Assembly: GCA_017515205.1 (NCBI GenBank) | Contig: JAFWHN010000005.1 | Location: 13-64,012, forward strand | DNA from: Candidatus Saccharimonadota bacterium | Lineage (GTDB): Bacteria; Patescibacteriota; Saccharimonadia; Saccharimonadales; Saccharimonadaceae | Length of the DNA stretch: 64,000 nt | Reading direction: 5' to 3' | Shown: positions 1 through 64,000 of the stretch, piece by piece | Position numbering within the stretch: position 1 is the first letter of the stretch | Layout: each line of letters opens with the position of its first letter | Position numbers and translations under genes: made by a program | The notes under the pieces: model-generated | Told to the model about the DNA's origin: nothing | Seen by the model: the letters and a program-made list of their open reading frames with translations, nothing else | The model's database searches: none

Positions 1-717
1 GACAATCTTGTCGTTGGACACTTCGAGCATTTCCGCAATCGCTGCTGCACACGCCATATAAGATACCGCTGTTTCTCCAGTTACAAAAGTAGCCACCGTT
101 ACGATATCTGACTTCAGCGACAAAGTAGCCTCAGTCCCCTTATTGTAGAGTTTCGAATTCAAAATTTTTACATCCGCGCTAGACTGTCCGTAAGAAATCG
201 TGCCTTTTGTCCCTTTAAACTCCGAGAAAGTATCGTAATTTAAATCATCGTGGTTTAATACCACATATTCCGGTTTCATATCAAAGAGCGTCTTTTCACT
301 GTCTAAATATTCTTCTGGCTCCATATCGTGAATCTTAGTTGTCAGAAAATTCGTCATCGCTGCAATATGTACTGGCAATCCGTAAAACACATTATCCTTT
401 AAATCATCCGCCGGTACTGTCACTATCACATAATTCGCCCCCGCTTTCCACGCATCACTCAAAAACTTGTGTAGCATCCCCATCTTAAATGGCTGATCGG
501 ACGCTAGAACTGCTACTTGTTCCCCTGTTGAACGCAAAATTTCATGCACAAAATGCGCTACTACTACTTTCCCTGTTGTGCCAGTAATAGCGATCAGTTT
601 CATATCACGCATTGGATTCCCGTAATATGATTTCAGAATCTTTGCTTTTATTTTTTGTCTCTTCGCTTTTAACCCACCGTTTTTGTTCTTTCCTCTAGAG
701 TTATCACGCGTTTTCAT
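1..717 (-). CDS. Mur-ligase-family (MurE-like) protein, degenerate; runs off the window start
   Basis: Not in the ORF track; translated manually: MKTRDN...GNPMRDMKLIAITGTTGKVVVAHFVHEIL...AAMTNF...EKTLF...VVLNHDD. This follows the MurE middle-domain pattern. TATAAT lies 6 nt upstream of the ATG. Confidence 0.75.
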   Translation of the reverse strand, partial: MKTRDNSRGKNKNGGLKAKRQKIKAKILKSYYGNPMRDMKLIAITGTTGKVVVAHFVHEILRSTGEQVAVLASDQPFKMGMLHKFLSDAWKAGANYVIVTVPADDLKDNVFYGLPVHIAAMTNFLTTKIHDMEPEEYLDSEKTLFDMKPEYVVLNHDDLNYDTFSEFKGTKGTISYGQSSADVKILNSKLYNKGTEATLSLKSDIVTVATFVTGETAVSYMACAAAIAEMLEVSNDKIV

Positions 718-746
718 ACCTTAATTATACCACAGTTTTCGTAAAG

Positions 747-1793
747 CTAAGAAAGCAACTTACAGACTAAACTTACAATCAAAGCCTTTTCTTTTGGCTC
801 ACTCTCCGCTATCAAAAGCGCAATTGCCGTCAGTGCTCGGTCGCTAATTTTTGTCTCACCTTTTTCCGTCAAATGGCAATCATTTAAAGTCAAAAACAGC
901 ACAAATAAAAGCGCGCCAATTCTCTTATTTCCGTCATAAAACGGATGATCTTTAATCACGAAATACAGTAAATTCGCAGCCTTTTCTGGTACGCTCGGGT
1001 ACAGTTCCTTACCATCAAAACTCTGAAAAATTGCCGCCAGATTCCCTTCAAAACTCCCATTTCGCTCTTTACCAAATAAATCCGATCCCCCCACATTCTC
1101 CCGTAATTTCTCCACGGCTGTGGTACACATTTCCACGGTTAATTCCTTAATTCGCCGTTTTTTACTCATAAAGGAAAGGTCGATATACCCATCATCATAT
1201 TCCTCTAGTGTCTTGAAACTTCCGGCGTATTTCGATATCACCTCCAGCACACCATTTGCTTCGCCCGCATCTAGCTCATTTCTCGCCGTCAATCGTCTCA
1301 CTAGGCTCATCATTTCTTCTACGTCATGTAGTTTTTTCACTTCTCCGTTTTCATTTAGCGCACTCAGCCGTCTTTCGTTGACTACCACACCATCCGTCAC
1401 AAATTTTTTCAAAACGTTCGTCGCCCAAATTCGGAAGTTCGTCGCTTTTTTCGAATTTACGCGGTAACCTACCGAAATAATTACATCCAGATTAAACAAA
1501 TCAACAGCCCGTCTTACCACTCTCGAACCTTCTTTTCGCACTACGAAAGTTTTCTTCATGGTCGGTTTTTGAACCTGTGCATTTTTTGCACAAGTTGGCT
1601 CTCTCTCTAACTCGCCCTCCTTGTAAATATTGTTGACGTGTCTCACTATTACGGTTCTATCTACGCCAAAAATACTAGCCATCTGCTCATAAGTCGCCCA
1701 AATCGTTTCATTTTTTGCATCGATATCAAAAACCACGTCCCCCTGCAGCCCCTCGTAAATTTCAATTCTCTTTTCTGGATTATCCTCTGCCAT
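747..1793 (-). CDS. RhuM-family DNA-binding domain fused to a Fic/Doc domain
   Basis: N-terminal ETIWATYEQMASIFG...YNLD-like VIISVGYRVNSKKATNFRIWA (RhuM); C-terminal HPFYDGNKRIG Fic motif. Confidence 0.85.
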   Translation of the reverse strand: MAEDNPEKRIEIYEGLQGDVVFDIDAKNETIWATYEQMASIFGVDRTVIVRHVNNIYKEGELEREPTCAKNAQVQKPTMKKTFVVRKEGSRVVRRAVDLFNLDVIISVGYRVNSKKATNFRIWATNVLKKFVTDGVVVNERRLSALNENGEVKKLHDVEEMMSLVRRLTARNELDAGEANGVLEVISKYAGSFKTLEEYDDGYIDLSFMSKKRRIKELTVEMCTTAVEKLRENVGGSDLFGKERNGSFEGNLAAIFQSFDGKELYPSVPEKAANLLYFVIKDHPFYDGNKRIGALLFVLFLTLNDCHLTEKGETKISDRALTAIALLIAESEPKEKALIVSLVCKLLS

Positions 1794-1859
1794 ATGATTC
1801 TCTATTATTTGCCCTCATTATACCACATAAAAAAAGCCCTCACACCAATGAGGTTTATT

Positions 1860-1922
1860 TGGCAAAAGAGAGGATTTGCATCGAGCGTAGCGAGATTCGA
1901 ATCTCGCTTTTTGTGAAAAAAA
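1860..1922 (-). repeat. Degenerate copy of the tRNA-Ser 3' end plus hairpin motif
   Basis: tggcaaaagagaggatttg (1860) vs tRNA tggcggaagagagaggattcg (1923), followed by catcgagcgtagcgagattcgaatctcgc. Confidence 0.8.
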
Positions 1923-2012
1923 TGGCGGAAGAGAGAGGATTCGAACCTCCGAACGGGTTGCCCCGTCACACGATTTCGAGTCGTGCGCCTTCAACCACTC
2001 GGCCACTCTTCC
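1923..2012 (-). tRNA. tRNA-Ser(CGA)
   Basis: GGAAGAGTGGCCGAGTGG...GCACGA-CTCGAAA-TCGTGT, long variable arm, GGTTCGAATCC, encoded CCA. Confidence 0.97.
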
Positions 2013-2280
2013 ACCTCCAATTATATCATTTATCCACTCTAATCACAAATCGTACGATTTCCCACAAAATAATTAAAATCGTACGATTTTAAACTTTTAC
2101 ACTCAAATTTGTCCTTTCCAAAAAGCGCAAAAAAGTAATTTCTACAACAATTTTAAAAAATATGTTATAATAAAGATGTCACCTCACGGTGATGCTCATT
2201 TAATTTCTAGGTGGATGCTTAAAAACATCCACATTTGCACGAGCCGACCCTAAAGGTTGGTAGTGTACCATCATTAATTT

Positions 2281-2357
2281 GTGCCCGTAGCTCAGCTGGA
2301 TAGAGCGTTTGCTTGCGGAGCAAAAGGTCGCAGGTTCAAATCCTACCGGGCATACCA
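2281..2357 (+). tRNA. tRNA-Arg(GCG)
   Basis: Cloverleaf GTGCCCG/CGGGCAT; anticodon arm TTTGC-TTGCGGA-GCAAA; encoded CCA. Confidence 0.95.
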
Positions 2358-2410
2358 AAAAAAGACTCCAAAGTCTCTTTTTTTATTCCCGTTTATGCTA
2401 TAATGGACCC

Positions 2411-2893
2411 ATGCAATGGGATCTAATTACAACAATCATAGTTATTACAGCAATTTTAACCATGGGCGCTTTTGCTGTGCTCGGCCTTTACCAATGGATT
2501 ACACGAAAATCCATTAAAAAAGTCGACCGTAGAATTCTTTGTATGCTAATTCCGCTCGTTCTAATAGTCATTACTTACTTTGTTTTTGACAAATTATTCA
2601 TTCTTAATACTCGTCCTGACGGTTCTGGCGAGCCTTCCTTCCCTTCTACCCATACCATGATCGCCGCCACCATCTTCTTTGTCGTGATGATGGCTTTGCC
2701 GAAATACGTTAAAAACAAGAATCTACGGATTGTCCTAGATATCATCATGGTTATATTGGTTGGTTTAACCGCCACAGGACGAGTTCTCGCCAATAAACAC
2801 TGGCCAATTGACGTTATCGGCGGCATTGCTTTTGGTATTGTTTTTTCCGAAATCTACTATTACGCAGTTCACTTTAAAAAGGCTAAAAAATGA
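2411..2893 (+). CDS. PAP2-family membrane phosphatase
   Basis: Motifs RP, PSFPSTH, GRV..NKHWPIDV; TM helices. Start moved to 2411 because the track start overlaps the tRNA. Confidence 0.85.
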   Translation: MQWDLITTIIVITAILTMGAFAVLGLYQWITRKSIKKVDRRILCMLIPLVLIVITYFVFDKLFILNTRPDGSGEPSFPSTHTMIAATIFFVVMMALPKYVKNKNLRIVLDIIMVILVGLTATGRVLANKHWPIDVIGGIAFGIVFSEIYYYAVHFKKAKK

Positions 2894-3270
2894 GTAGTGT
2901 TTTTACCAAAATCATCAACGGCGAAATCCCTAGCTACAAGATTTATGAGGATGAAAAAACTGTCGCCTTTCTCGATATCAACCCTGAATCTAGAGGTCAC
3001 GTTCTGGTCGTACCCAAAAATGAAGTCGATAAAATTTACGATCTCCCTGATGAAGATTACGATGCTCTCATGCACACAGTCAAAAAACTCAGTTCGCACA
3101 TGGAAAAAGTTTTGGGTCAGCGCACCCTCTGGAAAGTTATTGGTACCGATGTCCCTCACGCTCACGTCCACCTACTTCCCTACGATGAAACTTGGGAGCA
3201 AGGCCGCACGTTGAAGCTCACTCCTGAAGAATTCGAACAAATCCGCCAAGAACTCGAATATCACGACTAA
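2890..3270 (+). CDS. HIT-family nucleotide hydrolase
   Basis: FTKIINGEIP...GHVLVVPK...VPHAHVH histidine triad. Confidence 0.92.
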   Translation: MSSVFTKIINGEIPSYKIYEDEKTVAFLDINPESRGHVLVVPKNEVDKIYDLPDEDYDALMHTVKKLSSHMEKVLGQRTLWKVIGTDVPHAHVHLLPYDETWEQGRTLKLTPEEFEQIRQELEYHD

Positions 3271-3292
3271 AACCCCTTAAAAGGGGCTTTTT
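3269..3292. terminator. Bidirectional intrinsic terminator between HIT and valS
   Basis: aaaacccctt-aa-aaggggctttt between convergent genes. Confidence 0.7.
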
Positions 3293-3300
3293 AAAAACTA

Positions 3301-5934
3301 TTATATTAGTTTGAGTTGTTGTTTTAATCTTTCAATCAGTGCTTCTTTTTCACGAATTGCATCTTCGGTTTCTTTTACCAAATGTTCAGGTGCTTTTGAT
3401 ACATAATTTGGGTTCATCATCCTTGCATTTAACCCGTCTAACTCTCGTCCAACCGCCAGAATCTTCTCTGTTAGAGATTCTTTATATTCCGAGACCACCT
3501 TTTCTGGCACGTCTAAGTAAAGCTCGTGATTTGCTAGGGCTAATCTTAAACCACGTGGGGCTCCCTCTAAGGCGTTAATTGTCGGCACCTTCGCCAAAGT
3601 CTTTATTAGCATCTGATTGTCTTTTACTAGACTGTCGTTATCGTACATCAATCCATATTTTTTCGCGTTATTGGTACCTGGCAGGGCCTGTAAGGTGCCT
3701 CTCACTTCTGAAACGACAACCATAAGCTTTTCAAAATTCTCGGCCGAAATTGGGTCAAATTCAAGTTTTTCAGGCCATTTGGCGGTAGCCACAAATCCAT
3801 CAGCCCAACTCAAGTTTTGCCAAATCGCCTCCGTCACGAATGGTGCAAACGGATGCAAAGCAATTAAGAGTGTCTCGAGAGTCTTCTTTAGAAGTGGTAC
3901 ATTCTTAAACATCTTTTGGCTCTCTAGGAACCAATCTGCATATTTATCCCAAATAGTCGAGTAAAGTGTTTCTACCGCTTCTGCAAATCGGTAGTTCGCC
4001 ATATCTTGTTCAACTTGCTCCAAGCACTCATTAATCTCTCGGCAAATCCAGTCTTCACCCATATTTAACGTGGTATATTCGAGTTCAGAAGAATGTAAAT
4101 CATCTGTCTTTTTCTCATCTACTATTCCTTGTATAAGCCTAGAAATATTCCAGAGCTTATTACATAGATTCCGTCCCGCAATCACTGCATCTTCCGCAAA
4201 CGCCTGGTTCATCCCAGCCGATCTACCCCTGAGAATGCCTAATCTAAACGCGTCCGAGCCGAACCTCGTCACTAGGTCCATCGGGTTTATCACGTTACCT
4301 TTAGATTTGCTCATTTTTTGCCCGTGTGCATCCAGTACCAAGCCGTGTAGATAGACTTCTTTAAACGGTACTTCACCCGTCACATACAGCCCCATCATAA
4401 TCATCCGTGCTACCCAAGCAAACAGAATATCCGCCCCAGTTTCCATCACGTTCAAAGGATAATACGGGTTATAATTCTCTTCCGTCCAATCCGTACAGAC
4501 AATCGGCCAGTGTGCCGAAGAAAACCAAGTATCAAACGTGTCTTCATCTCTTACGTATCGTACCCCGCCCTTCTCTATTTCACGTAGATTTGTCCTACGA
4601 TCAAAAATCCAATCCGGCTCGTCAGTCGCAGTTTTATCAACCTTTCTAAACATCGGAATTGCAATTCCCCACGGAATTTGTCGCGAAATATTCCAATCCT
4701 TCAAACCCTTTAGATAATTAATTAGAACTTTACACTTGTTCTCAGGATAAAACTTAATTTCGCCAGCCTCCAGATGCTTGATTGCCACTGCTGCCAACTT
4801 TTCTACATCCACAAACCATTGTTCCTTGAGCATCGGTTCAAGCGTGGTCCCGCATTTGTAGCAATGCGCCACCGAATGCACTATCTTCTTCTCGCCTCTT
4901 AATAGATCTTGTTCTTTCAGATCTTTCAAAACCTTTTTACGGCATTCCTCTGTCGTTAGACCAGCATACTCAGAGGGCACATTCACCATCTTGCCTTCCT
5001 CGTTAATTACTTGGAGTCGCGGTAAATTGTGCCGTTCTCCCACTTCAAAATCATCAAAATCATGCGCTGGGGTAATTTTCACTGCACCCGTCCCGTAGGC
5101 TGGATCAGCGTGCTCATCAGTAATCACTGGAATTTCTCTTTCCGTAAGAGGTAGTTTTACCATTTTTCCAATCAAATCAGTGTATCTCTCATCATTTGGG
5201 TTCACGGCCACTGCCGCATCGCCAAACAAAGTTTCTGGACGGGTAGTGCTGACGATGATTTCCTTTTTACTCCCCTTTACAGGATAAGCAATATCCCACA
5301 AAGTTCCCTTTTCGTCTTTGTGTTCTACCTCAATATCCGCAAAAGCCGTTTGATGTTTCGGGCAGAAATTAACCAATTTTTCTCCCCTGTAAATCATCCC
5401 GTCTTTCCACATTTTCTCAAATGTCGTGTAAACCCGGTCCACCACATTTTCATCTAGAGTAAAAGTCAAATCATCCCAAGCACAAGAAGCCCCTAAGGCG
5501 CGGAGTTGTAACTCCATGTTCCCTCTCTGTTCGGCCACAAAATCCCACACCCTAGCGTACAGCTCATCTCTTGAGAATTCAAATCTAGTGTGGCCTTGTT
5601 TTTCCAGGAATCTTTCATATACCACCCAAGTCTCAAAACCAGCATGGTCCGCTCCCGGAATATACCAGGTCGAAATACCCTTTAAACGATGATATCGAAT
5701 CAAAGAATCCTCTAAAGCCACCGTCAAACCGTGACCAATATGGAGGTTCCCATTTGCATTTGGCGGAGGCATCACGATAGAATAAGTCAAATTCCCCTGT
5801 CGGTCATCAACTCCATTCCCATCGTTATCCGTCGGCACTCTAGGCACGCTTGGCGTAAAAACACCCGAAGCCTCCCAGGCCGCATAAATATCTGATTCAA
5901 ATTCCCCCGGTTCGTAACTTTTTGCAAATGTCAT
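3301..5934 (-). CDS. valS: Valine--tRNA ligase
   Basis: PPPNANGNLHIGH (HIGH), KMSKS, TTRPET editing domain, C-terminal coiled coil. Confidence 0.97.
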   Translation of the reverse strand: MTFAKSYEPGEFESDIYAAWEASGVFTPSVPRVPTDNDGNGVDDRQGNLTYSIVMPPPNANGNLHIGHGLTVALEDSLIRYHRLKGISTWYIPGADHAGFETWVVYERFLEKQGHTRFEFSRDELYARVWDFVAEQRGNMELQLRALGASCAWDDLTFTLDENVVDRVYTTFEKMWKDGMIYRGEKLVNFCPKHQTAFADIEVEHKDEKGTLWDIAYPVKGSKKEIIVSTTRPETLFGDAAVAVNPNDERYTDLIGKMVKLPLTEREIPVITDEHADPAYGTGAVKITPAHDFDDFEVGERHNLPRLQVINEEGKMVNVPSEYAGLTTEECRKKVLKDLKEQDLLRGEKKIVHSVAHCYKCGTTLEPMLKEQWFVDVEKLAAVAIKHLEAGEIKFYPENKCKVLINYLKGLKDWNISRQIPWGIAIPMFRKVDKTATDEPDWIFDRRTNLREIEKGGVRYVRDEDTFDTWFSSAHWPIVCTDWTEENYNPYYPLNVMETGADILFAWVARMIMMGLYVTGEVPFKEVYLHGLVLDAHGQKMSKSKGNVINPMDLVTRFGSDAFRLGILRGRSAGMNQAFAEDAVIAGRNLCNKLWNISRLIQGIVDEKKTDDLHSSELEYTTLNMGEDWICREINECLEQVEQDMANYRFAEAVETLYSTIWDKYADWFLESQKMFKNVPLLKKTLETLLIALHPFAPFVTEAIWQNLSWADGFVATAKWPEKLEFDPISAENFEKLMVVVSEVRGTLQALPGTNNAKKYGLMYDNDSLVKDNQMLIKTLAKVPTINALEGAPRGLRLALANHELYLDVPEKVVSEYKESLTEKILAVGRELDGLNARMMNPNYVSKAPEHLVKETEDAIREKEALIERLKQQLKLI

Positions 5935-6078
5935 ATCTCTATTATATCACAGTAAAAACGTCAAAATTACAAAACAGACCACCTCTGTTAAATATTGACT
6001 TTTTAGTAATTTTATGCTATCATATAGGTATAACCTAGTACATTCAAAATTGCTTTTTGTCGGGGGGAGGTACCAAAA

Positions 6079-7344
6079 ATGGCAAAAACTTTAGTATATC
6101 AGTTATACCCAATCGCATGGGAAAGTCGAGGTGGCCTTCAGGCCATGACAAATCACCTTGACATCATCAAATATCTCGGTGCTGACTATGTGTGGCTTAG
6201 TCCACTCTATCCGTCACCTAGATTTGATCACGGTTATGACGTGTCGGATTATTCCGAGATCGACAAACGATTTGGCACTATGAAGGACTTTGACGCTTTT
6301 GTCAAAAAAGCCCACTCGCTTGGTATAGGTGTTTTGATGGATTTAGTTCTCAATCACACCTCCACCGAGCATAGTTGGTTCAAAGATTACCCAGAGTGCT
6401 ACTGTTGGTCAGACACTGACCGTCCAGGTTGGCACAATCTATTTGATAATGGCTCAGCTTGGCAATATGATGAAGAAAGAGGTAAATACTACCTTCATCT
6501 CTTTCATCAGAATCAGGCAGACCTTAACTGGTTTCCTAATGGGAAATTGAACCTTGATTTAGTAGCCATGTTTCAGACTATTGTTCGTTATTGGAACGGT
6601 TTGCACGAAGTAGACGGTTTTCGTCTCGACGTGCCACAGGCTATCAACAAGGATCTTACCAAAGACCAGTTAGACCTGGATGATCTGTTGGTTGGTGAGC
6701 AAGCGGTCAAAGTGATTAATGCGGTCTTCCGCGGCAAATACGGTAAAAAACTCTTCCTCATGATGGAGTGTTTAGACCCGTCTTACGGCGAAATCACCAA
6801 GTATTACACTGATCGCACGCCCATCAATTTCGCAACCGATATGTTGCTGAAAGATGATGCTCCACCAGTCATCGGGAGACTTACCCAAAATCCTCAATTT
6901 ATGTTGGATCTCGAATCGCATGATTCACCTAGGTACATGTCTAGATACTCGTCTTTTAAGCCGTTCTGTCCAGACAGTAACTATGATCCAATAGGGGTAA
7001 TGCTAGACGATTGCTTCCGGCATTATGGGCTCAAAGCCTTCTGCCTCTATCAAGGACAGGAGCTTGGTTTGGTTAACCCATCTAAAGAAGAGCTCTCTGA
7101 TGAAGAGATGCTTGCCCTGGATGCAAAAACCGCCATGCAGGCCAAAAGAGGTGAATCGCTTGAGGAGCTTCGTAAGACTTCACGCGCCAACGGTCGCATC
7201 CCATTACCTATGGATGAGTATGATAAACAGCTTCAAAATCCAGAGTCTTGTTTGAGGAGAATGAGAGACACTATCAAGAGATGGAAAATAGATCCTAGAT
7301 TTGTAAGCTATGACTACCATCTGTCTGTAGACAATTGGGTATAA
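6079..7344 (+). CDS. GH13 alpha-amylase-family glycosidase (alpha-glucosidase-like), short C-terminus
   Basis: Conserved regions DLVLNH, GFRLDV, MEC, ESHDSPR, and YQGQELG; strong GGAGG SD. Confidence 0.88.
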   Translation: MAKTLVYQLYPIAWESRGGLQAMTNHLDIIKYLGADYVWLSPLYPSPRFDHGYDVSDYSEIDKRFGTMKDFDAFVKKAHSLGIGVLMDLVLNHTSTEHSWFKDYPECYCWSDTDRPGWHNLFDNGSAWQYDEERGKYYLHLFHQNQADLNWFPNGKLNLDLVAMFQTIVRYWNGLHEVDGFRLDVPQAINKDLTKDQLDLDDLLVGEQAVKVINAVFRGKYGKKLFLMMECLDPSYGEITKYYTDRTPINFATDMLLKDDAPPVIGRLTQNPQFMLDLESHDSPRYMSRYSSFKPFCPDSNYDPIGVMLDDCFRHYGLKAFCLYQGQELGLVNPSKEELSDEEMLALDAKTAMQAKRGESLEELRKTSRANGRIPLPMDEYDKQLQNPESCLRRMRDTIKRWKIDPRFVSYDYHLSVDNWV

Positions 7345-7345
7345 C

Positions 7346-7377
7346 AAAATTCCCCGCTCATTTTTAGCGGGGTTTTT
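7346..7377. terminator. Intrinsic terminator
   Basis: ccccgct-cattttt-agcgggg followed by a T tract. Confidence 0.7.
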
Positions 7378-7388
7378 GTTATCAAAAA

Positions 7389-7595
7389 CTATTTTTTATT
7401 AAATTTATCCAAATTAAATAGTGGGTTTTTATCGCCATCAATAATTCCCTGGGCCGTACGTAGTAATTTCTCTAATCCTTTTTCGGAAGCCGCAGAGCCC
7501 ACATGCACAGTTTTTACCACTTTATTTCCCTCTTTATAGCAAACCTGTACCCCAGTCGCTCCAGAAGTCGTCTTAAATTTCCTGATATAAGCCAT
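7389..7595 (-). CDS. Small protein resembling the N-terminus of IS1634-family transposases
   Basis: MAYIRKFKTTSGATGVQV...VHVGSA pattern recalled from IS1634 N-termini; no DDE domain; TGTTACAAT promoter 6 nt upstream. Confidence 0.55.
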   Translation of the reverse strand: MAYIRKFKTTSGATGVQVCYKEGNKVVKTVHVGSAASEKGLEKLLRTAQGIIDGDKNPLFNLDKFNKK

Positions 7596-7714
7596 ATTTT
7601 AATTGTAACATAGAAATTTCCACACTAAATCCACCATTTTTATCCACCAAAGCATAAGTTGAAATAGACATTAAACTTCTTATGTCTAGCAACCAAAGCA
7701 CCTGGCAACCGCAC

Positions 7715-7743
7715 TTGACAAATCATTCCGCTCGCGCTAAAAT
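7715..7743 (+). promoter_or_regulatory. Sigma70 promoter not directly followed by a CDS
   Basis: TTGACA-17 nt-TAAAAT. Confidence 0.7.
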
Positions 7744-7950
7744 CAAAGCAACAATTGCGTCGAGTGGGCCGCAGTTGGGAGTAGTTTTAGCAAACCTGTA
7801 CGAAAAATTTGCCAAAAGACCAAATCCGCTAAAACTTTGTTTTAATAAAAAACAGGGAAGAGACCTCTGTTAAGTATTTTGCATAAGCAAAATAAAATGT
7901 TTATGCTGTCAATAAAAAGCACGTGTTTTTACATGTGATATAATATTTTT

Positions 7951-8886
7951 ATGGAAATCCCAATTACCCAGAGTGAAGCGTGGCATCATCTCCAATCTGA
8001 TTTAGGAGGAAAATCATTTTTTAAAGCTGAAAAGCTGTTTCAGTATTTAGCTATTTTAAAAACTACTCCAGTAGGGAATTATCTCTATTGTCCTTATGGT
8101 CCAGTTGCAGATGGTAAATCAAGCTTTTTAGCATCAATTGAATCTTTGAAAGCTCTTGCTAAAGAAAACCAGGCCATTTTTATTCGTATTGAACCCCTTA
8201 ATGAGAAATTTGTCGATTATTTCCCCAAAAATACCAAAAAATCTCCAGATTTAAATCCCAAAGAAACCTGGATCTTAGATTTAACAGGGAACGACGATGA
8301 ATTTAAAAACCGGCTTCCTTCCCGTCTTTTGCGTTATCATAAATCAGCTCAGAATAAAGGTATTACCATCGAAAAGTCTCATCGACCTGGAGATATCAAA
8401 CATCTTTTGAAACTCCAAAAATCCCTCGCCGAGAAAAAGGGAATTAACACTTTTTCCGAGAAATATCTAGAAACAGAGTTAAAACAACCATTTGCGACGT
8501 TATATTTAGCTAAATATCAAAATCCTGAGACAAATCAAAAAGAAATCGTTGCCGCAGGTCTTGTTTTTGATGATGAAACTAGAAGATATAATCTTCAAGG
8601 CGCCCAAAGTGATACCGGCCGTAGCCTCCATGCCACTGGAATTTTAACCATCCAGCTCATTTTAGATGCCCGAGAAAAAGGGCTCACATCCTTCGATTTC
8701 TGGGGTATCGCCCCAGAGGGCGCTCCCAAAAATCATCCCTGGGCCGGCTTCACTGCTTTCAAAAAGACCTTTGTCGGAGAAGAAGTGAAACACGCCGGCA
8801 CCTATGATATAGTCTTAAATCCAGTAAAGTATAAAATCTATCAAGCCACACGTAAAATCAATCGTTTATTGAGGAAAAATAAATGA
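7951..8886 (+). CDS. FemABX-family peptidoglycan bridge aminoacyltransferase
   Basis: Q-S-x-W N-terminus, YCPYGP, FIRIEP, FDFWGI, GFTAFKKTF. Confidence 0.85.
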   Translation: MEIPITQSEAWHHLQSDLGGKSFFKAEKLFQYLAILKTTPVGNYLYCPYGPVADGKSSFLASIESLKALAKENQAIFIRIEPLNEKFVDYFPKNTKKSPDLNPKETWILDLTGNDDEFKNRLPSRLLRYHKSAQNKGITIEKSHRPGDIKHLLKLQKSLAEKKGINTFSEKYLETELKQPFATLYLAKYQNPETNQKEIVAAGLVFDDETRRYNLQGAQSDTGRSLHATGILTIQLILDAREKGLTSFDFWGIAPEGAPKNHPWAGFTAFKKTFVGEEVKHAGTYDIVLNPVKYKIYQATRKINRLLRKNK

Positions 8887-9794
8887 AAACTAACCACAAA
8901 AACAAAATATTGTTTTATCTTTTTTGTTTTGAAGTGTTTATTACCATAGCATTAATAGCATATGCAATCTATACAGTGCCAAAAGTCTTTGCATTTGAAT
9001 CAAATGGGGAATCAGAACTATCCCAGAACATACTTAAAGGAGCCTTTATCATTTGGATTATTGTAGCAGTAGTTTTATGTAGTGGTAAGTATGAGGAAAA
9101 TAGAAAAAGAAAAATCAATTATAAAGAAAAATATGTCAAAAAAATGCTAGATCAAACGTTCAACAAAGTAAACTATGATTATACCAGAGGAATTCCAGTT
9201 ACTGTGCCCAAAGCTACCAGAATGATTAAAATTGGGAGTGGATATTACTCCAACGATTTTGTCTCAGGAGAATATAAAGGAGTAGAGTTTATGCAAAGTG
9301 ATATAGAAATAAGTAACGGCTCAGGTGAGGATAAAGTAACAGTCTTTAAAGGGCGTTGGCTAACATTTGAATTTCCAAAGAACTTTTTATATCGAATGGA
9401 AATAGTTGAAAAGGGGTTTAAGGCAAATAAAATTCCAGAACCAATAGACAAGAAAGAAAAAAAATTTGAAAAAATTGAAACTGAATCACCTAGCTTTAAT
9501 CAAAGATTTGAAGTATACGCCGAAGACGGGCTTGAAGCATTTTACATTTTAGACCCAGCCTTTATGGAACGAATTGAAAAGACTGGAGATGAATATAAAG
9601 GGAAAATGATGTTAATGTTCATCGAAAATACACTTAACGTTGCTATTTGGAGCGGTAAGGACGCTTTTGAATTTGACGAATATAAAGACGAAGAAGATGC
9701 AACCGAAGCAACAGAGAACATCAAGAAAGAAATAAAAATAATTACCGATTTTGTGGATTTCCTACGTTTAGACCAAAAAATCTTCAAAAAATAG
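8883..9794 (+). CDS. DUF3137-like membrane protein
   Basis: Two N-terminal TM helices, SNDFVSGEYKG, FKGRW..F.FPKNF, ETES..FNQRFEVYAED...AFYILDP. Confidence 0.7.
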   Translation: MKTNHKNKILFYLFCFEVFITIALIAYAIYTVPKVFAFESNGESELSQNILKGAFIIWIIVAVVLCSGKYEENRKRKINYKEKYVKKMLDQTFNKVNYDYTRGIPVTVPKATRMIKIGSGYYSNDFVSGEYKGVEFMQSDIEISNGSGEDKVTVFKGRWLTFEFPKNFLYRMEIVEKGFKANKIPEPIDKKEKKFEKIETESPSFNQRFEVYAEDGLEAFYILDPAFMERIEKTGDEYKGKMMLMFIENTLNVAIWSGKDAFEFDEYKDEEDATEATENIKKEIKIITDFVDFLRLDQKIFKK

Positions 9795-9826
9795 CTTAAA
9801 CGTTGTCAGGATGATATAATAAAACT

Positions 9827-10888
9827 ATGAAGTTTCTTTCTCTCGAACCAGAACAATTCCGCAAATTTGCCGATAAATATCCTGACCGGTCCTTTTATCA
9901 AACTCCAGAAATTGCCGAACTTCGCACCACTAATGGTTGGACACCATATTATTTTGGTGTTGAAGAAGAGGGGAAAACTATAGCTGCTTCTTTAGTAGTC
10001 GCTAAACCGGCCTTTCTCGGCAAGTCAATTTATTATGCACCAGGTGGCCCCTTAATTGATTATGAAAACACTAAACTAGTGAACTTTTTCTTTAAAAATC
10101 TCAAAAACTTTGCTAAAGGTCACAACGGCTATCTTCTTCATATTGAACCATATTATGAAAATATCGAAAGAGACCGTGACGGCAACCCAGTCGAAGGCGG
10201 TTTTAACCATAAAAAAGCTAGCAAAAACCTTGAAAATCTAGGTTTTAAAGCCCTCAGTCACAGTGATGAACCCAAATATTCTTTCATTCTTGACTTGAAG
10301 GGTCGCACAGTAGACCAAATCTTCGCCGATATGAAGCGGAACACCAGAAATCACATCCGAAAAGCCGAAAAAATGGGAGTGCAAATTCGTGAGTTGAAAA
10401 GGGAAGAGCTTAGTATCTTCAAAAAGATTACTGAATCGACCTCAGAACGTCGCCACTTTCTAGACAAACCACTCAGCTATTACGAAAAGATGTATGATCT
10501 CTTTCATGATCGAGGCGAAGTCAAGTTTATGCTCGCAGAAACGAATGCCACACCTTTAAGCGCTGCCATGTTCATGACTTATGGCGACGAAGTTATCTAC
10601 CTCTTTTCTGGTTCCGATGAAAAATATATGAAAGAGTTCAACGCTCAATATCTGATCCAATGGCACATGATTAAATATGCTATCGAAAATGGTTTTAAGA
10701 CTTACAATTTCTACGGTATTCAAGGCCTCCCAGACAGAAATAGCAAAGATTACGGCATTTATGATTTCAAAAAGGGATTCACTTCCACTGAGACTGGTCG
10801 TGTAGTGGAACTTCTTGGCGCGTACGAGCTCCCAGTCAACCAGCTCTTTTATCGCTTGCATCAGTTATTCAGCCATATCAAACACTAA
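9827..10888 (+). CDS. FemABX/MurM-family aminoacyltransferase
   Basis: SFYQTPE, YYAPGGP, MKRNTRNHIRKAEKMGV, YLFSGS, YNFYGI, FKKGF. Confidence 0.9.
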   Translation: MKFLSLEPEQFRKFADKYPDRSFYQTPEIAELRTTNGWTPYYFGVEEEGKTIAASLVVAKPAFLGKSIYYAPGGPLIDYENTKLVNFFFKNLKNFAKGHNGYLLHIEPYYENIERDRDGNPVEGGFNHKKASKNLENLGFKALSHSDEPKYSFILDLKGRTVDQIFADMKRNTRNHIRKAEKMGVQIRELKREELSIFKKITESTSERRHFLDKPLSYYEKMYDLFHDRGEVKFMLAETNATPLSAAMFMTYGDEVIYLFSGSDEKYMKEFNAQYLIQWHMIKYAIENGFKTYNFYGIQGLPDRNSKDYGIYDFKKGFTSTETGRVVELLGAYELPVNQLFYRLHQLFSHIKH

Positions 10889-10921
10889 AAATCTAGTTAC
10901 CTTTTGTGCTATAATTCTTCT

Positions 10922-13090
10922 ATGAGTTTAGAAGGCCTTACGAGTGAGCAGGTCGCTTTAAAGACCAAACAGGGAAAAATCAACCGTATTTCTAGTCGTA
11001 ATCAAACGACGATTCCTAAAATTATTCTAAAGAATACCCTCACGATTTTTAACCTGGTTAATCTCATTCTTGCCATCATGATAATTCTAGTTGGTTCATA
11101 TAAAAACCTTCTATTTGTCCTAATCGCCATTGCTAATACTTTGATTAGTATCATCAACGAAATTAGAGCAAAAAAGACCGTTGATAAGATGCGTCTCCTT
11201 GCTGAAAAACCACCTACAGTCATCAGAGACAGTAAGTCACAACAAATTCCATCATCAGAAGTCGTCGAAGGCGATCTTATTATCTATGGCTTAGGTGACC
11301 AAGTCGTAGTGGATAGTCAAATAAAAGAAGGAAACGTAGAAGTCAATGAAGCTTACGTTACTGGAGAACAGAAGAATATCAGCAAAAAACGTGGCGACCA
11401 ACTCATTTCCGGTAGCTTCATCGTCTCGGGAACCTGCAAGGCCACCGTTACCGCCGTTGGCAACGATAATTTCATCGGTAAACTTGAAACCGATGCCCAT
11501 ACCATTAAAACTGCCGATTCCAAACTCTTTACAATTATGAATAATATCGTTAAATACATTTCCTTTGCACTTATTCCAATTGGAGCACTCCTTCTCTGGG
11601 CCAGGTTTCGCGTGGAAAGCACTACTACAGAAGTTGCCGTTACCAGCACTGTAGCTGCTCTCATTAATATGATCCCAGAAGGTCTCATTCTCTTGACAAG
11701 TTCTGTCCTAGCTCTAGCCACCATCAGACTCAGTAGGAAAAAGGTTCTAGTGCAGGACCTCTATTCAATTGAAACTCTCGCTCGTGTTGACACTATCTGT
11801 TTGGACAAAACCGGCACCCTCACGACAGGCGCAATGCAAGTTCACGACTATACCGCTGCCCAAAAATCGTTTGAGAGCACCCTAGAAGCCATTTTAATGA
11901 GCCAAACCACCGAAAACCAAACCGTAACCGCCTTGAAAAAAAAGTTCGTAGAAAGTGCCAAAAAACGCGAAATAGAGCCAATTGAAGAAATTATCGATTT
12001 TTCTTCTGATCGTAAGTATTCCGGCATCAAGACCAAATCTGCCACTTATCTTCTCGGCGCTATCGATTTCATTACAAATGACCAAAACTTAATTAAACAG
12101 GTTAAACTCTCTTCCGAAGGCTACCGTACCTTAGCAGTAGTTAAGAAGGCGTCATCATGCCAACTTCTGGGCTACGTTCGACTAGAAGATGAAATTCGTC
12201 ATGACGCCCCCGATATTATCAAATATTTCTATGATAACGAAATCGCTGTTAAAATTATCTCTGGCGACGATCTTGATTCCGTCAAAACTATCGCTAAAAA
12301 AGTCGGCATCAAAGAATTAAACGGTGTCAATCTCGCCGAATCAGAAAGGCCAAACTATGATAGATTAGCAAAAGATTATAATATCTTCACTCGCGTCACG
12401 CCAGCTCAGAAGAAAAACTTGATTAAAGCTTTCAAAAAACAAGGTGCTACCGTGGCTATGACCGGCGATGGGGTTAATGATATTCTGGCCATGAAAGAGT
12501 CCGATGTTAGCTTAGCCATCGGTGCTGGTTCCGATGCCGCTCGCCGTTCTGCTAAAATTGTTCTTTTAAACTCTGATTTCGCTGGTGTTCCTAGCATTAT
12601 CGACGAAGGACGCCAATCTATCAATAATCTTGAACGATCCACTACGTTGTTCCTGAGTAAAACCGTTTACGCTAGTATCCTCGCTGTGCTCTTTACGGTT
12701 TTGCCATTTCAATACCCCTATGCTCCTATCGAAATGTCACTTCTCAACTTTGCTTGTATAGGTTTACCAGGTCTCGTTCTAGCTCTAGAGCATAACACTG
12801 CCCGCATCAAAAACCAGTTCGTCACCTTTATCAAACGCTACTCTATTCCTACTGGAATTATTGTCTCGCTCTCAATGCTTATGCTATCAATCATTGCACA
12901 TTATGCCGGCATCCCTCGCCCTGAACTCATTCTACTATCCACCATTATCACATTCGTCATTGATTTTTGCCTCATCTACCGCATTTCTCGCCCGCTTAAT
13001 CCTTTTCGTGCCACTCTCCTCGTCGTCATTATTTTAATCATGGCTACCGCGTTTCTCCTCCCCTTAGCCCGTGAACTACTGTTTTACTAG
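10922..13090 (+). CDS. P-type cation-transporting ATPase (CtpE-like)
   Basis: TGE, PEGL, DKTGTLT, SGD, TGDGVND; start moved past the promoter-derived MCYN codons. Confidence 0.93.
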   Translation: MSLEGLTSEQVALKTKQGKINRISSRNQTTIPKIILKNTLTIFNLVNLILAIMIILVGSYKNLLFVLIAIANTLISIINEIRAKKTVDKMRLLAEKPPTVIRDSKSQQIPSSEVVEGDLIIYGLGDQVVVDSQIKEGNVEVNEAYVTGEQKNISKKRGDQLISGSFIVSGTCKATVTAVGNDNFIGKLETDAHTIKTADSKLFTIMNNIVKYISFALIPIGALLLWARFRVESTTTEVAVTSTVAALINMIPEGLILLTSSVLALATIRLSRKKVLVQDLYSIETLARVDTICLDKTGTLTTGAMQVHDYTAAQKSFESTLEAILMSQTTENQTVTALKKKFVESAKKREIEPIEEIIDFSSDRKYSGIKTKSATYLLGAIDFITNDQNLIKQVKLSSEGYRTLAVVKKASSCQLLGYVRLEDEIRHDAPDIIKYFYDNEIAVKIISGDDLDSVKTIAKKVGIKELNGVNLAESERPNYDRLAKDYNIFTRVTPAQKKNLIKAFKKQGATVAMTGDGVNDILAMKESDVSLAIGAGSDAARRSAKIVLLNSDFAGVPSIIDEGRQSINNLERSTTLFLSKTVYASILAVLFTVLPFQYPYAPIEMSLLNFACIGLPGLVLALEHNTARIKNQFVTFIKRYSIPTGIIVSLSMLMLSIIAHYAGIPRPELILLSTIITFVIDFCLIYRISRPLNPFRATLLVVIILIMATAFLLPLARELLFY

Positions 13091-14115
13091 TTTTCAATCG
13101 AAATTCTCGGATAAATATTCAACTTATAAGGGTCTGTCGGCTTTACGCCAGATTGAATTTCGTAGTAGCAAGCCGCAGCCACCATCGCTCCATTATCGCC
13201 AGAAAATTTCGGCTCAGGGAAGAACGCATCCGAAAAAGTGTTTCTTAATTCCTGGTTTGCCGAAACGCCTCCAGCAATCACGACTGATTTCGTTTCAGGA
13301 TGTTTCTCTAGCGCTAACTTCATTTTTTCAGCCAAAATATCAACTGCCGTTTTTTGAAATGATGCCGCAAAATCCGCTACTTGCTGTGGCGTCAGAAGTT
13401 CCTTTAACTTATGTGATGGATATGAAATTGGCACTCCCGCCTCTTTCTGCACTGCTCTTAATACCGCCGTTTTTAAGCCCGAAAATGAAAAGTCTAGCTC
13501 CGGAATCTTCGGGTGAGGCAGGCGATATTTACTAGGATTGCCAGAAGCAGCTACCTTCGCGATACTTGGTCCACCCGGGTATGGCAAACCAAGGATTTTT
13601 GCCACTTTGTCAAAACATTCTCCCACCGCATCGTCTCTAGTTGTTCCGATGATTTCAAATTGATTATGTGCCGGCATACTCAGAATCTGTGTATGACCAC
13701 CTGAAATCACGAGTGCAAGCAAAGGAAAAGCCGGAAGTTTATCTGTATTTCCCAGCCAGTTTGCATATATATGCGATTTTAAATGATGTACTGCATAAAG
13801 CGGTTTATTATGTACAACCGCCAAAGTCCTTGCCGTTAAAGTCCCTATAAGCAAAGAGCCTAAAAGCCCTGGAGCATACGTCACCGCAATGGCGTCAATC
13901 TCATCCCAAGTACAGGATGCATCCTTCAAAGCCTTTTTTACAACTGGCATCATCACTTCCAAATGGCTTCTCGCCGCCACCTCTGGTATTACGCCGCCAT
14001 ATTCGGCAAAAATATCAATTTGTGAAACCACCACATTCGACAAAATTTCCCGTCCGTCTCTTACTACCGCAGCCGCCGTTTCATCACAACTTGTTTCAAT
14101 CCCTAAAATTAACAC
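13087..14115 (-). CDS. tsaD: tRNA t6A biosynthesis protein TsaD
   Basis: LGIETSCDETA, GGVIPEVAARSH, HHLKSH, GECFDKVA, DNGAMV. Confidence 0.96.
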   Translation of the reverse strand: MLILGIETSCDETAAAVVRDGREILSNVVVSQIDIFAEYGGVIPEVAARSHLEVMMPVVKKALKDASCTWDEIDAIAVTYAPGLLGSLLIGTLTARTLAVVHNKPLYAVHHLKSHIYANWLGNTDKLPAFPLLALVISGGHTQILSMPAHNQFEIIGTTRDDAVGECFDKVAKILGLPYPGGPSIAKVAASGNPSKYRLPHPKIPELDFSFSGLKTAVLRAVQKEAGVPISYPSHKLKELLTPQQVADFAASFQKTAVDILAEKMKLALEKHPETKSVVIAGGVSANQELRNTFSDAFFPEPKFSGDNGAMVAAACYYEIQSGVKPTDPYKLNIYPRISIEN

Positions 14116-14242
14116 CCCTAAATTATACCATATTTTTTAATAAACCACCATATGAAGGTCTAGTAATACAGAGAAAATATATCACCACATGCATATTTTT
14201 ATCATCTTTTGCATTATTTTATGGTTATGCTACAATGAACAC

Positions 14243-14773
14243 ATGGATAATAATCAAAATTTTGAACAGCAATTTATACAACAAGTAAAAAATGCCCCTT
14301 TGCCAGCAGCACAGCCCGAAAAGAACCACAAAGATTTCCCAGTTATACCAACCATCCTTGGTGCAATTATCATCCTTCAATCAATTGCTCTCATTATTTT
14401 GATGACAAACTATTTTTCCCTCACTAATTCCTCAGATGAAGAAGCCGGGGAGATTGAAGAAGAAACCGAAGAGACCGAAGAAGAATCCCCCTATGTTTAT
14501 AACGAAAATAATGAGTTAACTGCCATGACTGCTACATGCACCGCTGAAGATGGAACTTCGCTTGTGCTCACTAAAAGCAAAAACTATGAAGAATACGATG
14601 CTTCATCTTCTCTTACTGGTTCTGGCACGTATACGATCACACGTGATAGTGTCTTTTCCTTCAATAAATCTTCTGGCAAAAGCCGCACTTTATTTTACGA
14701 TGGATACACTCTGACTGACGGCACTGTCTTTTATGATTGTGAGGAAGCCTATGAGGACACGCCAGAAGACTAA
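14243..14773 (+). CDS. Hypothetical single-pass membrane protein with acidic linker
   Basis: TGCTACAAT promoter upstream, one TM helix, extracellular domain with two Cys. Confidence 0.6.
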   Translation: MDNNQNFEQQFIQQVKNAPLPAAQPEKNHKDFPVIPTILGAIIILQSIALIILMTNYFSLTNSSDEEAGEIEEETEETEEESPYVYNENNELTAMTATCTAEDGTSLVLTKSKNYEEYDASSSLTGSGTYTITRDSVFSFNKSSGKSRTLFYDGYTLTDGTVFYDCEEAYEDTPED

Positions 14774-15893
14774 AACTCTGCTGTTCTATTCGACTATTCT
14801 TATTATTTCTCTTATTTTTTCATCCATTTTCAATCAAAGTTTTGCATCAGCCATTTCTATTCACGGTCATAGTCAAGGTTCTACTATCACCAAAGACTAT
14901 TTTATCTATACTGACCATAGAAACGACAACGCTACATCTATTCTCCGTTGTAAACGTAAAGGGTCCAAAACTAGTGGCTGCAAAACTATCGTCAAAACCA
15001 AAGATTTAGATCACGCTAACGCCCTTGACCACGTCTGGGGTTCAAATTACTTTGCTGTATACGATGGTTATTGTAACCCCCATTCCAATTCAAGTTGCGT
15101 CGAGGGTTGCTACACCCTTAGTGGCAAATCAGTCGCCAAATCAAAATGCAAACAAAGAGCCAATAATAAATACAAAAATAAAGGGAGTAGTACTTCGCAA
15201 GGCTATGCTCAATATAAAGTTGGTAAAACCACCTATTTTCTGAAAGGATTTAGTGGCCCTAATAAGATCCAAGTTTACAAAAACGGCAAGCTAATTAAAA
15301 CCATCACTGGTCTCAAAGGAGGCGAACTAGAAGATGTCATGGTCGATGGCAATACCGGCAAGATTTATTACACAGTTAGTGGTTGGGGTAGTGTTAATCT
15401 ATATGGTGTAGGCAAAAAATATACCCTTCCTACTTCATCGGGGTCAGATTCCTCATCCCCTAAAAAATATTCCGGCAAACACGTCAGTCCAGTTAGCTCC
15501 AGAAAGAATAAAAACAAGGATTCTACTGAGACTTCAGAGTCCCATTACGATGGCACTGTTGATACGGTCTTCTTCGGTGAAGTCAAAGACGATGGCAGCG
15601 GCTGTAGTGTTTTCAATGTGCTTAACTTCATCATTGAAATGCTTACCTATGGCATTGGCATTACTGGCGTAATTGGCATTTCATTCTTCGGTATTATGTA
15701 CCTCACCGCCGGTGGTGATGCCGCTAAAACCACCAAAGCCAAAACCCGCATTTACGAAATAGTTATTGGAATAGTTGCTTATGCAGTACTCTGGACACTG
15801 CTTAATTTTCTTCTCCCAGGTGGTAATCTCAATCCTTCTGAGCAATGTTCAAAAAACGACGTTCCAACTTCATCGAGCCAATTTCTCGCTTAA
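14751..15893 (+). CDS. Secreted beta-propeller-like domain fused to a C-terminal TrbC/VirB2-like pilin
   Basis: Signal peptide (SFASA); C-terminal two-TM unit GIMYLTAGGDAAKTTKAKTRIYEIVIGIVAY, homologous to 46202-46561. Confidence 0.7.
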   Translation: MRTRQKTKTLLFYSTILIISLIFSSIFNQSFASAISIHGHSQGSTITKDYFIYTDHRNDNATSILRCKRKGSKTSGCKTIVKTKDLDHANALDHVWGSNYFAVYDGYCNPHSNSSCVEGCYTLSGKSVAKSKCKQRANNKYKNKGSSTSQGYAQYKVGKTTYFLKGFSGPNKIQVYKNGKLIKTITGLKGGELEDVMVDGNTGKIYYTVSGWGSVNLYGVGKKYTLPTSSGSDSSSPKKYSGKHVSPVSSRKNKNKDSTETSESHYDGTVDTVFFGEVKDDGSGCSVFNVLNFIIEMLTYGIGITGVIGISFFGIMYLTAGGDAAKTTKAKTRIYEIVIGIVAYAVLWTLLNFLLPGGNLNPSEQCSKNDVPTSSSQFLA

Positions 15894-15931
15894 AGACAAG
15901 CCGATTCAAACGCTCAAGGAGTATTTAGCCA

Positions 15932-16363
15932 TTACTCGTGGTGATAAGCCCCACCCCGTGCTATTTGCATTGCCCGGTATGTTTGCTCTACTGCCATTAA
16001 TCTAGCTAGCATATGGGGAAACACCAATTTCGAAAAGCTCCACACAAAATCCGCTTTTTCTCGCGTCTGATCATCAAATCCATAGGCTCCACCAATCAGA
16101 ATTATCACTTCTTTGCCGTCCACAAAAGCTTTTTCAAGTAGCCTAGAATATTCATCTGATGATATATTTTCTCCTCGTTCATCTAAACAAATCACAAAAT
16201 CCGAGGCTTCAAATGGCCAATCAGCCAAAAAGTGCCTCAATTTTTCTTCATCCATCACCTGCCAAGTTATATCATATGGCTTTCTTAAACGTTTTTCATA
16301 TTCAGTACACGCCTCAGCACACCAATCAACATTTTTTTTGCCCCCTGCAATTATCTTTATCAT
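15932..16363 (-). CDS. rlmH: 23S rRNA pseudouridine-1915 methyltransferase
   Basis: CLDERG..ISS, LIGGAYGF, WSFSKLVFPHMLARLMAVEQTYRA...YHH. Confidence 0.96.
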   Translation of the reverse strand: MIKIIAGGKKNVDWCAEACTEYEKRLRKPYDITWQVMDEEKLRHFLADWPFEASDFVICLDERGENISSDEYSRLLEKAFVDGKEVIILIGGAYGFDDQTREKADFVWSFSKLVFPHMLARLMAVEQTYRAMQIARGGAYHHE

Positions 16364-16447
16364 AGGTCAAATTATACCATAAAGTCATAGAGAAAACGGT
16401 AATCCACGAGTGTAAAAAAGCGCCGCAATTAGCGACGCTCTATCTGC

Positions 16448-17230
16448 CTAACTAAACATGGAAACGAACAATCTTTGAAAAAAACCTTTTTTATTCTCCA
16501 TCTCCAACGGGTTAGGCTCTTCTGTAAATACCTGGTCAATAGTTTCTTCGTTCGTTACTGGATCACTAGGATTCAATCTATCGAAGTATCTTTTCCTTGC
16601 GCAATAAAAGAGAGTTTTTGCGTTTTCAAATTCTTTCCTGAGATTATCTAGCTCCTTTTTAGAATGGAGAAACAATCTTCTTGACTTCCTGTGCCTTTCT
16701 TTTGCTTCTTCATAGGCAAATCTGGCAGCCTCAAAATCAGCATTATTCTTTCTTGGCGCAATTCTCTCAGCCTTTTGTCTAGCATCACGAATCGCTTGAC
16801 ACTTTTCACCAATCTCAGAATTCAGCTGACTCAAACGCTCTCTGTGTTCATGCCCCTTTTGGGCAAAAACAGGAGCTTCACTTTTGTCACCATATTCGTA
16901 AGCTGATCTTGCTTGGTTAAAACACCTATCTGCCTTATGCTTTTCCGATTCAGCTTCACGTCTTAGTAACTCAATCTGAGAATGAGTTTCATTTTTGAAC
17001 TCAGCAAATTCTTCCCAAACTTTACTATTTGGTTCATCATAAATTACGTTATATTCCTCTTCCATCTTCGTTTTTGCTTTTGATAAAACATCCCAGTCTT
17101 TCTGCATCACTTCATAAGCTGAATTAGTTTGGCTTCTTACCTTATCAAATTTCTTATACGCTTTTTGCTTAGCTTCAAATGCAATGTCTACTGCGCTCTT
17201 TAACGTTTCTAAAACACACTCATCTGGCAT
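16448..17230 (-). CDS. Hypothetical coiled-coil protein
   Basis: Long charged helical ORF, strong AAGGAGG SD, terminator-like hairpin downstream. Confidence 0.65.
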   Translation of the reverse strand: MPDECVLETLKSAVDIAFEAKQKAYKKFDKVRSQTNSAYEVMQKDWDVLSKAKTKMEEEYNVIYDEPNSKVWEEFAEFKNETHSQIELLRREAESEKHKADRCFNQARSAYEYGDKSEAPVFAQKGHEHRERLSQLNSEIGEKCQAIRDARQKAERIAPRKNNADFEAARFAYEEAKERHRKSRRLFLHSKKELDNLRKEFENAKTLFYCARKRYFDRLNPSDPVTNEETIDQVFTEEPNPLEMENKKGFFQRLFVSMFS

Positions 17231-17305
17231 TTACTTTCCCTCCTTTAAAAGTACTAACAAAAACAACGTTCTCCCCATATTATAACATAAATCATAAAAA
17301 TAGCA

Positions 17306-17352
17306 ATAAAAATGACTAAATTAAGTAGGATTCGCATCAGATAAAGTGGGAT
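17306..17352 (-). repeat. Third, degenerate tRNA-Gln 3'-end/hairpin unit (left half)
   Basis: tgactaaattaagtaggattcgcatc vs unit at 18612 tggctagtttgagcaggattcgcatc (first 22 nt match 17/22). Confidence 0.7.
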
Positions 17353-17377
17353 ATCTCAAGTCTAATGAAACCCCTAG

Positions 17378-18460
17378 TTAAGTTTTATCTTTTAAAAATA
17401 CTTTTCGCATAGACGGAAGCCGTATTTTTGCTAACTCTACCATGCTGTAAACAGATATTGACACTACGAATGTACCAACATAAAGCATAATCATTTTTGT
17501 AGTCACCGACAAATAATCATTCAAATATAGCACAATTACTTCATTTACTACTTGATGGAATAAGTAAAAACAAAGCGATATTTTTCCTAGGAAATCAAAC
17601 GGCCAAAAACGAATCTTCGATTGTAATGTTTTCCCTGATAGCAATAATGCTAAAGTCAACATAAAGAAGAAAATAACATTAAACGAGTATAATCTGTCCT
17701 CAAGCACGAGCATACGATTGTTCGTCCATAAAAATATCAAGCTGATGCCAAAACATAATAACTCTGCTATCGATAAGAAGACTATCCAAACTTTTCGAAA
17801 ATCTAGTTTTTTAATATATTCACTTAATACATAAACAATTGCGCCCATACTTAAGCCAGCCAGTGAGCGTAAAAGCGTAGTTGTATCAACACTACTAAAA
17901 GTAGCAAAGCCTAAATAATATGTTAAACAAAAAGGAACAATTAAGAAAAAGAGAAATGTTTTATGTTTTGATTGGCAAAATGTACAAAAAATCGGGTAAA
18001 TCACAACTACTGCGGCTAAATACCATGTCAGTCCAAGTGCTCCACCCCCCTGTGTATTTAAGAGCGTTAATTCCAAAACCATTCTCTTGAAAAAACCGAG
18101 CAGCTCTTCTAATGAGTTAAAATCTAGGTAAATAAATTTAACTAAATACATTAATAACACGGCTATAATCGTGTAAGGCAAGAACACCTTAAATTTTTTC
18201 CAAGTATATTTCGCCGCTTCCTTACATTGTTCATCAAAACTTTTTTCTTCATATTTTTTATTTGCAAAATGTTTAACCGTAAAATAGCCAGTTAGCATAA
18301 AGAACAATTCAACGAACAAAAACGCTCCAGCGAAATGAAAGACGGAAAAATTTTCCTGGTATCGTATGTACGGTGAGTGATACCAGATAATGAAAATGCA
18401 AGCTATAAAACGTAACAATTCAACCACACTAATGGGCCTGTTTTCTTTATTCTTCTTCAT
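17378..18460 (-). CDS. Acyltransferase-3 (OafA/YrhL-like) membrane O-acyltransferase
   Basis: VVELLRFIA, VELFFMLTGYF, WYLAA, LGKISLCFYLFH; ~10 TM helices; AT-rich. Confidence 0.88.
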   Translation of the reverse strand: MKKNKENRPISVVELLRFIACIFIIWYHSPYIRYQENFSVFHFAGAFLFVELFFMLTGYFTVKHFANKKYEEKSFDEQCKEAAKYTWKKFKVFLPYTIIAVLLMYLVKFIYLDFNSLEELLGFFKRMVLELTLLNTQGGGALGLTWYLAAVVVIYPIFCTFCQSKHKTFLFFLIVPFCLTYYLGFATFSSVDTTTLLRSLAGLSMGAIVYVLSEYIKKLDFRKVWIVFLSIAELLCFGISLIFLWTNNRMLVLEDRLYSFNVIFFFMLTLALLLSGKTLQSKIRFWPFDFLGKISLCFYLFHQVVNEVIVLYLNDYLSVTTKMIMLYVGTFVVSISVYSMVELAKIRLPSMRKVFLKDKT

Positions 18461-18567
18461 CTAACCTCCCATAAAAAAAGAGACAATCATTCTACAATTA
18501 TCATCTCTCAAATTACCTCCACTTACGGTTATTATAACGAATAAGTAGCATAATATCAAGCACACAT

Positions 18568-18688
18568 TGAGATCCGAATCCTCGTTTTTTGATTTTTTAT
18601 CTTATAAAAAATGGCTAGTTTGAGCAGGATTCGCATCGAACGAAGTGAGATCCGAATCCTCGTTTTTTAATCTTTTGTGAAACAAAAA
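18568..18688 (-). repeat. tRNA-Gln-linked ~77-bp tandem repeat units
   Basis: tgagatccgaatcctcgtttttt at 18568 and 18646; tggctag at 18612 and 18689. Confidence 0.88.
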
Positions 18689-18763
18689 TGGCTAGGCTGG
18701 CAGGATTCGAACCTGCGAATGACGGGACCAAAACCCGTTGCCTTACCACTTGGCGACAGCCTA
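18689..18763 (-). tRNA. tRNA-Gln(TTG)
   Basis: TAGGCTGTCGCCAAGTGGTAAGGC; ACGGG-TTTTGGT-CCCGT; GGTTCGAATCC; CCA. Confidence 0.97.
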
Positions 18764-18858
18764 ACGTGTTTCCAATTATAGCACGAGCGCAGATTTTTTC
18801 AATCCTTCAACCTTATATACCCCTTGTGCTTTTCTAAAAAGTGTGCTATAATTAACCT

Positions 18859-21036
18859 ATGCCTAGAAAAAAGCGAAAATCAACACGAAAAACTTCTCGG
18901 CGCTCCACTTCCAAAAAAGAAGCACCAGTTGAATATGAACTTCCCGGTGGTTTTTGGCGTCAAATTGGCGCAATCGTTATGATTGCACTAGCTCTTTTTT
19001 TCGTTGTCACTTGGTTCGGTCAGGGCGGTACCATTTTTAACAAAGTTCATGAATTTATTTTAAGCGGACTGGGCTTTGCTACTTACTTTATTCCAGCTCT
19101 ATTAGTTTATCTTGCCGTAAAAATTTTCCGTTCAGATGACAATCGCGTTGCGGTGCCGGTTTATATCGCAAGCGTTTTAATGATTTTCTGGATTTCCGGC
19201 ATCGCTGCAATTTGGCAAAATGGTGGACTCGTTGGTAGTTGGCTTAATTCTTTATCTACTAAGTTTTTAAGCCAAGGCGTGGTTATTTTTATTTACATCA
19301 TTTTGATTTTTATCACTACGGCTTTTCTCTTGCAACTTTCTCCAGTCACCTTCTTTAAAGGCACCAAAAATATGGTCAAACGTAGCAAAATCCCTGAAGC
19401 AACCGACGAAGATGATACCAAAAAAAGCAAAAAACTTGGTCAACTCGAAATTAAAGTCAATTCTGGCCTTAATGGGGAACAACCAGCTTCGTCTAGTCTT
19501 TTGCATAAATCTCCTGCTAAATCTGCTCCCGAACCAGCTAAAGAGCCTACAGCTCTTGTAGCAGTTTCTGATCCAGATTGGAAAATGCCAACTGTCGACT
19601 TACTAGAGAAAAAACAATCTCCAGCTGATGCTGGCAACATTCAGCAAAACGCCTACATCATTAAATCTACCTTGGCAGAATTTGGTATTGATGTTGAAAT
19701 GGAAGGTGCCAACGTTGGTCCACGCGTTACGCAGTATACCATGCGTCCACCAGCCGGCGTTAATCTATCCAAAATTCTTTCCCGTGACAAGGAATTAGCC
19801 CTTAATCTTGCTGTCGACAAAATTCGTATCGAAGCGCCAATTCCGGGCACGCGTTCAGTTGGCGTTGAAATTCCAAATGCTCGGTCTGCTGACGTACGTT
19901 TGCGTGGCGTGCTTGAAAGCCCTGAATGGAAAAAGTCTAATGATCCACTTTGTTTTGCCGTTGGTAAAGACATTTCCGGTCACGCCGTAATAGCCAATCT
20001 GGCTAAAATGCCTCACCTTCTCATCGCAGGTACCACTGGTTCAGGTAAGTCCGTTATGACCAACACCCTCATTAGCTCCCTGCTTTATCGCAATACTCCT
20101 TCCGACATGAAACTCATTATTGTCGACCCAAAACAGGTTGAAATGGCCCAGTATCAAGACATTCCTCACCTTCTTACGCCAATTATTACCAGCACCGAAA
20201 AAGCTCTTTCTGCCATGAAATGGGCAGTTGGCGAAATGGAACGTCGTTACACTTTGATGGCAGAAGCAAAAGTCAAAAACATCGGTGATTACAACGCCAA
20301 AATGGCTAAATCCGATCAAGAAGAAAGCGAAAGCAAAATGCCATACATTGTAATTGTGATTGATGAAATGGCTGACCTTATGATGATGGCGGGGAAAGAC
20401 CTTGAAATGCTCATCGTCCGCATCGCTCAAAAAGGCCGTGCTGCCGGTATTCATTTGGTACTTGCTACTCAGCGTCCGGAAGTAAAAGTTATTACTGGCC
20501 TTATTAAGGCTAACATTCCAGGTCGTATCGCCTTCGCGGTCGGTTCCCGCATCGATTCTCAGATTATGCTCGACCAAGGTGGTGCTGAAAAACTTCTTGG
20601 CAAAGGTGATATGTTGCTTCTCACCACTGAAATGATGGGTAAACCACGTCGTATTCAGGGCGCTTGGGCCTCTGATGAAGACATCAATAAAGTGACTGAT
20701 TTTCTCCGTTCTCAACGTGAGCCACAGTACAACGACGAAGTGATTGCTCAACAAGTTGCCATTAAAGGTATGCCAGGCGGTGGCGGCCCAAGTGACCTAG
20801 GTCGGCGTTTTGATCCGAATGACCCAACCGTCAGAAAAGCCGTTGAAATCACTCTAAAACAAGGTAAGTTTTCTACTGCATCATTACAAACTTGGCTAGG
20901 TAAAGGTCACGGTTTTGTAGCTGGACTTGCAATTTGGTTGGAAGAAATTGGCGTCATTGGCCCTGCAAACGGCAACAAACCTCGCGATGTCCTCATCACT
21001 TCCATGGACGAGTTTGACCAACTGAGCAACATGTAG
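18859..21036 (+). CDS. ftsK: DNA translocase FtsK/SpoIIIE
   Basis: 4TM N-terminus, HLLIAGTTGSGKS, IDEMADLM, ATQRP, gamma domain. Confidence 0.96.
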   Translation: MPRKKRKSTRKTSRRSTSKKEAPVEYELPGGFWRQIGAIVMIALALFFVVTWFGQGGTIFNKVHEFILSGLGFATYFIPALLVYLAVKIFRSDDNRVAVPVYIASVLMIFWISGIAAIWQNGGLVGSWLNSLSTKFLSQGVVIFIYIILIFITTAFLLQLSPVTFFKGTKNMVKRSKIPEATDEDDTKKSKKLGQLEIKVNSGLNGEQPASSSLLHKSPAKSAPEPAKEPTALVAVSDPDWKMPTVDLLEKKQSPADAGNIQQNAYIIKSTLAEFGIDVEMEGANVGPRVTQYTMRPPAGVNLSKILSRDKELALNLAVDKIRIEAPIPGTRSVGVEIPNARSADVRLRGVLESPEWKKSNDPLCFAVGKDISGHAVIANLAKMPHLLIAGTTGSGKSVMTNTLISSLLYRNTPSDMKLIIVDPKQVEMAQYQDIPHLLTPIITSTEKALSAMKWAVGEMERRYTLMAEAKVKNIGDYNAKMAKSDQEESESKMPYIVIVIDEMADLMMMAGKDLEMLIVRIAQKGRAAGIHLVLATQRPEVKVITGLIKANIPGRIAFAVGSRIDSQIMLDQGGAEKLLGKGDMLLLTTEMMGKPRRIQGAWASDEDINKVTDFLRSQREPQYNDEVIAQQVAIKGMPGGGGPSDLGRRFDPNDPTVRKAVEITLKQGKFSTASLQTWLGKGHGFVAGLAIWLEEIGVIGPANGNKPRDVLITSMDEFDQLSNM

Positions 21037-21148
21037 CAAAAACCGTGCTTGCACGGTTTTTCTATGTTGCGAAAGTTGGACGAATTATTCGACCAACTGA
21101 GCAACATGTAGCAAAAACCGTGCTTGCACGGTTTTTCTATGTTGCGAA
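21016..21148 (+). repeat. Tandem 58-bp exact direct repeat (period 75) containing the ftsK 3' end and a hairpin
   Basis: 21016-21073 is identical to 21091-21148; internal palindrome aaaaaccgtgc-tt-gcacggttttt. Confidence 0.92.
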
Positions 21149-21227
21149 GCAATTATACAAACTAGCTCAGGAATAGCCCTTGCTTTTTCTCCTCTTTAGA
21201 GTTATAATACTCCTACAATATTAACTC

Positions 21228-21271
21228 AGCAGGTGTGTCAACCCTAGCTCATAAGGAGAACAGCACTTGCT
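21228..21271 (+). promoter_or_regulatory. Putative structured rpsF leader (S6:S18 autoregulatory site candidate)
   Basis: Stem agcaggtgt/gcacttgct just upstream of the rpsF SD; TATAAT at 21203. Confidence 0.4.
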
Positions 21272-21289
21272 TTAACCAAAGGAGTTCAC

Positions 21290-21658
21290 ATGAAAGACTA
21301 CGAACTTACAGTCTTATTTCATCCCGACCTCGAGATGAATTTAGACCCCGCTGTCGACAAAGTGAAAAAGATTATCACTTCTGCCGATGGAAAAATTACC
21401 AACGAAGAGAATGACGGCAAAAAGCGTCTTTCTTATAAAATAGACGGCCAAGAATTTGCTGTTTTCTATTATCTTGACGTTCAGCTTCCTGCCGAAGCTC
21501 CCGCCAAAATCAGTAGTACTCTAAACATTACTGATGAAGTAATACGTTATTTATTGGTGCGTGCAGACACTACGCACACCAAAGCTGCTGAAGCCGATTC
21601 AGAAGAATCAAATGCTCCAGCCAAAGAAACTAAATCAACCGAAGAAAAAGGAGAATAA
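21290..21658 (+). CDS. rpsF: 30S ribosomal protein S6
   Basis: MKDYELTVLFHPD...GKKRLSYKI...VIRYL. Confidence 0.95.
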   Translation: MKDYELTVLFHPDLEMNLDPAVDKVKKIITSADGKITNEENDGKKRLSYKIDGQEFAVFYYLDVQLPAEAPAKISSTLNITDEVIRYLLVRADTTHTKAAEADSEESNAPAKETKSTEEKGE

Positions 21659-21664
21659 CTTATT

Positions 21665-22102
21665 ATGCGCGGTTTTAGTAAAGCAATCATTACTGGTAAT
21701 TTAACTCGTGACCCAGAGCTTCGCACGACACCAAATGGTGCCAGCGTTTGCAGTTTTTCGGTAGCCGTTAATCGTGTTTTCAAAGATTCAAACGGCGAGC
21801 AAAAAGAGGCTGTTTCTTACATTGATTGTTCTGCATGGGGCAAACTCGGCGAAATGATTAGCCAATATGCCAAGAAAGGTTCTGGCGTGTTAGTTTCTGG
21901 TCGCCTAGACCAACGCAGTTGGGAAGACAAAAATGGTGGCGGCAAACGCTCTCGCGTTGAAATCGTTGTTGAGGATTTTAACTTTGTTGGCGCTCCTCGC
22001 GACAACAACGGTGGCTCTAATGCAGGTAGCGAACCTGCTCCAGCTGACGTCCCAGACGATGTTCCAGAAGAGGAAATCGATCTTAGCGATGTCCCATTCT
22101 AA
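21665..22102 (+). CDS. ssb: Single-stranded DNA-binding protein
   Basis: GNLTRDPELRTT; acidic DVPF tail. Confidence 0.97.
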   Translation: MRGFSKAIITGNLTRDPELRTTPNGASVCSFSVAVNRVFKDSNGEQKEAVSYIDCSAWGKLGEMISQYAKKGSGVLVSGRLDQRSWEDKNGGGKRSRVEIVVEDFNFVGAPRDNNGGSNAGSEPAPADVPDDVPEEEIDLSDVPF

Positions 22103-22126
22103 ATTTTTTAAACGAAGGAGAATTAT

Positions 22127-22321
22127 ATGAAAAAATCTAAAAGTGACCCTAATATTTATTTTAATTATCGCGACGTTAAAACTCTGCAACGCTATTTGGA
22201 TAGCTATGGCCATATTGAACCAATTGCCAAAACTGGTCTTTCTGCCAAACAGCAACGCCAACTTGCCGTTGCCGTTAAGCGTGCACGCCATCTAGCATTA
22301 TTACCATTTGTAGCGAATTAG
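22127..22321 (+). CDS. rpsR: 30S ribosomal protein S18 (Zn-independent type)
   Basis: [11 protein letters not shown]...[26 protein letters not shown]. Confidence 0.96.
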
Positions 22322-22328
22322 GAGGCAT

Positions 22329-22889
22329 ATGTACGGACCAACAGATCTTAAGAAAAATACTCTGATTACTTTGGATGGGCAACCTTACAAAGTAGTTGAA
22401 TATTCACAAAAAGTCATGGGCCGGGGTGGCTCTATCGTAAATGTCAAAGTCAAAAACCTCATTACTGGCGCCTTGTTGCCCAAGACTTTTAAAGGTCAAG
22501 AAAAAATTGAACCAGCTGAAGTCACTAATAAAAAAGTCCAATATCTTTACAAAGACGATACTAAGTTCTATTTTATGGACCCAGAATCTTTCGAGCAATA
22601 CGAACTTGCTGCCGATATGGTCGGTGACGCCAAGGATTTTATGAAAGATGGCGACGAGATGGAAATTCAATTTTATAACGATACACCCATCAATTTGGCG
22701 CTTCCAAAAAATTTATGGCTCAAAGTTACCTATACCGAAAATGCAGTTAAAGGCGACACTTCTACTTCAGTAATGAAAGATGCAACTTTGGAAACTGGTG
22801 TCGTTATCAAAGTTCCTGCCTTCATTAAGCAAGGTGATACCGTTTCTGTCGATACTGAAACTTATACTTATCGCGAACGCAAAAAATAA
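22329..22889 (+). CDS. efp: Elongation factor P
   Basis: DLKKNTLITLDGQPY; VKGDT; LETGVVIKVPAFI. Confidence 0.95.
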   Translation: MYGPTDLKKNTLITLDGQPYKVVEYSQKVMGRGGSIVNVKVKNLITGALLPKTFKGQEKIEPAEVTNKKVQYLYKDDTKFYFMDPESFEQYELAADMVGDAKDFMKDGDEMEIQFYNDTPINLALPKNLWLKVTYTENAVKGDTSTSVMKDATLETGVVIKVPAFIKQGDTVSVDTETYTYRERKK

Positions 22890-23069
22890 TTGGCTACATA
22901 ATTCGTCTACATCGATGGACGTAAAGGTAAAATCTATGGTTTTACCACCGGAAGGCAAGCAATCTAATAAATCAGTAATTTATTAAATTGCGAAACTCCC
23001 GAGACGTAGTGAATTATGTAATACAAAATAACCCTTGCGTTTTATTAAGTTTAAGCTTATAATAGAAAC

Positions 23070-24116
23070 ATGAATCTTTTGCATGGCGTGGGCGACTTCT
23101 TCTCGCTAGATATCGGGACGAATTCGATGCGAATCGTACAGCTTTCTGGTTCCAGCCAACACGGTTGGACCTTACAAAAGTTCGCATATATTCCCATTGA
23201 TCAAAAACTAACTGCCGACTCTTCGGATCTTGGCAAAAAACGTCTTGGTGAGGCCATTATGGGTGCTGTCAACCAAGCTGGTATCAAAACTAAAAACATG
23301 GCTATCGGTTTACCGGCCAGTAAAACCTTCACCTCAATCGTCGAGACTGAAACTTTGCCTGAAAAGGAGCTCAAAAAATCCTTCAAATATGAAATTGACA
23401 AATATGTTCCTATGGCAATTAACGATGCCAAAGCCGACTACGTTATTTTAGGGCCTAGTCCCAACGACCCAGCCAAAACCGAAGTGCTTGTTTCGTCAGT
23501 TGCGAAAGATTATGCCGAATCCAGCATGGAACTTATCGAAAAAACCGGTTTGAATATCGTAGCTATGGAACCGGAACCGCTTGCTATGGCTAGAGCCTTG
23601 AGCATTCCAGGCGCAATCGATGCTACCATGATTGTAGATTTTGGCGAAAAATCTACCGATTTAGTAATTACCTTCAAAAATCAACCTCGCCTTGTTCGTT
23701 CGGTGCCAGGCGGTTTTAGCGTCTTGATTAGAGCCGTAGCCAATGGGCTTAACGTACGTGAAGATCAGGCTCGTCAATTTATTCTTAAATTTGGTCTCGA
23801 TCAAAACCAGGTTGAAGGCCAAGTTTTCCGTATTCTCAATTCTCACCTAGATACTTTCGCCTCAGAGCTAGCTAAATCCGTTCGGTTCTTCCAAACAAAA
23901 TATATCAACGGCAAAGTTGGTGGTATTGTTTTGTCTGGTTACGCTAGCATGATTCCGCTTATGACAAACTTTATTGAAGCGAAAACCAACGTTTCTACTA
24001 TGAAAGGGAATCCATGGCAATTAGTTCGCACCACTACGGAACAGCAACGTGCGTTAATGAACGTTGCTAGTGAATTTGCCGTAGCGATTGGTTTGTCAGA
24101 AAGGAGTAATGACTAA
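23070..24116 (+). CDS. pilM: Type IV pilus assembly protein PilM
   Basis: SLDIGTNSMRIV actin-like fold; VDFGEKST; AVAIGLS. Confidence 0.92.
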   Translation: MNLLHGVGDFFSLDIGTNSMRIVQLSGSSQHGWTLQKFAYIPIDQKLTADSSDLGKKRLGEAIMGAVNQAGIKTKNMAIGLPASKTFTSIVETETLPEKELKKSFKYEIDKYVPMAINDAKADYVILGPSPNDPAKTEVLVSSVAKDYAESSMELIEKTGLNIVAMEPEPLAMARALSIPGAIDATMIVDFGEKSTDLVITFKNQPRLVRSVPGGFSVLIRAVANGLNVREDQARQFILKFGLDQNQVEGQVFRILNSHLDTFASELAKSVRFFQTKYINGKVGGIVLSGYASMIPLMTNFIEAKTNVSTMKGNPWQLVRTTTEQQRALMNVASEFAVAIGLSERSND

Positions 24117-25270
24117 TGGCACGTGAAATTAATCTAGTCCCTGATATTAAAGGCGAAATGATTAAAACCCTGAAGCTGAGAAATTACATTTTCTTTGCTT
24201 GTATTGTGGTAGCTGCAGCTAGTGTCGTTGTCACACTTCTATTTGGCACTATCGCTGGTGGCCAAGGTCTTGCTATGAATAGCAAAAAAGAAGCTATCGA
24301 CAAGCTTTCTGCTAAAATCAGTTCTTATACTGATCTCACCGATTTTCTAACCATTAAAGACCAATTGAGTAGCATTTCTTCGCTCAATAGTAATAAACAA
24401 GTTTTATCTCGAACTTTCGATATTCTTTCGGCTATGCGCCCCACTGGAGCCGATACTATTACTATTTCTGAGTTGAGCGTTAATTTATCCGAAGCAGAAC
24501 CAACTTTTATATTTGATGCCCAAGCCAATGCTGGCAAGGAACCATATATCGATTATAATGTGCTTGACTCTTTCAAAAAGAGTATGCAATATTTACACTA
24601 TGATTATGGCGATTACGTGGATAAGGAAAATAATATTATACCGTCGTATTGTATGATTGAAAAAGGAGAAGACGGCGCTTTGTTGAATGAAGAAGGCAAA
24701 GGGAATTTCGCATATTGGATTATTAATGGCAAGGGGTGTAATCCATCTAACAACCTAAAGGATTCAGATTACGAATTAGAAGAATATAAAGGACGCAAAG
24801 TTGTAAAAATTTGGCGTACACCTCAGTACTCAGATTGGTATAAAGAAAACGCGTCTAGTGATAAACCATATATGAGTTTAGACGGAGCCATTTCAAATGT
24901 TCCGCATTTCAATAGCGCATGTATTTCCTATAAAGGAGAAAAAAGCGCTGATGGCACCATTAAATGGGATGACACAGATAACCAATGTGCCCTCGTTCCA
25001 AATGGTACAGATGGCATCAACATTACAGAATCTTCTAACGGACGTAGTGGCGATAATGACGATTTAGTATTACGTTTTTCAGCAATTGTCACCTTAAATC
25101 CTGAAGCATTTAGATTTAACAACCATCACATGATAGCTCTTTCTCCATCTGGTCATCACAACGTTACGGATTCCTACGTCCAGGTTCAAGCCATGTTCGG
25201 CGAACGGGCAGCTGATTGCGTGGAAGGAGATACCGCGTGCAACACTAATAAAGCGAACGAAGGGAAATAA
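24116..25270 (+). CDS. PilN-like protein with large Cys-containing insertion
   Basis: INLVP PilM-binding motif, one TM helix, position after pilM. Confidence 0.7.
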   Translation: MAREINLVPDIKGEMIKTLKLRNYIFFACIVVAAASVVVTLLFGTIAGGQGLAMNSKKEAIDKLSAKISSYTDLTDFLTIKDQLSSISSLNSNKQVLSRTFDILSAMRPTGADTITISELSVNLSEAEPTFIFDAQANAGKEPYIDYNVLDSFKKSMQYLHYDYGDYVDKENNIIPSYCMIEKGEDGALLNEEGKGNFAYWIINGKGCNPSNNLKDSDYELEEYKGRKVVKIWRTPQYSDWYKENASSDKPYMSLDGAISNVPHFNSACISYKGEKSADGTIKWDDTDNQCALVPNGTDGINITESSNGRSGDNDDLVLRFSAIVTLNPEAFRFNNHHMIALSPSGHHNVTDSYVQVQAMFGERAADCVEGDTACNTNKANEGK

Positions 25271-25272
25271 AA

Positions 25273-26145
25273 ATGGCAAAAGAAATCGCAATCGGCAAAA
25301 GAGCAAAGATATCCGAAGCACAACAATATATGATTCTAGCGGTTCTTGGAGCATCACTATTTCTAGGTGCTGCAATTTCGCTCGTCTCAAATTTTATCAA
25401 ACAAATCTCTTTTAACACTGATGTAATTATGGCTGAAGAAGCCTCTATCAAATCGTATTCAGACTATATTAAAGCTGCCGGTATTTGTAAAAGCCCCAAA
25501 AATGGTGACACTTATTCTAGCGAAGAATTAGACAATTGTAACCCTAGCGATATTGAGATTTCTGAAATAAGTGGTACACTAAGAGCCAATATTCTTGAAA
25601 ATCTTGCCGCTAATGAGGCACTTAATTCCGTACCAAAGGAAGACAGTTCTCGTTGTCTCAACGGTGAAGGTAAAAAACTAACTTATAAGGATTTGATTCA
25701 AAATTATAAAGATGCCAAAGGCACTGAAGAACTAGTTGCTGCAAGTCAGCTAATTAAAAGTTGTTCTGCTCTTCGTATTATTCCAGACGCTTTACCGGCC
25801 TTTAAAAACGAAGAAGCTTTACTTGCTAGTTTAAATAAAATATTTAATATTTCCGGTTGGAAACCAGAATCAATCAGCCCTAGTGGGAGCTCCTCTGTAT
25901 CTGGAGATTCTAGCAATCTTAATGCTTTAGCTGTAAGTCTATCAGTAGAGGCTGATACTGGCACTACTATGACGGTCCTTAACAATATTGAGCGTTCAAT
26001 TCGCGATTTTAATTTTGAAAGTGCTACTATCGAATGGGGTGGCGACGCTTCTCTAGTTTTGCGAGCCCAAGCCAATGCCTATTATCTAACACCATCGGCC
26101 ATTAAAGAATCTGCAAAAACCTTTAAAGTAGGAGATAAAAAATGA
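25273..26145 (+). CDS. PilO-like protein
   Basis: One TM helix; C-terminal VLNNIERSIRDF PilO-like motif; operon position. Confidence 0.65.
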   Translation: MAKEIAIGKRAKISEAQQYMILAVLGASLFLGAAISLVSNFIKQISFNTDVIMAEEASIKSYSDYIKAAGICKSPKNGDTYSSEELDNCNPSDIEISEISGTLRANILENLAANEALNSVPKEDSSRCLNGEGKKLTYKDLIQNYKDAKGTEELVAASQLIKSCSALRIIPDALPAFKNEEALLASLNKIFNISGWKPESISPSGSSSVSGDSSNLNALAVSLSVEADTGTTMTVLNNIERSIRDFNFESATIEWGGDASLVLRAQANAYYLTPSAIKESAKTFKVGDKK

Positions 26146-26486
26146 AAACCGATTTAGCAACTGCAATTGGTGTCACGATAGTTGGCACCTTAATAGCGTA
26201 TTTTACCTGTAATCTTTTCTTAGGAGAGCCAGAAGAAGTTTCTGTCAAAACACTAGATAGCACTGTCGACGCCAGCTTAGTCGAGCCAGATGTCAATGTT
26301 TTTAATTATAAGGCCATCAATCCAACCGTAGAAGTTTATGTTGGTGATTGTAAAGAATACAATCAATATGGTGAATGTGTTGACGATTCAGCCACCGCGA
26401 TTGAAGGAGGGACAATAGATACAGATAATCAGAACAGTGACACTACTGAAAAAAAGAATAACACGTCAGATCAAGGAAATCCATAA
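26142..26486 (+). CDS. Small membrane protein in the PilP position
   Basis: N-terminal TM helix, AINPT motif, translationally coupled. Confidence 0.6.
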   Translation: MKTDLATAIGVTIVGTLIAYFTCNLFLGEPEEVSVKTLDSTVDASLVEPDVNVFNYKAINPTVEVYVGDCKEYNQYGECVDDSATAIEGGTIDTDNQNSDTTEKKNNTSDQGNP

Positions 26487-28249
26487 TGGCAACGCTTACC
26501 AAGGAAGCTGAGGAAAGAATCATTAACCTCCTCCTAACAGAGGGGCTTGCTGACCAGAACTTGGTACTTGCCATTAAACAAAAAGCCGAGAACGAAAACA
26601 AACCCGCCCTAGCTGAGCTGATTGATAAAAAAATCATTAGTGATGATATGGTAGCACGTGCTACCGCTGCCATCATCGGTGTTCCCTATGTTGAACTCAA
26701 AAATATTACCATCGATCAGGATGTTCTATCCAGAGTTCCTGCAGAAGCATCTACTCGTGTGTTAGCAGTTCCACTCGGTGAAAAAGATGGCATGCTTAAC
26801 ATTGCCATGGTTGATGTCACCAACGTCCAAGCCACTGATTATCTCTCTAATCTCATTAACCAGCCCTTGCGAGTCTGGATGTCGTCCGAACGTGGCATTC
26901 GTGAGATGCTCGAGCAGTATCATGGCGATTTTTCTGGCGTTAAAGATGCCGTCAAAGAAACCAATGAAGAAGAAGCTGAAAGGGAACAGCGTGACGTTAA
27001 AACAATTGTTCAGGACTCCCCTATTTCTAAAGCTCTGACTACTATTCTAAGTTATGCCGCCAAGACCAAAGCTTCTGATATTCACATCGAACCGCTCGAA
27101 AACTCTCTCATTATTCGTTGTCGTATTGATGGCGTATTGCGCAAAATCATGGAGCTCCCTAAAACCGTTGCTCCTGCTCTAGTTTCTCGTATTAAAATTC
27201 TTAGCAATCTTAAAATCGATGAGCACCGCGTCCCACAGGATGGCCAGTTCACCGTTTTAGTAGACGATCAAGAGATTGATCTTCGTATCGCAATTTCTCC
27301 AGTTACTTGGGGCGAGCAAGTTGTTATTCGTTTGCTTGATAAAACTGGCGTTTCGATGGAAATTGAAAAGATGGGTATGACTGGCCGTGCTCTTCGCGAT
27401 GTCTTAGAGGGCATTAAAAAGCCAAATGGTATGATTCTTACTTCTGGTCCTACTGGTTCTGGTAAATCTACCACTCTCTATGCTCTAATTCAAAAGATTA
27501 AGTCCGAAGAGATCAATATTGTGACTCTAGAGGATCCAGTTGAGTATAAAATGGACGGCATTAATCAAATCCAGGTTAATGTGGATGCTGGTTTAACCTT
27601 TGCTTCTGGTTTGAGGAGTATTCTTCGTCAAGACCCAGACGTAGTAATGGTGGGCGAGATTCGTGATTCCGAAACCGCTGGTTTGGCTGTACAGGCTGCC
27701 CTGACTGGACACCTTGTCTTTAGCACCCTTCACACCAATTCCGCTGCTGGTATTTTGCCACGTCTCCTCGATATGGGCATCGAACCATTCCTGCTTGCTT
27801 CTACCTTGAACGTTGTGATTGGCCAACGCTTGGTACGTCGCATCACCGAAAAAAGGGAAATGTATAAATCCTCCGAAATTGAGACCAAAGGTATTAATGA
27901 AATAGTTGGTGATCTTTTGCCAAAGGATAAAGAAACTGTTGCTAAAGTCAGTGAAGATTTGGGTTATCAAGGTCTACCAGTTGAAAATGACGATCACTAT
28001 ATGTTAGCTAAAGGTGTCAATTCAAAAGAAACTCCAGGTGGCTACAAAGGCCGTGCTGGTCTATATGAGACTATTACCGTAGATGAAGAAATTCAGAAGC
28101 TTATCATTAACCATTCTACTGCCAATGAAATTATGCGTCTTGCGAAGGAAAAAGGTACCGTCACTATGCGTCAGGACGGTATATTAAAAGCTCTGTCGGG
28201 CATTACAACAATAGAGGAGGTAAACCGTGTAGCAAGCGATCTCTCGTAA
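26486..28249 (+). CDS. pilB: Type IV pilus extension ATPase
   Basis: ASDIHIEP, GPTGSGKSTT, LRQDPDVVMVGEIRD, STLHTN. Confidence 0.95.
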   Translation: MATLTKEAEERIINLLLTEGLADQNLVLAIKQKAENENKPALAELIDKKIISDDMVARATAAIIGVPYVELKNITIDQDVLSRVPAEASTRVLAVPLGEKDGMLNIAMVDVTNVQATDYLSNLINQPLRVWMSSERGIREMLEQYHGDFSGVKDAVKETNEEEAEREQRDVKTIVQDSPISKALTTILSYAAKTKASDIHIEPLENSLIIRCRIDGVLRKIMELPKTVAPALVSRIKILSNLKIDEHRVPQDGQFTVLVDDQEIDLRIAISPVTWGEQVVIRLLDKTGVSMEIEKMGMTGRALRDVLEGIKKPNGMILTSGPTGSGKSTTLYALIQKIKSEEINIVTLEDPVEYKMDGINQIQVNVDAGLTFASGLRSILRQDPDVVMVGEIRDSETAGLAVQAALTGHLVFSTLHTNSAAGILPRLLDMGIEPFLLASTLNVVIGQRLVRRITEKREMYKSSEIETKGINEIVGDLLPKDKETVAKVSEDLGYQGLPVENDDHYMLAKGVNSKETPGGYKGRAGLYETITVDEEIQKLIINHSTANEIMRLAKEKGTVTMRQDGILKALSGITTIEEVNRVASDLS

Positions 28250-28270
28250 TGCTCATGGTATAATAAAACT

Positions 28271-29350
28271 ATGGAAAATAACGCTACAAATACACTTAAA
28301 ATTGAATCGTTACTTGAAGAATGCGTCCGACGTGATGCTTCAGATTTACATATTCAATATGGTCTGCCACCGATTTTACGTATTGATGGTGTTCTTACAC
28401 CAATTGCTGGCACGCACGCCTTGAACGAGAATGATCTCAAAAATCTCATTTTTGCTACTCTCGACGAAGATCAGCAAAAGATTTTGATTAAAGATAAAGA
28501 ATTTGATTATTCGTTTGCCTTTGGTGATATCGCCCGTTTCCGGGTTAACGCCTTCCATGAACGTGGTAAACTGGCTGCCGCTTTTCGTTTGATTCCTAAT
28601 AAAATCAAGAATATCAATGATCTTGGCATGCCTAGCATTGTTGAGACCTTTGCTGATTTTCCGCGTGGCTTAGTCCTCGTTACCGGCCCTACTGGCTCTG
28701 GCAAGTCTACGACTCTAGCAGCTCTTGTAGATAAAATTAATCACGAAAAATCTACTCACATTATTACTATTGAGGATCCTATCGAGTTTACTCATAAATC
28801 TGAGCGTTCTGTCATTGTCCAGCGTGAAGTGCATTATGATACCTTTAGCTTTGCTGCCGCGCTCCGTTCAGTGCTACGTGAAGACCCAGATGTAGTTCTA
28901 ATTGGTGAGATGCGCGATCTAGAGACCATTCAGGCCGCCATTACTATTGCGGAAACTGGTCACTTGGTATTTGCTACTCTTCACACCAATTCTGCTGCTC
29001 AATCTATTGATCGTATGGTAGATGTCTTTCCATCCCATCAACAACCGCAAATTCGCACTCAGCTTTCCAACATGTTGATGGCTATCTGTGCCCAACGTCT
29101 AGTTCCTGCCATCGGTGGTGGTCGTGTGGTGGCTGCCGAAATTATGGTTGCAAACTCCGCTATTCGTACTTTGATTCGTGAAGGTAAAACTCATCAAATT
29201 GATACTGCAATTCAGACTGGTGCCGACCAAGGCATGCAGACTATGGATCGCACTCTAGCTAAGCTTGTTCAAACCGGTGTTATCACCTATGATTCCGCCC
29301 GCGAGTTCGCTGTAGATCTCAATGAATTAAACAGGTTAGTAAAGGGCTAA
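28271..29350 (+). CDS. pilT: Type IV pilus retraction ATPase
   Basis: ASDLH, GPTGSGKSTT, LREDPDV, ETGHLVFATLHT, GMQTMD. Confidence 0.96.
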   Translation: MENNATNTLKIESLLEECVRRDASDLHIQYGLPPILRIDGVLTPIAGTHALNENDLKNLIFATLDEDQQKILIKDKEFDYSFAFGDIARFRVNAFHERGKLAAAFRLIPNKIKNINDLGMPSIVETFADFPRGLVLVTGPTGSGKSTTLAALVDKINHEKSTHIITIEDPIEFTHKSERSVIVQREVHYDTFSFAAALRSVLREDPDVVLIGEMRDLETIQAAITIAETGHLVFATLHTNSAAQSIDRMVDVFPSHQQPQIRTQLSNMLMAICAQRLVPAIGGGRVVAAEIMVANSAIRTLIREGKTHQIDTAIQTGADQGMQTMDRTLAKLVQTGVITYDSAREFAVDLNELNRLVKG

Positions 29351-29351
29351 A

Positions 29352-30557
29352 ATGAAACGGTTCGATTATAAAGCCAAAGAGAAAAAGACTGGCAAGCTCG
29401 TCAAAGGCAATATCCAAGCTGAAAACGAACAAACAGCCGGCCGGCTTTTGATTGAACAAGGTTATATTCCTCAGAGTGTCACAGAAGAGGGAACTGGTAT
29501 CTTTGGTGGTAAAGGACATATTTCTACCAAAGATCGTATTATGTTTACTCGTCAGCTATCTACTTTGATTGGTGCTGGTCTTCCACTTGCTACTTCTCTT
29601 CGTACCGTTGCTGAACAGACTCAAACTAAAGCCATGAAGTCCGTTGTAGAAGACATTCTTGCCAAAGTTGAATCCGGCAAAACACTATATGATTCATTCT
29701 CTGAATATCCTGACACCTTCAATGGCGTTTATTTGGCTCTTATTAAAGCCGGCGAGACTTCCGGTACTCTGGATTTGGCTTTGAAACGTCTTGCCGATCA
29801 AGAGGAAAAGGATGCTGCTATGCTTAGTAAAATTCGTGGCGCCCTCGTTTATCCAGGGATTATTTTGGGTGTTATTATCGCTGTCCTTGCTTTCATGATG
29901 ATCATGGTTGTCCCACAGGTTAAAGGTCTTTACGAAGATATGGGTCAAGAGCTTCCTGAACTAACTAAAATTTTGGTGGCCATCTCTGATTTCTTTGGCG
30001 CCTTCTGGTGGTTAGTTTTAATTATATTGATTGCTATCTGCGGTGGCATCTATTATGCTGTCAAAAAAACTCCCGCTGGTCGCAAAATTGCTGATACTAT
30101 TAAAATTAATGTGCCACTGTTCGGCGGCCTCTTTAAAAAGCTTTATGTTTCGCGCTTTGCTCGCACTACCGAAATGATGTTGGCCACCGGCGTGCCTATG
30201 CTAGACTCAGTTAAAATCGCTATTGAGGCCACTAGCAATGTCGTCATTGAGGAAGAATATAACAAATCCCTTGATATTATTAAAGGCGGCAAAGCTCTCT
30301 CTGAATCGTTGAAAGATCGTAAATACATGCTCCCACTCGTGCCACAGATGGCTTCCATCGGTGAGGAATCCGGTAAAATTGATGAAATGTTGGGTAAAGC
30401 CGCCACAGTTTACGAAAACGAACTTGATGAACAGATTAACAACATTTCTACTATGATTGAGCCAGTCTTAATGGTTATTATGGCTGGCCTCATTGGCGTG
30501 GTTATTGGTGGCACCTTGCTCCCAATTTACTCGCTAGTTAACTCTATTGCTGCTTAA
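29352..30557 (+). CDS. pilC: Type IV pilus platform protein
   Basis: FTRQLSTLIGAG, AGETSG, GEESG, IEP duplicated T2SSF domains. Confidence 0.95.
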   Translation: MKRFDYKAKEKKTGKLVKGNIQAENEQTAGRLLIEQGYIPQSVTEEGTGIFGGKGHISTKDRIMFTRQLSTLIGAGLPLATSLRTVAEQTQTKAMKSVVEDILAKVESGKTLYDSFSEYPDTFNGVYLALIKAGETSGTLDLALKRLADQEEKDAAMLSKIRGALVYPGIILGVIIAVLAFMMIMVVPQVKGLYEDMGQELPELTKILVAISDFFGAFWWLVLIILIAICGGIYYAVKKTPAGRKIADTIKINVPLFGGLFKKLYVSRFARTTEMMLATGVPMLDSVKIAIEATSNVVIEEEYNKSLDIIKGGKALSESLKDRKYMLPLVPQMASIGEESGKIDEMLGKAATVYENELDEQINNISTMIEPVLMVIMAGLIGVVIGGTLLPIYSLVNSIAA

Positions 30558-30636
30558 AGCTTTTTAATAGAACAATTCGTTGGCCGTTCTTGCTATTTTT
30601 TATAATTATCAAAAGGACTGCATCATTATTCTATAT

Positions 30637-30664
30637 AAAAATACTCCCCTAAGGGAGTATTTTT
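30637..30664. terminator. Bidirectional terminator between pilC and pilin
   Basis: aatactccc-ctaa-gggagtatt with flanking A/T tracts. Confidence 0.75.
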
Positions 30665-30682
30665 ATTATTGACTAATCAATT

Positions 30683-31339
30683 CTACTGATCATCGATACA
30701 ATAGGTACCAGCACCTTCAAGACGGTAGAGAATTGCAAAGTGACGAGTAGAAGACTTAGCAACTACATCACCAATGCATCTACCACCAGGTACGATATAA
30801 ACCACGTGGGCATCAAATGATTGTCCATTGAGATTTGCAATGGTATAGCCATCAGTGCCATCGCTCGCTTTCGCTGCAGATAATTGGCTCGTTCCTATAT
30901 TGCTTTGGTTGGAAGGATTAGTACAACTACTTTCACCCCAGTTACAAGTAATTACTAAACTATATGCCACGCCATCTGGATCCTGAAAATTATTGTCCTT
31001 ACCATCATTCTCAGAAGAACCCGTATTCATATAATCACGCACAAACGTACAAGCGCTGTTGCTACTGCAACCATCTGGGAAGTTATTCCCAGAAGAAGAA
31101 AAATCCTGCTTGCCAGCAGATGGCAAGTTGTTAGTTTGATTGCTATGATTTGTCTGATACTGTGAAAGCGAAGTATCTACCCGCGACATATCATTACGAC
31201 GTTGTGTATCACGTTGTGACCGCTGAAGTGCTGGGAGCGCTACGAACACCATCAAGAAGATAAGACCCGCAATAGCAAGTACGAGCACGACCTCGATGAT
31301 GGTAAAGCCCTTTTTATTGTTGATATTGTTTTTTGCCAT
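30683..31339 (-). CDS. Type IV pilin (probable major pilin)
   Basis: Class III signal KKG|FTIIEV; C-terminal Cys pair. Confidence 0.9.
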   Translation of the reverse strand: MAKNNINNKKGFTIIEVVLVLAIAGLIFLMVFVALPALQRSQRDTQRRNDMSRVDTSLSQYQTNHSNQTNNLPSAGKQDFSSSGNNFPDGCSSNSACTFVRDYMNTGSSENDGKDNNFQDPDGVAYSLVITCNWGESSCTNPSNQSNIGTSQLSAAKASDGTDGYTIANLNGQSFDAHVVYIVPGGRCIGDVVAKSSTRHFAILYRLEGAGTYCIDDQ

Positions 31340-31499
31340 AAATAATCCTTTCTAGTTATAGCTTTGTGTCGCTTGACGACTACTTTGCGACATAACCTTT
31401 ACCTTATAATATCAAAAACTTCTAAAAAAGCAAGAGCTTTTTAAAAACAAAACCCAGGGCGCTCAAATCATTATCAAGATGCTAAACATATAGCAATTA

Positions 31500-32033
31500 T
31501 TAAGAATTGCTACAATAAGCTCCAGCACCCTCGAGTTTATAAATTACAGCCAATTTTCGCGGGTTACCAGTCGGTTTCGCTTTAGTCCCATCACATTGAG
31601 CCTGCTTTACAACTAACATTGTGTAGTTATTAGGAAATGTAGCATTGTCCAGATTGCCACATTCCGTCGCGGAAGAATTGCAAGTTCTAATTCTTAATCT
31701 GTATGGCTTACCATCAGGGTCAATGAACTTATCTCCCAAATACTCTTTGTAAAATCCCGCCCACTTAGTGATAGTTGTATTGCCGCTTGAAGTATTTGTC
31801 ACGCCATCTAATGAGTCGGGGTCAGATCCGCCAGGCAGAGCCCCTCGGTTATTAGTCTGGTAATTCTTTACTTCCTCCAAAAACTTAGCTATATCTTCTC
31901 GTCTTTGCGAATCTCTTTGAGAAGTCCTTAAACCTGGAAGTGCCACAAAAACCATTAAGAAAATCAGCCCCGCAACAGCAATCACTAGCGAAACCTCAAT
32001 AATCGTAAACCCTTTATGAAATCTATTTTTCAT
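31500..32033 (-). CDS. Type IV pilin paralog
   Basis: HKG|FTIIEV; SQRDSQRRED. Confidence 0.9.
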   Translation of the reverse strand: MKNRFHKGFTIIEVSLVIAVAGLIFLMVFVALPGLRTSQRDSQRREDIAKFLEEVKNYQTNNRGALPGGSDPDSLDGVTNTSSGNTTITKWAGFYKEYLGDKFIDPDGKPYRLRIRTCNSSATECGNLDNATFPNNYTMLVVKQAQCDGTKAKPTGNPRKLAVIYKLEGAGAYCSNS

Positions 32034-32230
32034 ATTTCTCCTTATGCTTATTATATAGATTTTTCACATAAAAAACAAGTGCCATATACCCCCAAAAAAC
32101 ATGGCTCGATTAAGAATTGCAGTCGCTATTATATCCTAGAACTTATCATGATGTCTTTCCACGATAAAAAACAACCCAAAATTACACTATAAGCCTATCA
32201 CGGAAAATCTATCCGTGTTAAAATAAAACT

Positions 32231-33028
32231 ATGCAAATAATATTTCTTATCCTTCTGTTTATCTTAGGAGCTTGTATCGGTTCATTCCTATGCTGCTCAG
32301 CTAGGCGTCTCAAAAATCACCAAGCCAAACATCAGCCCCTGGGTAAACGCTCCGTCTGCCTGTCCTGCCATTATCAATTAAAATGGTACGATAATTTACC
32401 AATTATTTCTTGGGTTATTTTGAAGGGTAGATGTCGCAAATGCCATCAAAAAATTGGCCTCGCCGAATTTTTATCAGAAATTGGCACCGCCCTTGCTTTC
32501 GTCGCTTTAGGCACTACTATTAATGTTGAAACGGCGGGACTTCTTACATGGCTGACCTTTATATCTACAGTTTTACTCACTACCATCTTGCTATTTCTCG
32601 CTATTTTTGATGGTCTTTACGGAGAGCTTCCCACAATTTTTCTAATTTCAGCAATTATTTGTGGTTTCGCAGTTTTAGTACTTAAAGAGTTTTCGTTCTT
32701 AACACTCTACCCTTTGGGTGAATTAATTTGGCAGCCCATTCTCTCAATTCTCATTCTAGGCGGGCTTTATCTAGTACTATATATCATCTCAAAAGGGAAG
32801 TGGGTTGGTGACGGCGATTGGCTACTTGGTACTGCTATCGGCTTAGCTCTTTTTAGCCCCTGGCTGGCAGTTATCACTTTATTTGTTTCAAATACTCTTG
32901 CTTTTCTGGTGATGTATCCTAAATCTAAAAAAAATCGTCACTTCAAAATTTTTTTTGGCCCTTTTCTCGTCGTTGCATTTATTATTGTCTGCAGCTTATC
33001 GAACCAACTTCTTTCACTAATCCCGTAA
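32231..33028 (+). CDS. pilD: Prepilin peptidase
   Basis: RSVCLSC...GRCRKC Zn motif; aspartates in IFD and GDGD; FGPF. Confidence 0.93.
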   Translation: MQIIFLILLFILGACIGSFLCCSARRLKNHQAKHQPLGKRSVCLSCHYQLKWYDNLPIISWVILKGRCRKCHQKIGLAEFLSEIGTALAFVALGTTINVETAGLLTWLTFISTVLLTTILLFLAIFDGLYGELPTIFLISAIICGFAVLVLKEFSFLTLYPLGELIWQPILSILILGGLYLVLYIISKGKWVGDGDWLLGTAIGLALFSPWLAVITLFVSNTLAFLVMYPKSKKNRHFKIFFGPFLVVAFIIVCSLSNQLLSLIP

Positions 33029-33066
33029 TTATTCGGAAGATTTTCAAAGTGTGCTATAATTAGCTT

Positions 33067-33849
33067 ATGGTAAAAAAAGGCGACACATTAATTGAAGTGA
33101 CCTTAGCTGTTGGTATTTTTTCGATGATTGCTATTGCGATTGTAGCCGTCATGAGTAGCGGCACATCCAATGCTCAACTCTCGCTTGAAACTACGCTTGC
33201 CCGCGAAGAAATCGATACTCAAGCCGAAGCTCTTCGCTTTATTCAGTCTTCTTATCTTGCAAACCGCGATTCGGCTGATAATCGCTATACCAAACTTTGG
33301 AAAAAAATTACCGATCCCAGAAACGTCCTAGACGCCAAATCACTCCAGACAGACGACGATGCAAAGGTGAACATTTTTAATTTTACGCCCACTAACTGCA
33401 AGGAATTATATAACTCCAATTCTACTCGCTTCAGTAACATCAAAAATCAAAAAGCGTTTATTATCAATCCCCGTAAATTTGATACTTTTACCGCCAATCA
33501 ATTAGACTCAGTCGTTTCTTATTATGAAGGATCCGGCATATTTAGACCTGCCACCACTTACCCACATTTAATCTTTAATACTGCTGGAGGCAATAAGGAA
33601 GAAGGCCTAATTAATACATTTAATAACACCACTCTCAATTACGCTGAAGGCATCTACGTCATCGCTGTAAAAGACGCTGGCACCACGAGTATTGTCGATC
33701 AGAGTGGCAGTGGTACGGACGATACCAAAAAGAGCTCTGCCTTCTATGATTTCTATATCCGCACTTGTTGGTACGGCACAGACGCCGAACATCCTTCAAC
33801 CATTTCAACTGTGATGCGCTTGTATGATCCAGATGTCGTCTCCCCCTAA
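33067..33849 (+). CDS. Minor type IV pilin
   Basis: KKG|DTLIEV signal followed by a hydrophobic helix. Confidence 0.8.
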   Translation: MVKKGDTLIEVTLAVGIFSMIAIAIVAVMSSGTSNAQLSLETTLAREEIDTQAEALRFIQSSYLANRDSADNRYTKLWKKITDPRNVLDAKSLQTDDDAKVNIFNFTPTNCKELYNSNSTRFSNIKNQKAFIINPRKFDTFTANQLDSVVSYYEGSGIFRPATTYPHLIFNTAGGNKEEGLINTFNNTTLNYAEGIYVIAVKDAGTTSIVDQSGSGTDDTKKSSAFYDFYIRTCWYGTDAEHPSTISTVMRLYDPDVVSP

Positions 33850-33916
33850 TAATTAAGACATCGTTTCATCATAACAATTCGCTATTTTGTCCAAACATGT
33901 TTTTTACAATGATTAG

Positions 33917-34855
33917 CTATTTTGTTTCACTGTGGAATTTTTCATGCACCTCTTTAAGGTGCGTGTCTGTCACGTGCGTATATATTTGCGTTGTTGAAAT
34001 ATCTGCATGACCTAGCATTGATTGTACTGCCCTCAAATCCGCTCCGTTCATCAGTAGATCAGTCGCAAACGAATGCCTCAGAGTATGCGGCGAAACGTGC
34101 TTAGTAATACCCGCAAGCCGGGCATATTTATCGATAATCCTTTCTACTGACCTCGCCGTCATTCGTCGATAATCACCCGATGTATCTGCCGTTTGCAAAT
34201 TCCGTGAGTTATTTAAAAACAGCGCTGGCAGGGAATCAGTGCGAGCGTCCAAATAATCTCTCACTCGGTCCGCACAAGCCTCCGAAATAAAAATTGGCCG
34301 ATCTTTTGAGCCCTTACCACGCACCATAAATTCTCGTCTTTCCAAATTAATTGAATCACGATTTAGCCCTACCAACTCTGATACTCGTAACCCTCCCGAA
34401 TACAACAGCTCAATGATAGCTCGGTCTCTTAGCCCCGACTCGGTGGATGTGTCCACTTGCTCTAACATTTCTTCCACCTCGTCAAAATGCAAAAACGTCA
34501 CTTGTTTCCTAATCACTCTCGGCAAATCCACTAGTGACGGATCTAATGATTTAATCTCCCTTCGTGCCAAGTATTTCAGAAACCCTCTCAATGCAATCAA
34601 ATGATATGCCTGTGTAATCACTTTCAAATCATCCTCGCCGTTTTTTGAACCGTAGCGGTTGAGCTTCAGGCGGTATTTTCTTAAGAGTTCTTTCGTAATA
34701 TCGCTCGGTTTAATCTCATCTTTATTTAGAATCTCCTGCGCAATTTCCAAAAACCTCTCTAAATATAATCGATAATTTTCAACGGTCTTCTTGCTGCGCC
34801 CCGCTTCCACCTCGAGATGTTCCAAAAAATCATTGATTAAATCGTAAATATCCAT
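33917..34855 (-). CDS. xerC: XerC/XerD-family tyrosine recombinase
   Basis: GLRVSE, GKGSK, HTLRHSFAT, LGHADISTTQIYTH; start corrected to 34855. XerC vs XerD cannot be resolved. Confidence 0.85.
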   Translation of the reverse strand: MDIYDLINDFLEHLEVEAGRSKKTVENYRLYLERFLEIAQEILNKDEIKPSDITKELLRKYRLKLNRYGSKNGEDDLKVITQAYHLIALRGFLKYLARREIKSLDPSLVDLPRVIRKQVTFLHFDEVEEMLEQVDTSTESGLRDRAIIELLYSGGLRVSELVGLNRDSINLERREFMVRGKGSKDRPIFISEACADRVRDYLDARTDSLPALFLNNSRNLQTADTSGDYRRMTARSVERIIDKYARLAGITKHVSPHTLRHSFATDLLMNGADLRAVQSMLGHADISTTQIYTHVTDTHLKEVHEKFHSETK

Positions 34856-34872
34856 ACTTTCATTATAGCATA

Positions 34873-34954
34873 GCAAGCGGATGACGGCTTTGGAGGGGGT
34901 CCCCCAAAAGTGCCACCACTTTTGGGGGAGGACAAAAGCCGGCAGGACCCGCTT
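34873..34954. repeat. GC-rich nested palindrome between divergent xerC and ndk
   Basis: cccccaaaagtg/cacttttggggg inner stem; ggcttt/aaagcc and aagcgg/ccgctt outer stems. Confidence 0.75.
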
Positions 34955-34985
34955 AGAATATGCTATAATAAAAAAAAGGAGTTTT

Positions 34986-35501
34986 ATGGCAAAATCACAA
35001 GATTTTATTCAAAGAAGTTTAGTAGTTTTAAAGCCGGACACTGTTCAGCGGGGAATCATCGGCGAAGTCATTCAGCGTTTTGAACGCGTCGGTCTCAAAA
35101 TCGTCGGTATGAAAATGGTCATGCCAGACGAAAAATTGTATCGCATGCACTATGAAGGCATCGGCCAAATGATTTCACGCCGGGGCGAACAAGCCTTTCG
35201 CTACAATGTTGAATATATGATGACTGGCCCCGTGATTGCGATGGTACTAGAGGGCGTAGAAGCTGTTCCGCTAGTCCGTAAAATTGTTGGCCCAACCGAA
35301 CCAAAATCTGCCGAAATGGGCACCATTCGTGGCGATTTCTCTCATATGAGTTTCGGCTATTCCGACGCCAAGGGGACTGGTGTGCCTAACCTCGTCCACG
35401 CCTCTGGCAATCTCGACGAGGCCAAAAAAGAGATCGACCTCTGGTTCAACGCCAACGAGCTCTACGACTATTCTGACTTAAACGAAAAATACACCCGTTA
35501 A
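34986..35501 (+). CDS. ndk: Nucleoside-diphosphate kinase
   Basis: KPDTVQRG, GTIRGDF, NLVHASG; AAGGAG SD before 34986. Confidence 0.95.
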   Translation: MAKSQDFIQRSLVVLKPDTVQRGIIGEVIQRFERVGLKIVGMKMVMPDEKLYRMHYEGIGQMISRRGEQAFRYNVEYMMTGPVIAMVLEGVEAVPLVRKIVGPTEPKSAEMGTIRGDFSHMSFGYSDAKGTGVPNLVHASGNLDEAKKEIDLWFNANELYDYSDLNEKYTR

Positions 35502-35595
35502 ATAATTACAAAAAAGAAAGGGCCGGATTTACTCCGACCCTTTCGTTTGGGGGGGTATTAGGATTAGAGATTTGAGGGAATTGGGGGGGAATCCC

Positions 35596-36060
35596 TCATT
35601 TTAGAGTAAACGCCGAGTCGAACTTGGCGAAACTCCGTATATAATTGCACACGCTTGCGCGTGACAATTTCTTCTTTCCTCCTTTCCAGGTGATTTTCAT
35701 CCCATACCCATCGGCTGCTAGTTTCACCATCTTACTTGTCACATATTTTTCTGTGACAGGTTTGTTGGCTTTCCTCAGGTCATTCATCGTGATTTTGACC
35801 TTGCCTGGGTACAGATTATTTAAGACTAGCAGATACTGTCTCCTAGTCATCTTCTTGTTGGGATAAAACTTTTTACCAGTAAACACGCCTTTAAATCCGC
35901 CGTGCTTCTTGATAAATTTTATAGATTTGATGCTCTTAGCATCAATATTTTCCCTATTTACATCCTTGTAGCCTGCGGCTGCAAAAGACGTACACGTCAT
36001 CCCAAAAACCACTACCAAACTCATCAATAATGCTATAGCTGCCTTTGTCGTCTTTCTCAT
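35596..36060 (-). CDS. Secreted Lys-rich protein with SLH-like domain
   Basis: Signal peptide; YKDV...GGFKG...FYPNKKMTRRQ resembles the SLH consensus. Confidence 0.65.
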   Translation of the reverse strand: MRKTTKAAIALLMSLVVVFGMTCTSFAAAGYKDVNRENIDAKSIKSIKFIKKHGGFKGVFTGKKFYPNKKMTRRQYLLVLNNLYPGKVKITMNDLRKANKPVTEKYVTSKMVKLAADGYGMKITWKGGKKKLSRASVCNYIRSFAKFDSAFTLK

Positions 36061-36162
36061 CTTTATTACCTCCGTAAATCATCTATAAACAAAACGTTAC
36101 GACAAACACTATCAGTACTAATTATAGCACTTCACACGTATTTTGTCAATAGCTTGCCTCAG

Positions 36163-36897
36163 TTAGAGTACTTTTTGCAAAAATTCCTTCACTCTATCTG
36201 TTTTGGGGTGTGAGAAGAACGTATTTGGCTCACCCTCCTCTATAATTCGCCCCTTATCAATAAATACTATCCTAGTAGCAATCTCTCTAGCAAAGCCCAT
36301 TTCATGAGTCACAATCATAATTGTCATCCCCCTATCGGCCAATTCTCGTATCAAATCCAATACGTCCCCAATTGCCTCTGGATCTAGCGCCGAAGTTGGT
36401 TCATCAAAGAGTAGTACTTCAGGGTTCAGCATCATCGCACGAATAATCGCAATCCGCTGTTTTTGTCCACCCGACAGGGAAGCAGGGTAGGCTTCCGCTT
36501 TATTAGGTAGTCCAATATGACGCAAAAGTTCTTTCGCCCGTTTTTCCGCCACCTCGCGTGTCATAATTTTCAGTTTTACTGGTGCCAGAATCAAATTGTC
36601 CATCACCGTCAGATTATTAATCAAATTAAAATGCTGGAACACCATTCCCATATTTCGGCGCATTTTTCGGATGTTTTTCTCTGTCACGAGCGTCCCGTCA
36701 AAATAAATTTCACCCGAAGTTGGCTCTTCCATCCAGTTGATACAGCGCAGGAATGTGGATTTTCCCGATCCAGAAGGCCCCAAAATTACTACTCTTTCAC
36801 CTTCCTTCAGCTCAAAATCTATCCCATTTAGCACTTTATTCTTGCCAAATTGCTTCTTTAAATTCTTGATTTTCAAATCAGTTTCGGTATTTTCCAT
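36163..36897 (-). CDS. Polar amino-acid ABC transporter ATP-binding protein (GlnQ-like)
   Basis: GPSGSGKST, LSGGQKQR, LFDEPTSALD. Confidence 0.95.
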   Translation of the reverse strand: MENTETDLKIKNLKKQFGKNKVLNGIDFELKEGERVVILGPSGSGKSTFLRCINWMEEPTSGEIYFDGTLVTEKNIRKMRRNMGMVFQHFNLINNLTVMDNLILAPVKLKIMTREVAEKRAKELLRHIGLPNKAEAYPASLSGGQKQRIAIIRAMMLNPEVLLFDEPTSALDPEAIGDVLDLIRELADRGMTIMIVTHEMGFAREIATRIVFIDKGRIIEEGEPNTFFSHPKTDRVKEFLQKVL

Positions 36898-37602
36898 TTA
36901 TTCCTCCGCCCTCAAATCACTTCGCCGCAAAGATTTTTCAATTCGCTTCACGATAAATGTAATCAGATAAATTGTTGCTAGATAGAACAGCGCCGCCACA
37001 AACATCGGGACAATATAACTTGCCATATTTTGACCTGAACCAATATCTTTGGCTGCCATGTTGAGATCATACATCCCCACCATACTCACGATTGCAGTCT
37101 CCTTAATCACCGTAATTACTTCATTTCCAAGCGCCGGAATAATGTTTTTAATCGCTTGCGGTGCTACGATTTTAAAGAAAATCGTCGTTCTAGATAAACC
37201 GAGCGCTAATCCCGCCTCCGTCTGCCCCTTATCTACTGAAAGAATCCCACCTCTGATCACCTCTGCTGCATAGGCCGCTGAATTTAGCCCAAATGCTAGT
37301 ATCGCAATAATAATGCTTGGAAATCCTTTAATTGCAAAAATCACAAAGAACATGATAAACAGCTGCAATGCCATTGGCGTACCCCTAATAATGGTTGTAT
37401 AGACTCTACAAATAAACTTTGGTATCACCAACCATTTAGAAGGTCTTGCCGTATCTATTAAGGCGATAATCGCTCCAAGTATCATACCAATCAAAATTGC
37501 AAAATACGAAATCTGAATTGTTAGCCAAAAACCGTGTAGCAGCGAATCAATGTATTCAGGTGTACTAAAAAGTTCTCCAATTTTTTCAAAAAAACTATTC
37601 AT
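36898..37602 (-). CDS. Polar amino-acid ABC transporter permease
   Basis: RGTP, AYAAEVIRGGI..VDKGQTEA. Confidence 0.93.
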   Translation of the reverse strand: MNSFFEKIGELFSTPEYIDSLLHGFWLTIQISYFAILIGMILGAIIALIDTARPSKWLVIPKFICRVYTTIIRGTPMALQLFIMFFVIFAIKGFPSIIIAILAFGLNSAAYAAEVIRGGILSVDKGQTEAGLALGLSRTTIFFKIVAPQAIKNIIPALGNEVITVIKETAIVSMVGMYDLNMAAKDIGSGQNMASYIVPMFVAALFYLATIYLITFIVKRIEKSLRRSDLRAEE

Positions 37603-38446
37603 CTTCTAACCCCATATATTTTAATACTAGCTTATCAATTTCAGTTTTACCTTCAGCATCTTCCGTTAACATTTCCGCCAACACTTCATTGAAAGCCTCC
37701 AGAAGTTCTGGTCTGTCTTTATTCACTGCTATAGCATAAGATTCCTCTACGGGGTAATCTTCCTCCCGCGTCGGTCCAGAATAATAAAGTGGCAAAGCCT
37801 GCAATCCTGGATTTTTCTCAACGATAAATTGCGCCACTAATTCATCCGCAATCGCAAAGTCAATAATATGTGAAGAAATTGCATCCGCTGCCAACTGGTG
37901 TGAGTCAATCCCTTTAATCGTAGTGCCAGTATCTTTCAAAACTCCATTTTCAATTTCATCGTCTACAAACAAATACCCTGTGCTACCAATTTGTGAGCCT
38001 AGGACGTGTCCTGCCAAAGCTTCCCAAACTACGTGGTCATCGCGCAGCGATGGCGGCATTTCGCTACTAAAAATCACATACTGCACTGAACTATAATAGG
38101 GAATCGTAAAATTTACTTTTTCTTCACGGGCCGGTGTGATCGTTAGCCCTGCTGCTCCCGCATCCGCAATTTTCCCAGCTTCCACATTGTCAATAATGAC
38201 ATCAAATTCCACATTTTGAATTTGAATTTTTTTGTCCATCTTTTCAGCCACGCGATTGACAATGTCTACATCCACACCCACAATTTGCCGATTTTCATAA
38301 AACTCAAATGGCGTAAATGGCACATTAGTTTCTACCACATAATCTGCATTTTTTTCACCACTAATCGAATAATAAACACTCACCCCCATCCCTGCTGTCA
38401 CTAATAAAAACACCACCAGAAAGATTATACTTTTAACCTTATGCAT
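37595..38446 (-). CDS. Polar amino-acid ABC transporter substrate-binding protein
   Basis: PFTPFEF, GVDVDI, ITPAREEKVNFTIPY; N-terminal anchor. Confidence 0.9.
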   Translation of the reverse strand: MHKVKSIIFLVVFLLVTAGMGVSVYYSISGEKNADYVVETNVPFTPFEFYENRQIVGVDVDIVNRVAEKMDKKIQIQNVEFDVIIDNVEAGKIADAGAAGLTITPAREEKVNFTIPYYSSVQYVIFSSEMPPSLRDDHVVWEALAGHVLGSQIGSTGYLFVDDEIENGVLKDTGTTIKGIDSHQLAADAISSHIIDFAIADELVAQFIVEKNPGLQALPLYYSGPTREEDYPVEESYAIAVNKDRPELLEAFNEVLAEMLTEDAEGKTEIDKLVLKYMGLEDE

Positions 38447-38520
38447 AATATGATTATAGCACAAATTCTAGAGCGTGCGATATCTATGGGCAAACATTTT
38501 GTGCTATAATATTTACGTAT

Positions 38521-38596
38521 GGTCCGGTGGCTCAATGGATAGAGCAGCTCCGTCCTAAGGAGAAGGTTGTGCGTTCGACTCGCACCCGGATCACCA
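38521..38596 (+). tRNA. tRNA-Arg(CCT)
   Basis: GGTCCGG/CCGGATC; anticodon loop GTCCTAA; GTTCGAC; CCA. Confidence 0.92.
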
Positions 38597-38613
38597 ATTA
38601 ATACTTAATTATC

Positions 38614-39651
38614 ATGAAACTATTAAAGAAAGATAATTCTAAAAAAACCGAAGAAGAAAAGGTCGAAGAGCGCCGCGAAGAGGTTTTGTCAAAAGGGCGT
38701 AAATTCAAATATCCTTTGCAGTGGACCAAACACCGCGTCGTCATTAATACGATTTTGATTGCTTTTGCCATTTTAGCTTTAATCATTACTGCTGGATGGT
38801 TGGCCCTGTATCAATTTGGCATGACGGACGACTTGCTTTATCGTGTCACCAGAATAATTCCAGTTTCAGTAGCGAGTGTTGATTCCGAAGATGTACGTTT
38901 TTCTGACTATCTTATGCTTTATCGCAGTAGCATCTCTTCTCTCGAACGCCAATCTAATAATCAATTTGACAATGAATCTATTGATGATTTGCACGCAGAA
39001 TACAAACGTTCTGCTCTCACCGAAGCCGAAGAATACGCATTAGCCGCGAAGCTAGCCCCAGAGCTTGACGTCACTGTCACTCCCGAGGAAGTTGACGCCG
39101 AATTTGATCGTCATCTCAAAATTGGTGGTCTTGATCGTAGTGAAGAAAGCTTCATGAAAATCGTCGAAGATAATTTCGGCCTCAGCAAAGATGAATATAA
39201 ACGCATGCTATATCTCACCTTATTAAAAGCTAAAGTTGAAACTAAAATCGATGATCAAGCTAACAAAATTGCCAAACAAGTGGAAGACATCCTTGCTTCA
39301 AGCGACAATGATTACGAAAAAGTCGCTACAGAACTTGGTGATCAAATTATTTACGAGGAAACTGGCGGATTAGTAGACAACAAAAATATTGACGGCGGTC
39401 GCGCTACCGAAGCCATGAAACTAGAACCAGGGAAGAGCAGTGGCAAATTTATTTCTATGAATGGCGATGGTTACTATTTCGTCAAATTAATTAAAAAAAC
39501 CAACGCCGAAGTCAACTTTGTCTCCATCAAAGTCCCGTTCACGGAATTTGATCAACGTTTTGAATCTCTCAAAAACGAAGGCAAAATCGTCGAATACATC
39601 ACCATCAACATTCCTTCCGAAGAAGAATCCACAACTAGCAACGAAAACTAA
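38614..39651 (+). CDS. SurA/PrsA N-terminal-domain-like foldase
   Basis: One TM helix, VASVDSEDV, helical chaperone domain, FGLSKDEYK; degenerate PPIase region. Confidence 0.65.
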   Translation: MKLLKKDNSKKTEEEKVEERREEVLSKGRKFKYPLQWTKHRVVINTILIAFAILALIITAGWLALYQFGMTDDLLYRVTRIIPVSVASVDSEDVRFSDYLMLYRSSISSLERQSNNQFDNESIDDLHAEYKRSALTEAEEYALAAKLAPELDVTVTPEEVDAEFDRHLKIGGLDRSEESFMKIVEDNFGLSKDEYKRMLYLTLLKAKVETKIDDQANKIAKQVEDILASSDNDYEKVATELGDQIIYEETGGLVDNKNIDGGRATEAMKLEPGKSSGKFISMNGDGYYFVKLIKKTNAEVNFVSIKVPFTEFDQRFESLKNEGKIVEYITINIPSEEESTTSNEN

Positions 39652-39711
39652 TAAAATTCTCTGTAAAACTACATGAGTCACAGTAGTAGGAAAATAAAAA
39701 ACATAAAAAAA

Positions 39712-39786
39712 TGGTGCGGGTATGGAGAGTCGGACTCCAATCTCATCCTTGGGAAGGATACATAATAGCCGTTATACGATACCCGC
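39712..39786 (-). tRNA. tRNA-Gly(CCC)
   Basis: GCGGGTA/TACCCGC; TATCC-TTCCCAA-GGATG; T-loop TCCGACT; A73-CCA. Confidence 0.9.
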
Positions 39787-39835
39787 GACTCTCCCTATTA
39801 TAGCACACGGGCTTAGATTATGGTATAATAATTTT

Positions 39836-41701
39836 ATGCAAGGATTAAAAGACCAACTTAAAAAAATTATTCAAGATTTGTATGGCCTCGATTTTGATCC
39901 CGAAGTTACTCCTGCTCCCGAGAATGTCACTGCCGATTATTCTACCAATGCACCCTTGAAACTTGCCAAAGAACTCCATAAATCTCCAATGATAATAGCA
40001 GAGGAGTTACAGAAAGCTTTTGTGAGCGTTCGCGACGACGGGAGCGAACGACGAAGCGCCGCCCGTAACGACGGGCCGGCGCGAGGAGGCGAGCAAAAGG
40101 TTTCTATAACTCCTCCTGGATTCATCAATTTCACTTTATCCGATTCTTACCTAGCAGAAAAGATTGATAGTTTATCAACTGATTTTGATCAATCTATTGT
40201 CTCTAATGATTACAAAGGTAAGACTGTGATTTGCGAGTTCAGCGATCCCAATCCTTTCAAAGTCCTTCACGTTGGTCACCTTTATACTAGTATCGTCGGT
40301 GACGCCATTTCAAATCTTTTTGAATATGCCGGCGCTAAGGTCATCCGCGCCAATTTCGGTGGTGACGTCGGTCTTCACGTGGCTAAAACCATGTATGTTC
40401 TACGGCAAAAGAATCCCAAAGAGATTCAAATCGAAGACATCTCCAGATGTTATGTCGAAGGTACCGCTCTTTATGAAGAAGATGAAAAAGCTCACCAAGA
40501 AATTACCGAGCTTAACAAAGAGATTTACAAAATCAATTCCGAAAACCTTCACGATTCTGACCTCGCTGAGTTATACTGGCAGGGCAGGGAATTATCTTAC
40601 GATTATTTCAAGAAGTTTTATGAGTCTATCGGCGTCAAGTTTGATAAGTATTATCCTGAATCTACCGTTGCGGCTCTTGGTCTAAAAACTGTCAAAGAAC
40701 AGCTAGAAAAAGGCGTCTACGAAAAAAGTGAAGGTGCTGTGATTTTCAACGGTGACAAATATGGCCTCCATACTCGCGTCTTTATTAATAGAGAAGGTGT
40801 CCCTACTTACGAAGCTAAGGATGTGGGTCTAATCTTCACTAAATGGCAAGATTATCATTTTGACAAATCTGTCGTCATTACTGGTTCCGAGCAGCTTGAT
40901 TACATGAAAGTGGTCTTAAAATCGGTCGAACAATACGCGCCCGAATTAGTTGAGCGCACCAGCCATTTAACTCACGGCCTTGTCAAACTCCCTGGTAATG
41001 TCAAAATGTCTTCTCGAAAAGGTAATTTCTTAAAAGCCGTTGACGTTCTCGATATGGTCAAAAACGAGCTAAAAACTGAGTATAACTCCGATGACGAGAT
41101 TGTCTCTCTCGCTGCTACCAAATATGCTTTCCTGAAATATAAAATGGGCGGCAACATTATCTTCGATCCGAAAGAATCCGTCAAAATGACCGGCAATTCC
41201 GGCCCATACCTGCTATATTCCGCCGTTCGTGCCGAAAAGATTCTTGAAAAGACGCAGGAGGGGCTCAAAAACAAGACACGAGTGAGCATTCACGACAACG
41301 GGAGTGAACGACGAAGCGCCACCCGTGACGACCGTCGTAGGAGCCGAGAAGACGAAAAGCTTGCTTTTCGTGTCGAGGCCACGCCCGACGGACGACCTAT
41401 GGTCGACGGGCCGGCGCGAGGAGGCGAGCGAGGGCTTGTTTTTGAGCCCTCCGAACGTGACTTATCTAAAAAGCTGTTGGACTATAAAGGAGTCTTGCAG
41501 GTCGCCGTTGCCGAAATGGCTCCGCACAAATTAGCGAATTACTTATACGAACTTGCCCAAACCTTTAGCCGTTTCTACGAGAGCTGTCCTGTAGCTGGCA
41601 GCGATCGAGAAGAGGAGCGCTTAAAGCTCGTCCAAGTCTACCTAGACACCATGACTCACGGTCTTAAAATTTTAGATATTAATATTCCGGAGGAAATGTA
41701 A
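39836..41701 (+). CDS. argS: Arginine--tRNA ligase with two in-frame repeat insertions
   Basis: PGFINF, DPNPFKVLHVGH, KMSSRKG, GNSGPYLLY; start after TATAAT + 6 nt. Confidence 0.95.
   Translation: MQGLKDQLKKIIQDLYGLDFDPEVTPAPENVTADYSTNAPLKLAKELHKSPMIIAEELQKAFVSVRDDGSERRSAARNDGPARGGEQKVSITPPGFINFTLSDSYLAEKIDSLSTDFDQSIVSNDYKGKTVICEFSDPNPFKVLHVGHLYTSIVGDAISNLFEYAGAKVIRANFGGDVGLHVAKTMYVLRQKNPKEIQIEDISRCYVEGTALYEEDEKAHQEITELNKEIYKINSENLHDSDLAELYWQGRELSYDYFKKFYESIGVKFDKYYPESTVAALGLKTVKEQLEKGVYEKSEGAVIFNGDKYGLHTRVFINREGVPTYEAKDVGLIFTKWQDYHFDKSVVITGSEQLDYMKVVLKSVEQYAPELVERTSHLTHGLVKLPGNVKMSSRKGNFLKAVDVLDMVKNELKTEYNSDDEIVSLAATKYAFLKYKMGGNIIFDPKESVKMTGNSGPYLLYSAVRAEKILEKTQEGLKNKTRVSIHDNGSERRSATRDDRRRSREDEKLAFRVEATPDGRPMVDGPARGGERGLVFEPSERDLSKKLLDYKGVLQVAVAEMAPHKLANYLYELAQTFSRFYESCPVAGSDREEERLKLVQVYLDTMTHGLKILDINIPEEM
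40022..40094 (+). repeat. GC-rich palindromic element, copy 1 (in argS)
   Basis: 73 nt; near-identical to 41282-41332 joined to 41408-41429. Confidence 0.9.
41261..41449 (+). repeat. Palindromic element copy 2 with nested 75-nt insert and 15-bp terminal inverted repeats (in argS)
   Basis: gggctcaaaaacaag (41261-41275) and cttgtttttgagccc (41435-41449) are perfect inverted repeats. Confidence 0.9.
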
Positions 41702-42225
41702 TGAAAAAAGCCAAATTGCTATGGGTGGATTTAGAGATGACTGGCCTCGATCCCGAGAAGGACAAAATTCTCGAAGTCGCTGCCATCGCTACCGATATGG
41801 ATTTAAAGCCAATTGCTAACTATGAAGCCGTAGTAAAAGTCGACGAAAAGCTCATGAAAGAGCGCATGATAGGTGATTTCTGGGAGAAAAACAAGAGATC
41901 ATATGATGCTCTAATGGCCCAAAATAAAGACGGCAAGCCAGTCAAAACCGTTGAAAAAGAACTCCTGACTTTTCTCAAACAGAATTTCGGCGAAACAGTT
42001 TATCTCGCTGGTAATTCTATCCACCAAGATCGCAAGTTTATCGAAAGGGAAATGCCAGAGTTAAACAGCAAGCTGCACTATCGTATGCTTGATGTTTCCG
42101 CCTGGAAGATTTATTTCGAGAACGCTTTAAATCACAAATTCGTTAAACCCGAAAATCATCGGGCCTTAGACGATATTAATGGTAGCATAGAGGAGCTCAA
42201 ATGGTATTTGACGTTTCTAAAATAA
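41701..42225 (+). CDS. orn: Oligoribonuclease
   Basis: LLWVDLEMTGLD, GNSIHQDR, HYRMLDVS, HRALDDI. Confidence 0.95.
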   Translation: MKKAKLLWVDLEMTGLDPEKDKILEVAAIATDMDLKPIANYEAVVKVDEKLMKERMIGDFWEKNKRSYDALMAQNKDGKPVKTVEKELLTFLKQNFGETVYLAGNSIHQDRKFIEREMPELNSKLHYRMLDVSAWKIYFENALNHKFVKPENHRALDDINGSIEELKWYLTFLK

Positions 42226-42488
42226 GTGGCATCGGCGAATTTAGGATCGTCAAAGAAAAAGACCGTGAATTGTATTTTAGAGGTCAGTTAGCTTTTTTGG
42301 TTTTGCATCGTAATACCATCGAATTACGTTGCGATGTCAGATTGAGCGAGAATCTCAAAGCTAAATATGAATCTATTATGGAGTCTCGTTATTTCGGCAA
42401 AGGCGGTATTGAAATTGTTTTGGCCAATCAATTAAGCCCCCAAGAAATTGAGGACTTAATCAGGCTTAGTTATAACCTTACTACTTAG
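42201..42488 (+). CDS. MmcQ/YjbR-like protein
   Basis: IELRCD...L..KY...DLIRLSYNL resembles YjbR. Confidence 0.55.
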
Positions 42489-42888
42489 ATTTTTTCTCGT
42501 CTTTTGCGTCTTTTTCAGCTTTTTTTGCGTCACGCTTGCGATTTAATCTATTCATTGCCTTGATGATCATAAAGATGACCCATGCTATAATGAGAAATTC
42601 TACAGCCGTTTGGATAAAGTTGCCGTAAGCAATTACTGCCTCGTCACCCGTACCAAAGAAATTCGGAATCCGAATCGCCAGATTTGTAAAGTCAACACCA
42701 CCTAGGAGCAACCCTACAATTGGCATTACGATATCGTTGACGAGCGAATTTACGATTGCTGTGAAGGCTCCGCCTACTGCCACACCTACGGCTAGGTCAA
42801 TCATTGAACCTCGGTTAATAAATTCGATAAACTCCTCTTTCAACCCCTGTTTTTCTTTTAGCTTTGCCGCCTCCTCAGATTTTGCCAT
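42481..42888 (-). CDS. mscL: Large-conductance mechanosensitive channel
   Basis: [33 protein letters not shown]; YGNFI. Confidence 0.96.
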
Positions 42889-42905
42889 AAAACTCCTTTC
42901 GTTTA

Positions 42906-43520
42906 TTATTTGGTCTCTGAAAAATCATTAAATTTATCATATAAATTTTCCAGACTATTGTGATTTTCTTTGAGGTCTTCCTTAAAAGCCTCGTTCTTCG
43001 TTGCGTCTATCAGTTTAGATTCTTCTGATAGAATCATCGTTATCTCATACGCCATTTTATGTGCAAAAATCCGATCCAGAATACCATTGATTTTTGCGTC
43101 AAATAGCTCCGCATCTAGCTCATCCATTTCTAGTTTTGCCGCTTCGACGACTTTCTCATCAATATTTTTCTTATTTAAACTATATTTTTCAGTTAAATAT
43201 TCTTCAATCTTGTTATCTATATTGGATAGAATTCCCGAAAGGGAAGCACTATTAGACCTTAGATCGGAGGATTTAATATCAGACTGATATTTCTTAATGA
43301 TTTCGTTAGTATTATCAATATGTAAGAATAAATCAATTGATAAGTTTTTCTCGCCACCCTTTCCGCTACCGAGCATCGAACCTATAATAATCAATACTAG
43401 AAGTGCACCAACGCCTATTATACCAATCTTAAAATAGATTGAAGAGAAAATACCATTTTTTTTCTTTGCTACCGGTCGATTAGCGGCTGAGATTTGATTC
43501 AGATATTCTTGCCCGTCCAT
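42906..43520 (-). CDS. Hypothetical membrane protein
   Basis: YLNQI N-terminus, one TM helix, helical domain. Confidence 0.65.
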
Positions 43521-43536
43521 ATGCTATAATTATAAC

Positions 43537-45171
43537 ATGAATGACGCGAAGGAGGAAATCAAATCTCGTCTCGCGGTGGAAGACGTAGTCGGACAATATG
43601 TGGAGTTGAAACGTGCCGGCCGTAATCTTAAAGGCCATTCTCCTTGGGGTGTAGATAAAACTCCTAGTTTCATGGTTTCTCCCGAAAAAGGTATTTGGCA
43701 TGATTTTTCTGCTAATAAAGGCGGTGACATTTTTTCCTTTATTATGGAAGTCGAAGGAATCAGTTTTAAAGAGGCTCTTGAAAAACTGGCTGGCCAAGCC
43801 GGAGTTGATCTGTCTAAATATAAAGGTGGGGATGTTCATACAGCTCAGAAAAAATCCCGCGCTAAAGCCGCTCTGGCTCTTGCTACCAAATACTACCAAG
43901 CCTGTTTAGTTCGTAATAAATCAGTCTGTGAATATGTTTTTTATAAACGCAACCTCAACCGTCCTACGGTGGCCGAATTTAAAATTGGCTACGCTCCCGC
44001 TTCCGGCAAAGCTCTCATTTCTGTGCTCCAAAAACATGGTTTTACCGAAGCAGAACTCGATGCTGCCGGGCTCTTAAATCGTTTTAAATCTGATTTATTC
44101 CGCAATCGTATGACGGTACCTTTTATCGACTCCTCTGGCGATGTGATTGGTTTTACAGCGCGTGTCCTAGATAAATCCGAGCCGAAATATTTAAACACTC
44201 CAGAAACAATTTTGTTCAATAAATCCAAATACATTTTTGGCCTGTATCAAGCTAAAGAATCAATTAGAAGAAACGGTTTTGTCGTCATCGTCGAAGGCAA
44301 TATGGATGTTATATCTTCCCATCAGGCCGGAGTTAAAGAAGCCGTCGCTACTTCCGGCACTGCGATGACTGAGCAGCATCTCAAAATCTTATCCCATCTC
44401 ACTAGCGATATTCGCTTGGCTTACGATGGTGATGCAGCCGGTGTTAAAGCCACCGAACGCGCCATTATGATGGCCGGTGATCTTGGCATTGATCTCACGG
44501 TTATTTCAGATTATCATGGCGCTAAGGATCCCGATGAACTCATCCAAAAAGATCCCAAACTTTGGCAAAAAGCCGTTGAAAAAAGTATTCCGGCCGTTGA
44601 CTGGCTTCTTCAAAAATACGAGGAAAACCTAGATCTTTCATCTGCCCCTGGCAAACGTAAATATTCAGATATCGCCCTTAAATTACTAGATTATGTCAAA
44701 GATGAAGTTGAAAAATCCAGTTATGAGAAAAAAATTGCTCAAAAATTAGATGTTTCGGTCGAAGTTTTACGAGAAAAAGGCGACCGTCTTGAAAAAAAGT
44801 TAGCTTCTTCTGCCAGAAAATATCTCAAAACTCCTAAAACCACTCTTAAAGATTCTCAGCTAGAAAAACTCGAAAACTCGCTTCTAGCTCTTAAAGTCTT
44901 TGGTGGCCTAACAAAAACTGATATTCCTCTCGAAATTCCGGATGACGACACTCGCCTTGCTGAGCTAGAACTAATTTTCAACCACGAACACGAAAACACT
45001 AAGGATTCAGATTTAGAAATTGAAGCTGCCGAGTTATTAGCGCGTTATAAAAAAGCCCTCACCAAGCAGGAAATTGTTACTTTATCGGCGCAGCTAGAAT
45101 CCCTGGATGAAGATTCCGACGAATACCTTAGTTTACTCCGCAAGATTCAAACCCTGCAACATAGCGAATAG
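43537..45171 (+). CDS. dnaG: DNA primase
   Basis: Degenerate Zn domain (SPWGVDKTPSF), PKYLNTPET, VEGNMD TOPRIM, YDGD, KDPDE. Confidence 0.95.
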   Translation: MNDAKEEIKSRLAVEDVVGQYVELKRAGRNLKGHSPWGVDKTPSFMVSPEKGIWHDFSANKGGDIFSFIMEVEGISFKEALEKLAGQAGVDLSKYKGGDVHTAQKKSRAKAALALATKYYQACLVRNKSVCEYVFYKRNLNRPTVAEFKIGYAPASGKALISVLQKHGFTEAELDAAGLLNRFKSDLFRNRMTVPFIDSSGDVIGFTARVLDKSEPKYLNTPETILFNKSKYIFGLYQAKESIRRNGFVVIVEGNMDVISSHQAGVKEAVATSGTAMTEQHLKILSHLTSDIRLAYDGDAAGVKATERAIMMAGDLGIDLTVISDYHGAKDPDELIQKDPKLWQKAVEKSIPAVDWLLQKYEENLDLSSAPGKRKYSDIALKLLDYVKDEVEKSSYEKKIAQKLDVSVEVLREKGDRLEKKLASSARKYLKTPKTTLKDSQLEKLENSLLALKVFGGLTKTDIPLEIPDDDTRLAELELIFNHEHENTKDSDLEIEAAELLARYKKALTKQEIVTLSAQLESLDEDSDEYLSLLRKIQTLQHSE

Positions 45172-45216
45172 ACTCTTAGTTGCATTATTTTTCTGAATAT
45201 ACTATACTTATACGTA

Positions 45217-46191
45217 ATGAACTTGCAAAACGATGATATTTTGGATGCTCAAGATTTAGCTTTAGATATTGATGAGCCGGAAAGTGATGATCTAGAAAGG
45301 GAAGAAGAGCTTTCTGATGAAGAATTAGCTATTACCGCGGAGAACGTTGATTCTTTTGCTGATGATTCTGTTAGGTTATATCTACGCGAAATCGGTAAAA
45401 TTCCTCTTCTAAGTCCTGAAGAAGAAGCCGATTTAGCCAAGCGCATCGTCAAAGGCGATAAAAAAGCCAAAGACAAAATGGTTGAATCCAATATGCGTTT
45501 GGTCGTTTCGATTGCTAAACGTTATGGTGGTCGTGGTCTAGATTTTCTCGATCTCATTCAAGAGGGAAACACAGGCCTACTACGTGCAGTTGAAAAATTT
45601 GACCCCGACAAAGGTTTTAAGTTCTCTACCTATGCTACTTGGTGGGTGCGTCAAGCCATTACTCGTGCTATCGCCGATCAGGCTCGCACTATTCGTATTC
45701 CTGTCCATATGGTTGAAACCATCAACAAGGTTTTAAGAACTACTCGTAAGCTTACTGCCGAACTCAACCGTGAACCCACCAATGAAGAAATCGCTAAAGC
45801 TCTTGATATGGAAGTTGATAAAGTTGACTACGTTATGCGCATCAAACAAGATATTGCTTCGCTCGATGCTTCCATTGGGCGCGAAGGTGACGATGAAGAT
45901 TCCGTGCTGGGTGATTTTGTCGAAGACGAAGAGCGTGACTCGCCCGAAGATTCTGCTGCTAACCAAATTTTAAAAGAGCAATTGTCTGAGATTATTTCTA
46001 CTTTGACTGATCGTGAACAAAAAATCATTCGTTTGCGTTTTGGTATTGGTGGTGGTCGTCCTCATACTCTAGAAGAAGTTGGCGCCGAATTCGATGTTAC
46101 TCGTGAGCGTATTCGCCAAATTGAGGCAAAGGCCTTGAGTAAGCTTCGCAAGAACAAAGACACTAAAAAACTACACGAATATTTAAGATAG
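45217..46191 (+). CDS. rpoD: Primary sigma factor (short, lacking region 1.1)
   Basis: [40 protein letters not shown]. Confidence 0.96.
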
Positions 46192-46201
46192 GAGGTTAAA
46201 A

Positions 46202-46561
46202 GTGAAAAAAGTTTTGCCATTATTAGCTGCTACCATGCTTGTATTTTCAGCTTTTACTGCTCCTTCAGTTATGGCCAAAAAAGACGATGACCCTCCGACC
46301 GCTATTCTTACCGATTGTGGTCAAGCCGAAGACGGTATTATGTGTATTTTAGAGCTCGTCATCGATATTATGACGATTGGTGTTGGTATCCTTGGCGTCA
46401 TCGGCATCACAGTTGTAGGTATTCAATATTTGACTGCCGGTGGTAATGAAGAAAAAACCCGTAAATCCAAAACCCGGATGTTTGAGATTATTATTGGACT
46501 AGTCGCCTATGCTTTGATTTACACCGTTCTCAAGTGGCTCCTACCGGGATTCGGCTCTTAA
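46202..46561 (+). CDS. TrbC/VirB2-like pilin
   Basis: Signal peptide, Cys pair, GIQYLTAGG.EEKTRKSK, two TM helices. Confidence 0.8.
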   Translation: MKKVLPLLAATMLVFSAFTAPSVMAKKDDDPPTAILTDCGQAEDGIMCILELVIDIMTIGVGILGVIGITVVGIQYLTAGGNEEKTRKSKTRMFEIIIGLVAYALIYTVLKWLLPGFGS

Positions 46562-46564
46562 GGA

Positions 46565-47482
46565 GTGAGTATGAAAAGGCTGATTTTAGTTTATAACCCT
46601 CGTTCGTCTCGTTTTGCAGATGTCAAAGCTAGTGTTTTAGATTGCGTGCACGATTTAAAAAGCTTTACCATTGGTAAATATGAAATTGCCCCGACTAATC
46701 TAGATGATAATATTGCTAAACTTTCCCAAATTTTACGGGATGACGATCTTTTACTTTCTGCTGGCGGCGATGCAACCGGCGTAATTTGCGCCAACGCTAT
46801 TATTAAATCCCAAAAAGACGTGACTTTGTCAGTTTTGCCGTTTGGTAATTTCAACGATCTCGCTCGCACCCTCGGCACCAAAACTTTCGATGACATCTTT
46901 TCTCGCGATAAGCTTATCTCTAAACAACTTTATCCTCTTGAAATCATCATTGATGGCAAACTTTTTCGCTATGCCACTTGTTATGTTACCATCGGTATGA
47001 CCGCTGCTGCTGTTAAACTTTATGATAGCCCCAAAATGCGCGCCAAATTAAAAACCAATTTTGGCCGTAAAGTTAGTTCCTATACGAATCTCACAAGCTG
47101 GTATTTTAAAAATCGTCATCGACAAGTTTTCCTTCCCGAATTCAAACTAAACGGTCAGCCAATGTCTCCTAAAATTTCCGACTACGCTGCCGTAAATGGA
47201 CGCTCTATGGCGCGCGTCATGAAGGGCGGGGAAGATTTTCTCGATTCCACTCATTTTCGTAGCGAAACTGACCATCTAACCAGTTTTTACCGTCTGTTCA
47301 AGCTCATGTCTCGCAGTATTTTTTCGCGCATTCCTGGTTCTACTACCACCGGCGATGTCATAGAGTTTAAGAATTCTGCTACTTTTACCCTTCAAGCCGA
47401 GGGTGAGTCAAAAGACTGTCAAAATGTCAAAAAAATTGAAATTAGAAAGGGAACTCAGTGCCTGAAAGTAATCACGAACTAG
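46565..47482 (+). CDS. Diacylglycerol-kinase-family protein
   Basis: VYNPRS, AGGDAT, LPFGNFNDLARTLG. Confidence 0.8.
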   Translation: MSMKRLILVYNPRSSRFADVKASVLDCVHDLKSFTIGKYEIAPTNLDDNIAKLSQILRDDDLLLSAGGDATGVICANAIIKSQKDVTLSVLPFGNFNDLARTLGTKTFDDIFSRDKLISKQLYPLEIIIDGKLFRYATCYVTIGMTAAAVKLYDSPKMRAKLKTNFGRKVSSYTNLTSWYFKNRHRQVFLPEFKLNGQPMSPKISDYAAVNGRSMARVMKGGEDFLDSTHFRSETDHLTSFYRLFKLMSRSIFSRIPGSTTTGDVIEFKNSATFTLQAEGESKDCQNVKKIEIRKGTQCLKVITN

Positions 47483-48261
47483 TGCAAGTTGTTTCTTATA
47501 TGAAAGCCCATTGGCCGTCCCATGTTAAACCAGAGTGGCAAGTAGATTTAGCGGACTATCCGGCTATCTTAAAGCAGGTGCTAGCAGATTTTACTCCTCA
47601 TGCCACCAAAAACCATCGTTTGTTTCGCATTGCTGGCATCTCTGGTTCTGGCAAAACTACTCAAATCCTTCCAGCCGTGGAGGCCTACTGTGAAAAGAAT
47701 CACCTTAGTCCAATCCTTATCGCTGCCCGACGTTTTGTAGAATATCATCCACATTACCAGGAAATTAAAGAGTATTATGGTGCCGAGAATCTGCGCAAAA
47801 TGACTGATGAGTTTTCTACCATTATGCTATTTTTGAGCTTATCTGAGCTCATTAAAAATGGCTATGATATCATTCTCGACGTGACGCTTTTAGCACCAGA
47901 AATGGAAGGCATCCTCCTAAAAATGCTTGAAAAAGAGAACTATGACTTACTAATTCTCATGGTCGCCATTTCACCTGCTGTGACAGAACACTTTTTGAAA
48001 GACCGTGCTTGGCGTCATACCAAAAAAACGGAGCAAGAATTTATCAAAGCTACCTCAGCAGCATTGCAATTTTACGCCGAGTCAAAACCCGATACCCATA
48101 TTATCGTATGGAGCGTATATGATAAATTACCAGTTTATGACGGCCCTATCAAAGATTCTCTTAAGACTTTTTCCGACTTATCTTCGTGTCAAGAATTACC
48201 AGCTCGTGACGATCCCGCTCGTCGCGATGCCAAAATCGAATATCTTGCAGAAATTAACTAG
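47482..48261 (+). CDS. Zeta-toxin-like P-loop kinase
   Basis: GISGSGKTT; RFVEYHPHYQEI resembles the zeta motif; YDIILDVT. Confidence 0.65.
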   Translation: MQVVSYMKAHWPSHVKPEWQVDLADYPAILKQVLADFTPHATKNHRLFRIAGISGSGKTTQILPAVEAYCEKNHLSPILIAARRFVEYHPHYQEIKEYYGAENLRKMTDEFSTIMLFLSLSELIKNGYDIILDVTLLAPEMEGILLKMLEKENYDLLILMVAISPAVTEHFLKDRAWRHTKKTEQEFIKATSAALQFYAESKPDTHIIVWSVYDKLPVYDGPIKDSLKTFSDLSSCQELPARDDPARRDAKIEYLAEIN

Positions 48262-50011
48262 CAATATTATAAACTGTGCCAACAAACCAGATTTCCCCAG
48301 AAGATTTATCACGAATTAAAAAGACGAACGGTTTATTTAGAGATAAATCAACTTCTTCAACTGGTACTTCCCATTCATACTCAAAATGACCCCCGCCCGT
48401 GCTCCCAGCTCCACCCATAGAAGTAGTTGCTGCAGCTTTTATCCCATCATTGCTAAAATCAATATTAGCTTTATGCATCACAAAGTCAATTCTCGGATTA
48501 TCAGACGAATTCTCGTCAGGCTCTAGCATATTAGAAAGATCTGCATTTTCTCTAGAAAAGACATCAACAATTCCAAATTTCTCCAAATCATCCTTCAGGC
48601 TTTCCATTTCATATTCAAACTTGAAAAACGGTATATCGGCAGATAATTTGGTCACTACTCCATCTTTATAACTCTGAGCTTGGTTAGCATCTTTAAGACT
48701 ATTAATTAGGCTAGTTGCTTTTTCTGCCGTTAAATCATTAATATAATTATTTAAGCTTTTTGTTTTTGGCATAATACTCACATACTGGAGGGTAGAACCA
48801 TCATATTCTTTCAAATCTTTTGCAAAGACAATTTCATCATCAGTATTATTAAAATAAAAATCAGTTGACTCGTCGACACGCCCATAATTTGATTTGAGCT
48901 CAGACATATACTTCTCTAGATCGAAAGAAAGATCAACGTCTTCAGGATTTTCAGGTGGATTTTTTCTTTGTTCCTCTAACCATTTATTGTATTCATTTTG
49001 GACTGTACTACGAATTGTTTCCTCGCCCAACTCTTTTACAATATCATATCGATTAGCACTTGCCCCAATCCTAGCAACGCTAACATCATCTTTACCGTTG
49101 AAAGTTCCTTTTGCAAAATCGTCCATTACGGCAGAAATATAGTGTGAATAAACTTCATGAGGATACCTGACAGAAAAAGTCCCTACCTTATCATTGCTTA
49201 AACAAGGCACAGATCTTTCGCCAATCGTACATTGTAACTGATTATTCCAGCTCATATCTATTGCTAGAGCATTAGTTAATAGATAATTTACTTCAGGGTT
49301 CAATGTTTCTTTATCAAATGTTTCAGGAATAATTCCCAGAGTTTTATCGCTTATCCATTTATTTGCCACATCTGGCGTATTAAAAGAATCAAATATCACA
49401 TCCGCATTGTATTTGGTTTGTATTGTATCGGTATACGTTTTCTTCACTTTTTCAGCAAAATCATTACGGATAAACATCGCATTTGCAAGAGAGCGATTTT
49501 TGCTATTAAGATAAGACTTAGGTAAATAATCGCCGATTATCCTTGTGATTTGTTCTTTAGAGTTGCCATTTGCTCCATCAGCAAGCATCGCAAGTGCATA
49601 TTTGATGGAAAGAGGGCTATAAACTAAATTATCTTCTACGTTTTCTAATCCCACAAACGCTAGGTCAAAATCGCTTAATCCATTACCTGGGATAGTCAAC
49701 TTCTCATAGTATGACAATTCTTTGGTAGTCAACTGATCATTGGCAGTTTCATCTCCACTTTCTTCTGGAAGATTAGCTAAAACCGCAGCTAATACTCCGA
49801 TTCCAATTACCAATATAGAAACTACAGATAAAACAAGAATTAATTTTTTCTTACTCTTTTTTGTAGTAGGTTGATCTGTCGCAACAATATCTGCAGGGTT
49901 CCCAGCGCTTTGAGGTTCAGTAGTAACTGATTGGTCTGGCATAGTTACAACTGATTGCGCATCTCCTAGCTGTTCACTATTATCATTCACGTTTTGATTA
50001 TTTTGATCCAT
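48254..50011 (-). CDS. Membrane-anchored serpin
   Basis: NLVYSPLSI, NALAI..W, hinge GIKAAATT, NKPFVFLIRD...FVG. Confidence 0.9.
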   Translation of the reverse strand: MDQNNQNVNDNSEQLGDAQSVVTMPDQSVTTEPQSAGNPADIVATDQPTTKKSKKKLILVLSVVSILVIGIGVLAAVLANLPEESGDETANDQLTTKELSYYEKLTIPGNGLSDFDLAFVGLENVEDNLVYSPLSIKYALAMLADGANGNSKEQITRIIGDYLPKSYLNSKNRSLANAMFIRNDFAEKVKKTYTDTIQTKYNADVIFDSFNTPDVANKWISDKTLGIIPETFDKETLNPEVNYLLTNALAIDMSWNNQLQCTIGERSVPCLSNDKVGTFSVRYPHEVYSHYISAVMDDFAKGTFNGKDDVSVARIGASANRYDIVKELGEETIRSTVQNEYNKWLEEQRKNPPENPEDVDLSFDLEKYMSELKSNYGRVDESTDFYFNNTDDEIVFAKDLKEYDGSTLQYVSIMPKTKSLNNYINDLTAEKATSLINSLKDANQAQSYKDGVVTKLSADIPFFKFEYEMESLKDDLEKFGIVDVFSRENADLSNMLEPDENSSDNPRIDFVMHKANIDFSNDGIKAAATTSMGGAGSTGGGHFEYEWEVPVEEVDLSLNKPFVFLIRDKSSGEIWFVGTVYNIAS

Positions 50012-50056
50012 AAACCTCCTTATCGATGGACCAATTATATATTAATATAAGCAATT

Positions 50057-50869
50057 TTACAACTGATTTAGATTAATCTCCGGAAAATGCGTTCGGATAT
50101 GCTCGGCATAGCCATTATCAATATCCTTCCATGCCTTCTTCATTCGCGTAATCTCGCTAGTATTATCAAAATAGCTCAAAAAGGCTTTTTCAAAATCTTT
50201 AGGCGCAGGTCTAGAGATTATTCTTGCTACATCCATATTCGGATTGCCTGTTCCTGCGAAGCAAAAATCAATTACGCCAATTACTTTATCATTTTTATCT
50301 AACAAAATATTTCCCAGATTTAAATCTCCGTGCACAAACTTTGACTGCTCGGTTGCTTTAATATATTTATGATCCGCATCAATATGCTTATCGTAATGCT
50401 CGTAGTCCAGTTCATGCAAAAATTCGCTAAGAGGGAACTGCACTTCTTTTGGCGCTCCTCTTAAATCAATGCCAGATAATTCTTTAATAAACTTCGCTAC
50501 ATCATATGCCGCACCAGTTAGCGCCGTATGTGATAAATGATAAATCCTATCTCCCAGTGTATAACCCTCAATTTTTTCGTGTACCGAAAACGGCCGCCCC
50601 TTAGAATCGTAATATAGTTTCATCTGCGGTGTGTAATAGCTAGTCTTGCCATCCACAAAATTACAAACTGCCGCATCTTTCACAATCATTCTTGACCAAA
50701 ACGGATTTCGTGGGAACCTGAAAAAATAAGCTCCTTTATCAGTATTTACCTCGATTACAATATTTGTCCAACCAGTTAAAATCTGCTTTGTGTCTAGAAC
50801 CTGTTTATCATCCATCGTCTCCTCAATAATTTTGTCCAACGGATCCGATGGAGTAAAAAAATTGTTCAT
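50057..50869 (-). CDS. Aminoglycoside-phosphotransferase-like kinase
   Basis: GWTN P-loop, FFRFPR, HGDLNLGNILL, GVIDF. Confidence 0.85.
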   Translation of the reverse strand: MNNFFTPSDPLDKIIEETMDDKQVLDTKQILTGWTNIVIEVNTDKGAYFFRFPRNPFWSRMIVKDAAVCNFVDGKTSYYTPQMKLYYDSKGRPFSVHEKIEGYTLGDRIYHLSHTALTGAAYDVAKFIKELSGIDLRGAPKEVQFPLSEFLHELDYEHYDKHIDADHKYIKATEQSKFVHGDLNLGNILLDKNDKVIGVIDFCFAGTGNPNMDVARIISRPAPKDFEKAFLSYFDNTSEITRMKKAWKDIDNGYAEHIRTHFPEINLNQL

Positions 50870-50977
50870 GTCTATATTATACGCTCTTTTGTTTTTCTTG
50901 CAAAAACGCTAAAAACCTATCTATAATGCCAGCTAAAAATACTTATCGTATTTGCCACCATATGTTATACTTATACC

Positions 50978-51544
50978 ATGGATAATGTTAAAATTCTCGC
51001 CGTAGTGGGCATGAGCGGGTCCGGCAAATCCGTGGTAGTAGACTATCTTACTGACAAAGGTTACCCCAAAGTCTACTTCGGTGGTATGATTTATAAAGAG
51101 ATGGAAAAACGTGGCATTGAGCGTACGCCCGATGGCGAATCCGAAAAGAAGTTTCGTGAAGAAATTCGTGAAAAAGAGGGAAAAGATTGGGTGGTCAATC
51201 AAGTTATCGCTGAAACCAAAGATTTAATTGCCGCCGGTCAAAAGCGCATTGTACTTGATGGCGTGTACTCTTGGACTGAATATAAGATTTTAAAGCACGA
51301 ATTCCCTAAAATTCTCACTTTTGTAGCCATCGTTGTAGACAAGAATTTACGCTATGATCGTGTTTCTAAACGTCCAGGTCGTTCCTTCGATGCTAAAGCG
51401 ATTCGTGAACGTGATCGCAGCGAAATCGAGAATCTCGAAAAAGGTGGCCCCATCGTTGCGGCCGACTATTATATTTTAAATAATGGTTCTATCGCAGATA
51501 TTCAAAATCGCGTTGATGGAATATTAAAGGAGATTGAGTTTTGA
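50978..51544 (+). CDS. P-loop nucleotide kinase (dephospho-CoA/adenylate-kinase-like)
   Basis: VVGMSGSGKS; VLDGV; RDRSEI...GG. Confidence 0.75.
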   Translation: MDNVKILAVVGMSGSGKSVVVDYLTDKGYPKVYFGGMIYKEMEKRGIERTPDGESEKKFREEIREKEGKDWVVNQVIAETKDLIAAGQKRIVLDGVYSWTEYKILKHEFPKILTFVAIVVDKNLRYDRVSKRPGRSFDAKAIRERDRSEIENLEKGGPIVAADYYILNNGSIADIQNRVDGILKEIEF

Positions 51545-51981
51545 CTACTACCGCTAATATATCCAATGTGGCTTACAAAAAAGGGAATTGGATGCGATAT
51601 ACCCTTTGGGCTCTAGCTGCCGTCTGCATCATCATCCTAATTCACACTTTTATCACTACTATGAATGGCGGTGTCTCAGCTGCTGTCCCTGAAGATTTTC
51701 GTTTTGCACTCACCGATAATTATAGCGAAGGTAGTAAACTCCGTACTACCTATTACGTATATGACGACAAAATTCTGGTAGTCGATGAAAGCGTTGATGA
51801 TAGTGGCGTCAACCGTAGTGTCATGATTTATGACGATGTCAATACTACTCCTCTCTATTTAGATTCTGAAGATACTACTGAAATTTGCGAGCTTGGCAGT
51901 TGTGCTGCCTATCCGAAGGTTCTTTCTACTATTAAAAGTTTAATTTCGCGTAAGGTGGGTCGGGAATATATAGGACTATAA
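51541..51981 (+). CDS. Hypothetical membrane protein
   Basis: Coupled to both neighbours; one TM helix; Cys pair. Confidence 0.6.
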   Translation: MTTTANISNVAYKKGNWMRYTLWALAAVCIIILIHTFITTMNGGVSAAVPEDFRFALTDNYSEGSKLRTTYYVYDDKILVVDESVDDSGVNRSVMIYDDVNTTPLYLDSEDTTEICELGSCAAYPKVLSTIKSLISRKVGREYIGL

Positions 51982-54359
51982 TGAAGCGTTTAGTATTAAT
52001 CGATGGTAAATCAGTTTTCTATCGTGGATACTATGCTATGGGCGCTCTTAGCCTCTCAGATGGCACCCCTACTGGTGGCGTTTACGGTTTTGCTGCCATT
52101 GCCATGGAGATTGTCAAAAAACTTGACCCTACCAAAGTCGTGGTAGCTTGGGACTCAAAAACTTCTACCGCCAAACGTCGTGCCATTTACCAAGATTATA
52201 AAGCTGGTCGCATTAAGCCCGGCGAAGATTTCTATACTCAAATACCTTTGCTTCAAACTTTAATTCAAGATTTAGGCTGGAGTTTTGTTGAAATTGATAA
52301 TTATGAAGCAGACGATATCATTGGGACACTAAGTCGTGAAGCCGACGAAGCCGGAGACTATGAAACTTACATTATTTCCAGCGACCTCGACATGCTCCAA
52401 ATTGTCGATAGCAATACCCATATGTGGCGTATTCTTAAAGGTTTCACTAATATTGAAAAAATTAATGTCCCCGAGCTAGAAGCTAAGTACGGCATCAAAA
52501 AGTCTCAATTCTTAGATCTTAAAGCTTTGAAAGGCGATTCTTCCGATAATATCCCAGGCGTTCCTGGCATCGGCGAGAAAACCGCTGCAAAATTATTAAA
52601 TGATTATGGTGATTTGGATAACCTTTATGAGCATCTAGATGAAATCAAGGGTTCCACCAAGACCAAACTTGAAGCAGGGAAAGATTCTGCCTATATGTCT
52701 CGTGACCTTGCTCGTATTATGTTTGACGCACCTGTTGACCTCAAAAAAATCCCTGATTTTCATTTTGACCAAGACAAAGTAATATCTGGCCTCAAAAAGC
52801 TCGAATTCAACTCCCTCATCCGCAAGGTTGACAAGGAAGCGCTCGAAAAAAATACTTTCGAGGAGCATAATCGCCGAGGGCCGGCCGCCCGTGGCGACGG
52901 GCCAGCCGGACGCGGCCCCAGAAGTAACAATGCTTCAGTGCCTGACATCATTGATTGGGACATCAAAGGCTTAATGCATAGCGACCAAACCATCGCCGAT
53001 GCAATTCTATCTGGCAAAAAATCTTTTTGGGACCTCGGCCAAGCTACCTTTTTGTTAAATCCTCTTTCGCGTGAAGAGCCACACCTTGCAGTTTTAGAAG
53101 AAGAGTACCAGCGTCAATTAACCGAATTTGCAAAAAATCCTCAACTTCTCAGTATCTATCAAGATTTTGATCTTCCACTCATCCCAATTCTATACAAAAT
53201 GGAAGATAAAGGCATGACTTTAGACTCAGATTATTTTAAAAAGCTTAAATCCGAATACGAGGAAATTATCCAGAACCTTGAACAAGAAATTTATCAATTG
53301 GCTGGTCAAGAATTAAATCTCAACTCACCCATTCAACTCTCCGAAGTGCTATTCAATAAGTTGCAACTTCCGACTAAAGGTATTAAAAAGACTACGCGGG
53401 GTTATTCTACTGGTGCTAAAGAATTAGATAAACTTCAAAATCTTCATCCTGTCATTCCCAAAATTATCGAATATCGCGAAGCTGCCAAACTTTTAAATAC
53501 TTACATTATTCCTTTGCCAGAACTTGCTGATTCGAACAATCGTATTCATACTACTTTTACTCAAAACGTTACTGCTACTGGTCGCCTTAGCTCCAAGGAT
53601 CCCAATCTCCAGAATATTCCTGTCCGCACTGACGAAGGCAAGCGTATCCGCACTGGTTTTATCGCACCGAAGGGCAAAATCTTTGTTTCCGCTGATTATT
53701 CTCAATTTGAACTCCGCCTTGCCGCCGTTCTTTCAAACGATCAGGCCCTTATTGATGATTTTAATCACGACATCGACGTTCATACCAAGACTGCCTCTGA
53801 AGCATTCAAAACTCCTTTTGCAAAAGTTACCAAGACACAACGTCGTGCTGCTAAGGTGATTAATTTTGGCATTCTTTATGGTATGAGTGTCAAAGGCTTG
53901 TCTGATGCTGCTAAAATGCCATTTAACGAAGCTAAAGATTTTATCGACAATTATTTCAAATTACGTGCACCTATTAAACAAAAATTGGAGGCTATCTTAA
54001 AACAAGCCAGGGAAGCAGGCTTCGTCGAAACTTTCTACGGCCGTCGCCGTCCTACGCCAGACGTTAAATCAAGTAATTTCCTTATCCGCCAAGCCGCTGA
54101 GCGTGCTGCTGCCAATATGCCGATTCAGGGTACCGAAGCTGATCTCATGAAACGCGCCATGATCCAAGTTGACCAGGCTTTGCCAGATGATGCTTCTCTG
54201 GTCATGCAAGTGCATGATTCTCTTATTGTGGAATGTGACGAAAAATCAGCTCAACTGGTATCCGATATTCTTAAAACCAAAATGGAAGCCATTGCTCCTG
54301 AATTAAAAATCAAACTTGCTGTTGACGTGACCACTGGCCACAACTGGGGCGAATTATAA
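51981..54359 (+). CDS. polA: DNA polymerase I (reduced 3'-5' exonuclease region)
   Basis: YEADD, GDSSDNIPGV, TGRLSS..PNLQNIP, ADYSQ.ELR, K..NFG..YG, QVHD. Confidence 0.96.
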   Translation: MKRLVLIDGKSVFYRGYYAMGALSLSDGTPTGGVYGFAAIAMEIVKKLDPTKVVVAWDSKTSTAKRRAIYQDYKAGRIKPGEDFYTQIPLLQTLIQDLGWSFVEIDNYEADDIIGTLSREADEAGDYETYIISSDLDMLQIVDSNTHMWRILKGFTNIEKINVPELEAKYGIKKSQFLDLKALKGDSSDNIPGVPGIGEKTAAKLLNDYGDLDNLYEHLDEIKGSTKTKLEAGKDSAYMSRDLARIMFDAPVDLKKIPDFHFDQDKVISGLKKLEFNSLIRKVDKEALEKNTFEEHNRRGPAARGDGPAGRGPRSNNASVPDIIDWDIKGLMHSDQTIADAILSGKKSFWDLGQATFLLNPLSREEPHLAVLEEEYQRQLTEFAKNPQLLSIYQDFDLPLIPILYKMEDKGMTLDSDYFKKLKSEYEEIIQNLEQEIYQLAGQELNLNSPIQLSEVLFNKLQLPTKGIKKTTRGYSTGAKELDKLQNLHPVIPKIIEYREAAKLLNTYIIPLPELADSNNRIHTTFTQNVTATGRLSSKDPNLQNIPVRTDEGKRIRTGFIAPKGKIFVSADYSQFELRLAAVLSNDQALIDDFNHDIDVHTKTASEAFKTPFAKVTKTQRRAAKVINFGILYGMSVKGLSDAAKMPFNEAKDFIDNYFKLRAPIKQKLEAILKQAREAGFVETFYGRRRPTPDVKSSNFLIRQAAERAAANMPIQGTEADLMKRAMIQVDQALPDDASLVMQVHDSLIVECDEKSAQLVSDILKTKMEAIAPELKIKLAVDVTTGHNWGEL
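52878..52918 (+). repeat. Palindromic element related to the argS copies (in polA)
   Basis: gccgcccgtggcgacgggccagc (52884-52906) matches argS gccgcccgtaacgacgggccggc at 20/23. Confidence 0.8.
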
Positions 54360-54369
54360 AATCTGCATC

Positions 54370-54400
54370 AAAAAACCGAGCCTTTCTGCCCGGTTTTTTT
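54370..54400. terminator. Bidirectional terminator after polA
   Basis: aaaaaaccg...cggttttttt. Confidence 0.65.
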
Positions 54401-54407
54401 ATTCTAT

Positions 54408-54845
54408 TTATTGAGCGTAAGCAACGTTTTGCTCCATCGCCTGAGTTTCTAGCGCCGCGAGTCTTTCCGCATCATCAATTGAAGAATTAACACAATGCTT
54501 CACGCGCGCCTTTTCCTCAGCTTTTTTGGCATCGTTCCAGCGGTCCAAAGTACCTACTAGATAACCAGTAATTCGGCGCAGTCTTTCAAATTTCCCTTCA
54601 TCGAACCACACCTCATGTTCGTCAAAGTATTCCTTCATAGCCTTATCGCCAGCTTTTTCACCAATCAACTTCATACCAATCTCCACTAAGCAGGACACAT
54701 GCATCGTTTCATATTGGTCAAACTCTGCTAAAGCTTCTTTGATTTCTTTTTCTGAAACTTTTGCATACTTAGCTAATGATTTTTCAAATCTTTTTAAATC
54801 AAAAGCTTCAGCATCATTCGGGTTCTTATATAAAATTTTCTTCAT
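54408..54845 (-). CDS. Mini NrdD-like protein (ATP-cone-like N-terminus plus glycyl-radical C-terminal segment)
   Basis: FERLRRITGYLVGTLDRWNDAKKAEEKARVKH matches the class III RNR C-terminus; no catalytic barrel. Confidence 0.8.
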   Translation of the reverse strand: MKKILYKNPNDAEAFDLKRFEKSLAKYAKVSEKEIKEALAEFDQYETMHVSCLVEIGMKLIGEKAGDKAMKEYFDEHEVWFDEGKFERLRRITGYLVGTLDRWNDAKKAEEKARVKHCVNSSIDDAERLAALETQAMEQNVAYAQ

Positions 54846-54903
54846 GGCTTTCCTTTCTGTGCGTTTTTCACGCGTTTATGTTTATAAGCATTACCTGAAA
54901 TCC

Positions 54904-54958
54904 ATTCTAACCCCACATATAGTGTTTGTCAAGACTTTTTTAACACTAAATATAGCGT
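54904..54958 (-). promoter_or_regulatory. Sigma70 promoter with two tandem NrdR boxes
   Basis: Minus strand TTGACA-17 nt-TAGAAT; boxes accccacatatagtgt (54910-54925) and acactaaatatagcgt (54943-54958). Confidence 0.8.
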
Positions 54959-54996
54959 TTTTCCACAATTTAGCCGTTTCATGGTAAAATGTATCT

Positions 54997-55638
54997 ATGC
55001 CAAGTTGGAACACTCATTTGGAGGCTGGTTCACGTTTAGCTGACAGGCTCAAACTTTCTGGCGCTAAACGTCAAGAGTTTTTGTTGGGCTGTATTTTGCC
55101 AGACATTAATAATGGGTACATTAATCATGTTGGTGTCAAAAAACACCACCACGAGACTCATTATGCCTACAATGACAAAAGTACCAAAAATTTCTACGCC
55201 GAAAATCAAGCCGAAATTGATGCTAAAAACCCGATTTTTCTCGGCTATCTTTTTCACCTTTATACCGATGGTTATTTCAACCACACTTTTTACCGTGAAA
55301 TTAAAAAATCACCCTTAAGCGCTCAATTACCTAGCGACGAATGGCGCGGCATCAAACACCACGATTTTTGGCTTTACGATACCAAGTTTCGCCATCGACT
55401 CGGTATTAAAAAAACCGAACTTGCTCGTCTTGCCAAATGTGCCAACACCATAAAAGTCATTGAAATTACCCCTCAGGATATCGAAAACGTCGAAAAGGTC
55501 CTCGCCGATGATTCTTTTAATAGCCATATGAAAGGGAACCATTATATTTTTTATGACGAAAATGATCTCGACGATTTATTAGAAGAAACTATCCAAAGTT
55601 TCATCCACGATTATCTCGGAGATTTTCAAAATGCCTGA
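54997..55638 (+). CDS. Zinc-dependent phospholipase-C-like metallohydrolase
   Basis: MPSWNTH, LPDI, HHHETH, GYLFHLYTD. Confidence 0.6.
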   Translation: MPSWNTHLEAGSRLADRLKLSGAKRQEFLLGCILPDINNGYINHVGVKKHHHETHYAYNDKSTKNFYAENQAEIDAKNPIFLGYLFHLYTDGYFNHTFYREIKKSPLSAQLPSDEWRGIKHHDFWLYDTKFRHRLGIKKTELARLAKCANTIKVIEITPQDIENVEKVLADDSFNSHMKGNHYIFYDENDLDDLLEETIQSFIHDYLGDFQNA

Positions 55639-56527
55639 ACTGCCAGAAGTTGAAACTATTCGGCGTGGGCTCAATAGTTTTATTTTGAAACACCAAATTA
55701 CCTCCACGGATGTCTTTTGTAAAAAATCTTTTATTGGCAAGCCGACTACTGGTCGCGTCATCAGTCTTCGTCGTTTTGGTAAAGCCTTAATTCTCGATCT
55801 CGATAATCAGACCTCATTTATGATTCATTTACGCATGACTGGTCAACTAATATTTGATGGCAAAAAACGTTATGCGGCCGGCCATCCCAGCGACAATTTT
55901 ACTGCCGAGCTTCCTAACCGTCAGACCCGTGTGGTGCTACATTTTGACCACGGCACACTTTATTTTAATGACCAACGTAAATTTGGCTTCATCAAAGTGT
56001 TGCCCACCAAAGCGGTAGAGGATGACGATTTCATTAAAAAACTTGCCAGAGAACCTTGGGATATGACTGCCGACGAGCTATACGCTAAGCTCCAAAAACA
56101 TAAAAATTCTTGTATCAAGGCTGTGATTTTAGACCAAACTGTAATATGTGGTCTCGGTAATATTTACTCCGATGAAGCCTTGTTTGCTTCAAAAATTCAC
56201 CCAGAAACCAAAGCTGGTGTGCTTACTAAAAAGCAGGCGGGCATGCTTTTAGAATCTGCTCGAAATGTTATGGATCGCTCCATTGAGTCTGGCGGTTCTA
56301 CCATGGCCACCTATGTGAAAGCCGACGGTACCAAGGGCGATTATCTCGAAAAGTTTGCGCAAGTTTTTCGTCGCGAAGGCAAAAAATGCCCATGTTGTGG
56401 TGCCACTATTCAAAAAATCAAAGTCGCTGGTCGTGGCACCCACATTTGTCCACATTGCCAAAAACTCTCTGTAAGTGTTGATTCTAGCGCCTGTCAAAAT
56501 GCCGAAAGGGGACCAAAAAATGATTAA
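55631..56527 (+). CDS. mutM: Formamidopyrimidine-DNA glycosylase
   Basis: MPELPEVE, HLRMTG, GLGNIYSDE, CxxC...CxxC zinc finger. Confidence 0.96.
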   Translation: MPELPEVETIRRGLNSFILKHQITSTDVFCKKSFIGKPTTGRVISLRRFGKALILDLDNQTSFMIHLRMTGQLIFDGKKRYAAGHPSDNFTAELPNRQTRVVLHFDHGTLYFNDQRKFGFIKVLPTKAVEDDDFIKKLAREPWDMTADELYAKLQKHKNSCIKAVILDQTVICGLGNIYSDEALFASKIHPETKAGVLTKKQAGMLLESARNVMDRSIESGGSTMATYVKADGTKGDYLEKFAQVFRREGKKCPCCGATIQKIKVAGRGTHICPHCQKLSVSVDSSACQNAERGPKND

Positions 56528-57125
56528 AATCTTTACTGGTGAAGATCGTATTAGAGCCAAAAAAGCCATTGTCGATTTTCTCGGCCCCGACTACGAAATT
56601 ATCGAAGGCACCGATTTGACAACTTCCGACCTCCCTACCATTTTTCTCGGTCAATCCCTTTTTGCTAAAAAGCGTAAAGTTTTGATTCAAGATTTGTCAG
56701 TTAATAAACCAGTTTTTGATGAGCTACCAAAGTATTTAGATACCCCACATGAAGTTGCCATTCTTGAGCTCAAACTAGATAAACGTTCAACCACTTACAA
56801 AGCCCTTCAAAAGCAAATCGAAATTAAACAGTTTTCGCTTGCTAAAAATCCTAATCTCAGCCTTGTTTTTGATATTTATCGCACTGCCAAAACTAATGGC
56901 GAGAAAGCTGTCTCCATGCTCGAAAAAATCAAATCCGAAGAAGACCCTATCATGTTTTTTGGTTTACTTGTCTCGCAAGCTATTAAAGATTACAACACGA
57001 GGCAGGGAATTAAAGAAAAAAGAGCTCTTAAAGAGCTCTCCGATTTAGACATTAAACTTAAAACTACTTCTTTTCAGCCTTGGCTTTTGATTGAGTCGTT
57101 TTTGCTGCGGCTTTCGTCGTTTTAG
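56520..57125 (+). CDS. holA: DNA polymerase III delta subunit, short form
   Basis: IFTGED, LPTIFLGQSLF..KR, D..LK...PWLLIESFL; located next to rpsT. Confidence 0.65.
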   Translation: MIKIFTGEDRIRAKKAIVDFLGPDYEIIEGTDLTTSDLPTIFLGQSLFAKKRKVLIQDLSVNKPVFDELPKYLDTPHEVAILELKLDKRSTTYKALQKQIEIKQFSLAKNPNLSLVFDIYRTAKTNGEKAVSMLEKIKSEEDPIMFFGLLVSQAIKDYNTRQGIKEKRALKELSDLDIKLKTTSFQPWLLIESFLLRLSSF

Positions 57126-57459
57126 CAGCTGGCTTCTTTGTAGCGGTAGCTTTCTTAGCGGCTGGTTTTTTAGCAGTCGCTTTTGTCGCCGGCTTTGCCG
57201 CCTTTTTCTCTAATTTCATGCCCGCTTTTTTTGCTAATTCTGCGAGCTTTGCCTTCCGTCTAGAAGCAGTATTTTTCTTTAGCAAATCTTTTTTTACGGC
57301 TTTGTCATATTCTGACTGTGCTTTTGCAAAATTCTTAGCCGTTGGCTTCAACTTAAAAGCCTTCACTGCGGCCTTAATATCTTTCTTAATTTTTTCGTTA
57401 TGCTCGGTTCGCTTTTCAGCTTGCCTTGCAGCCTTTTTGGCAGACTTAATAATCGGCAT
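57064..57459 (-). CDS. rpsT: 30S ribosomal protein S20 with Lys/Ala-rich C-terminal extension
   Basis: MPIIKSAKK...KKNTASRRKAKL; tail KKPAAKK repeats. Confidence 0.93.
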   Translation of the reverse strand: MPIIKSAKKAARQAEKRTEHNEKIKKDIKAAVKAFKLKPTAKNFAKAQSEYDKAVKKDLLKKNTASRRKAKLAELAKKAGMKLEKKAAKPATKATAKKPAAKKATATKKPAAKTTKAAAKTTQSKAKAEKK

Positions 57460-57635
57460 CTATCTTCCTATTTAGATTAAAAATTAATGACTTTTGATTA
57501 TTATAACTCTTTCTCTAGAAAAAGTAAAGAGGGTTCTCTTGAGTTTTCGCCACCAACAACTAACTACTATTTTACCTTACAAATCTCTTGCAGTTTTTTT
57601 AAGCTTATGGTAACATAAAAAATAGAAAGGTAATT

Positions 57636-59555
57636 ATGCCAGACGATAATGTAAACCCAGTTCCAATGAGTCAACCAGCCGCTCCTACGGCGACCGATGA
57701 TATGAGCGCTATGCCAATACCAGAGCCTGTGCCTAGTCCGGCAGATGATAATCCGGTCGTAGAGCCAACTGTTCCTCCCGAGGTTCCTCCTGCTGATCAG
57801 CCCGATTCAGCCTCAATTTATGCAGAAGTGGCCAGCAAAATTGCGGAATCCAAGAACATTTTGGTTGCATTATCGAGTGACCCTTCAGTGGACGAAATGT
57901 CCGCCGCAATTGGACTTTCAATTTACCTTGGCAGATTAGGCAAACGTGCTACTGCAATTTACTCTGGCGCCACGCCAAATGCTTTGGAATTTTTGAAACC
58001 GGAAGAAACTTTTGAATCTACTGCAGATACCTTACAAGATTTTGTAATTGCTCTTAATAAAGACAAAGCCGATCATTTGCGCTATAAGTTAGATGGTGAT
58101 TTTGTTAAAATCTACATCACCCCGTACAAGGCTCGTATCACTAAAGAAGATTTGGATTTCTCATACGGCGATTTCAATGTTGATCTCGTACTAGCACTCG
58201 ATGTTGCCAACGGCATTGACTTAGATTCCGCGCTTCGTGAACACGGTCGTATCATGCATGATGCTGTAATTGTCAATATCACCACAGGCAAACCTGGCAA
58301 ATTTGGCGAAATCGAATGGAGCGATAAAACCGCCAGTTCCGTTTCTGAAATGATTGCTAACTTACTATTTAGCATTAAGAGTGATGTCAAAATTGAAAAA
58401 GAGGAAGCCACTGCTTTCCTAACTGGTATCGTGGCTGCTACCAATCGTTTTTCTAATGCTACCACCACCCCAGAGACTATGAAATTAGCTTCTAAACTCA
58501 TGGAATCTGGTGCTAATCAACAGCTTGTTTCGCAAAACATTACTCCAGATGTTGAAAATGAATTCTTCTCGATTTCAGCTAACAAAACCGCTAAAAAACC
58601 AGAACAAGATCCGACTAAACTCGAAATCGAACACGATGGCGAAGGCGAAGCGGTTGATGAAGACAAAGAAGTTAGTGCCACTGTCAATGAAAAAGAGAGC
58701 ACTCTATTAGACGATCTGAAAGCCGCTGAAGCTAGCCTTGCTCAAACTGGCGCTGAAACTACACCTGAATCCGATCATACTGCGCTCAAAATTGATAGCG
58801 CTACCCCAGCTCCAGCTCCAGAAGCCGAAGCTACGCCTTCTGAAGAACCTGAGCAGCAGGAAAATGAATCACTTGAACAAAATACTGATGTTGCTCCAGA
58901 ACCAACGGCTGAGCCAGAGTCAAGTAGCCCAGCTGAACCAGTCTCGACTCCTACTATTGAACCATCTGGTGGAATTTTAAGTGATACCCCAAAAGAGCAG
59001 GATGCTGAATCAGCTTCAGAGACTTCCTCAGAGCCTACTTCTGAACCTACTCCAGCAATCACCCCAGAACCTACTTCAGAAACTGTCCCAGAAGAACCAT
59101 CTGGCCAAATTTCAGATAAACCAGAAAAAGTACTTCAACCTTCATCCGATTTAAGCACAGATACCACTGAAGCAGAACAAAATAAATATGGTCAAATGCT
59201 AGAGGATGCCTTGAATAGTGTAAACAGCGCTTCAGAAGCTCCAAGTATGCCAGCAGAGAACCCTGCCACTATGAGTACTCCAAGCGTGCCAGATAATCCA
59301 GAAATCAACGGTGTCCCAGAAATTAATTATATGCCAATGCCAGGTGACGAGATTTTACCACCTCCTCCTACTCCACCTATTGACCCTGCAGGCGGTTCTG
59401 TTACTGCGCCAGCTCCTATGACGCAACCTATAGAACCGGCCGCACCGGCGCCAGAACCAGCTCCTACTCCACTTGGGCCTCAACCAGCTATGCAAGATCA
59501 AGTTTACGCTCCTCAAGCTTCCGACCCAGGTGCCTTCAAAATCCCAGGAATGTAA
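57636..59555 (+). CDS. DHH-fold (NrnA-like) protein with long Pro/Glu-rich disordered tail
   Basis: NILVALS.DP..D, SSVSEMI, ATAFLTGIVAATNRF; DHH motif not present. Confidence 0.7.
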   Translation: MPDDNVNPVPMSQPAAPTATDDMSAMPIPEPVPSPADDNPVVEPTVPPEVPPADQPDSASIYAEVASKIAESKNILVALSSDPSVDEMSAAIGLSIYLGRLGKRATAIYSGATPNALEFLKPEETFESTADTLQDFVIALNKDKADHLRYKLDGDFVKIYITPYKARITKEDLDFSYGDFNVDLVLALDVANGIDLDSALREHGRIMHDAVIVNITTGKPGKFGEIEWSDKTASSVSEMIANLLFSIKSDVKIEKEEATAFLTGIVAATNRFSNATTTPETMKLASKLMESGANQQLVSQNITPDVENEFFSISANKTAKKPEQDPTKLEIEHDGEGEAVDEDKEVSATVNEKESTLLDDLKAAEASLAQTGAETTPESDHTALKIDSATPAPAPEAEATPSEEPEQQENESLEQNTDVAPEPTAEPESSSPAEPVSTPTIEPSGGILSDTPKEQDAESASETSSEPTSEPTPAITPEPTSETVPEEPSGQISDKPEKVLQPSSDLSTDTTEAEQNKYGQMLEDALNSVNSASEAPSMPAENPATMSTPSVPDNPEINGVPEINYMPMPGDEILPPPPTPPIDPAGGSVTAPAPMTQPIEPAAPAPEPAPTPLGPQPAMQDQVYAPQASDPGAFKIPGM

Positions 59556-59566
59556 AAAACCGTATT

Positions 59567-59592
59567 AAAAAGAGGCTCTAGGCCTCTTTTTT
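59567..59592. terminator. Bidirectional terminator
   Basis: aaaaagaggc-tcta-ggcctctttttt. Confidence 0.7.
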
Positions 59593-59601
59593 GTACTAAA
59601 A

Positions 59602-59765
59602 CGGCGTATTCACACGTTCGACGAGGCTCGCACCGAGCCGCAGTCGAGATCCGAATCTCTCTTTTTGATATTTTTTTCGTAAAAAAAAATGGCGGATCCG
59701 CACCGAAGGTTCGAGCTTTGCTCGACGAGGCTCGAACTCGCGACCGCTTTTTTTCGTAAAAAAAA
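59602..59765 (-). repeat. Two degenerate tRNA-Asp 3'-end copies with hairpin inserts
   Basis: tggcggatcc at 59690 and 59766; acgaggctcg occurs three times; gagatccgaatctc motif near 59646. Confidence 0.88.
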
Positions 59766-59843
59766 TGGCGGATCCGACGAGGCTCGAACTCGCGACCTCT
59801 GCCGTGACAGGGCAGCGCTCTAAACCAACTGAGCTACGAATCC
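59766..59843 (-). tRNA. tRNA-Asp(GTC)
   Basis: GGATTCG/CGGATCC; CTGCC-CTGTCAC-GGCAG; TTCGAGC; CCA. Confidence 0.97.
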
Positions 59844-59924
59844 ACTCACCATATTATATATTATTTTCCCAGAATTACAACCCCCTTGTTATTTTCATCA
59901 GGGTATGGTATAATCACCACTGAT

Positions 59925-60143
59925 ATGTCTATAAAAGTTACTAGAAAAGACCAAGGAGAAGCCAACGAAAACATTATTCGTCGCTTCAATCGTAAAGTCC
60001 TTCAGAGCGGTATGATGCCTCTTAAGAAGTCGCAAATGCGCTTTACTAAGCCACTTTCAAAGCGCGAACGTCGTCTCAAAGCCATCATCCGTGAGGCTCG
60101 CAAAGCTGAAAAGACTGAGCGTATCAAATTAGGACTTAAGTAA
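59925..60143 (+). CDS. rpsU: 30S ribosomal protein S21
   Basis: ENIIRRFNRKV...FTKPLSKRERR. Confidence 0.85.
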   Translation: MSIKVTRKDQGEANENIIRRFNRKVLQSGMMPLKKSQMRFTKPLSKRERRLKAIIREARKAEKTERIKLGLK

Positions 60144-60167
60144 AAATCCCCCCAAGGGGGATTTTTT
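60142..60167 (+). terminator. Intrinsic terminator after rpsU
   Basis: aaaatcccc-ccaa-ggggattttt. Confidence 0.7.
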
Positions 60168-60208
60168 GTTGCTACCAAAATATGCTATAATTACTCTGAA
60201 GGAGAATT

Positions 60209-60802
60209 ATGATTATATTATTTGGCCTGGCTGGGTCAGGCAAAGGTACCCAGGGCAAAGCATTATCCGAGATTTTTGGTTGGAAGTGGCTTTCGGTTGG
60301 CCAAGTTATTCGTAATACTGGCGCCTATGACAAAATTACCAATCAAGGCCAGCTGATTCCAGATGAAGAAGTAATTAAATTGATGGATAAACAAATCGAG
60401 AAGGCCGAAGACGAAGGGTTCGATATCATCCTGGACGGTTATCCTAGAAGCGAAGTGCAAGCTAGGCACTTAGTAGACGAAAAAGCCGATGACCTAGACG
60501 GCGCTATCATATTAGAAGTCCCAAAGGACGAACTATATGAAAGGCTGGCTTTGCGCGGTCGTGATGACGATCAAGAAAAGGCTGCCATTAATCGACGTTT
60601 TGAAATCTTTGAACAAAATATTTGTTCAATTCTACCTCTGTTAGAAGCCAAAAATATTCCAGTTGAACGTATAAATGGTTCAGGCCCAATTGCTGAAGTC
60701 ACTGAGCGTTTAGTTAAAGTAGTCAAACAAATGAAGCCAGAAGCTACCGAGCAACTGACTGACGTTAATGGTGGAGAAATCGAGCAGAGCTATGGCGAAT
60801 AA
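60209..60802 (+). CDS. adk: Adenylate kinase (short, LID-less)
   Basis: GLAGSGKGTQ, LDGYPR, RGRDDD. Confidence 0.88.
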   Translation: MIILFGLAGSGKGTQGKALSEIFGWKWLSVGQVIRNTGAYDKITNQGQLIPDEEVIKLMDKQIEKAEDEGFDIILDGYPRSEVQARHLVDEKADDLDGAIILEVPKDELYERLALRGRDDDQEKAAINRRFEIFEQNICSILPLLEAKNIPVERINGSGPIAEVTERLVKVVKQMKPEATEQLTDVNGGEIEQSYGE

Positions 60803-61586
60803 TAGCGGAATTATTAATATCGATACTGCTCCGCGTACCGAAGTAGACAAAAAAATCACTGCCATGCGTGAATGCGGTAAGATTCACGGCCAACTTTTTA
60901 AAGATTTAAGAGAATATGTTAAACCTGGTATGACGGGCAAAGAAATTGATGCCTGGGTTCGCAAAGAGATTGTCAAACGCGGTGGCAAGGTAGCGTACGA
61001 CATGCTGGAAGAAGATTTTCCAGGTGCTATTTGTATTTCAGTCAATGATCAGCTAGTTCACGGTGCTCCCACCGACGAACCACTAGAAGTAGGCGACAAA
61101 GTTTCCTTTGATTTAGACATTTATTACAAGGGCTATTTTACCGACTCTGCCTTTACTATGCTAGTCGGAGGGACTGGTTCACCTGCCATTAAAAAAATGA
61201 TCCAAGTTACCGAATCTTCCATGTGGGAGGGAATTGAACAAGTTAAACCTGGCGCTTACATCGGTGATGTCGGTCATGCCGTCGAAAAAGTTTTGCGCAA
61301 GAACCATCTTGGTGTCATAGAAAATTATATCGGTCACGGTATTGGTAAAAACATGCACGAAGAGCCTGAAGTGCCAAACTATGGTAAAAAGGGCCATGGA
61401 TATAGATTGGTCGAAGGTGACACAATTTGTATCGAACCAATGTCTTGTCTAGGCAAACCCGCCAATTATGTCGACAAAGACGATAACTGGACTGTTAAAA
61501 TGAAGGATGGCAGTATCGGTTGCCATTGCGAACATACTGTACTCGTTACTCACGATGGCTATGAAGTTTTGACTTTACCAGACTAA
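60792..61586 (+). CDS. map: Methionine aminopeptidase type I
   Basis: CISVNDQLVHG, D..D, GHGIG, HEEP, EP, HCEHT. Confidence 0.95.
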   Translation: MANNSGIINIDTAPRTEVDKKITAMRECGKIHGQLFKDLREYVKPGMTGKEIDAWVRKEIVKRGGKVAYDMLEEDFPGAICISVNDQLVHGAPTDEPLEVGDKVSFDLDIYYKGYFTDSAFTMLVGGTGSPAIKKMIQVTESSMWEGIEQVKPGAYIGDVGHAVEKVLRKNHLGVIENYIGHGIGKNMHEEPEVPNYGKKGHGYRLVEGDTICIEPMSCLGKPANYVDKDDNWTVKMKDGSIGCHCEHTVLVTHDGYEVLTLPD

Positions 61587-61610
61587 AAGATTTTGTGTTA
61601 TAATGAAATT

Positions 61611-62843
61611 ATGGATAACGATAATCGTTTTGTTACAGGTCTTGATGTTGGTACTGAAAATGTTCGTGCTGTAATTGCTAGTATTGATAAAGAAGGTAAA
61701 ATTGCTATTGTGGGGTACAATGAGGGCAAATCTGCCGGTATGCGAAAAGGTATACCAGCTAACCTCACCGGTCCTGCCGAATCGATTGATCGTATGCTCG
61801 GAGACGCTGAGCGGATGGGCGGTTATGACGTACGTTCTGCCTATGTTTCTATTAATGGCTCCACTGTTATTTCTACTCAAACCGAAGGAATGATTGCAGT
61901 TGGCGCTGTTGAACACGAAATTGATGACGAAGATTTAAACCGCGTAGAAGATGTCGCTGTTTCCGGCCGTATCCCAGCCAACCGCGATGTTCTAGATGTC
62001 GTTCCGCTAGAATATGCTCTTGATGGTCAAGGCGGCATCAAAGATCCCCTTGGTATGGCTGGAGCTCGCCTTGAAATGCGTGCCAACGTTATTTCGGCAC
62101 TTACTCCAAATTGCGAAAATCTCAAAAAAGCAACTATGACTGCAGACGTAGAAGCTCTTCGCTTAGTTCCTACTGCTGTTGCCGCTGCCAAAGCTGTATT
62201 AGATGAACGTCAAAAAGAAAATGGTGTTGCTGTAGTTGATTTTGGCGCTGCTACCACCTCAATCGCTATTTACGAAGAAGGCGATTTGCAATATGTCGGC
62301 GTAGTTCCAGTTGGCTCTAATAACATTACCAACGATCTCGCCATTGTGCTCGCTATCGAACCAGAATTAGCTGAGGAAATCAAAACTCGTTTTGTCACTG
62401 GCGATTTTGGCTCCAATAAGAGCATTGCTATTAAAGTAGGGAAACACGGCGAACGTACTTTTGAGCGTAAAGAAGTTGAGGATGTCGTAAAAGCTCGTCT
62501 CGAAGAAATTTTCTCCGAAATCCGTAAAAAGCTCAAAGCCGCCAAATACGACCAACGTTTACCAGAGGGAATTATCCTTACTGGCGGTGGTGCCAAAATG
62601 CGTGATATTGAATTATTTGCTAAATTATGCCTAGAGGCATCAGTCAAAATTGGTATTCCTCAAAAGCTCGACGGTGTAGCAAACGCTATCGCCAAACCCG
62701 AATTTGCTGTTTCTGTAGGGTTAGCCATTCTTGCTGCTGAAGATAGTCAATATCAAGCTCCTACTTCAAAAAAATCCAAAAAGTCTAAGAAAACTAAATC
62801 CAAATCTGGCGGATTTTTCAAAAAAATCTTTTCAAAATTCTAA
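61611..62843 (+). CDS. ftsA: Cell division protein FtsA
   Basis: GLDVGT, DPLGM.G.RLE, VDFGAATT, LTGGGA. Confidence 0.93.
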   Translation: MDNDNRFVTGLDVGTENVRAVIASIDKEGKIAIVGYNEGKSAGMRKGIPANLTGPAESIDRMLGDAERMGGYDVRSAYVSINGSTVISTQTEGMIAVGAVEHEIDDEDLNRVEDVAVSGRIPANRDVLDVVPLEYALDGQGGIKDPLGMAGARLEMRANVISALTPNCENLKKATMTADVEALRLVPTAVAAAKAVLDERQKENGVAVVDFGAATTSIAIYEEGDLQYVGVVPVGSNNITNDLAIVLAIEPELAEEIKTRFVTGDFGSNKSIAIKVGKHGERTFERKEVEDVVKARLEEIFSEIRKKLKAAKYDQRLPEGIILTGGGAKMRDIELFAKLCLEASVKIGIPQKLDGVANAIAKPEFAVSVGLAILAAEDSQYQAPTSKKSKKSKKTKSKSGGFFKKIFSKF

Positions 62844-62933
62844 TTTTTAAAATATTGTGGAAAAAATTAGCATAACCCACTTGACATTTCTCTTAGCTCA
62901 TATATAATAAAACGTAGATAAATAAGGTTGTAC

Positions 62934-64000
62934 GTGATAAATAAACACAGGTGTACTATTGGGATATTTAGCATCTGTAAAATATCTAAAAATAATGGTA
63001 TTTTACGTAATGTTTTTGTTTTCATATTTCTGCTTAGTTTCTTTAGTATTGTAAGTCTATGTAATGGATTTAATGTTAGTAATGTCTCTGCCGCCGCTAA
63101 AGCCAGCACTCTAACTCTAGGTGTTAGTACGGACCTACTTAGTATAGACCTCATGCCATCTTCTTCTGGTACTTTTGGTACTTCCTCTACTTCAACTATT
63201 ACAGCTAAGACTGATAACTATACGGGCTATACTTTATCCATTAATGCCGCTAATTCTACTAATCTCGTGGATGGTAGTAATCATTCCATTAGTACTCTAA
63301 GTTCAGCTGTTACTGAATCTAACTTCTCTTCTTCATCATCATATAATAACAAATGGGGTTATCAACCCAGTCAGTATATATCAAGTGGCAGTGTAGTAAA
63401 TAACACTAACTATCTTCCTTCACCTACTACTACTGGTACTACACTAGATATTACTAATGCCGCAAATAGTACTAATAAGTCCTATACCATTAAACTAGGA
63501 GCTAGGATTGATTCTACTCAACCAGCTGGTACTTATAGTAATACCTTTGTCATTAGAGCCATTGCTAACGATATTGTTTATAACATTACTTATAACAAGA
63601 ATGCTAGTAGTGATAGTACTGTATCTAACATCCCAGCATCACAAGGTGCTAGTATAGCTGGTGGTACAGCAGCTTCTTCTTCTAAAGTAGCTCTTTCTAG
63701 TACTACACCAACTAGAACTGGCTATACCTTCGCTGGTTGGTGTGACACAGCTACTACTAATCCAGGTGGTGTAGGTACTCAGACTTGTTCTGGTAATGTC
63801 TATGCTGCAGGATCAGACTTTGGTATAGACCAAACAGTAGATACTACTAACATTAATCTCTATGCTATTTGGACTGCTAAGACCTATACCGCTAAGATCT
63901 ACTATAACAGTAATGCTAACGCTGGTTCTACTACCATTACTAATACTAATGATGATGGTGGTACTAAAGTCCAATGTACTGTAAACAATGCTGCTGGTAC
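62934..64000 (+). CDS. Large Thr/Ser-rich secreted surface protein with InlB B-repeat (Flg_new) domain; runs off the window end
   Basis: Missed by the track (no stop in window). GTG start after TAAGG; signal peptide ...SNVSA; PTRTGYTFAGWC...NLYAIW; promoter TTGACA-16 nt-TATAAT at 62881-62908. Confidence 0.85.
   Translation, partial: MINKHRCTIGIFSICKISKNNGILRNVFVFIFLLSFFSIVSLCNGFNVSNVSAAAKASTLTLGVSTDLLSIDLMPSSSGTFGTSSTSTITAKTDNYTGYTLSINAANSTNLVDGSNHSISTLSSAVTESNFSSSSSYNNKWGYQPSQYISSGSVVNNTNYLPSPTTTGTTLDITNAANSTNKSYTIKLGARIDSTQPAGTYSNTFVIRAIANDIVYNITYNKNASSDSTVSNIPASQGASIAGGTAASSSKVALSSTTPTRTGYTFAGWCDTATTNPGGVGTQTCSGNVYAAGSDFGIDQTVDTTNINLYAIWTAKTYTAKIYYNSNANAGSTTITNTNDDGGTKVQCTVNNAAG

Follow-up and report, generated by a model that had tools for sequence, protein, structure and literature searches.

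The closest described systems to the element analyzed here are the tRNA-linked repeats (TLRs) of Escherichia coli, reported by Egan and Landy in 1978 and by Rudd in 1999 (via PMC8144298). Although TLRs entered the literature in 1978, neither an origin nor a function has become accepted for them (PMC8144298). The 178-bp TLRs of tyrT/tyrV give rise to RtT RNA (rttR, Rfam RF00391), and RrA, RrB and RrF are TLRs located behind 5S rRNA, between the two terminators of rrnA/B/D; these have been proposed to be small RNAs, are conserved across Enterobacterales and bind Hfq and CsrA (PMC8144298). In our own reading of the K-12 RtT unit, an antisense segment (GGGGAAGGAT, the reverse complement of positions 59-68) is followed by a structured insert and a 19-nt direct copy.

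Other known elements resemble the units described below in part. REP/BIME repeats with their RAYT transposases and the Rickettsia palindromic elements are likewise short, non-coding hairpin repeats that multiply within a lineage, but REPs neither associate with tRNA 3' ends nor contain a copy of the target, and a RAYT/Y1 transposase is absent from the present genome. Integron attC sites are alike in strand asymmetry and in outline, with an outer stem of 7 bp, a conserved mismatch, then an inner stem and a variable tip; by contrast, the present genome has one Xer-like recombinase (a count only), and the units, whose arms are copies of the tRNA T-loop, do not mark cassette boundaries. A literature search for Saccharibacteria, tRNA gene, hairpin and repeats together found nothing, and a mobilome preprint that mentions rttR contained nothing on mechanism. 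Here, we give about an even chance to the reading that positions 1860-1922 of the DNA under study are one old, decayed unit of a genus-specific, tRNA-linked hairpin repeat family, of the same kind as the E. coli TLRs and spread by DNA-level copying.

The tRNA-Ser(CGA) locus

The window is a 64,000-nucleotide stretch of a Saccharibacteria contig. Given that tRNA-Ser(CGA) is encoded on the minus strand, all features remarked on in an earlier, sequence-only reading of this DNA lie downstream in the tRNA sense. The locus is laid out as follows.

2020..2048, minus strand: sigma-70-like promoter candidate ahead of tRNA-Ser, TTGTGA-17-TATAAT with TG, from a consensus scan only
1923..2012, minus strand: tRNA-Ser(CGA) gene, CCA encoded (ARAGORN and Rfam tRNA model, 59.1 bits)
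1908..1922, minus strand: spacer TTTTTTTCACAAAAA (T7-CAC-A5), beginning right after the tRNA-Ser CCA
1879-1907, minus strand: hairpin block behind tRNA-Ser, GCGAGATTCG-A-ATCTCGC-TAC-GCTCGAT-G
1898..1907, minus strand: left arm (head) GCGAGATTCG, remodelled, pairing perfectly with the left half of the core
1889..1908, both strands: AGCGAGATTCGAATCTCGCT, a perfect palindrome of 20 nt; on either strand, the hairpin predicted to dominate in this copy
1879..1897, minus strand: E-type conserved core, A / ATC-TC-GC / TAC / GC-TC-GAT / G (plus strand, ATC-GA-GC-GTA-GC-GA-GAT)
1860..1878, minus strand: right arm and diverged direct copy of tRNA-Ser positions 56-76, CAAATCCTCTCTTTTGCCA (CAAATCCTCTC--TTTTGCCA), ending in CCA
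1828..1853, minus strand: intrinsic-terminator-like hairpin CCTCATTGGTGTGAGG followed by T7
747..1793, minus strand: RhuM/Fic-DOC family gene, downstream context

The sequence-only reading had described a partial copy of the tRNA-Ser 3' end fused to a hairpin, and this description was borne out. With the tRNA called by both ARAGORN and Rfam, alignment of the copy to the last 19 nt of the tRNA gave 16 matches, 1 mismatch and a 2-nt gap, a score reached in just 2 cases when the 150 nt downstream were shuffled 5000 times. Ungapped identity is 15/21, among the lowest of the 44 distinct units analyzed. The spacing of 63 nt given in that reading matches the distance from the tRNA CCA to the CCA of the copy; the interval between tRNA and copy is only 40 nt. 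The plus-strand string ATC-GA-GC-GTA-GC-GA-GAT was found as described, and the palindrome, which had been put at 18 bp, is indeed perfect but 20 nt long.

The unit begins 1 nt past the tRNA CCA on the same strand and is placed between the tRNA and the terminator-like hairpin, with no first terminator hairpin. From this order of sequence elements, the unit would lie inside the tRNA transcription unit and is probably transcribed as a 3' trailer and then trimmed off; no evidence was seen for a function of its own. Rfam detected only four tRNAs at gathering score in the 64-kb window and nothing better than E = 2 on 1820-1930, and the RtT covariance model (RF00391) had no match in the window at gathering score, nor at E ≤10 on 1820-1930. 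The T-run/CAC/A-run spacer also occurs 3' of other tRNAs and repeat units within the genus. The order tRNA-Ser(CGA), E-type unit, RhuM/Fic-DOC gene is common to four other genomes. Variability marks the region behind tRNA-Ser(CGA), which bears the accessory RhuM/Fic gene.

Anatomy and distribution of the repeat family

Further units are present in the same window.

18612..18662, minus strand: sister unit behind tRNA-Gln(TTG), CGAGGATTCG-G-ATC-TC-AC-TTC-GT-TC-GAT-G-CGAATCCTGC...CCA
18568..18584, minus strand: left arm and left core half of a second Gln unit
~17310-17337: right half GATGCGAATCC and decayed copy of the second Gln unit, past an inserted gene
59625..59747, minus strand: two sister units behind tRNA-Asp(GTC) (~59690-59747 and 59625-59661)

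Thus, the recurrence at tRNA-Gln (one full unit and the left part of a second) and at tRNA-Asp that the sequence-only reading had proposed is confirmed. Its regular expression, run on the whole genome, recovered the Ser and Gln sites and no others. The association with tRNA 3' ends that it had proposed checking proved absolute in this genome: each of the 7 core matches in the 650-kb sequence is located 20-39 nt beyond the 3' end of a tRNA, within a zone that makes up 0.53% of the position-by-strand space. A search with GAGATYCGAATC at ≤1 mismatch gave 8 matches against 0.71 expected. A downstream 3'-end copy is found behind ∼12 of the 46-47 tRNAs of this genome. The CCA of the tRNA-Tyr unit adjoins the first base of tRNA-Thr.

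The units sit behind a tRNA gene in the same orientation and follow one order: a spacer, a left arm antisense to the T-loop and the 3' side of the T-stem, a short core that is constant and palindromic, and then the right arm. The left arm is antisense to tRNA positions 56-62 or beyond (to 65), and the right arm runs on as a direct copy of local tRNA positions 56-76, up to the mature CCA. Units are 60-80 nt long with cores of 11-19 nt. The copy matches the local tRNA at 21/21 positions in 25 of 44 distinct units and at ≥20/21 in 33, and a CCA end in register is present in 36.

Two core types were observed, an E-type (ATC-TC-GC-loop-GC-TC-GAT-G) and a compact type (G-ACC-TTC-GGT-G). E-type units were defined by a core ATC-T[CT]-NC-(3-5 nt)-GN-TC-GAT-R, located behind a tRNA and continued by C[GA]A... 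from the T-loop copy; the core of the tRNA-Ser unit (1879-1897, minus strand) is of this form. The left arm of compact units is exactly 7 bp, with Watson-Crick pairs in 25-32 of 32 at positions 56-62 and in 8/32 at position 63, and pairing of E-type arms is poor (8-10/16 at positions 59-60). Covariation of the arms with the T-loop of the local tRNA was seen at position 59 (TA/GC/CG) and position 62 (GC/CG): overall, 94.4% of cells pair, 10 cells show a double change and 0 of 500 shuffles was as good, for sequences that were chosen by a near-palindromic pattern, which favours pairing. The core is non-local; behind a tRNA-Arg with C52-G53-T54, the unit still carries GGT. In a set of "simple" units, identity begins at A59 and therefore spans 18 nt, and loop-less perfect palindromes are centred just 5' of A59 (GGATAA/TTATCC in this genome, and GGATA-AA-TATCC and GGAT-T-ATCC).

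Among 201 congeneric genomes, the compact core was found in 35 (69 matches; reversed control, 0) and the E-type core in ∼41, linked to a tRNA wherever a tRNA was callable. Units occur behind at least 14 tRNA species. Outside the genus, neither core was found in 216 other genera of the order, and a strict pattern gave 1 match in 300 genomes of the order; a looser palindromic pattern, run on 400 genomes of the phylum, gave mostly chance matches without tRNA linkage.

Comparison with the E. coli elements reveals the same position and architecture. Each TLR follows immediately upon a stable-RNA gene, shares its orientation and is closed by an 18-21-nt copy of the 3' end of that gene up to CCA, and TLRs form tandem arrays; the three-part layout of RtT is that of the Saccharibacteria units. 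The tRNA-Ser unit likewise lies just downstream of its tRNA, on the same strand and ahead of the terminator-like hairpin. RrA, RrB and RrF sit between two terminators and end as a copy of the upstream gene 3' end, as many compact units do, but the Saccharibacteria units have no GGA motifs and show high turnover. There is also no sequence or Rfam similarity between the two groups, the E. coli units are larger (∼100-180 nt compared with 60-80 nt), and in Saccharibacteria the antisense arm borders directly on a palindromic core that is very small and constant, such cores being limited to one genus. The last 18-19 bp of E. coli TLRs are identical to the upstream gene 3' end, whereas the tRNA-Ser copy has diverged (16/19, 2-nt gap); the family as such shares this feature, with 21/21 in 25 of 44 units.

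Turnover, folding and strand preference

Copies range from perfect to badly decayed. Related genomes differ in whether their tRNA-Ser(CGA) locus carries the unit, and an orthologous site is seen both empty and filled (L014 versus L018). Tandem arrays reach 5 units with a period of 62-79 nt, and many compact units are flanked in the order terminator, unit, terminator. The spacer is also repeated in 10 of 44 units, and in one (L042) the duplication extends past the T-run. Orphan units that lack a tRNA occur (L041), and a unit behind tRNA-Gln(CTG) bears a copy of tRNA-Gln(TTG) (L038).

The sequence-only reading had the hairpin fold back onto the T-arm copy, and this holds for intact relatives but is not the best predicted fold of the tRNA-Ser copy. 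Here, complementarity of left and right arms into one long hairpin is absent: the right arm carries G57->A, and the head pairs with the core at 8/8 positions, compared with 1-7/8 in 14 relatives. When folding was predicted as both DNA and RNA, as that reading had proposed, an 8-bp perfect palindrome hairpin was best in three of four cases (sense RNA, sense DNA and plus-strand DNA), and only plus-strand RNA favoured the long fold (z = -2.0). We interpret this departure from the family in arm and fold as a genuine member having decayed or been remodelled, in which the left arm has changed such that a perfect 20-nt palindrome is now predicted to replace the family hairpin.

Mini-hairpins of the d(GCGAAGC) type with GNA loops, and tandem sheared G·A pairs, are a motif known from the work of Hirao and co-workers. 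The plus strand at tRNA-Ser reads GC-GTA-GC flanked by GA/GA, the letters of the special single-stranded DNA motif put forward in the sequence-only reading. A GNA triloop is, however, not a hallmark of the family. Of the ∼41 E-type cores in the genus, the loop is a tetraloop in 24, TNC (GNA when read on the opposite strand) in 14 and a different triloop in 3, and the strand opposite a GNA loop reads UNCG. Because C-GNA-G on one strand and UNCG on the tRNA-sense strand are reverse complements, the loop is uninformative as to which strand matters. G·U and A·C counts (7 versus 6) indicate no strand preference, nor did nearest-neighbour energies (Vienna) calculated for either strand, whether RNA or DNA, and the core is inverted in two relatives. 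On this balance, the data speak neither for nor against a special single-stranded DNA motif. Core orientation is biased by ∼33 to 2 and a purine-purine mismatch is conserved (G·G or A·G in 66/69); these features could reflect selection on structure. An acceptor-stem (minihelix) reading was rejected: AAAAAG/CTTTTG pairing is possible in the tRNA-Ser copy, but relatives lack a general 5' partner for the acceptor 3' strand.

Origin and significance of the units

We infer that the units are DNA-level repeats rather than conserved genes. To judge from the anatomy of their junctions, seeding and spread may proceed by template switching or short-homology recombination, in which the landing pad would be the T-loop sequence, near-universal and shared by both arms and all tRNA genes. 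Core and head would be copied from another unit, and the sequence from the right arm onward would be re-copied from the local tRNA gene, often with the terminator spacer. Arm complementarity would be kept by descent and palindrome correction, unequal recombination would enlarge arrays, and decay would follow. Left arms that match unusual T-loops (Val, Tyr and ACTCC types) are explained only if such palindrome correction is assumed, and the CCA-exact copy ends of most single units are not obviously explained by a purely DNA-level process; an RNA-level origin or function fits these better.

Several enzymatic routes were considered and rejected. Neither RVT_1 (PF00078) nor the GCD14/TrmI m1A58 methylase (PF08704) was found in the genome (completeness, 90.7%); retro-copying of tRNA ends would require a reverse transcriptase and an m1A58-type stop. 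Y1_Tnp (PF01797) was detected in only 9 of 201 congeneric genomes, this one not among them, and does not track the unit-bearing ones, and REP/RAYT or IS200/IS605-type mobilisation was set aside because the Y1 (HUH) transposase is absent here and rare in the genus. The genome encodes a single tyrosine recombinase, ∼32 kb from the tRNA-Ser unit. An integrase att scar at the tRNA was discarded on the grounds that there is no cargo, 40 nt separate the repeats, there is one recombinase, and the same core occurs at 14 tRNA species. A resemblance of the right arm GGTGCGAATCC to the XerC arm of dif was dropped from consideration, since none of the dif-like sites with up to 8 mismatches looks like a unit.

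Chance similarity or an assembly artefact can be given practically no weight: the tRNA-Ser copy is imperfect (16/19 with a gap), but its score is reached by 2/5000 shuffles, its core is identical to that of dozens of units in other assemblies, every match in the genome is tRNA-linked, and the same layout recurs in dozens of independently assembled genomes. This reading is effectively refuted by the family evidence. A possible, though unlikely, alternative is a functional RNA element of the tRNA 3' trailer, comprising a hairpin and a single-stranded ...NCCA tail, which would act in 3'-end processing, as a decoy or sponge for tRNA 3'-end factors, or as a small RNA. The location within the tRNA transcription unit upstream of the terminator, the many units flanked by a terminator on each side, an arrangement known from the rrn operons of E. 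coli, the CCA-exact copy end in 36/44 units, the covariation of the hairpin, the strong bias in core orientation and loops that fit UNCG on the sense strand are all consistent with this, and E. coli RrB is processed and binds Hfq/CsrA (PMC8144298). Moreover, since the CCA of the tRNA-Tyr unit adjoins tRNA-Thr, RNase P would free a CCA-ended RNA. High turnover, with presence or absence at orthologous loci, is difficult to reconcile with such a role, as are the many decayed copies (that at tRNA-Ser included), the weakly paired E-type arms (8-10/16 at positions 59-60), G·U pairs that are not in excess over A·C, inverted cores, the confinement of cores to one genus and the loss of the family fold in the tRNA-Ser copy.

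It is quite improbable that the units are recombination sites or scars, either as folded single-stranded DNA or as duplex (compare integron attC and CTX-phage attP), or are attachment sites or footprints of elements that integrate at the T-loop. The block from T-loop to CCA is the usual identity block of T-loop-targeting integrases, and the copy spans this region; mismatches are strand-asymmetric (tandem G·A and a GTA loop on the plus strand at tRNA-Ser), the outline of 7-bp stem, mismatch, second stem and variable tip is attC-like, a whole gene lies within the hairpin tip of one tRNA-Gln unit, the region downstream of tRNA-Ser(CGA) is variable with an accessory RhuM/Fic gene, and there are orphan units. 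Such sites would, however, have to be served by one tyrosine recombinase with no Y1 transposase, dif-like similarity was not found, and the geometry of 7 + 11 + 7 or 11 + 3 + 11 differs from that of classical tyrosine-recombinase core sites. Units of 60-80 nt, in tandem with identical spacers, are also without cargo in all but one case. Highly improbable is an RNA-templated origin, in which a broken DNA 3' end would be extended by ∼18-21 nt on mature tRNA from the CCA, with snap-back making the antisense arm, followed by joining and spread by recombination. Such a process would account for a boundary exactly at the mature CCA, for the A59 start and loop-less palindromes of the "simple" units, which are a signature of synthesis and not of a foldable hairpin, and for E. 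coli TLRs behind 5S rRNA. Nevertheless, the genome is without reverse transcriptase and m1A58 methyltransferase; constant cores are common to several loci and therefore cannot stem from independent snap-back; 10/44 units duplicate DNA beyond the transcript-relevant part, L042 past the T-run; and there is no reason why the template should be the neighbouring tRNA.

Beyond the decayed-repeat reading of the locus itself, we suggest, at low probability, that the TLRs of this genus and of E. coli are products of one general process, hitherto unrecognised, with the near-universal T-loop and 3' end of stable RNAs as landing pad, acting via RNA-templated extension and snap-back or via a hairpin usable by a single Xer-like recombinase. 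If so, the Xer-like route would, in addition, allow the insertion of genes at the tip of the hairpin, as seen behind tRNA-Gln, and the clean arm, core and copy boundaries of the Saccharibacteria family would make the 45-year-old TLR question directly testable.

On its own, the tRNA-Ser copy adds little, being a worn example. The genus, however, offers hundreds of small, cleanly bounded units compared with the 22 copies of E. coli, and it holds material for the question of origin in the form of T-loop-tracking arms, constant cores, empty and filled sites, arrays, orphans and inverted cores. For annotation, tRNA-like 3' fragments behind Saccharibacteria tRNA genes are to be regarded as repeat units, not as pseudo-tRNAs or prophage att sites. 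Any relevance of such repeats to tRNA 3'-end processing or to genome plasticity in ultra-small symbionts would be better studied here than in E. coli.

The tRNA-Ser(CGA) locus

The tRNA-Ser(CGA) gene is followed by a repeat unit (the Ser unit, 1860-1922), all elements of which sit downstream of the gene and on its own strand, a point that clarifies the description in the sequence-only reading. The features of the locus are as follows.

2048-2020, minus: sigma-70-like promoter ahead of tRNA-Ser(CGA)
1923-2012, minus: tRNA-Ser(CGA) gene (ARAGORN and Rfam), its CCA ending at 1923
1922-1908, minus: spacer TTTTTTTCACAAAAA after the tRNA CCA
1907-1879, minus: hairpin block GCGAGATTCG-A-ATCTCGC-TAC-GCTCGAT-G
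1878-1860, minus: direct copy of the tRNA-Ser 3' end, CAAATCCTCTCTTTTGCCA
1853-1828, minus: terminator-like hairpin and T7 run, preceded by AATAAA
747-1793: RhuM/Fic-family gene, beyond the terminator-like hairpin

The self-copy and hairpin originally described next to tRNA-Ser were borne out. Aligned with the final 19 nt of the tRNA, the copy matches at 16 positions, differs at one and shows a 2-nt gap; when the 150 nt downstream of the tRNA were shuffled 5000 times, just 2 shuffles scored as well. The CCA of the tRNA and that of the copy are 63 nt apart, and a perfect palindrome of 20 nt occupies 1889-1908. A TGnTATAAT -10 element was read by eye between the terminator-like hairpin and the RhuM/Fic gene. 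The Ser unit is probably transcribed within the tRNA-Ser trailer and then removed.

Sequence comparison indicates that the Ser unit is worn relative to its relatives. G57 of the right arm is changed to A, and the acceptor part has lost 2 bases and carries two C-to-T changes; ungapped identity to the tRNA (15/21) is among the lowest of 44 units compared. The 20-nt palindrome is perfect because the head, GCGAGAT, pairs with the left half of the core, ATCTCGC, at 8/8 positions (1-7/8 in 14 relatives). The resulting 8-bp hairpin is predicted to displace the family fold in sense RNA (-14.8 kcal/mol, z = -2.8), sense DNA and plus-strand DNA; plus-strand RNA alone is predicted to favor the long fold with GA/GA and a GUA loop (-17.6, z = -2.0). 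For intact relatives, the long hairpin is predicted on both strands with similar energies.

Distribution and anatomy of the repeat units

The source genome comprises 650 kb in 9 contigs (40% G+C) with 46 tRNA genes. Inspection of the 170 nt downstream of every tRNA revealed that, for ~12 of them, the gene's own 3' end is repeated at a distance of 50-170 nt: Ser-CGA, Ser-GGA, Ser-GCT, Gln-TTG, Asp, Tyr, Lys-TTT, Gly-TCC, Arg-CCG, Arg-TCG, Glu-CTC and a second tRNA-Ser(CGA), which is truncated where contig C3 begins. Four core patterns applied to the whole genome gave seven sites, and in 7/7 the distance to the 3' end of the preceding tRNA was 20-39 nt; this zone represents 0.53% of position-by-strand space. 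The association with tRNA 3' ends was thus upheld. The regular expression proposed in the sequence-only reading matched the Ser and Gln sites only.

Several further loci in this genome were recorded. Outside the window, C3:1-123 (L001/L051) opens inside the second tRNA-Ser(CGA), whose variable arm differs from that of the window's gene; the compact unit behind it has a perfect copy of 21 nt. The flanks match the three-unit array of G043 (L040), and the locus represents either an additional gene copy or another strain in the assembly. At C9:191652-191726, also outside the window, the CCA of the tRNA-Tyr unit abuts base 1 of tRNA-Thr, such that RNase P cleavage of tRNA-Thr would free an RNA with the copied CCA as its exact end. 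At C2:77758-77992, likewise outside, a branched hairpin insert of 168 nt lies behind tRNA-Arg(TCG) and terminates in a 3'-end copy with 1 mismatch, after which comes a fragment like the tRNA-Arg(GCG) 3' end; hairpins similar to this insert, AAATATCCAAAGC...GCTTTGGATATTT, lie behind tRNA-Lys(TTT) and tRNA-Ala(TGC). Within the window, GAGATTCAAATC at 40421-40432, 1 mismatch from the arm/core motif, falls inside the arginyl-tRNA synthetase region. A spacer of the form CCA-TTTTT(G)TTTCACAAAAA (T-run, CAC or ACG, A-run) is seen in several genomes, after various tRNAs as well as after units (window 1908-1922, 18672-18688 and 59748-59765; also L009, L053 and L062); it seems either to accompany the units or to reflect a trailer design that is common among tRNAs.

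For the wider comparison, 201 congeneric genomes were the source of tRNA-Ser(CGA) loci and core matches, among which two cores dominate. The compact unit, GGATTCG-G-ACC-TTC-GGT-G-CGAATCC, was found in 35/201 genomes (69 matches with <=3 mismatches; 0 for the reversed control). The E-type core, ATC-TC-GC-(3-5 nt)-GC-TC-GAT-G, which is the type present in the Ser unit, was found in ~41/201, in a search with a chance background of ~10 matches inside coding regions and 7 control matches. At least 14 tRNA species bear units (Ser-CGA/TGA/GCT, Gln-TTG/CTG, Arg-CCT/CCG/TCG, Lys-CTT/TTT, Glu-CTC, Leu-TAA, Tyr and Val-CAC). In 300 genomes of 216 other genera of the order, a strict pattern of arm, arm and CCA returned a single unrelated match; the cores are genus-specific.

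In 25 of 44 distinct units with a called tRNA, the core is followed by 21 nt equal to positions 56-76 of the local tRNA; 8 more have one difference, and the CCA end is in register in 36. The post-tRNA spacer is repeated after the copy in 10/44 (e.g. L042, L064 and L055), which amounts to a tandem duplication of the 3' end and terminator, the hairpin marking the junction. The left arm is the reverse complement of tRNA positions 56-62; in compact units, Watson-Crick pairing holds in 25-32/32 over these seven positions and in 8/32 at position 63. The arms track the local T-loop (GGATTCG/CGAATCC, GGAGTCG/CGACTCC, GGACTCG/CGAGTCC and CGATTCG/CGAATCG). Over 27 distinct sequences, 94.4% of cells were paired, with 4 pairs and 10 cells changed on both sides, and the covariation observed was reached by 0/500 shuffles, although the near-palindromic collection pattern favors pairing. 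The 11-nt middle is foreign to the local tRNA: tRNA-Arg genes have C52-G53-T54, yet their units retain GGT. A purine-purine mismatch (G.G or A.G) separates arm and inner stem in 66/69 units.

The GNA-triloop motif noted initially is present on the plus strand of the Ser unit (ATC-GA-GC-GTA-GC-GA-GAT), but a GNA-compatible loop occurs in only 14 of ~41 E-type cores. These 14 read TNC (GNA on the other strand); 3 cores have other triloops and 24 have tetraloops. The compact-unit loop, UNCG on the tRNA-sense strand, has the same letters as C-GNA-G on the opposite strand. Neither these loops nor the wobbles inside the seven-pair arm (7 G.U vs 6 A.C) favor one strand over the other.

"Simple" units that lack a foreign core were also observed (C3:6740-6817 of the source genome; L028, L032 and L014). 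These are perfect palindromes with no loop or a 1-2-nt loop (GGATAA|TTATCC, GGATA-AA-TATCC and GGAT-T-ATCC), just 5' of an 18-nt copy starting at A59. In a different family of the phylum (L115 of G801), a long structured insert behind tRNA-Ser(GGA) terminates in a repeat of that tRNA's 3' end; it resembles the tRNA-linked repeats of E. coli, but its core is unrelated.

Gain, loss and rearrangement

Across genomes, units at the tRNA-Ser(CGA) locus are present or absent and vary in type and number. An empty locus (L014) and a filled one (L018) have the native terminator in common, and in the latter a block of spacer, hairpin and copy lies between the CCA and this terminator. Arrays contain up to five units, repeating every 62-79 nt. 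Two orphan units of different core types (L041, G050:C33) carry copies of the tRNA-Ser(CGA) 3' end with no tRNA gene within 3 kb, the tRNA-Ser(CGA) of that genome being on a different contig. Behind tRNA-Gln(CTG) of G207 (L038), the unit has a copy of the tRNA-Gln(TTG) type, which agrees better with the 3' end of that tRNA than with the local one (17/21 for the latter). The core is inverted relative to the tRNA in two units (L087 of G091 and L079 of G195), where the E-type core reads CATCGAGC-GAA-GCGAGAT on the tRNA-sense strand. The second tRNA-Gln unit of the window (17306-18590, minus) is split at the hairpin tip, with a whole gene in between that has its own promoter-like TTGATA...TATAAT.

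18568-18584, minus: left arm and half core of the split Gln unit
~17310-17337, minus: right part of the split Gln unit, GATGCGAATCC and a decayed tRNA-Gln end

The source genome has the order tRNA-Ser(CGA), E-type unit, RhuM/Fic gene in common with four others (G044, G047, G161 and G090); G011 has the RhuM/Fic gene without the unit. In each genome the copy matches the tRNA variant of that genome (CCTTT vs CCTCT), which implies either repeated re-creation or gene conversion.

Origin of the units

E. coli has 22 tRNA-linked repeats at ten loci, three of which lie between both rrn-operon terminators and yield Hfq- and CsrA-binding small RNAs (PMC8144298). In our own reading of K-12 tyrT/tyrV, the 178-bp unit is present in three copies behind tyrV and in a single copy between tyrT and tyrV; every copy terminates in AATCCTTCCCCCACCACCA (positions 58-76) and has GGGGAAGGAT, the reverse complement of positions 59-68, ~100 nt upstream. 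These and the genus units have a common three-part layout of antisense arm, structured insert and direct copy to CCA, with no sequence or Rfam similarity between the E. coli repeats and the Saccharibacteria units.

Established for the units are their layout, tRNA linkage, arm covariation, foreign constant core and exact CCA boundary, together with tandem amplification, presence/absence polymorphism and decay. We give an even chance to the reading that they are DNA-level repeats, which would spread and amplify via the short homology offered by every T-loop. The exact CCA boundary, the core orientation bias and the conserved purine-purine mismatch fit this reading poorly and leave room for three rivals. 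An RNA role in the tRNA trailer is rather unlikely. That the units are recombination sites we consider distinctly improbable: the single tyrosine-recombinase (Phage_integrase) match in the whole genome lies at ~33962-34495 (minus) of the window, and no dif-like site resembles the units. An RNA-templated origin appears very doubtful, and neither a reverse transcriptase domain nor an m1A58 methylase was found in the source genome. Y1 transposase is absent from the source genome and occurs in only 9/201 genus genomes.

For the DNA-level reading, a mechanism can be suggested from the junctions. A nascent strand or recombination event would depart the local terminator spacer and copy head and core from a different unit. 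The left junctions that units have in common before the arm (TTTTTTAGTTGG, GTAC and TTTTTC) point to such descent. Re-entry into the local tRNA gene would occur at CGAATCC, with positions 56-76 re-copied, often with the spacer. Arm complementarity would be kept given that donor and recipient share a T-loop type, perhaps also by palindrome correction. Arrays would then be built by unequal recombination and later eroded by mutation.

Follow-up and report, generated by a model that had tools for sequence, protein, structure and literature searches.

Rickettsia palindromic elements (RPE) are short, dispersed, genus-restricted repeats that often keep the reading frame of the housekeeping genes they occupy (Ogata et al. 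2000, 2002; PMC10969869). By analogy, they would be the closest known kind to a set of GC-rich hairpin repeats in Candidatus Nanosyncoccus, a rumen-type member of the Saccharibacteria with a genome of 650 kb and 40.5% GC. Both kinds are ~70-150 nt long, dispersed, hairpin-forming and confined to one genus of reduced-genome bacteria, both often interrupt housekeeping genes in frame, leave these genes active and are translated as extra peptide segments, and a transposase is known for neither, although the comparison is one of features and not of sequence homology. They differ in that the present host belongs to an unrelated phylum (CPR/Saccharibacteria) and that the present elements stand out by a strongly raised GC content from a genome of 40% GC, carry a covarying three-way-junction core, have locus-specific outer arms instead of element-borne ends, and show hairpin-loop nesting, orthologous copies in opposite orientation and signs of homogenisation within a genome.

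Other described repeats are comparable in part. MITEs and Correia/NEMIS-type repeats are likewise small, non-autonomous, palindromic and multicopy, sometimes with terminator-like structures. MITEs, however, end in conserved inverted repeats that a transposase recognises, and are flanked by target-site duplications. In the present elements each locus has terminal arms of its own, and neither a target-site duplication nor a cognate transposase was found. REP/BIME-RAYT systems share hairpin repeats and a spread that depends on single-strand structure, but REPs measure 20-40 nt, lie outside genes and are linked to a Y1 (RAYT) gene, which is absent here. The integrase attachment sites of genomic islands in tRNA genes reportedly span the T-loop to the 3′ end, as Williams is said to have described in 2002. 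The likeness lies in direct T-loop-to-CCA repeats, arrays of them and foreign cargo between; the differences are that no more than 25-40 nt, as a rule a terminator, lie within most of the present units, that a palindromised T-arm whose left end is constant forms their arm, and that an integrase adjoins none of them in this genome. Finally, quasi-palindrome template-switch mutations and tandem inversion duplications are said, from the work of the Ripley, Lovett and Roth laboratories, to occur sporadically in laboratory strains. The ftsK end recalls these mutations in its direct duplication, its short inverted junction and its "perfected" imperfect palindrome, and by analogy the outer arms of the GC-rich elements possibly share such features; the products here would differ in being a stable, genus-wide feature.

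Within the window, by which we mean the whole 64,000-nucleotide stretch analysed, a preliminary description had flagged ten hairpin-rich sites as one mobile system. All ten are present at or near the positions first given. We consider it somewhat probable that they represent three different palindrome-centred phenomena and not one system, namely GC-rich RPE-like elements, attachment-site scars at tRNA genes, and an independent tandem duplication at ftsK. No dedicated enzyme was found for the GC-rich elements, the tRNA-end units or the ftsK-end duplication, and a literature search found no publications describing these repeats.

Duplicated ftsK and tRNA ends

The duplications at the tRNA and ftsK ends are phenomena separate from the GC-rich hairpin repeats. 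At the end of ftsK, a gene whose identity is confirmed by Pfam domains, a tandem duplication of ~79 nt (21003..21148, plus strand; D4) covers the last codons, the stop codon and the terminator, and consists of two 61-nt copies (21013-21073 and 21088-21148) with 98% identity and 75-nt spacing. At the junction, the quasi-palindrome GGACGAG TTTGACC has been "perfected" to GGACGAAT T ATTCGACC. Neither the tRNA-group motif nor the GC-rich motif is found at this site, which, judging from its sequence, appears to be an independent, recent and plain tandem duplication with a template-switch signature. The proposal that a single family duplicates gene 3′ ends stands in so far as tRNA and ftsK ends are both duplicated, but not in attributing them to one process.

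The tRNA 3′-end duplication is real at tRNA-Ser, tRNA-Gln and tRNA-Asp, all on the minus strand, as are their units, which follow the genes. Downstream of tRNA-Ser(cga) (1923-2012) lies a decayed unit (1860..1907; pattern match C6:1888-1914) in which an 18-bp palindrome (GCGAGATTCGAATCTCGC) leads, through a junction with TCGATGC at its end, to a degenerate copy of the gene's own 3′ end (AAATCCTCTC-TTTTGCCA); tRNA-Ser units are intact in congeners. The complete unit 1 of tRNA-Gln(ttg) (gene 18689-18763; unit 18612..18662, repeat families D2 and D13) has the arm CGAGGATTCGGATCTCA, the junction CTTCGTTCGATGC and then a tRNA 3′-end copy (GAATCCTGCTCAAACTAGCCA), and the same unit occurs in G001, with 20/20 positions of the own-tail copy matching; none was found in G006, G007, G008 or G010. 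Two further pieces belong to tRNA-Gln: a lone second hairpin arm without an adjoining tRNA copy (18568..18584; D2) and a distal, decayed 3′-end copy with a degenerate arm (17308..17352; D13), 78% identical to unit 1. At tRNA-Asp(gtc) (59766-59843), unit 1 (59690..59747) is a T-arm-to-CCA copy interrupted by the inverted own T-loop (GCTCGAAC) and CCTTCGGTGC, and unit 2 (59600..59661; D2, pattern match C6:59640-59668) has the arm GAGAGATTCGGATCTCGA, a junction ending CTCGGTGC and a decayed copy of the tRNA 3′ part.

The lone arm and the distal tRNA-Gln copy are the proximal and distal boundaries of an islet that holds an Acyl_transf_3 gene (17378..18460, minus strand; PF01757, E = 1e-24). This gene, found in 1 of 41 genomes of the genus and with a GC content of 32.6% against 40.5% for the genome, is foreign and horizontally acquired. 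Of the gene capture proposed for these arrays, what is supported is the position of this one lineage-specific gene between tRNA-Gln copies; an integron-like capture array is not supported, since this is a single cassette and there is no integron integrase.

Across the genus, to which it is restricted, the tRNA-group pattern has 14 matches in 8 of 37 genomes, and reversed-pattern controls have 0. Each of the ten matches beyond the window has a tRNA 3′-end copy directly on its 3′ side; the matching tRNA gene is immediately upstream in eight, and of the remaining two one lies behind a tRNA gene truncated where its contig begins, while no tRNA gene is close to the other. The copies range from perfect to heavily decayed, and an exact copy (at least a 10-mer) of the own tail follows 7 of the 46 tRNAs in this genome. 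The left end of the arm, GGATTCGG, is constant at all loci, which is odd for random deletion scars and counts against the scar reading favoured below.

The tRNA units are decaying direct repeats running from T-loop to CCA and joined via a palindromised T-arm (genus consensus GGATTCGGACCTTCGGTGC|GAATCC...), and one tRNA-Gln pair still brackets the acquired acyltransferase gene. Most likely, they are scars left at attachment sites by small integrative elements whose target is the T-loop. Alternatively, though this is the less likely course, the units may have been made without an integrase, like the ftsK duplication, by snap-back template switching at T-arm or terminator palindromes, the outcome being a direct duplication with a short inverted junction. 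It agrees with such an origin that the arm GGATTCGGACC is nearly the reverse complement of the T-arm GGTTCGAATCC, that the ftsK junction has the same architecture, that in G039, where three tRNA-Ser units stand in tandem, ~15 nt past the CCA are duplicated as well, and that no recombinase adjoins any unit in this genome; for the inverted copies of the own T-arm in the Lys(ttt) and Asp units, local template switching fits better than a foreign attachment arm. Template switching is harder to reconcile with an identical 19-nt arm, including the non-templated centre CCTTCGGTGC, that recurs at Ser, Gln and Arg tRNAs across species, with foreign genes within or beside the repeats, and with G046, in which two tRNA-Ser 3′-end copies adjoin two large serine recombinase genes and restriction-modification genes.

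The GC-rich palindromic elements

The GC-rich elements in the window, 70-190 nt long, lie at two sites in argS (one of them with a nested insert), in polA and in the xer/ndk spacer. The site-1 element of argS (40017..40092, plus strand; variant B, in frame), with 53% GC against a background of ~40% and a predicted hairpin fold of -51 kcal/mol, encodes approximately residues 63-85 of ArgRS, directly ahead of the conserved PGFINF; the site is unoccupied in 5 of 12 congeners, and G007 DNA is shorter by ~69 nt there. The site-2 element (41262..41448, plus strand; variant B, in frame), with a 14-bp outer stem GGCTCAAAAACAAG / CTTGTTTTTGAGCC and a predicted fold of -82 kcal/mol, occupies a site that is unoccupied in 6 of 12 congeners. 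Its main hairpin bears a nested 75-nt hairpin (41333..41407, plus strand) at the apex, and this insert splits ...CCCGTGACGAC from GGGCC in an apical loop conserved in all other copies; with the nested insert removed, the site-2 core is 92% identical to that of site 1, and an analogous nested insert is held by the site-1 argS copy of locus L138. The polA element (52855..52925, plus strand; variant C, GAGGAGCATAATCGCCGA..., in frame, with nhmmer and covariance-model matches) lies between the 5′-exonuclease and polymerase domains, with PolA Pfam domains on either side, and its variant is also found at argS site 2 of G011, L083 and L068. The insert between the genes for Xer and NDK, at first called only possible, is a real GC-rich hairpin (34877..34960, no strand assigned; fold -42 kcal/mol). 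It belongs to a separate family, "E", with a single copy in this genome and in-frame copies at argS site 2 of G013 and L138. The motif said to be common to argS and polA is a shared core, but the GC-rich group is a set of related variants plus the xer/ndk family, not a single motif.

Every copy folds as this core within a long outer helix. The core is a three-way junction of a closing helix, a small hairpin (loop UACG, GCAA or UGCU) and a long hairpin (loop UGRMGA), nested between inverted arms of locus-specific sequence; the flanking arms exceed the 99th percentile of random genomic controls in 34 of 37 copies tested. A first covariation test found double, compensatory changes in 10 of 14 core pairs, and in 57 independent argS copies they occur in 16 of 19 pairs, with 82.9% paired vs 63.4% in shuffles and a covariation score of 0.404 vs at most 0.061 for slid partners, whose controls were flat. 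The compensatory changes once ascribed to both motif groups are strongly supported, for the GC-rich group only.

A covariance model of the argS/polA core finds 17 copies of the main family in this genome and copies in 34 of 37 congeneric genomes (0-33 each); none of 24 other genera has any. In agreement with the proposed entry into reading frames, at least 13 copies here are accommodated in frame by 11 housekeeping genes, and both orientations occur, the hosts being LepA, GatB, UvrB, PriA, tRNA(U5) methyltransferase, UPF0020 methyltransferase (twice), GatA, MnmA, TruB, ArgRS (twice) and PolA. In the AlphaFold2 model of ArgRS, whose mean pLDDT is 86.8, values fall below 50 only in the two inserts (residues 73-85 at site 1 and 484-531 at site 2), which are predicted to be disordered loops.

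The polymorphism anticipated by the preliminary description was observed. Over time elements have been acquired, have come to lie within one another, have flipped between their arms and have been worn down by deletions: among 12 congeners sites are filled, empty or remnant, locus L133 carries the core inverted at the same site, and 148 ArgRS sequences vary in length between 507 and 662 aa, with insertion hot spots at four or more places. We infer that they have also been partly homogenised within genomes. Within each of G000, G006 and L070, the cores of sites 1 and 2 share 90-95% identity, and same-site cores of G000 vs L070 only 75-81%; in the closely related L123 and L079 the values are similar (within-genome 85-87% vs same-site 88-89%). 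The closest relative of this genome has an ArgRS identity of 81%, and no near-identical strain pair caught an insertion, so transposition to new sites is read from occupancy and copy number.

Much of the argS pattern could indeed reflect old vertical inserts and gene conversion rather than ongoing mobility. Extended to the whole family, this would make the elements site-locked ancient cassettes, descended vertically from a few old insertions in permissive loops and subject only to flipping, decay and gene conversion, which we regard as unlikely. Such a history would explain why argS copies begin at the same, fixed positions in many species, 56 of 57 in sense orientation, why L123 and L079 are mosaics that retain site-specific long hairpins with genome-specific junction sequence, and why decay is visible as remnants in G001, G007 and G002. 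It does not account for a copy number of 0 to 33 inside one genus, for the occupation of 11 host genes and intergenic sites in this one genome, for different variants in one loop in different clades or for genuinely empty sites, and nested copies demand new insertions.

Less likely still, the core may be a functional nucleic-acid module under selection, such as a protein-binding three-way junction, a terminator or stability element, or a small ribozyme, with the in-frame copies as tolerated or useful by-products. Besides the strong covariation and tandem G.A positions in the core, the excess of G.T over A.C on the sense strand (18 vs 5) and the UNCG/GNRA-type loops hint at RNA-level constraint, and intergenic copies have replaced terminator hairpins: in the rpoC-secY spacer, six of seven readable relatives have a plain terminator hairpin, and this genome has the core inside a terminator-like hairpin. 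However, neither the orientation of the copies relative to host genes nor their position is consistent, flipped copies are tolerated, decay and loss have affected many lineages, with three of the 37 congeners lacking any copy, and an Rfam search matched no family at E <= 1. A purely selfish-DNA model, for its part, has no need of RNA-level constraint.

Enzymes and a possible host-driven mechanism

The least probable reading by far, that both motif groups owe their mobility to a single enzyme dependent on ssDNA hairpins (HUH/RAYT-like or a tyrosine recombinase) and that the tRNA-anchored arrays are integron-like capture sites, can point to the confinement of both palindrome-centred groups to one genus, to one gene between tRNA-Gln repeats with hairpin arms on either side and to the similarity of the variant A 5′ end (GGGGATTCCGGAG) to the tRNA arm (GGGGATTCGGACC), but is opposed by the lack of Y1/HUH genes in this genome and 39 of 41 congeners, by a sole tyrosine recombinase that is the universal Xer, present also in element-free genera, by the lone cassette, by the unequal spread of the two groups (8 vs 34 of 37 genomes) and by the lack of alignable similarity between them beyond ~12 nt. 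Nor did the expected co-occurrence with an enzyme emerge elsewhere, as neither serine recombinases nor reverse transcriptases track element copy number among congeners. A link between the two motif groups is not demonstrable; what they have in common is genus restriction and palindrome-centred architecture only.

We therefore return to the elements as non-autonomous, GC-rich palindromic DNA specific to Candidatus Nanosyncoccus that would behave like Rickettsia palindromic elements. Their landing places would be the tips of pre-existing hairpins, in the loops of terminator-like structures or at the apex of other copies, and sites that encode protein surface loops. Host replication and recombination acting on the hairpins, through template switching and gene conversion, may make the arms and move or flip the core. 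Within genes, copies would survive in open frames only, and would there be translated as disordered, hydrophilic loops.

The GC-rich element and its conserved core

Ten hairpin sites had been flagged in the window, and the preliminary description assigned all of them to a single family; we sort them into three groups, in line with the evidence. The two argS sites, polA and the xer/ndk spacer do carry GC-rich palindromic elements, and the tRNA-linked units and the end of ftsK have to be set apart. The window corresponds to C6:13-64012 of an assembly of 650 kb in 9 contigs at 40% GC, and its ArgRS is closest to those of metagenome-assembled genomes labelled Candidatus Saccharibacteria or Candidatus Nanosyncoccus from the gut of sheep, goat, yak and buffalo, the best match in the genome and metagenome contig collections reaching 81% amino-acid identity and Ca. 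Nanosyncoccus alces being among the matches.

A GC scan of the whole genome revealed about 20 GC-rich islands with the common hairpin CCCGTGACGACGGG, which are also recovered by nhmmer. Each copy folds into a conserved core within a long outer helix (-48 to -78 kcal/mol). The core is a three-way junction, in which a closing helix (GGACA/TGTCC) is combined with a small hairpin, looped by UACG, GCAA or UGCU, and a long hairpin capped by UGRMGA, the joining strands TTTCGGAG and CGAGAATTAG being conserved. Compensatory changes affect 10 of the 14 long-hairpin pairs (RNAalifold). In an independent set drawn from the argS genes of other species (57 copies, 80 species), double changes are seen in 16 of the 19 pairs; across the 57 copies, 82.9% of cells are paired as compared to 63.4% after shuffling, and the covariation score is 0.404 as opposed to at most 0.061 with slid partners. 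On the sense strand of the element, G.T pairs outnumber A.C pairs by 18 to 5, which faintly hints at a constraint on the core as a single strand. When 14 element copies were searched against Rfam 15 at E <= 1, no family was matched, the sole match being a neighbouring tRNA.

The element occurs in several forms. Variant B, to which the argS copies here belong, differs in its 5′ hairpin; variant C, represented by the polA copy, has the sequence GAGGAGCATAATCGCCGA and is also present in the argS of other species. The xer/ndk hairpin (34877-34960) forms a separate family, with one copy in this genome and in-frame copies in the argS of one congener (G013) and of a further locus (L138). The inverted arms around the core have a different sequence at each locus. 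For 34 of the 37 copies tested, the arms lie beyond the 99th percentile of controls taken at random from the genome, and they vary coordinately across species (locus L072 as compared to L079).

Some resemblances were noted in passing. The 5′ end of the variant A core, GGGGATTCCGGAG (L072, L123, L137), resembles the arm of the tRNA-linked units, GGGGATTCGGACC (L041-L048), a likeness of sequence that may be accidental or may mean that the two groups are distantly linked. A stretch of 32 nt, 94% identical, is common to ndk and mscL (34965-34996 and 42878-42909), in opposite orientations and 7.9 kb apart; this stretch, TATAATAAAAAAAAGGAGTTTTATGGCAAAATC, takes in the -10 box and the ribosome-binding site and extends over the first four codons.

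In-frame copies, distribution and turnover

At least 13 copies lie in frame and free of stop codons within 11 housekeeping genes of this genome, each of which retains all of its Pfam domains. The proteins concerned are LepA, GatB, UvrB, PriA, a tRNA(U5) methyltransferase, a UPF0020 methyltransferase (2 copies), GatA, MnmA, TruB, ArgRS (2 copies) and PolA. Copies are found in either orientation and in more than one reading frame. Only about 2 of the 6 frames of the element consensus are open, as judged by eye; copies read in a third frame carry GAATGAG in place of GAATTAG, by which a stop codon is lost. In the AlphaFold2 model of ArgRS, the mean pLDDT is 86.8 and values below 50 are confined to residues 73-85 and 484-531, which are the two element inserts. 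The element-encoded segments are predicted to form accessory surface loops, and some orthologues lack them.

A covariance model of the core (R1) finds 17 copies in this genome and 0-33 copies per genome in the same genus, with matches in 34 of the 37 genomes; no copy was found in 24 other genera of the order. Occupancy differs among 12 congeners. At argS site 1, an element is present in 4, the insert is short in 3, of which 2 can be read as remnants of the element, and 5 have an empty site; site 2 is evenly divided, with 6 filled and 6 empty. A third argS insertion site is present in congener G006, and one and the same loop holds different element variants in different clades. Across 148 sequences, ArgRS shows a continuous spread of lengths (507-662 aa) and at least 4 insertion hot spots. 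Remnants left by deletion or AT decay were recognized in three genomes (G001, G007 and G002).

The copies also rearrange, and they appear to exchange sequence. Within one genome, the site-1 and site-2 cores are 90-95% identical (this genome, G006 and L070), whereas same-site cores of this genome and L070 are 75-81% identical. In the closely related pair L123 and L079 the two measures are similar (85-87% within and 88-89% between genomes), and the long hairpin is site-specific while the junction sequence is genome-specific, a mosaic that suggests gene conversion between element copies. At site 1 of L133, a variant-B core is inverted between the same arms with the frame kept. Some copies are nested in the long hairpin of another, in its apical loop; this is the case at argS site 2 of this genome and at site 1 of L138. 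In the rpoC-secY intergenic region of this genome, the core sits within a terminator-like hairpin; of the 7 relatives with a readable orthologous spacer, 6 have a plain terminator hairpin of A-run, stem and T-run, and in G017, the seventh, the hairpin is GC-rich and of another kind.

How might such an element spread? Three hand-checked filled copies of argS site 1 have 16-17 non-core residues, as compared to 10-12 at empty sites, and the excess, of about one arm, would fit an arm that is an inverted copy of the adjoining host codons. We infer that the GC-rich elements are still mobile and that host replication and recombination acting at hairpins would move them. It is conceivable, if improbable, that Nanosyncoccus, and perhaps Saccharibacteria more widely, has a transposase-free form of DNA propagation: template switching during host replication would copy the three-way-junction core into hairpin tips and protein-loop codons, the process would make its own stem out of the host's adjoining codons, and the core, once inserted, could flip, with copies being homogenised with one another. 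In the same improbable class is the reading that the core is a functional RNA or ssDNA module carried in loops of essential proteins.

A dedicated enzyme finds no support. The preliminary description had invoked one HUH/RAYT-like or tyrosine-recombinase machinery. Y1/HUH genes (PF01797) number 0 here, and across the genus 2 of 41 genomes have them; the only PF00589 tyrosine recombinase is the universal Xer (33917-34876). Large serine recombinases are common in the order and bear no relation to element copy number, G006 having none with 22 copies and G044 having four with 0 copies. Reverse-transcriptase-like ORFs of about 380-400 aa are found in 31 of 41 Nanosyncoccus genomes and are absent from this one and from the high-copy genomes G010, G011 and G012. 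Co-occurrence tests with PF01797, PF00589, PF00239 and PF00078 pointed to none of these enzymes, each being either negative or uninformative. The core has no BLAST match in phage and plasmid collections; a core pattern gave 46 matches in viral contigs, of which 0 were confirmed by the covariance model.

The tRNA-linked units and the ftsK end

By an exact 10-mer test, 7 of the 46 tRNAs of this genome, the window's three included, have their own 3′ end repeated downstream within about 40-80 nt, and 3 further cases were seen by eye. The copied segment runs from within the T-loop through CCA to about 15 nt further. The genus consensus of the unit consists of a terminator, the arm GGATTCGGACCTTCGGTGC and, directly abutting it, GAATCC...CCA; the arm approximates the reverse complement of a T-arm, and the unit is therefore a palindromised T-arm. 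This pattern is present in 8 of the 37 genomes of the genus and in 0 of 24 other genera, with 0 matches in reversed controls. All ten matches outside the window lie just 5′ of a tRNA 3′-end copy, and at 8 of them the gene directly upstream is that of the matching tRNA (Ser-cga, Ser-gct, Gln-ttg or Arg-ccg); at the match on contig C3 of this genome the upstream tRNA-Ser gene is cut by the contig start, and one match in G046 is without a nearby tRNA gene. Genome G039 carries an array of three units. The copies agree with the local tRNA (20/20 in G001), and their state varies between perfect and heavily decayed; those in the window are all old and decayed. This local match and graded decay argue for neutral scars of different ages in preference to a maintained function.

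In the manner of tRNA-targeting integrative elements, the units have a direct repeat of the 3′ segment from the T-loop, and we hold with about even confidence that they are attachment-site scars of integrative elements that target the T-loop. The arm centre CCTTCGGTGC is common to different tRNAs and species. A region of G046 (C33:8700-19700; L051, L318) combines a restriction-modification gene cluster with two tRNA-Ser(cga) 3′-end copies, one of them with an arm, and, about 250 nt from these copies, two tandem large serine recombinase genes; with no tRNA gene within the 40 kb scanned, it may represent an attachment region that is free or orphaned. A serious rival, to which we give a distinctly smaller share of our belief, is template switching without an enzyme. 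The Lys and Asp units carry inverted copies of their own T-arm, and no recombinase adjoins the tRNA units in this genome. Its one large serine recombinase gene, an open frame of 565 aa (C7:42098-43718), is convergent with tRNA-Lys(ctt), facing its 3′ end; no 3′-end copy of this tRNA was found on contig C7. Only 2 of 10 serine recombinase loci have a tRNA within 1.5 kb. The arm has 0 exact matches in viral contigs; a degenerate arm pattern gave 26, many being ordinary phage tRNA T-arms in reverse and none being unit-like.

At tRNA-Gln, an Acyl_transf_3 gene (PF01757) lies between the repeats, the window's sole example of this kind; the gene is present in 1 of 41 genomes of the genus, has a GC content of 32.6% as compared to 40.5% for the genome, and is foreign cargo. 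The integron-like gene capture earlier suggested for these arrays finds no footing here, given a single cassette, no integron-type recombinase beside the array and Xer as the only PF00589 protein.

Several neighbouring features deserve a record of their own. One is a RhuM-plus-Fic/DOC gene (747-1793, minus strand), with the tRNA-Ser unit on one side and a Mur ligase gene on the other, which resembles a further tRNA-associated islet of a single gene. At the start of contig C3 (C3:1-150; L044), a second tRNA-Ser(cga), which is truncated, bears a perfect unit (24/24 copy), almost the same as the final one in the G039 array. The unit of the window's own tRNA-Ser(cga), by contrast, is old and decayed, a difference that points to two loci or to strain heterogeneity in the assembly. 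ARAGORN reported a tRNA-Arg(cct) (38521-38596) and a tRNA-Gly(ccc) (39712-39786), both of which stay below the Rfam tRNA gathering score when the whole window is scanned. Elsewhere, a 145-aa ORF (54408-54845, minus strand) matches only the last ~30 positions of the NrdD profile (PF13597 532-562), that is, the glycyl-radical end of anaerobic ribonucleotide reductase without the catalytic barrel.

The ftsK end is of a third kind and is without either repeat motif. Its last codons, stop codon and terminator form a tandem duplication of about 79 nt at 98% identity, at the junction of which the native quasi-palindrome GGACGAG TTTGACC has become GGACGAAT T ATTCGACC, a change that bears a template-switch signature.

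Known palindromic elements and wider meaning

Among known systems, the Rickettsia palindromic elements (RPE) are the nearest counterpart: the GC-rich elements display every behaviour by which RPE are defined, the comparison being one of behaviour and RPE-like elements being meant as a kind and not as a homology family. Both are dispersed multicopy repeats of about 70-150 nt with hairpin potential, and both have in-frame, stop-free copies in otherwise intact housekeeping genes. Unlike RPE, the GC-rich elements possess a covarying three-way-junction core and locus-specific arms, are placed at hairpin tips, and undergo nesting, flipping and partial homogenisation. Two other classes fit less well. 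The conserved terminal inverted repeats of MITEs are missing, the outer arms differing at every locus, and no direct repeat indicative of target-site duplication was seen at element boundaries; the REP/RAYT system would call for a co-resident Y1 HUH gene, of which this genome has none.

To our knowledge, in-frame palindromic elements are a curiosity known almost only from Rickettsia, and a full-text literature search returned no description of such repeats in Saccharibacteria or Nanosyncoccus. That an ultra-small CPR epibiont has an analogue of its own, independent and well structured, suggests that the phenomenon recurs in reduced genomes. The system is rich in data, with hundreds of species-level genomes, 0-33 copies in each, and the same loops filled, empty, flipped or nested, and it could be used to study how such elements originate when there is no transposase and in what way essential proteins tolerate them. 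For annotation, it accounts for the length variation of ArgRS by inserts; it also bears on the use of insert presence or absence as lineage markers, and on how tRNA-adjacent repeats in CPR genomes are to be read.

Follow-up and report, generated by a model that had tools for sequence, protein, structure and literature searches.

A tRNA-Gln-linked hairpin repeat array with one unit split by an O-acetyltransferase gene

Layout of the tRNA-Gln locus

The window, by which we mean the whole 64,000-nt stretch of DNA analyzed here, comes from a small, Saccharibacteria-like genome with an assembly of ∼650 kb. It carries a tRNA-Gln(UUG) gene on the minus strand at 18689–18763 (identified by ARAGORN and scoring 63.5 bits with the Rfam tRNA model), preceded by a predicted promoter at 18775–18802 (−) that agrees with the consensus at 11/12 positions (TTGAAA-16-TATAAT with a TG extension). 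Immediately 3′ of the tRNA gene and in the same orientation is an array of two repeat units with a period of 78 bp (the spacing of repeat D2), for which tRNA-Gln is both the anchor and the source of sequence. An Rfam search of 16000–20000 at permissive thresholds found nothing beyond tRNA-Gln.

Read in the tRNA sense, the CCA end is followed by spacer 1 (18661–18688, −), a T-run and then an A-run that leads into unit 1. The extended hairpin of unit 1 (18626–18660) is 35 nt long and consists, from the outside in, of an 8-bp outer stem, a 1 × 1 mismatch, a 3-bp stem, a 2 × 2 internal loop, a 2-bp stem and a triloop. The outer stem (AGGATTCG/CGAATCCT) is perfect and is the only such match in the window, where 0.01 would be expected by chance. 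A preliminary description of this DNA had placed a complete 77-bp unit with a perfect 8-bp stem after tRNA-Gln; the unit is intact and the stem perfect, but its length is 78 bp. The 3′ arm of the hairpin (CGAATCCT) is the initial 8 nt of a copy of the tRNA-Gln 3′ end (CGAATCCTGCTCAAACTAGCCA; 18612–18633, −) that overlaps this arm, so the hairpin is made from tRNA T-arm sequence, as had been said. Where the tRNA-linked repeats of Escherichia coli have 18–19 bp of 3′-end identity, the copy in Gln unit 1 is decayed, with 10 nt exact at its start and ∼16/22 overall, with one indel.

Spacer 2 (18583–18611, −), which lies in repeat D2 and is identical to spacer 1 at 20/28 positions, separates unit 1 from unit 2. 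Unit 2 is represented at this point by its 5′ arm alone (18568–18582, −; AGGATTCGGATCTCA in the tRNA sense), which terminates in the duplicated hexamer described below. There follows a 1,215-bp insert (17353–18567, −), a single gene module with a GC content of 32.7% compared with 40.9% for the window, and then the 3′ part of unit 2 (17313–17352, −), comprising what remains of the inner hairpin together with the 3′ arm CGAATCCT and an acceptor-like tail that has decayed. On the tRNA-sense strand, this part is followed by a T-run (17308–17312), and the predicted promoter of a DUF1771 gene (17279–17306, −; 10/12 plus TG) is located directly beyond the tail of unit 2.

One repeat unit is split by a gene module

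The right half of unit 2 (18568–18610) is 84% identical to 18646–18688 over 43 nt, including 23 exact bases, and the left half (17308–17352) matches 18607–18651 at 35/45 positions (78%). The latter is the top non-self match across the whole 650-kb genome, and the maxima obtained from 20 Markov-2 random genomes of 650 kb were 26–30/45, below the observed value. The preliminary description had proposed that a single unit is broken in two, to be checked by comparing the match at 17313–17352 with randomized sequence; the match is significant and the proposal is borne out, with the two halves in register. They share a 6-nt overlap (TGAGAT/TGGGAT, the motif already reported at both junctions), and when rejoined they have exactly the length of unit 1, with zero indels. 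The 6-bp duplication at the junctions of the insert matches at 5/6 positions. A loose signature scan of the genome found, among the matches listed, a single orphan 5′ arm and a single orphan 3′ part in the correct order and orientation, and no further orphan half of either kind (5′ arm, GGATTCGGATC; 3′ part, GATGCGAATCC). Because the halves are significant, in register and without another orphan half among the matches listed, we conclude that one repeat unit is split by the insert.

Residual doubt attaches to a rival explanation in which the two halves do not derive from one split unit. They would instead be leftovers of separate truncations, or the segment would have been replaced by homologous recombination with DNA of another strain, and the near-perfect complementarity of the end points would be fortuitous or inherited. 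Two random cut points would fall within ±6 nt with a chance that we estimate at ∼0.17, which is not negligible. The exact unit length argues against separate truncations, as do the finding of one orphan of each kind in 650 kb among the matches listed, properly ordered and oriented, and the similar divergence of the two halves from unit 1. On balance, we consider this explanation unlikely.

A 12-nt near-palindrome is present at one junction (17347–17358), where the TGGGAT hexamer adjoins its own inverted copy, ATCTCA. This arrangement is a hint that the break was structured and related to the hairpin, and not random. The overlap region of a tyrosine recombinase, or a transposase, would likewise leave a 6-bp duplication. 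The size of the duplication and the inverted hexamer could leave a small opening for a structured mechanism, and they are equally compatible with hairpin-break repair.

The insert contains a strong predicted promoter, a leader of ∼70 nt and an acyltransferase ORF, which is its sole ORF, in agreement with the single acyltransferase gene reported earlier in the ∼1.2 kb between the halves. The ORF (17378–18460, −) encodes a 360-residue integral-membrane O-acetyltransferase of the Acyl_transf_3 family (Pfam, 1e-24) that also matches the phage O-acetyltransferase family phrog_3333 (PHROG, 5e-20) and presumably acts on a surface glycan. Its own predicted sigma-70 promoter (18531–18559, −; TTGATA-17-TATAAT, 11/12) is kept in the homologous modules L061–L063. 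Terminal inverted repeats are absent from the ends of the insert (ATCTCAAGTCTAAT... and ...ATATCAAGCACACAT). Although the insert is low in GC, its GC3 of 0.33 is like that of the neighboring genes, and base composition is a weak witness of origin. The leader (18461–18530, −) contains a Shine-Dalgarno site together with an upstream ORF of 16 codons, the stop of which overlaps the start region of the acyltransferase gene. A further element of the leader, a GAGAGA...TCTCT hairpin with seven T behind it, resembles an attenuator; this hairpin is kept in L063 with a compensatory change and is deleted in L061.

Of 40 related genomes, which include 24 congeners, none has a homologue of the acyltransferase at E ≤ 1e-10, and no close relative was found in viral contigs and genome contigs. 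A large protein database yielded relatives at 82, 72 and 83% identity, whose contigs carry the same module of promoter, leader and ORF in three other neighborhoods. Because a homologue is absent from the 40 relatives and homologues at 72–83% identity occur in these three neighborhoods, we conclude that the gene is accessory and horizontally acquired. Nucleotide homology to the modules in other contexts spans ∼17378–18560, which is the insert less 7 nt and 25 nt at its ends. The coincidence of the insert boundaries with those of a conserved module (to ≤7 nt and ≤25 nt) supports a split of the unit. None of the modules L061–L064 lies next to a tRNA, and none significantly matches the hairpin arms or the 3′ part of the unit. 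In L061, where the module is upstream of ftsK in the opposite orientation, the T-rich spacer 'TTTTTGTTTCA-CAAA' just upstream of the module is common to the window (shuffle p ∼0.001, in low-complexity sequence), and the repeat context may in part travel with, or predate, the acyltransferase module.

A family of tRNA-linked hairpin units

At least 10 of the 46 tRNA genes in this genome have a copy of their own 3′ end 50–170 nt downstream, in the same orientation and usually preceded by a hairpin. The carriers are Gln-UUG, Ser-CGA, Ser-GGA, Ser-GCU, Tyr, Lys-UUU, Gly-UCC, Asp (with two copies), Arg-CCG and Arg-UCG, and in the Ser-GGA, Ser-GCU and Lys-UUU units the 3′-end copies are exact over 18–28 nt. 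The tRNA-Ser(CGA) and tRNA-Asp units lie in the window at 1860–1922 and 59590–59765; one of the tRNA-Asp copies corresponds to the last 32 nt of the tRNA, interrupted by a 23-nt hairpin where the T stem meets the acceptor strand. Another contig of the same genome (G000 C3:1–125) opens inside a second tRNA-Ser(CGA)-like 3′ half, after which there is a different unit (GGATTCGGACCTTCGGTGCGAATCC plus an exact 3′-end copy). This partial tRNA-Ser points to strain heterogeneity or to an assembly broken by a second copy of the gene.

Units of this kind are common behind tRNA genes across the genus, and they turn over between species. In the congener G004, 5 of 35 examined tRNAs carry units (Tyr, Val-UAC, His, Ser-UGA and Glu-CUC), and only the Tyr carrier is common to G004 and the host genome, which implies that units come and go rapidly. 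A unit is present at 7 or more of 17 other tRNA-Gln loci, and in seven other species the copy at tRNA-Gln has 0–2 mismatches to the species-specific 3′ end of that tRNA. A search for the exact hairpin pattern in 60 genera of the family gave almost no match outside the host genome, indicating that the arm sequence is lineage-specific.

The hairpins share an architecture of outer stem, 1 × 1 mismatch, 3-bp stem, an optional 2 × 2 loop with 2–4 bp, and triloop. Across 11 units, 108/121 stem cells are Watson–Crick, with double compensatory changes in four pairs. One compensatory pair follows the T-loop base of the cognate tRNA, being T-A, C-G and G-C for CGAATCC, CGAGTCC and CGACTCC, respectively, and the previously described covariation of the triloop stem with the tRNA-Ser copy is present in the sequence (AC-GAA-GT versus GC-GTA-GC). 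As regards an RNA- versus a DNA-level role, the hairpin has no strand preference: the non-Watson–Crick cells comprise five A·C and four G·T, and the folding energies favor one strand or the other, unit by unit.

The same design occurs after a protein-coding gene. The 3′ end of ftsK (window 21016–21148) contains a tandem duplication of the last codons plus the terminator (58 nt exact, period 75), in which a 17-nt linker (21074–21090) folds onto the beginning of the second copy to form a hairpin. The shared design of ftsK and the tRNA units argues for local duplication at 3′-end hairpins with maintenance of the palindrome, and against tRNA-specific integration.

Among known systems, the units resemble E. 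coli tRNA-linked repeats, whose function is unsettled and which likewise finish with the 3′ end of the gene upstream (Egan and Landy 1978 and Rudd 1999, summarized in PMC8144298). The E. coli repeats are transcribed by read-through from the tRNA gene and undergo processing at the copied 3′ end. As in E. coli, where one to five units lie after a tRNA or rRNA gene, there are one to several units directly after the tRNA gene and in the same orientation, each unit ends in a copy of the gene's own 3′ end, and some units lie between two terminators. Unlike the E. coli repeats, the copy is fused here to a long T-arm-derived hairpin, with a stem that covaries with the T loop of each tRNA; the units are shorter (∼50–80 nt) and turn over fast between species, and one of them is interrupted by a gene. 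A description of a tRNA-linked hairpin repeat family in Saccharibacteria was not found in the literature that we searched. REP/BIME sequences, Rickettsia palindromic elements and MITEs are likewise short, structured, multi-copy palindromes that can mark points of rearrangement. The outer arms of the present units are, by contrast, locus-specific and copied from each tRNA. Nor does the Y1/RAYT transposase that acts on REP hairpins have a counterpart, a genome-wide search for the Y1 (IS200/IS605-like) transposase domain PF01797 having returned no match. Of the marks of an IS or a MITE, the cargo has neither terminal inverted repeats nor a transposase, and the 6-bp duplication with its 5/6 match is present.

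Variation at the locus and the origin of the insertion

We compared same-species contigs drawn from NCBI assemblies and from ENA, JGI and Logan metagenome assemblies. The acyltransferase gene is between the halves in every such contig that spans the locus, with neither an empty site nor an alternative cargo among them, and a protein-cluster look-up gave no additional strain variants. Two strains, L028 and L031 (GCA_017511845.1), lack exactly 78 bp, so that the tRNA spacer leads directly into the 5′ arm and the gene, and recombination or slippage between identical 5′ arms explains the missing unit. The number of units in the array varies among strains; the cargo does not come and go. Because an empty site was not found, the insertion event itself is something that we infer.

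In the sister lineage L100, whose FtsK is ∼90% identical, tRNA-Gln is followed by one unit, a terminator, a convergent gene for a 191-aa membrane protein and DUF1771. The arms of the L100 unit fit the T loop of its own tRNA-Gln (CGAGTCC). The 191-aa membrane-protein gene (L100:1465–2037) occupies the place of the acyltransferase gene in the window, homology between the two lineages restarts at the DUF1771 promoter, and the tRNA-Gln of G007 also has this gene after it. The host genome keeps a 63–80% identical copy of it elsewhere (G000 C9:153883–154458). The 191-aa membrane-protein gene seems to be the ancestral neighbor, in which case the window would represent a replacement rather than a simple insertion; this point favors the replacement of a segment by recombination, introduced above as part of the rival to a single split unit. 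In G004 a truncated unit is followed directly by rlmH, and in other species an ABC ATPase gene or ftsK lies downstream of tRNA-Gln. Because relatives carry different genes after tRNA-Gln, the region 3′ of this gene is highly variable across the genus.

The units of relatives are cut at differing points: inside the 5′ arm in G013, after the loop in G004 as in the window, after the 3′ arm in L100, and inside the acceptor copy in G011. The missing halves of the truncated units in G013 and G004 were searched for and not found, and the partnerless truncated units of G004, G013 and G011 lend some weight to separate truncations in the window as well. An ungapped sliding search of the ∼20 kb surrounding tRNA-Gln in 17 other species found no distal half-units. 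As a control, this search recovers the left half in the window at 31/40; it was preferred over blastn-short, which missed the window's own split unit. The comparison of empty and filled sites and of different cargo that the preliminary description had called for thus went against its expectation of a variable junction, with all same-species contigs filled and no split unit in the 17 species. A dispersed ∼45-nt repeat (CTCCCTTGATATTACTCTATGGCTAGACAACGGAGGGAG) that is unrelated to the units occurs in at least five copies within 20 kb around tRNA-Gln in a congener (L056, G010:C16).

The genome has a single gene with a Phage_integrase domain (window 33917–34876), 15 kb from the array. Its product matches the XerD, XerC and XerA models and scores 126 bits against the integron integrase model TIGR02249, for which the cut-off is 265. 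No integrase is present between 16448 and 18763. The one large serine recombinase of the genome, a 565-aa ORF, is located on another contig (G000 C7:43275–43718, −), close to the end of that contig and ∼1.1 kb from tRNA-Lys(CUU); this locus may be a prophage or an integrative element.

An imperfect hairpin beside a single-gene unit and an accessory cell-surface cargo are features shared with integron cassettes and their attC sites. Unlike an integron, the locus has no IntI gene adjoining the array, no attI and no Pc promoter. In place of promoterless ORFs each with an attC, there is a module with its own predicted promoter; in place of a variable multi-cassette array, there is one cargo, and only the number of empty units varies among strains. 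The hairpin, moreover, belongs to the chromosomal array and does not travel with the gene. We rejected an integron-like gene-capture system on account of the distance and Xer-like nature of the recombinase, the promoter carried by the module, its hairpin-free homologues and the single cargo.

The preliminary description had regarded the folded hairpin as an attC-like recombination or capture site for surface-modifying genes. In such a model, Xer or an unknown enzyme would act on a single-stranded fold, as at attC or at the attP of CTX phage, and capture promoter-bearing genes for surface modification at a TGAGAT core. Several features of the locus would fit: the duplication is as long as the overlap of a tyrosine recombinase, one junction has the near-palindrome, a Xer-type recombinase is encoded in the genome, and the hairpin is conserved with compensatory changes and contains a GNA triloop and tandem G·A motifs. 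Such motifs are stable in single-stranded DNA. However, the case is a single one, with none in this genome's other tRNA-linked units among the matches listed and none at the locus in 17 species. Homologous modules elsewhere are without the hairpin, the hexamer is without a flanking binding-site dyad, same-species contigs show neither an empty site nor another cargo, and the break points of relatives fall at differing positions in the unit. Capture at a folded site is, in our estimation, very improbable, and the attC-like role is not supported, given an enzyme that is Xer-like only, one cargo, no split unit in the 17 species and scattered truncation points. We would regard as equally far-fetched a more general proposal, that T-arm hairpins are preferred entry points for foreign genes, recognized in folded form by Xer or a structure-specific nuclease, and that the arrays are an integrase-free, tRNA-anchored capture platform in reduced genomes.

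A remnant of a tRNA-targeting element would also place an accessory gene beside a tRNA. By this account, an element integrated at the tRNA-Gln 3′ end, the fragments are its attL and attR, and the integrase and most of the element have been lost. As in tRNA-anchored islands, 3′-end fragments occur as direct repeats, the downstream region is variable and the acyltransferase gene is accessory. The copies run from the T loop to CCA, reportedly the identity block typical of att sites of the T-loop class. In G022 the downstream copy is the tRNA-Gln allele of other species. Neither of the two downstream copies in G030 is the same as the 3′ end of the adjacent tRNA-Gln(CUG), and one of them matches the 3′ end of the host genome's own tRNA-Gln(CUG). 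Partial tRNA genes have been described as attR remnants (PMC9897764). Against such a remnant, and unlike an island with its internal integrase and partial tRNA direct repeat, an integrase is missing from the segment and its vicinity, and the repeats extend past the tRNA-like part into the spacer, 5′ arm and loop. The insertion point is inside the hairpin loop rather than between the tRNA and a fragment, and most copies are just 50–170 nt from their tRNA, tens of bases rather than kilobases. The copy-plus-hairpin layout after ftsK, which is not a tRNA gene, is a further difficulty. We judge an element remnant to be a decidedly unlikely source of the locus.

The account that we favor, and hold to be probable, is that of a tRNA-linked repeat array in which an accessory O-acetyltransferase module with its own promoter entered one dispensable palindromic unit by an illegitimate event, after which the insertion was fixed. 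The last third of tRNA-Gln, from the T arm to CCA, would have been tandemly duplicated together with the trailing T/A-rich spacer to give the 78-bp units, which, as after ftsK, would be generated by local duplication at 3′-end or terminator hairpins. In each copy, the T loop would have been remodeled into a long hairpin in which the 3′ arm is the T-loop/T-stem copy and the 5′ arm was kept complementary to it. The self-contained acyltransferase module would later have inserted on the loop side of unit 2 and left the 6-bp duplication. Insertion was probably illegitimate, mediated by microhomology or by a break at the hairpin, in a palindromic repeat that would be prone to breakage and that sits in the variable region after tRNA-Gln; the insert would then have become fixed in the species.

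If this ordinary reading is true, the locus shows a tiny epibiont genome gaining a surface-modifying O-acetyltransferase in a dispensable repeat near a tRNA gene, and the enzyme is likely to be relevant to host attachment or phage resistance. The repeat family itself, with its compensatory stems and its copies that track each tRNA, is perhaps a more useful result than the insert. It makes Saccharibacteria a second lineage, besides the enterobacteria, in which to ask what tRNA-linked repeats do.

Follow-up and report, generated by a model that had tools for sequence, protein, structure and literature searches.

The window analyzed in this study, a 64,000-nt stretch of DNA from Candidatus Nanosyncoccus, a tiny gut bacterium belonging to the Saccharibacteria, carries on its forward strand the argS gene (39836-41701), assigned to arginyl-tRNA synthetase (ArgRS) from its open reading frame and from alignments with orthologs (E = 0). 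The encoded protein comprises 621 amino acids with both of its inserts, as compared with approximately 544 in insert-free orthologs. The first insert (copy 1) is an in-frame, A-type core of 75 nt (40022-40096, forward strand), whose boundaries were set by alignment against orthologs with an empty site and which is also marked by a covariance-model match (40020-40096; 97 bits, E = 1.5e-23) and by its G+C content (0.70 at 40020-40079, compared with approximately 0.40 in the flanks and 0.40-0.41 across all nine contigs). It adds 25 codons, corresponding to ArgRS residues 63-87 (VSVRDDGSERRSAARNDGPARGGEQ), directly before the PGFINF motif. A GC-rich in-frame insert had been placed here by an earlier, sequence-only reading; its location held, but its size (73 nt, about 24 amino acids) fell two bases short of the aligned insert.

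The two hairpins named in that reading both fold as described. The P2 hairpin (40028-40049, forward strand; GTTCGC-GA-C(GACG)G-GA-GCGAAC) contains tandem G.A internal loops and is supported by folds and by covariation of helices 3 and 4, while the P3 hairpin (40056-40082, forward strand; GCGCCG-CCCGT(AACG)ACGGG-C-CGGCGC, i.e., GCGCCGCCCGT-AACG-ACGGGCCGGCGC) is supported by folds and by covariation of helix 5; P3 carries a bulged C and is the best-conserved part of the repeat family. Folding and flank complementarity further reveal an outer stem formed by native codons, with its 5' arm at 39999-40021 (..AEELQKAF) and its 3' arm at 40097-40118 (KVSITPP..), both on the forward strand. The flanks of copy 1 present 17 complementary positions, whereas 48 empty orthologs average 9.2 and none of them exceeds 13. 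Taken alone, the 75-nt core is modestly unusual in stability (folding z = -2.2, with 7 of 200 shuffles as stable under DNA parameters), whereas the core together with its flanks (39996-40122) reaches z = -6.5 on either strand, which none of 200 shuffles equals. The hairpin of approximately 120 nt reaching into native codons, the three-way junction, and the subtypes described below go beyond the sequence-only reading.

Two pieces of copy 1, 21-25 nt long, reappear in the same frame at a distance of 1260 nt downstream, although no matches would be expected there. They belong to copy 2 (41261-41449, forward strand; covariance-model match at 41280-41359), which was recognized by repeat matches and its fold in a loop of the ArgRS anticodon-binding (DALR) domain, and which is identical to copy 1 in subtype and reading frame. 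Perfect inverted repeats of 15 nt, GGGCTCAAAAACAAG (41261-41275) and CTTGTTTTTGAGCCC (41435-41449), enclose copy 2. Nested in its P3 apex, between ..GTGACGAC and GGG.., lies a secondary hairpin element of 75 nt (41333-41407, forward strand; loop AGCTTGCT), which ends in GAC, a 3-nt repeat of the GAC preceding it. A related nested insert occupies the identical apex position in L051 at site 2 (the position of copy 2) and in L122 at site 1 (the position of copy 1). The window also contains a degenerate or hybrid copy located in frame in polA (52851-52944, forward strand; ..EEHNRRGPAARGDGPAGRGPRSN..), with the core hairpin CCCGTGGCGACGGG at 52888-52901 (forward strand), which scores under the covariance-model threshold.

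As the sequence-only reading had anticipated in likening the insert to the palindromic elements of Rickettsia (RPEs) and in proposing a genome-wide search, copy 1 is a member of a dispersed family. A search of the whole genome (650 kb, 41% G+C) found 19 copies, comprising 17 exact core motifs and two degenerate ones; the core motif occurs 15-17 times genome-wide, compared with none for a reversed-pattern control, and the covariance model returns 14 matches in the source genome. Fourteen of the 19 copies lie in frame within 12 unrelated housekeeping genes with intact open reading frames, namely those encoding TruB, LepA, an RlmD-like methyltransferase, ArgRS (two copies), PolA, GatA, UvrB, XseA, a TIGR01177-like methyltransferase (two copies), MnmA, GatB, and PriA, and a few copies are intergenic. 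In all 14 in-gene copies, protein-family profiles match both sides of the insert and skip the insert itself. Because copy 1 is repeated both within argS and across the genome, it is not a product of chance. Relative to the host gene, seven in-gene copies are in the sense and seven in the antisense orientation. The family comprises several subtypes, and regional clustering of its copies is not significant (six neighbor gaps below 7 kb, compared with 3.2 expected; P = 0.07). In 14 of the 19 copies the element plus strand coincides with the C-rich strand of the contig, a bias that is suggestive only (binomial p ~0.06); contig C9 holds both orientations (eight and three copies) despite a skew of a single sign throughout.

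Each copy forms a hairpin of 117-146 nt. Its conserved core of approximately 63-75 nt is a three-way junction composed of a closing stem, the short P2 hairpin, and the longer P3 hairpin, the tip of which follows the consensus CCYGT-RRMG-ACRGG plus the bulged C. The junction measures 62-65 nt in 14 of 17 copies and is extended by 25-35 outer pairs. The outer stem is AT-rich, differs at every locus (outer 15-30 bp), and consists partly of host codons, and the copies have only the internal core in common, with no conserved terminal inverted repeats. A plain MAFFT alignment over all subtypes recovered P3 only, and the covariance model was therefore seeded on one subtype. Among 86 distinct copies, the share of cells that pair is 84%, as against 62% after shuffling and 26-44% for slid controls; changes on both sides are seen in 24 of the 25 pairs (10 of 11 in helix 5), and the covariation score is 0.49, compared with 0.14 in shuffles, none of 500 of which reaches 0.49. 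Irrespective of the gene strand, the element plus strand folds better than its complement (26 versus 9 copies, mean -5.8 kcal/mol), with no asymmetry in G.U pairs between the strands (93 versus 106). Complementarity also extends to the outer stems: in six species with an orthologous 75-nt insert at site 1, the flanking codons differ yet remain complementary (KAF|KVS, GGF|NLS, DTF|KYP), and the LepA outer stems co-vary between two species. A search of Rfam 15 at E values up to 1, covering positions 39500-53500 and 16 loci around copies, returned tRNAs only.

The reading frame is kept in all of the about 110 ArgRS genes, in all 14 in-gene copies, and in all LepA inserts, and each of the about 70 distinct ArgRS inserts preserves it. 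One sense frame, in which the P3 loop reads CCG-TGA or CCG-TAA, contains a stop in 71 of 78 copies and is used by none of the seven sense in-gene copies. Both strands of the core are read, in no fewer than five frames, giving ..AARNDGPA.., ..SPVTTG.., ..PSSRG.., ..PVVTG.., or ..PSPRA.., so that the in-gene copies do not share a conserved peptide in a set frame. This variability of frame, together with the variable ends, separates the family from RPEs in a way that the sequence-only reading had not foreseen. In the AF2 model of ArgRS, coils form at residues 66-87 and 485-537, flanked by native helices and strands, and pLDDT stays under 50 across residues 69-85 and 478-532, although the whole model is mediocre (mean 67) and has other low-confidence regions as well; this placement of both inserts between native secondary-structure elements agrees with the surface loop that had been proposed. 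The conservation of frame suggests that the element is translated with the host protein, in which it probably forms an additional hydrophilic, disordered loop of 25-35 residues.

The family is confined to one genus. The covariance model detects 230 copies, spread over 23 of 25 Nanosyncoccus genomes, but no copy in 16 sister families; individual genomes of the genus carry between 0 and 22 copies. Across 400 Patescibacteria genomes the core motif occurs at background level, exceeding three per genome in members of the genus only. All ArgRS proteins from outside the genus, including those from other families of the order, lack the 25-amino-acid insert of copy 1, and distant ArgRS proteins with a conserved peptide but without palindromic DNA, which would have contradicted the sequence-only reading, were not found. 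Of about 90 same-genus species scorable at site 1, 49 have an empty site and 29 carry a copy there; at site 2, 35 species are empty and 44 occupied. Mapped onto the ArgRS tree of about 100 species, these states change at least 20 times at site 1 and at least 14 times at site 2, and species with 92-95% identical ArgRS differ in site occupancy or subtype. The LepA site is also polymorphic and is empty in all outgroups. This phylogenetic pattern of presence and absence points to a mobile element. Copies at the two ArgRS sites are nearly always in the sense orientation (15 of 15 at site 1 and about 27 of 28 at site 2), which fits a small number of old insertions with later losses and core conversion better than many fresh ones; the true rate of transposition may be low. 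Core identity between sites 1 and 2 is 0.83 within genomes, compared with 0.70 between genomes (permutation p = 0.009).

The Y1/RAYT transposase domain PF01797 had no matches in the source genome or in 23 of 24 genomes of the genus, while the controls responded. In 16 copies, no direct repeats indicating target-site duplication were seen where the hairpin is predicted to end, although these ends are fuzzy; a 3-nt repeat (GAC) is seen only at the nested secondary element. A phage carrier was also considered: the 16-nt core pattern occurs in at least 120 IMG/VR contigs, once in each, and these were judged to be chance matches; all but five of the 120 loci exceed 50% G+C, and the five low-GC ones lack the context of the element.

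We consider it likely, with a probability of about 80%, that the sequence at 40022-40096 is a copy of a selfish, translated, RPE-like GC-rich palindromic element restricted to Nanosyncoccus. Copies would occupy permissive loops of housekeeping genes, where they would be transcribed and translated with the host protein, and the element would behave as selfish DNA with many gains and losses within the genus, its survival in genes being limited to copies that leave the reading frame open. Similarity among the copies of one genome could be maintained by gene conversion or by re-invasion of the same sites, presumably with no dedicated transposase involved. The locus-specific outer stem may be built and kept complementary by hairpin-templated copying, i.e., intrastrand template switching of the quasipalindrome-correction type; if the stem is templated in this way, it would extend into the neighboring host codons. 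A more far-reaching version, which we put forward only tentatively and regard as doubtful at present, is that the family represents transposase-free mobile DNA operating on hairpin chemistry alone. The junction core would then be copied between sites or existing hairpins via replication template switching or gene conversion, the element would favor the apex of a pre-existing hairpin, as suggested by nested inserts found three times, independently, at one position in the P3 apex, and the stem would be grown and proofread by copying one flank onto the other, thereby rewriting adjacent host codons.

The structural data could also be explained if the hairpins served the host as DNA or RNA and were retained for that reason, for example as cruciforms that bind proteins, as signals in recombination or replication, or as mRNA structures pausing ribosomes between domains, their spread then reflecting recruitment and not parasitism. 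The strong covariation of all five helices together with the conserved bulged C and tandem G.A motifs, the persisting complementarity of outer stems whose sequence drifts between orthologous copies, the better folding of the element plus strand whichever strand the gene occupies, the bias toward the C-rich strand, and the location of the inserts in domain linkers would all accord with such a role. However, many healthy close relatives and all sister families lack the element at both ArgRS sites and at the LepA site, copy number falls as low as 0 and rises to 22 inside a single genus, the 7 to 7 orientation relative to the host gene means that no single mRNA structure is conserved, and templated correction can hold the arms complementary without selection; we therefore regard host function as improbable.

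It is considerably less probable still that the insert is absent from the protein, either because the mRNA loses it, as it would a mini-intron, or because ribosomes bypass it in the manner of byps or T4 gene 60. Byps, which are GC-rich hairpin inserts bypassed in the AT-rich, compact mitochondrial genomes of Magnusiomyces, offer a precedent, but skipping would exert no pressure for open inserts in multiples of three, and yet all in-gene, ArgRS, and LepA inserts keep the frame and the stop-containing frame is avoided; moreover, neither matching take-off and landing codons nor a stop after a take-off codon was noticed, and Rfam gives no ribozyme or intron match for positions 39500-53500 or for the 16 loci around copies. 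An ordinary lineage-specific expansion of ArgRS loops with incidental palindromy might be considered on the grounds that both sites are variable linkers whose length differs among bacteria. It is refuted by the dispersed copies at the DNA level, as the same DNA, and not just the same peptide, is found in 12 unrelated genes and in intergenic positions, in different frames and on both strands; a G+C content of 70% in a 41% genome and a folding z of -6.5 combined with covariation likewise oppose it, leaving it a negligible chance.

The selfish, RPE-like element that we favor can be compared with several known systems. RPE-1 to RPE-10 are palindromic repeats of Rickettsia (Ogata et al., 2000, 2002, as summarized in PMC10969869), and RPE families are reported to encode a conserved peptide. 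Like them, the Nanosyncoccus family consists of palindromic repeats of roughly 100-150 nt in the small AT-rich genome of an obligate symbiont, has many copies in frame in unrelated housekeeping genes that remain unbroken, is predicted to add a surface loop, and has no known transposase. It belongs to another phylum, so that no relation in sequence is to be expected, and is confined to one Saccharibacteria genus, and we claim analogy, not homology. Unlike RPEs, its copies have no common reading frame (five or more are used, over both strands), share only the GC-rich junction core of approximately 63 nt with a locus-specific outer stem, and at the same few sites belong to different subtypes depending on the species, while the copies within a genome are alike.

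Further parallels are offered by the mobile GC clusters of yeast mitochondria, among which GC42 has a defined AG target dinucleotide (PMC4478555), and by the double-hairpin elements of Allomyces and the repetitive hairpin-forming elements of sponge mtDNA (PMC2800124). These are also GC-rich hairpin mini-elements spreading in AT-rich, compact genomes, with stems conserved over loops, palindromes that merge or nest, gene conversion discussed among copies, and no dedicated transposase; they differ from the Nanosyncoccus family in being organellar and mostly intergenic, and in forming simple or double hairpins without long locus-specific outer stems, and no target dinucleotide comparable to that of GC42 was seen for the Nanosyncoccus element. 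The short dispersed hairpin repeats of other bacteria likewise have structures conserved through compensatory changes. REP/REPIN elements are mobilized by RAYT (Y1 HUH) transposases, and Correia, ERIC, and BOX are the classical bacterial MITEs. Unlike the extragenic REP/REPIN elements, most of the copies described here are intragenic (14 of 19) and PF01797 is missing from the source genome and 23 of 24 sampled relatives; unlike in MITEs, the ends are not conserved, and no target-site duplication was seen at these fuzzy ends. Quasipalindrome template-switch mutagenesis, known from the Ripley model and from E. coli work of the Lovett laboratory, is a mutational mechanism for short quasipalindromes and not a mobile-element family; it would explain how imperfect inverted repeats beside a strong hairpin become complementary and how the arms change together, and a role for it in Nanosyncoccus is conceivable.

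A search of the open-access literature for such elements in Saccharibacteria or Patescibacteria yielded no published account. For 25 years, palindromes inserted in frame into coding genes have been a curiosity of Rickettsia. Saccharibacteria (CPR) would add a second case, independent of the first and far more dynamic, and would thereby show that selfish hairpins in essential genes recur in reduced, gene-dense, AT-rich genomes. With hundreds of copies in about 100 species, recurrent gain and loss at identical codons, and a range of subtypes, nested copies, and co-varying stems, the family provides an unusually rich dataset that makes movement without a transposase and the contribution of such elements to protein evolution testable. 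The elements inflate and split gene models, constitute hotspots of alignment error in marker genes of CPR phylogeny (ArgRS, LepA, GatA/B, UvrB), and may serve as strain markers. If the reading based on hairpin chemistry alone were true, it would represent a mode of spread and self-maintenance undescribed for bacterial mobile elements, and would give the essential proteins of these ultra-small bacteria a steady supply of new surface loops.

The arginyl-tRNA synthetase (ArgRS) gene argS (39836-41701, + strand) carries at 40022-40096 an insert of 75 nt with 70% G+C, in a genome that has 40-41% G+C on all nine contigs; the insert encodes the peptide VSVRDDGSERRSAARNDGPARGGEQ, immediately N-terminal of KVSITPPGFINF. 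The sequence-only reading had described an in-frame palindromic repeat here, composed of a GTTCGC/GCGAAC hairpin and a second hairpin of the GCCGCCCGT type, and had proposed a genome-wide search, an ortholog alignment and a structure model as checks. The description holds: both hairpins were recovered in the fold, the former (P2, GTTCGC..GCGAAC) at 40028-40049 and the latter (P3, GCGCCGCCCGT-AACG-ACGGGCCGGCGC) at 40056-40082, the reading frame is open, and further copies are dispersed in the genome. The folding energy of the bare 75 nt is only mildly unusual (z = -2.2); together with its flanks (39996-40122) the insert reaches z = -6.5 on both strands, and none of 200 shuffles folds as well. 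The ends of this copy (copy 1) recur 1260 nt downstream (from 41282) in argS copy 2 (41261-41449), which shares its frame.

The genome-wide search revealed a dispersed family: the core hairpin CCYGT-NNNG-ACRGG is matched exactly at 17 places in the 650-kb assembly of the source genome (G000), which also has two degenerate copies (argS copy 2 and priA). Fourteen copies lie within long intact ORFs, and the five others are intergenic or just upstream of a start codon. The host genes assigned by NCBIfam encode TruB, LepA, an RlmD-like methyltransferase, GatA, UvrB, XseA, MnmA, GatB, PriA and a TIGR01177-like methyltransferase (two copies), and further hosts are ArgRS (two copies) and PolA; the family profiles match on either side of the inserts and pass over the inserts themselves. 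Seven of the in-gene copies are sense and seven antisense, and several reading frames are in use. Three copies of the C subtype occur within 2.6 kb (G000:C9:286581-289207), one at the XseA N-terminus and two in the TIGR01177-like methyltransferase, all antisense to their host genes.

Each copy folds as a single hairpin, 117-146 nt in length (RNA parameters, -41 to -79 kcal/mol), around a central three-way junction; the stretch bounded by the multiloop-closing pair measures 62-65 nt in 14 of 17 copies. In the short hairpin P2, tandem G.A internal loops and a C-RACG-G tip are common; P3 is longer and has a near-invariant tip, CCYGT-RRMG-ACRGG, with a bulged C; at least four subtypes are distinguished, chiefly by P2. 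Outside the core the stem continues for 15-30 bp of AT-rich sequence in which no two loci are alike. A covariance model seeded with nine copies of the A subtype was used to align 89 copies from the source genome and its relatives, of which 86 distinct rows were analyzed. Standard pairs fill 84% of cells, compared with 62% in column shuffles and 26-44% with slid partners; fitting the alignment to the model biases it toward the structure, yet the values with slid partners lie far lower. Changes on both sides were found in 24 of 25 pairs, and the covariation score (0.49 versus 0.14) was reached by none of 500 shuffles. At two P3 pairs, 63 of the 86 copies have a non-canonical combination (G.A/A.G) and the others a Watson-Crick one. 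The + strand of the element folds better than its complement regardless of the host gene strand (26 versus 9 copies), and it lies on the C-rich strand of the contig in 14 of 19 copies (binomial p ~0.06); both strand effects are weak.

The source genome seems generally rich in long palindromes. A second, unrelated family, again of long hairpins, has outer arms specific to each locus and a common inner motif (GGATGACGG..GGAGG..GGAGGACAA..CCGGCAGG); it is found at 34862-34969 (intergenic, -53 kcal/mol) and at G000:C1:11078-11226, and two very stable long hairpins with other cores lie at G000:C8:25369-25477 and G000:C9:141846-141990 (-60 and -68 kcal/mol). At 21013-21148 a 61-nt unit occurs twice in tandem (98% identical), each with the hairpin AAAAACCGTGCTTGCACGGTTTTT; these units look like terminators. 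Downstream of tRNA-Asp (59766-59843), at 59602-59765 (- strand), the 3' end of this tRNA occurs twice more in partial form. T9-ACG-A7 follows each partial copy, and one of the two is split by a 24-nt piece that pairs with the T-arm copy. Both resemble leftover attachment sites of integrating elements, and comparable tRNA-end copies occur near tRNA-Ser (about 1908) and tRNA-Gln (about 18600).

The closest ArgRS loci are labelled as Candidatus Nanosyncoccus or as 'Candidatus Saccharibacteria' MAGs; their sources are the guts of sheep, goat, yak, buffalo and cattle, and one locus is that of the oral/rumen isolate Ca. Nanosyncoccus alces. Of 24 genomes sampled from the genus, 23 contain the core motif, at 1-28 occurrences each; in the rest of the order (16 families sampled) it stays at background, 0-3 per genome. 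Among 400 sampled Patescibacteria genomes (319 genera), only genus members have more than three. The covariance model matched 14 times in G000 and 216 times in 22 of 24 relatives, with no match in 16 outgroup genomes. Our full-text search of open-access papers turned up no earlier account of elements of this kind from Saccharibacteria or Patescibacteria.

Insert occupancy was compared across 110 ArgRS loci. At site 1, which precedes PGF[IL]N, 29 species are occupied, 49 empty and 11 intermediate; the corresponding counts for site 2, which separates the first two helices of the anticodon-binding domain, are 44, 35 and 11. Both sites are empty in the ArgRS of all other families. An ArgRS tree inferred after removal of the insert columns requires at least 20 state changes at site 1 and 14 at site 2. 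Turnover is visible between close relatives: site 2 is occupied in locus L096 and empty in L111 (92% ArgRS identity), L067 (95% identical to L096) has another subtype and other outer arms at the same site, and L057 has a site-1 insert absent from both L096 and L111. Relics also occur, with only the left end of the G000 element remaining in G001 and a bare AT-rich palindrome at site 1 in G007. Similarly, the LepA linker has 14-15 residues in empty genomes and all outgroups and ~44 in G000; in another species an antisense copy occupies this position. Some species have a further insertion ~730 nt from the argS start, and covariance-model matches (35 bits) in L063:1728-1802 and L095:1731-1805 therefore give ArgRS at least three permissive sites in the genus. 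At site 2 of L103 there is an in-frame 236-nt near-perfect hairpin (93 pairs, -119 kcal/mol) that lacks the usual three-way core.

The frame is open in all 14 in-gene copies of G000, in ~70 distinct ArgRS inserts and in all LepA inserts. In one sense frame the P3 loop becomes CCG-TGA or CCG-TAA, and 71 of 78 copies have a stop in that frame. All seven sense in-gene copies are read in other frames: the two ArgRS copies and that of PolA as ..ARxDGP.., and those of LepA, GatB, MnmA and RlmD as ..PVTTG... This frame conservation favors inserts that are read through by the ribosome rather than skipped. In an AlphaFold2 model of G000 ArgRS (34-sequence alignment), which a mean pLDDT of 67 makes only moderate, both inserts are low-confidence coils between secondary-structure elements: residues 66-87, between helix 51-64 and strand 88-92, and 485-537, between helices 455-484 and 538-548 (pLDDT <50 at 69-85 and 478-532).

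The family was compared with several known systems. A REP/RAYT system was rejected, the Y1/RAYT transposase domain being absent from G000 and 23 of 24 relatives. Within the genus only G023 has any Y1_Tnp (PF01797) match; in other families of the order, G025, G030, G032, G035 and G036 have 1-6 truncated-looking matches each (ORFs of ~200-240 aa), and IS200/IS605-type or RAYT-like genes are therefore present in sister families where the hairpin family is absent. A classical MITE was rejected on the features tested, as the copies have no conserved ends; no target duplications were seen at the predicted hairpin ends, which are fuzzy. A known RNA family was likewise rejected, with only tRNAs matched in Rfam searches of 39500-53500 and of 16 loci around copies, and a core-pattern search of IMG/VR contigs found no phage contig carrying the element.

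Site-1 and site-2 cores are more alike within a genome (identity 0.83) than between genomes (0.70; permutation p = 0.009, the smallest attainable with five genomes), visibly so in G000, G006 and G011. The orthologous LepA copies of G000 and G011 have arms in common, and their P2 and P3 modules match other paralogs. These patterns suggest that copies undergo gene conversion with one another or that occupied sites are invaded again; the almost constant sense orientation at both ArgRS sites favors old insertions with later conversion and loss over many fresh insertions. A secondary hairpin element of ~75-80 nt (loop AGCTTGCT or AGCTCGCT) is nested in the P3 apex in three species (argS copy 2, 41333-41407, site 2; L051 site 2; L122 site 1), with an identical insertion point (..GTRACGAC^..GAC^GGG..) and ending in GAC each time. 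This suggests a preference for insertion at hairpin tips, which could account for both site re-use and newer cores inside older, decayed arms. In copy 1 the 75 nt are the entire insert, since the native flanks align residue by residue with empty orthologs, yet these flanks are complementary at 17 positions, a figure that averages 9.2 and never exceeds 13 across 48 empty orthologs. The orthologous insert is common to six species, in which the adjoining codons vary and complementarity is kept (AAAGCTTTT|AAGGTTT, GGAGGTTTT|AACCTCTC, GATACTTTT|AAATATCC). Arm-to-arm templated copying of the quasipalindrome-correction type would maintain the outer stem without selection; selection on the hairpin would do so too.

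The closest known system is that of the Rickettsia palindromic elements (RPEs), dispersed palindromes of ~150 bp found in frame in unrelated housekeeping genes of a reduced genome (PMC10969869). In contrast to RPEs, the Nanosyncoccus family has no set reading frame or conserved peptide, its structured core is the sole part common to the copies, its stems are locus-specific and extend into host codons, and it displays site re-use, nesting and within-genome likeness. In AT-rich mitochondrial genomes, mobile GC clusters and hairpin elements work in much the same way (PMC4478555, PMC2800124). The likening of the argS insert to RPEs is borne out, in that the family is of the RPE kind, new and restricted to the genus, with structural and evolutionary features of its own. 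We infer that its inserts are translated, and that the elements are selfish and spread by a transposase-free, hairpin-templated mechanism.
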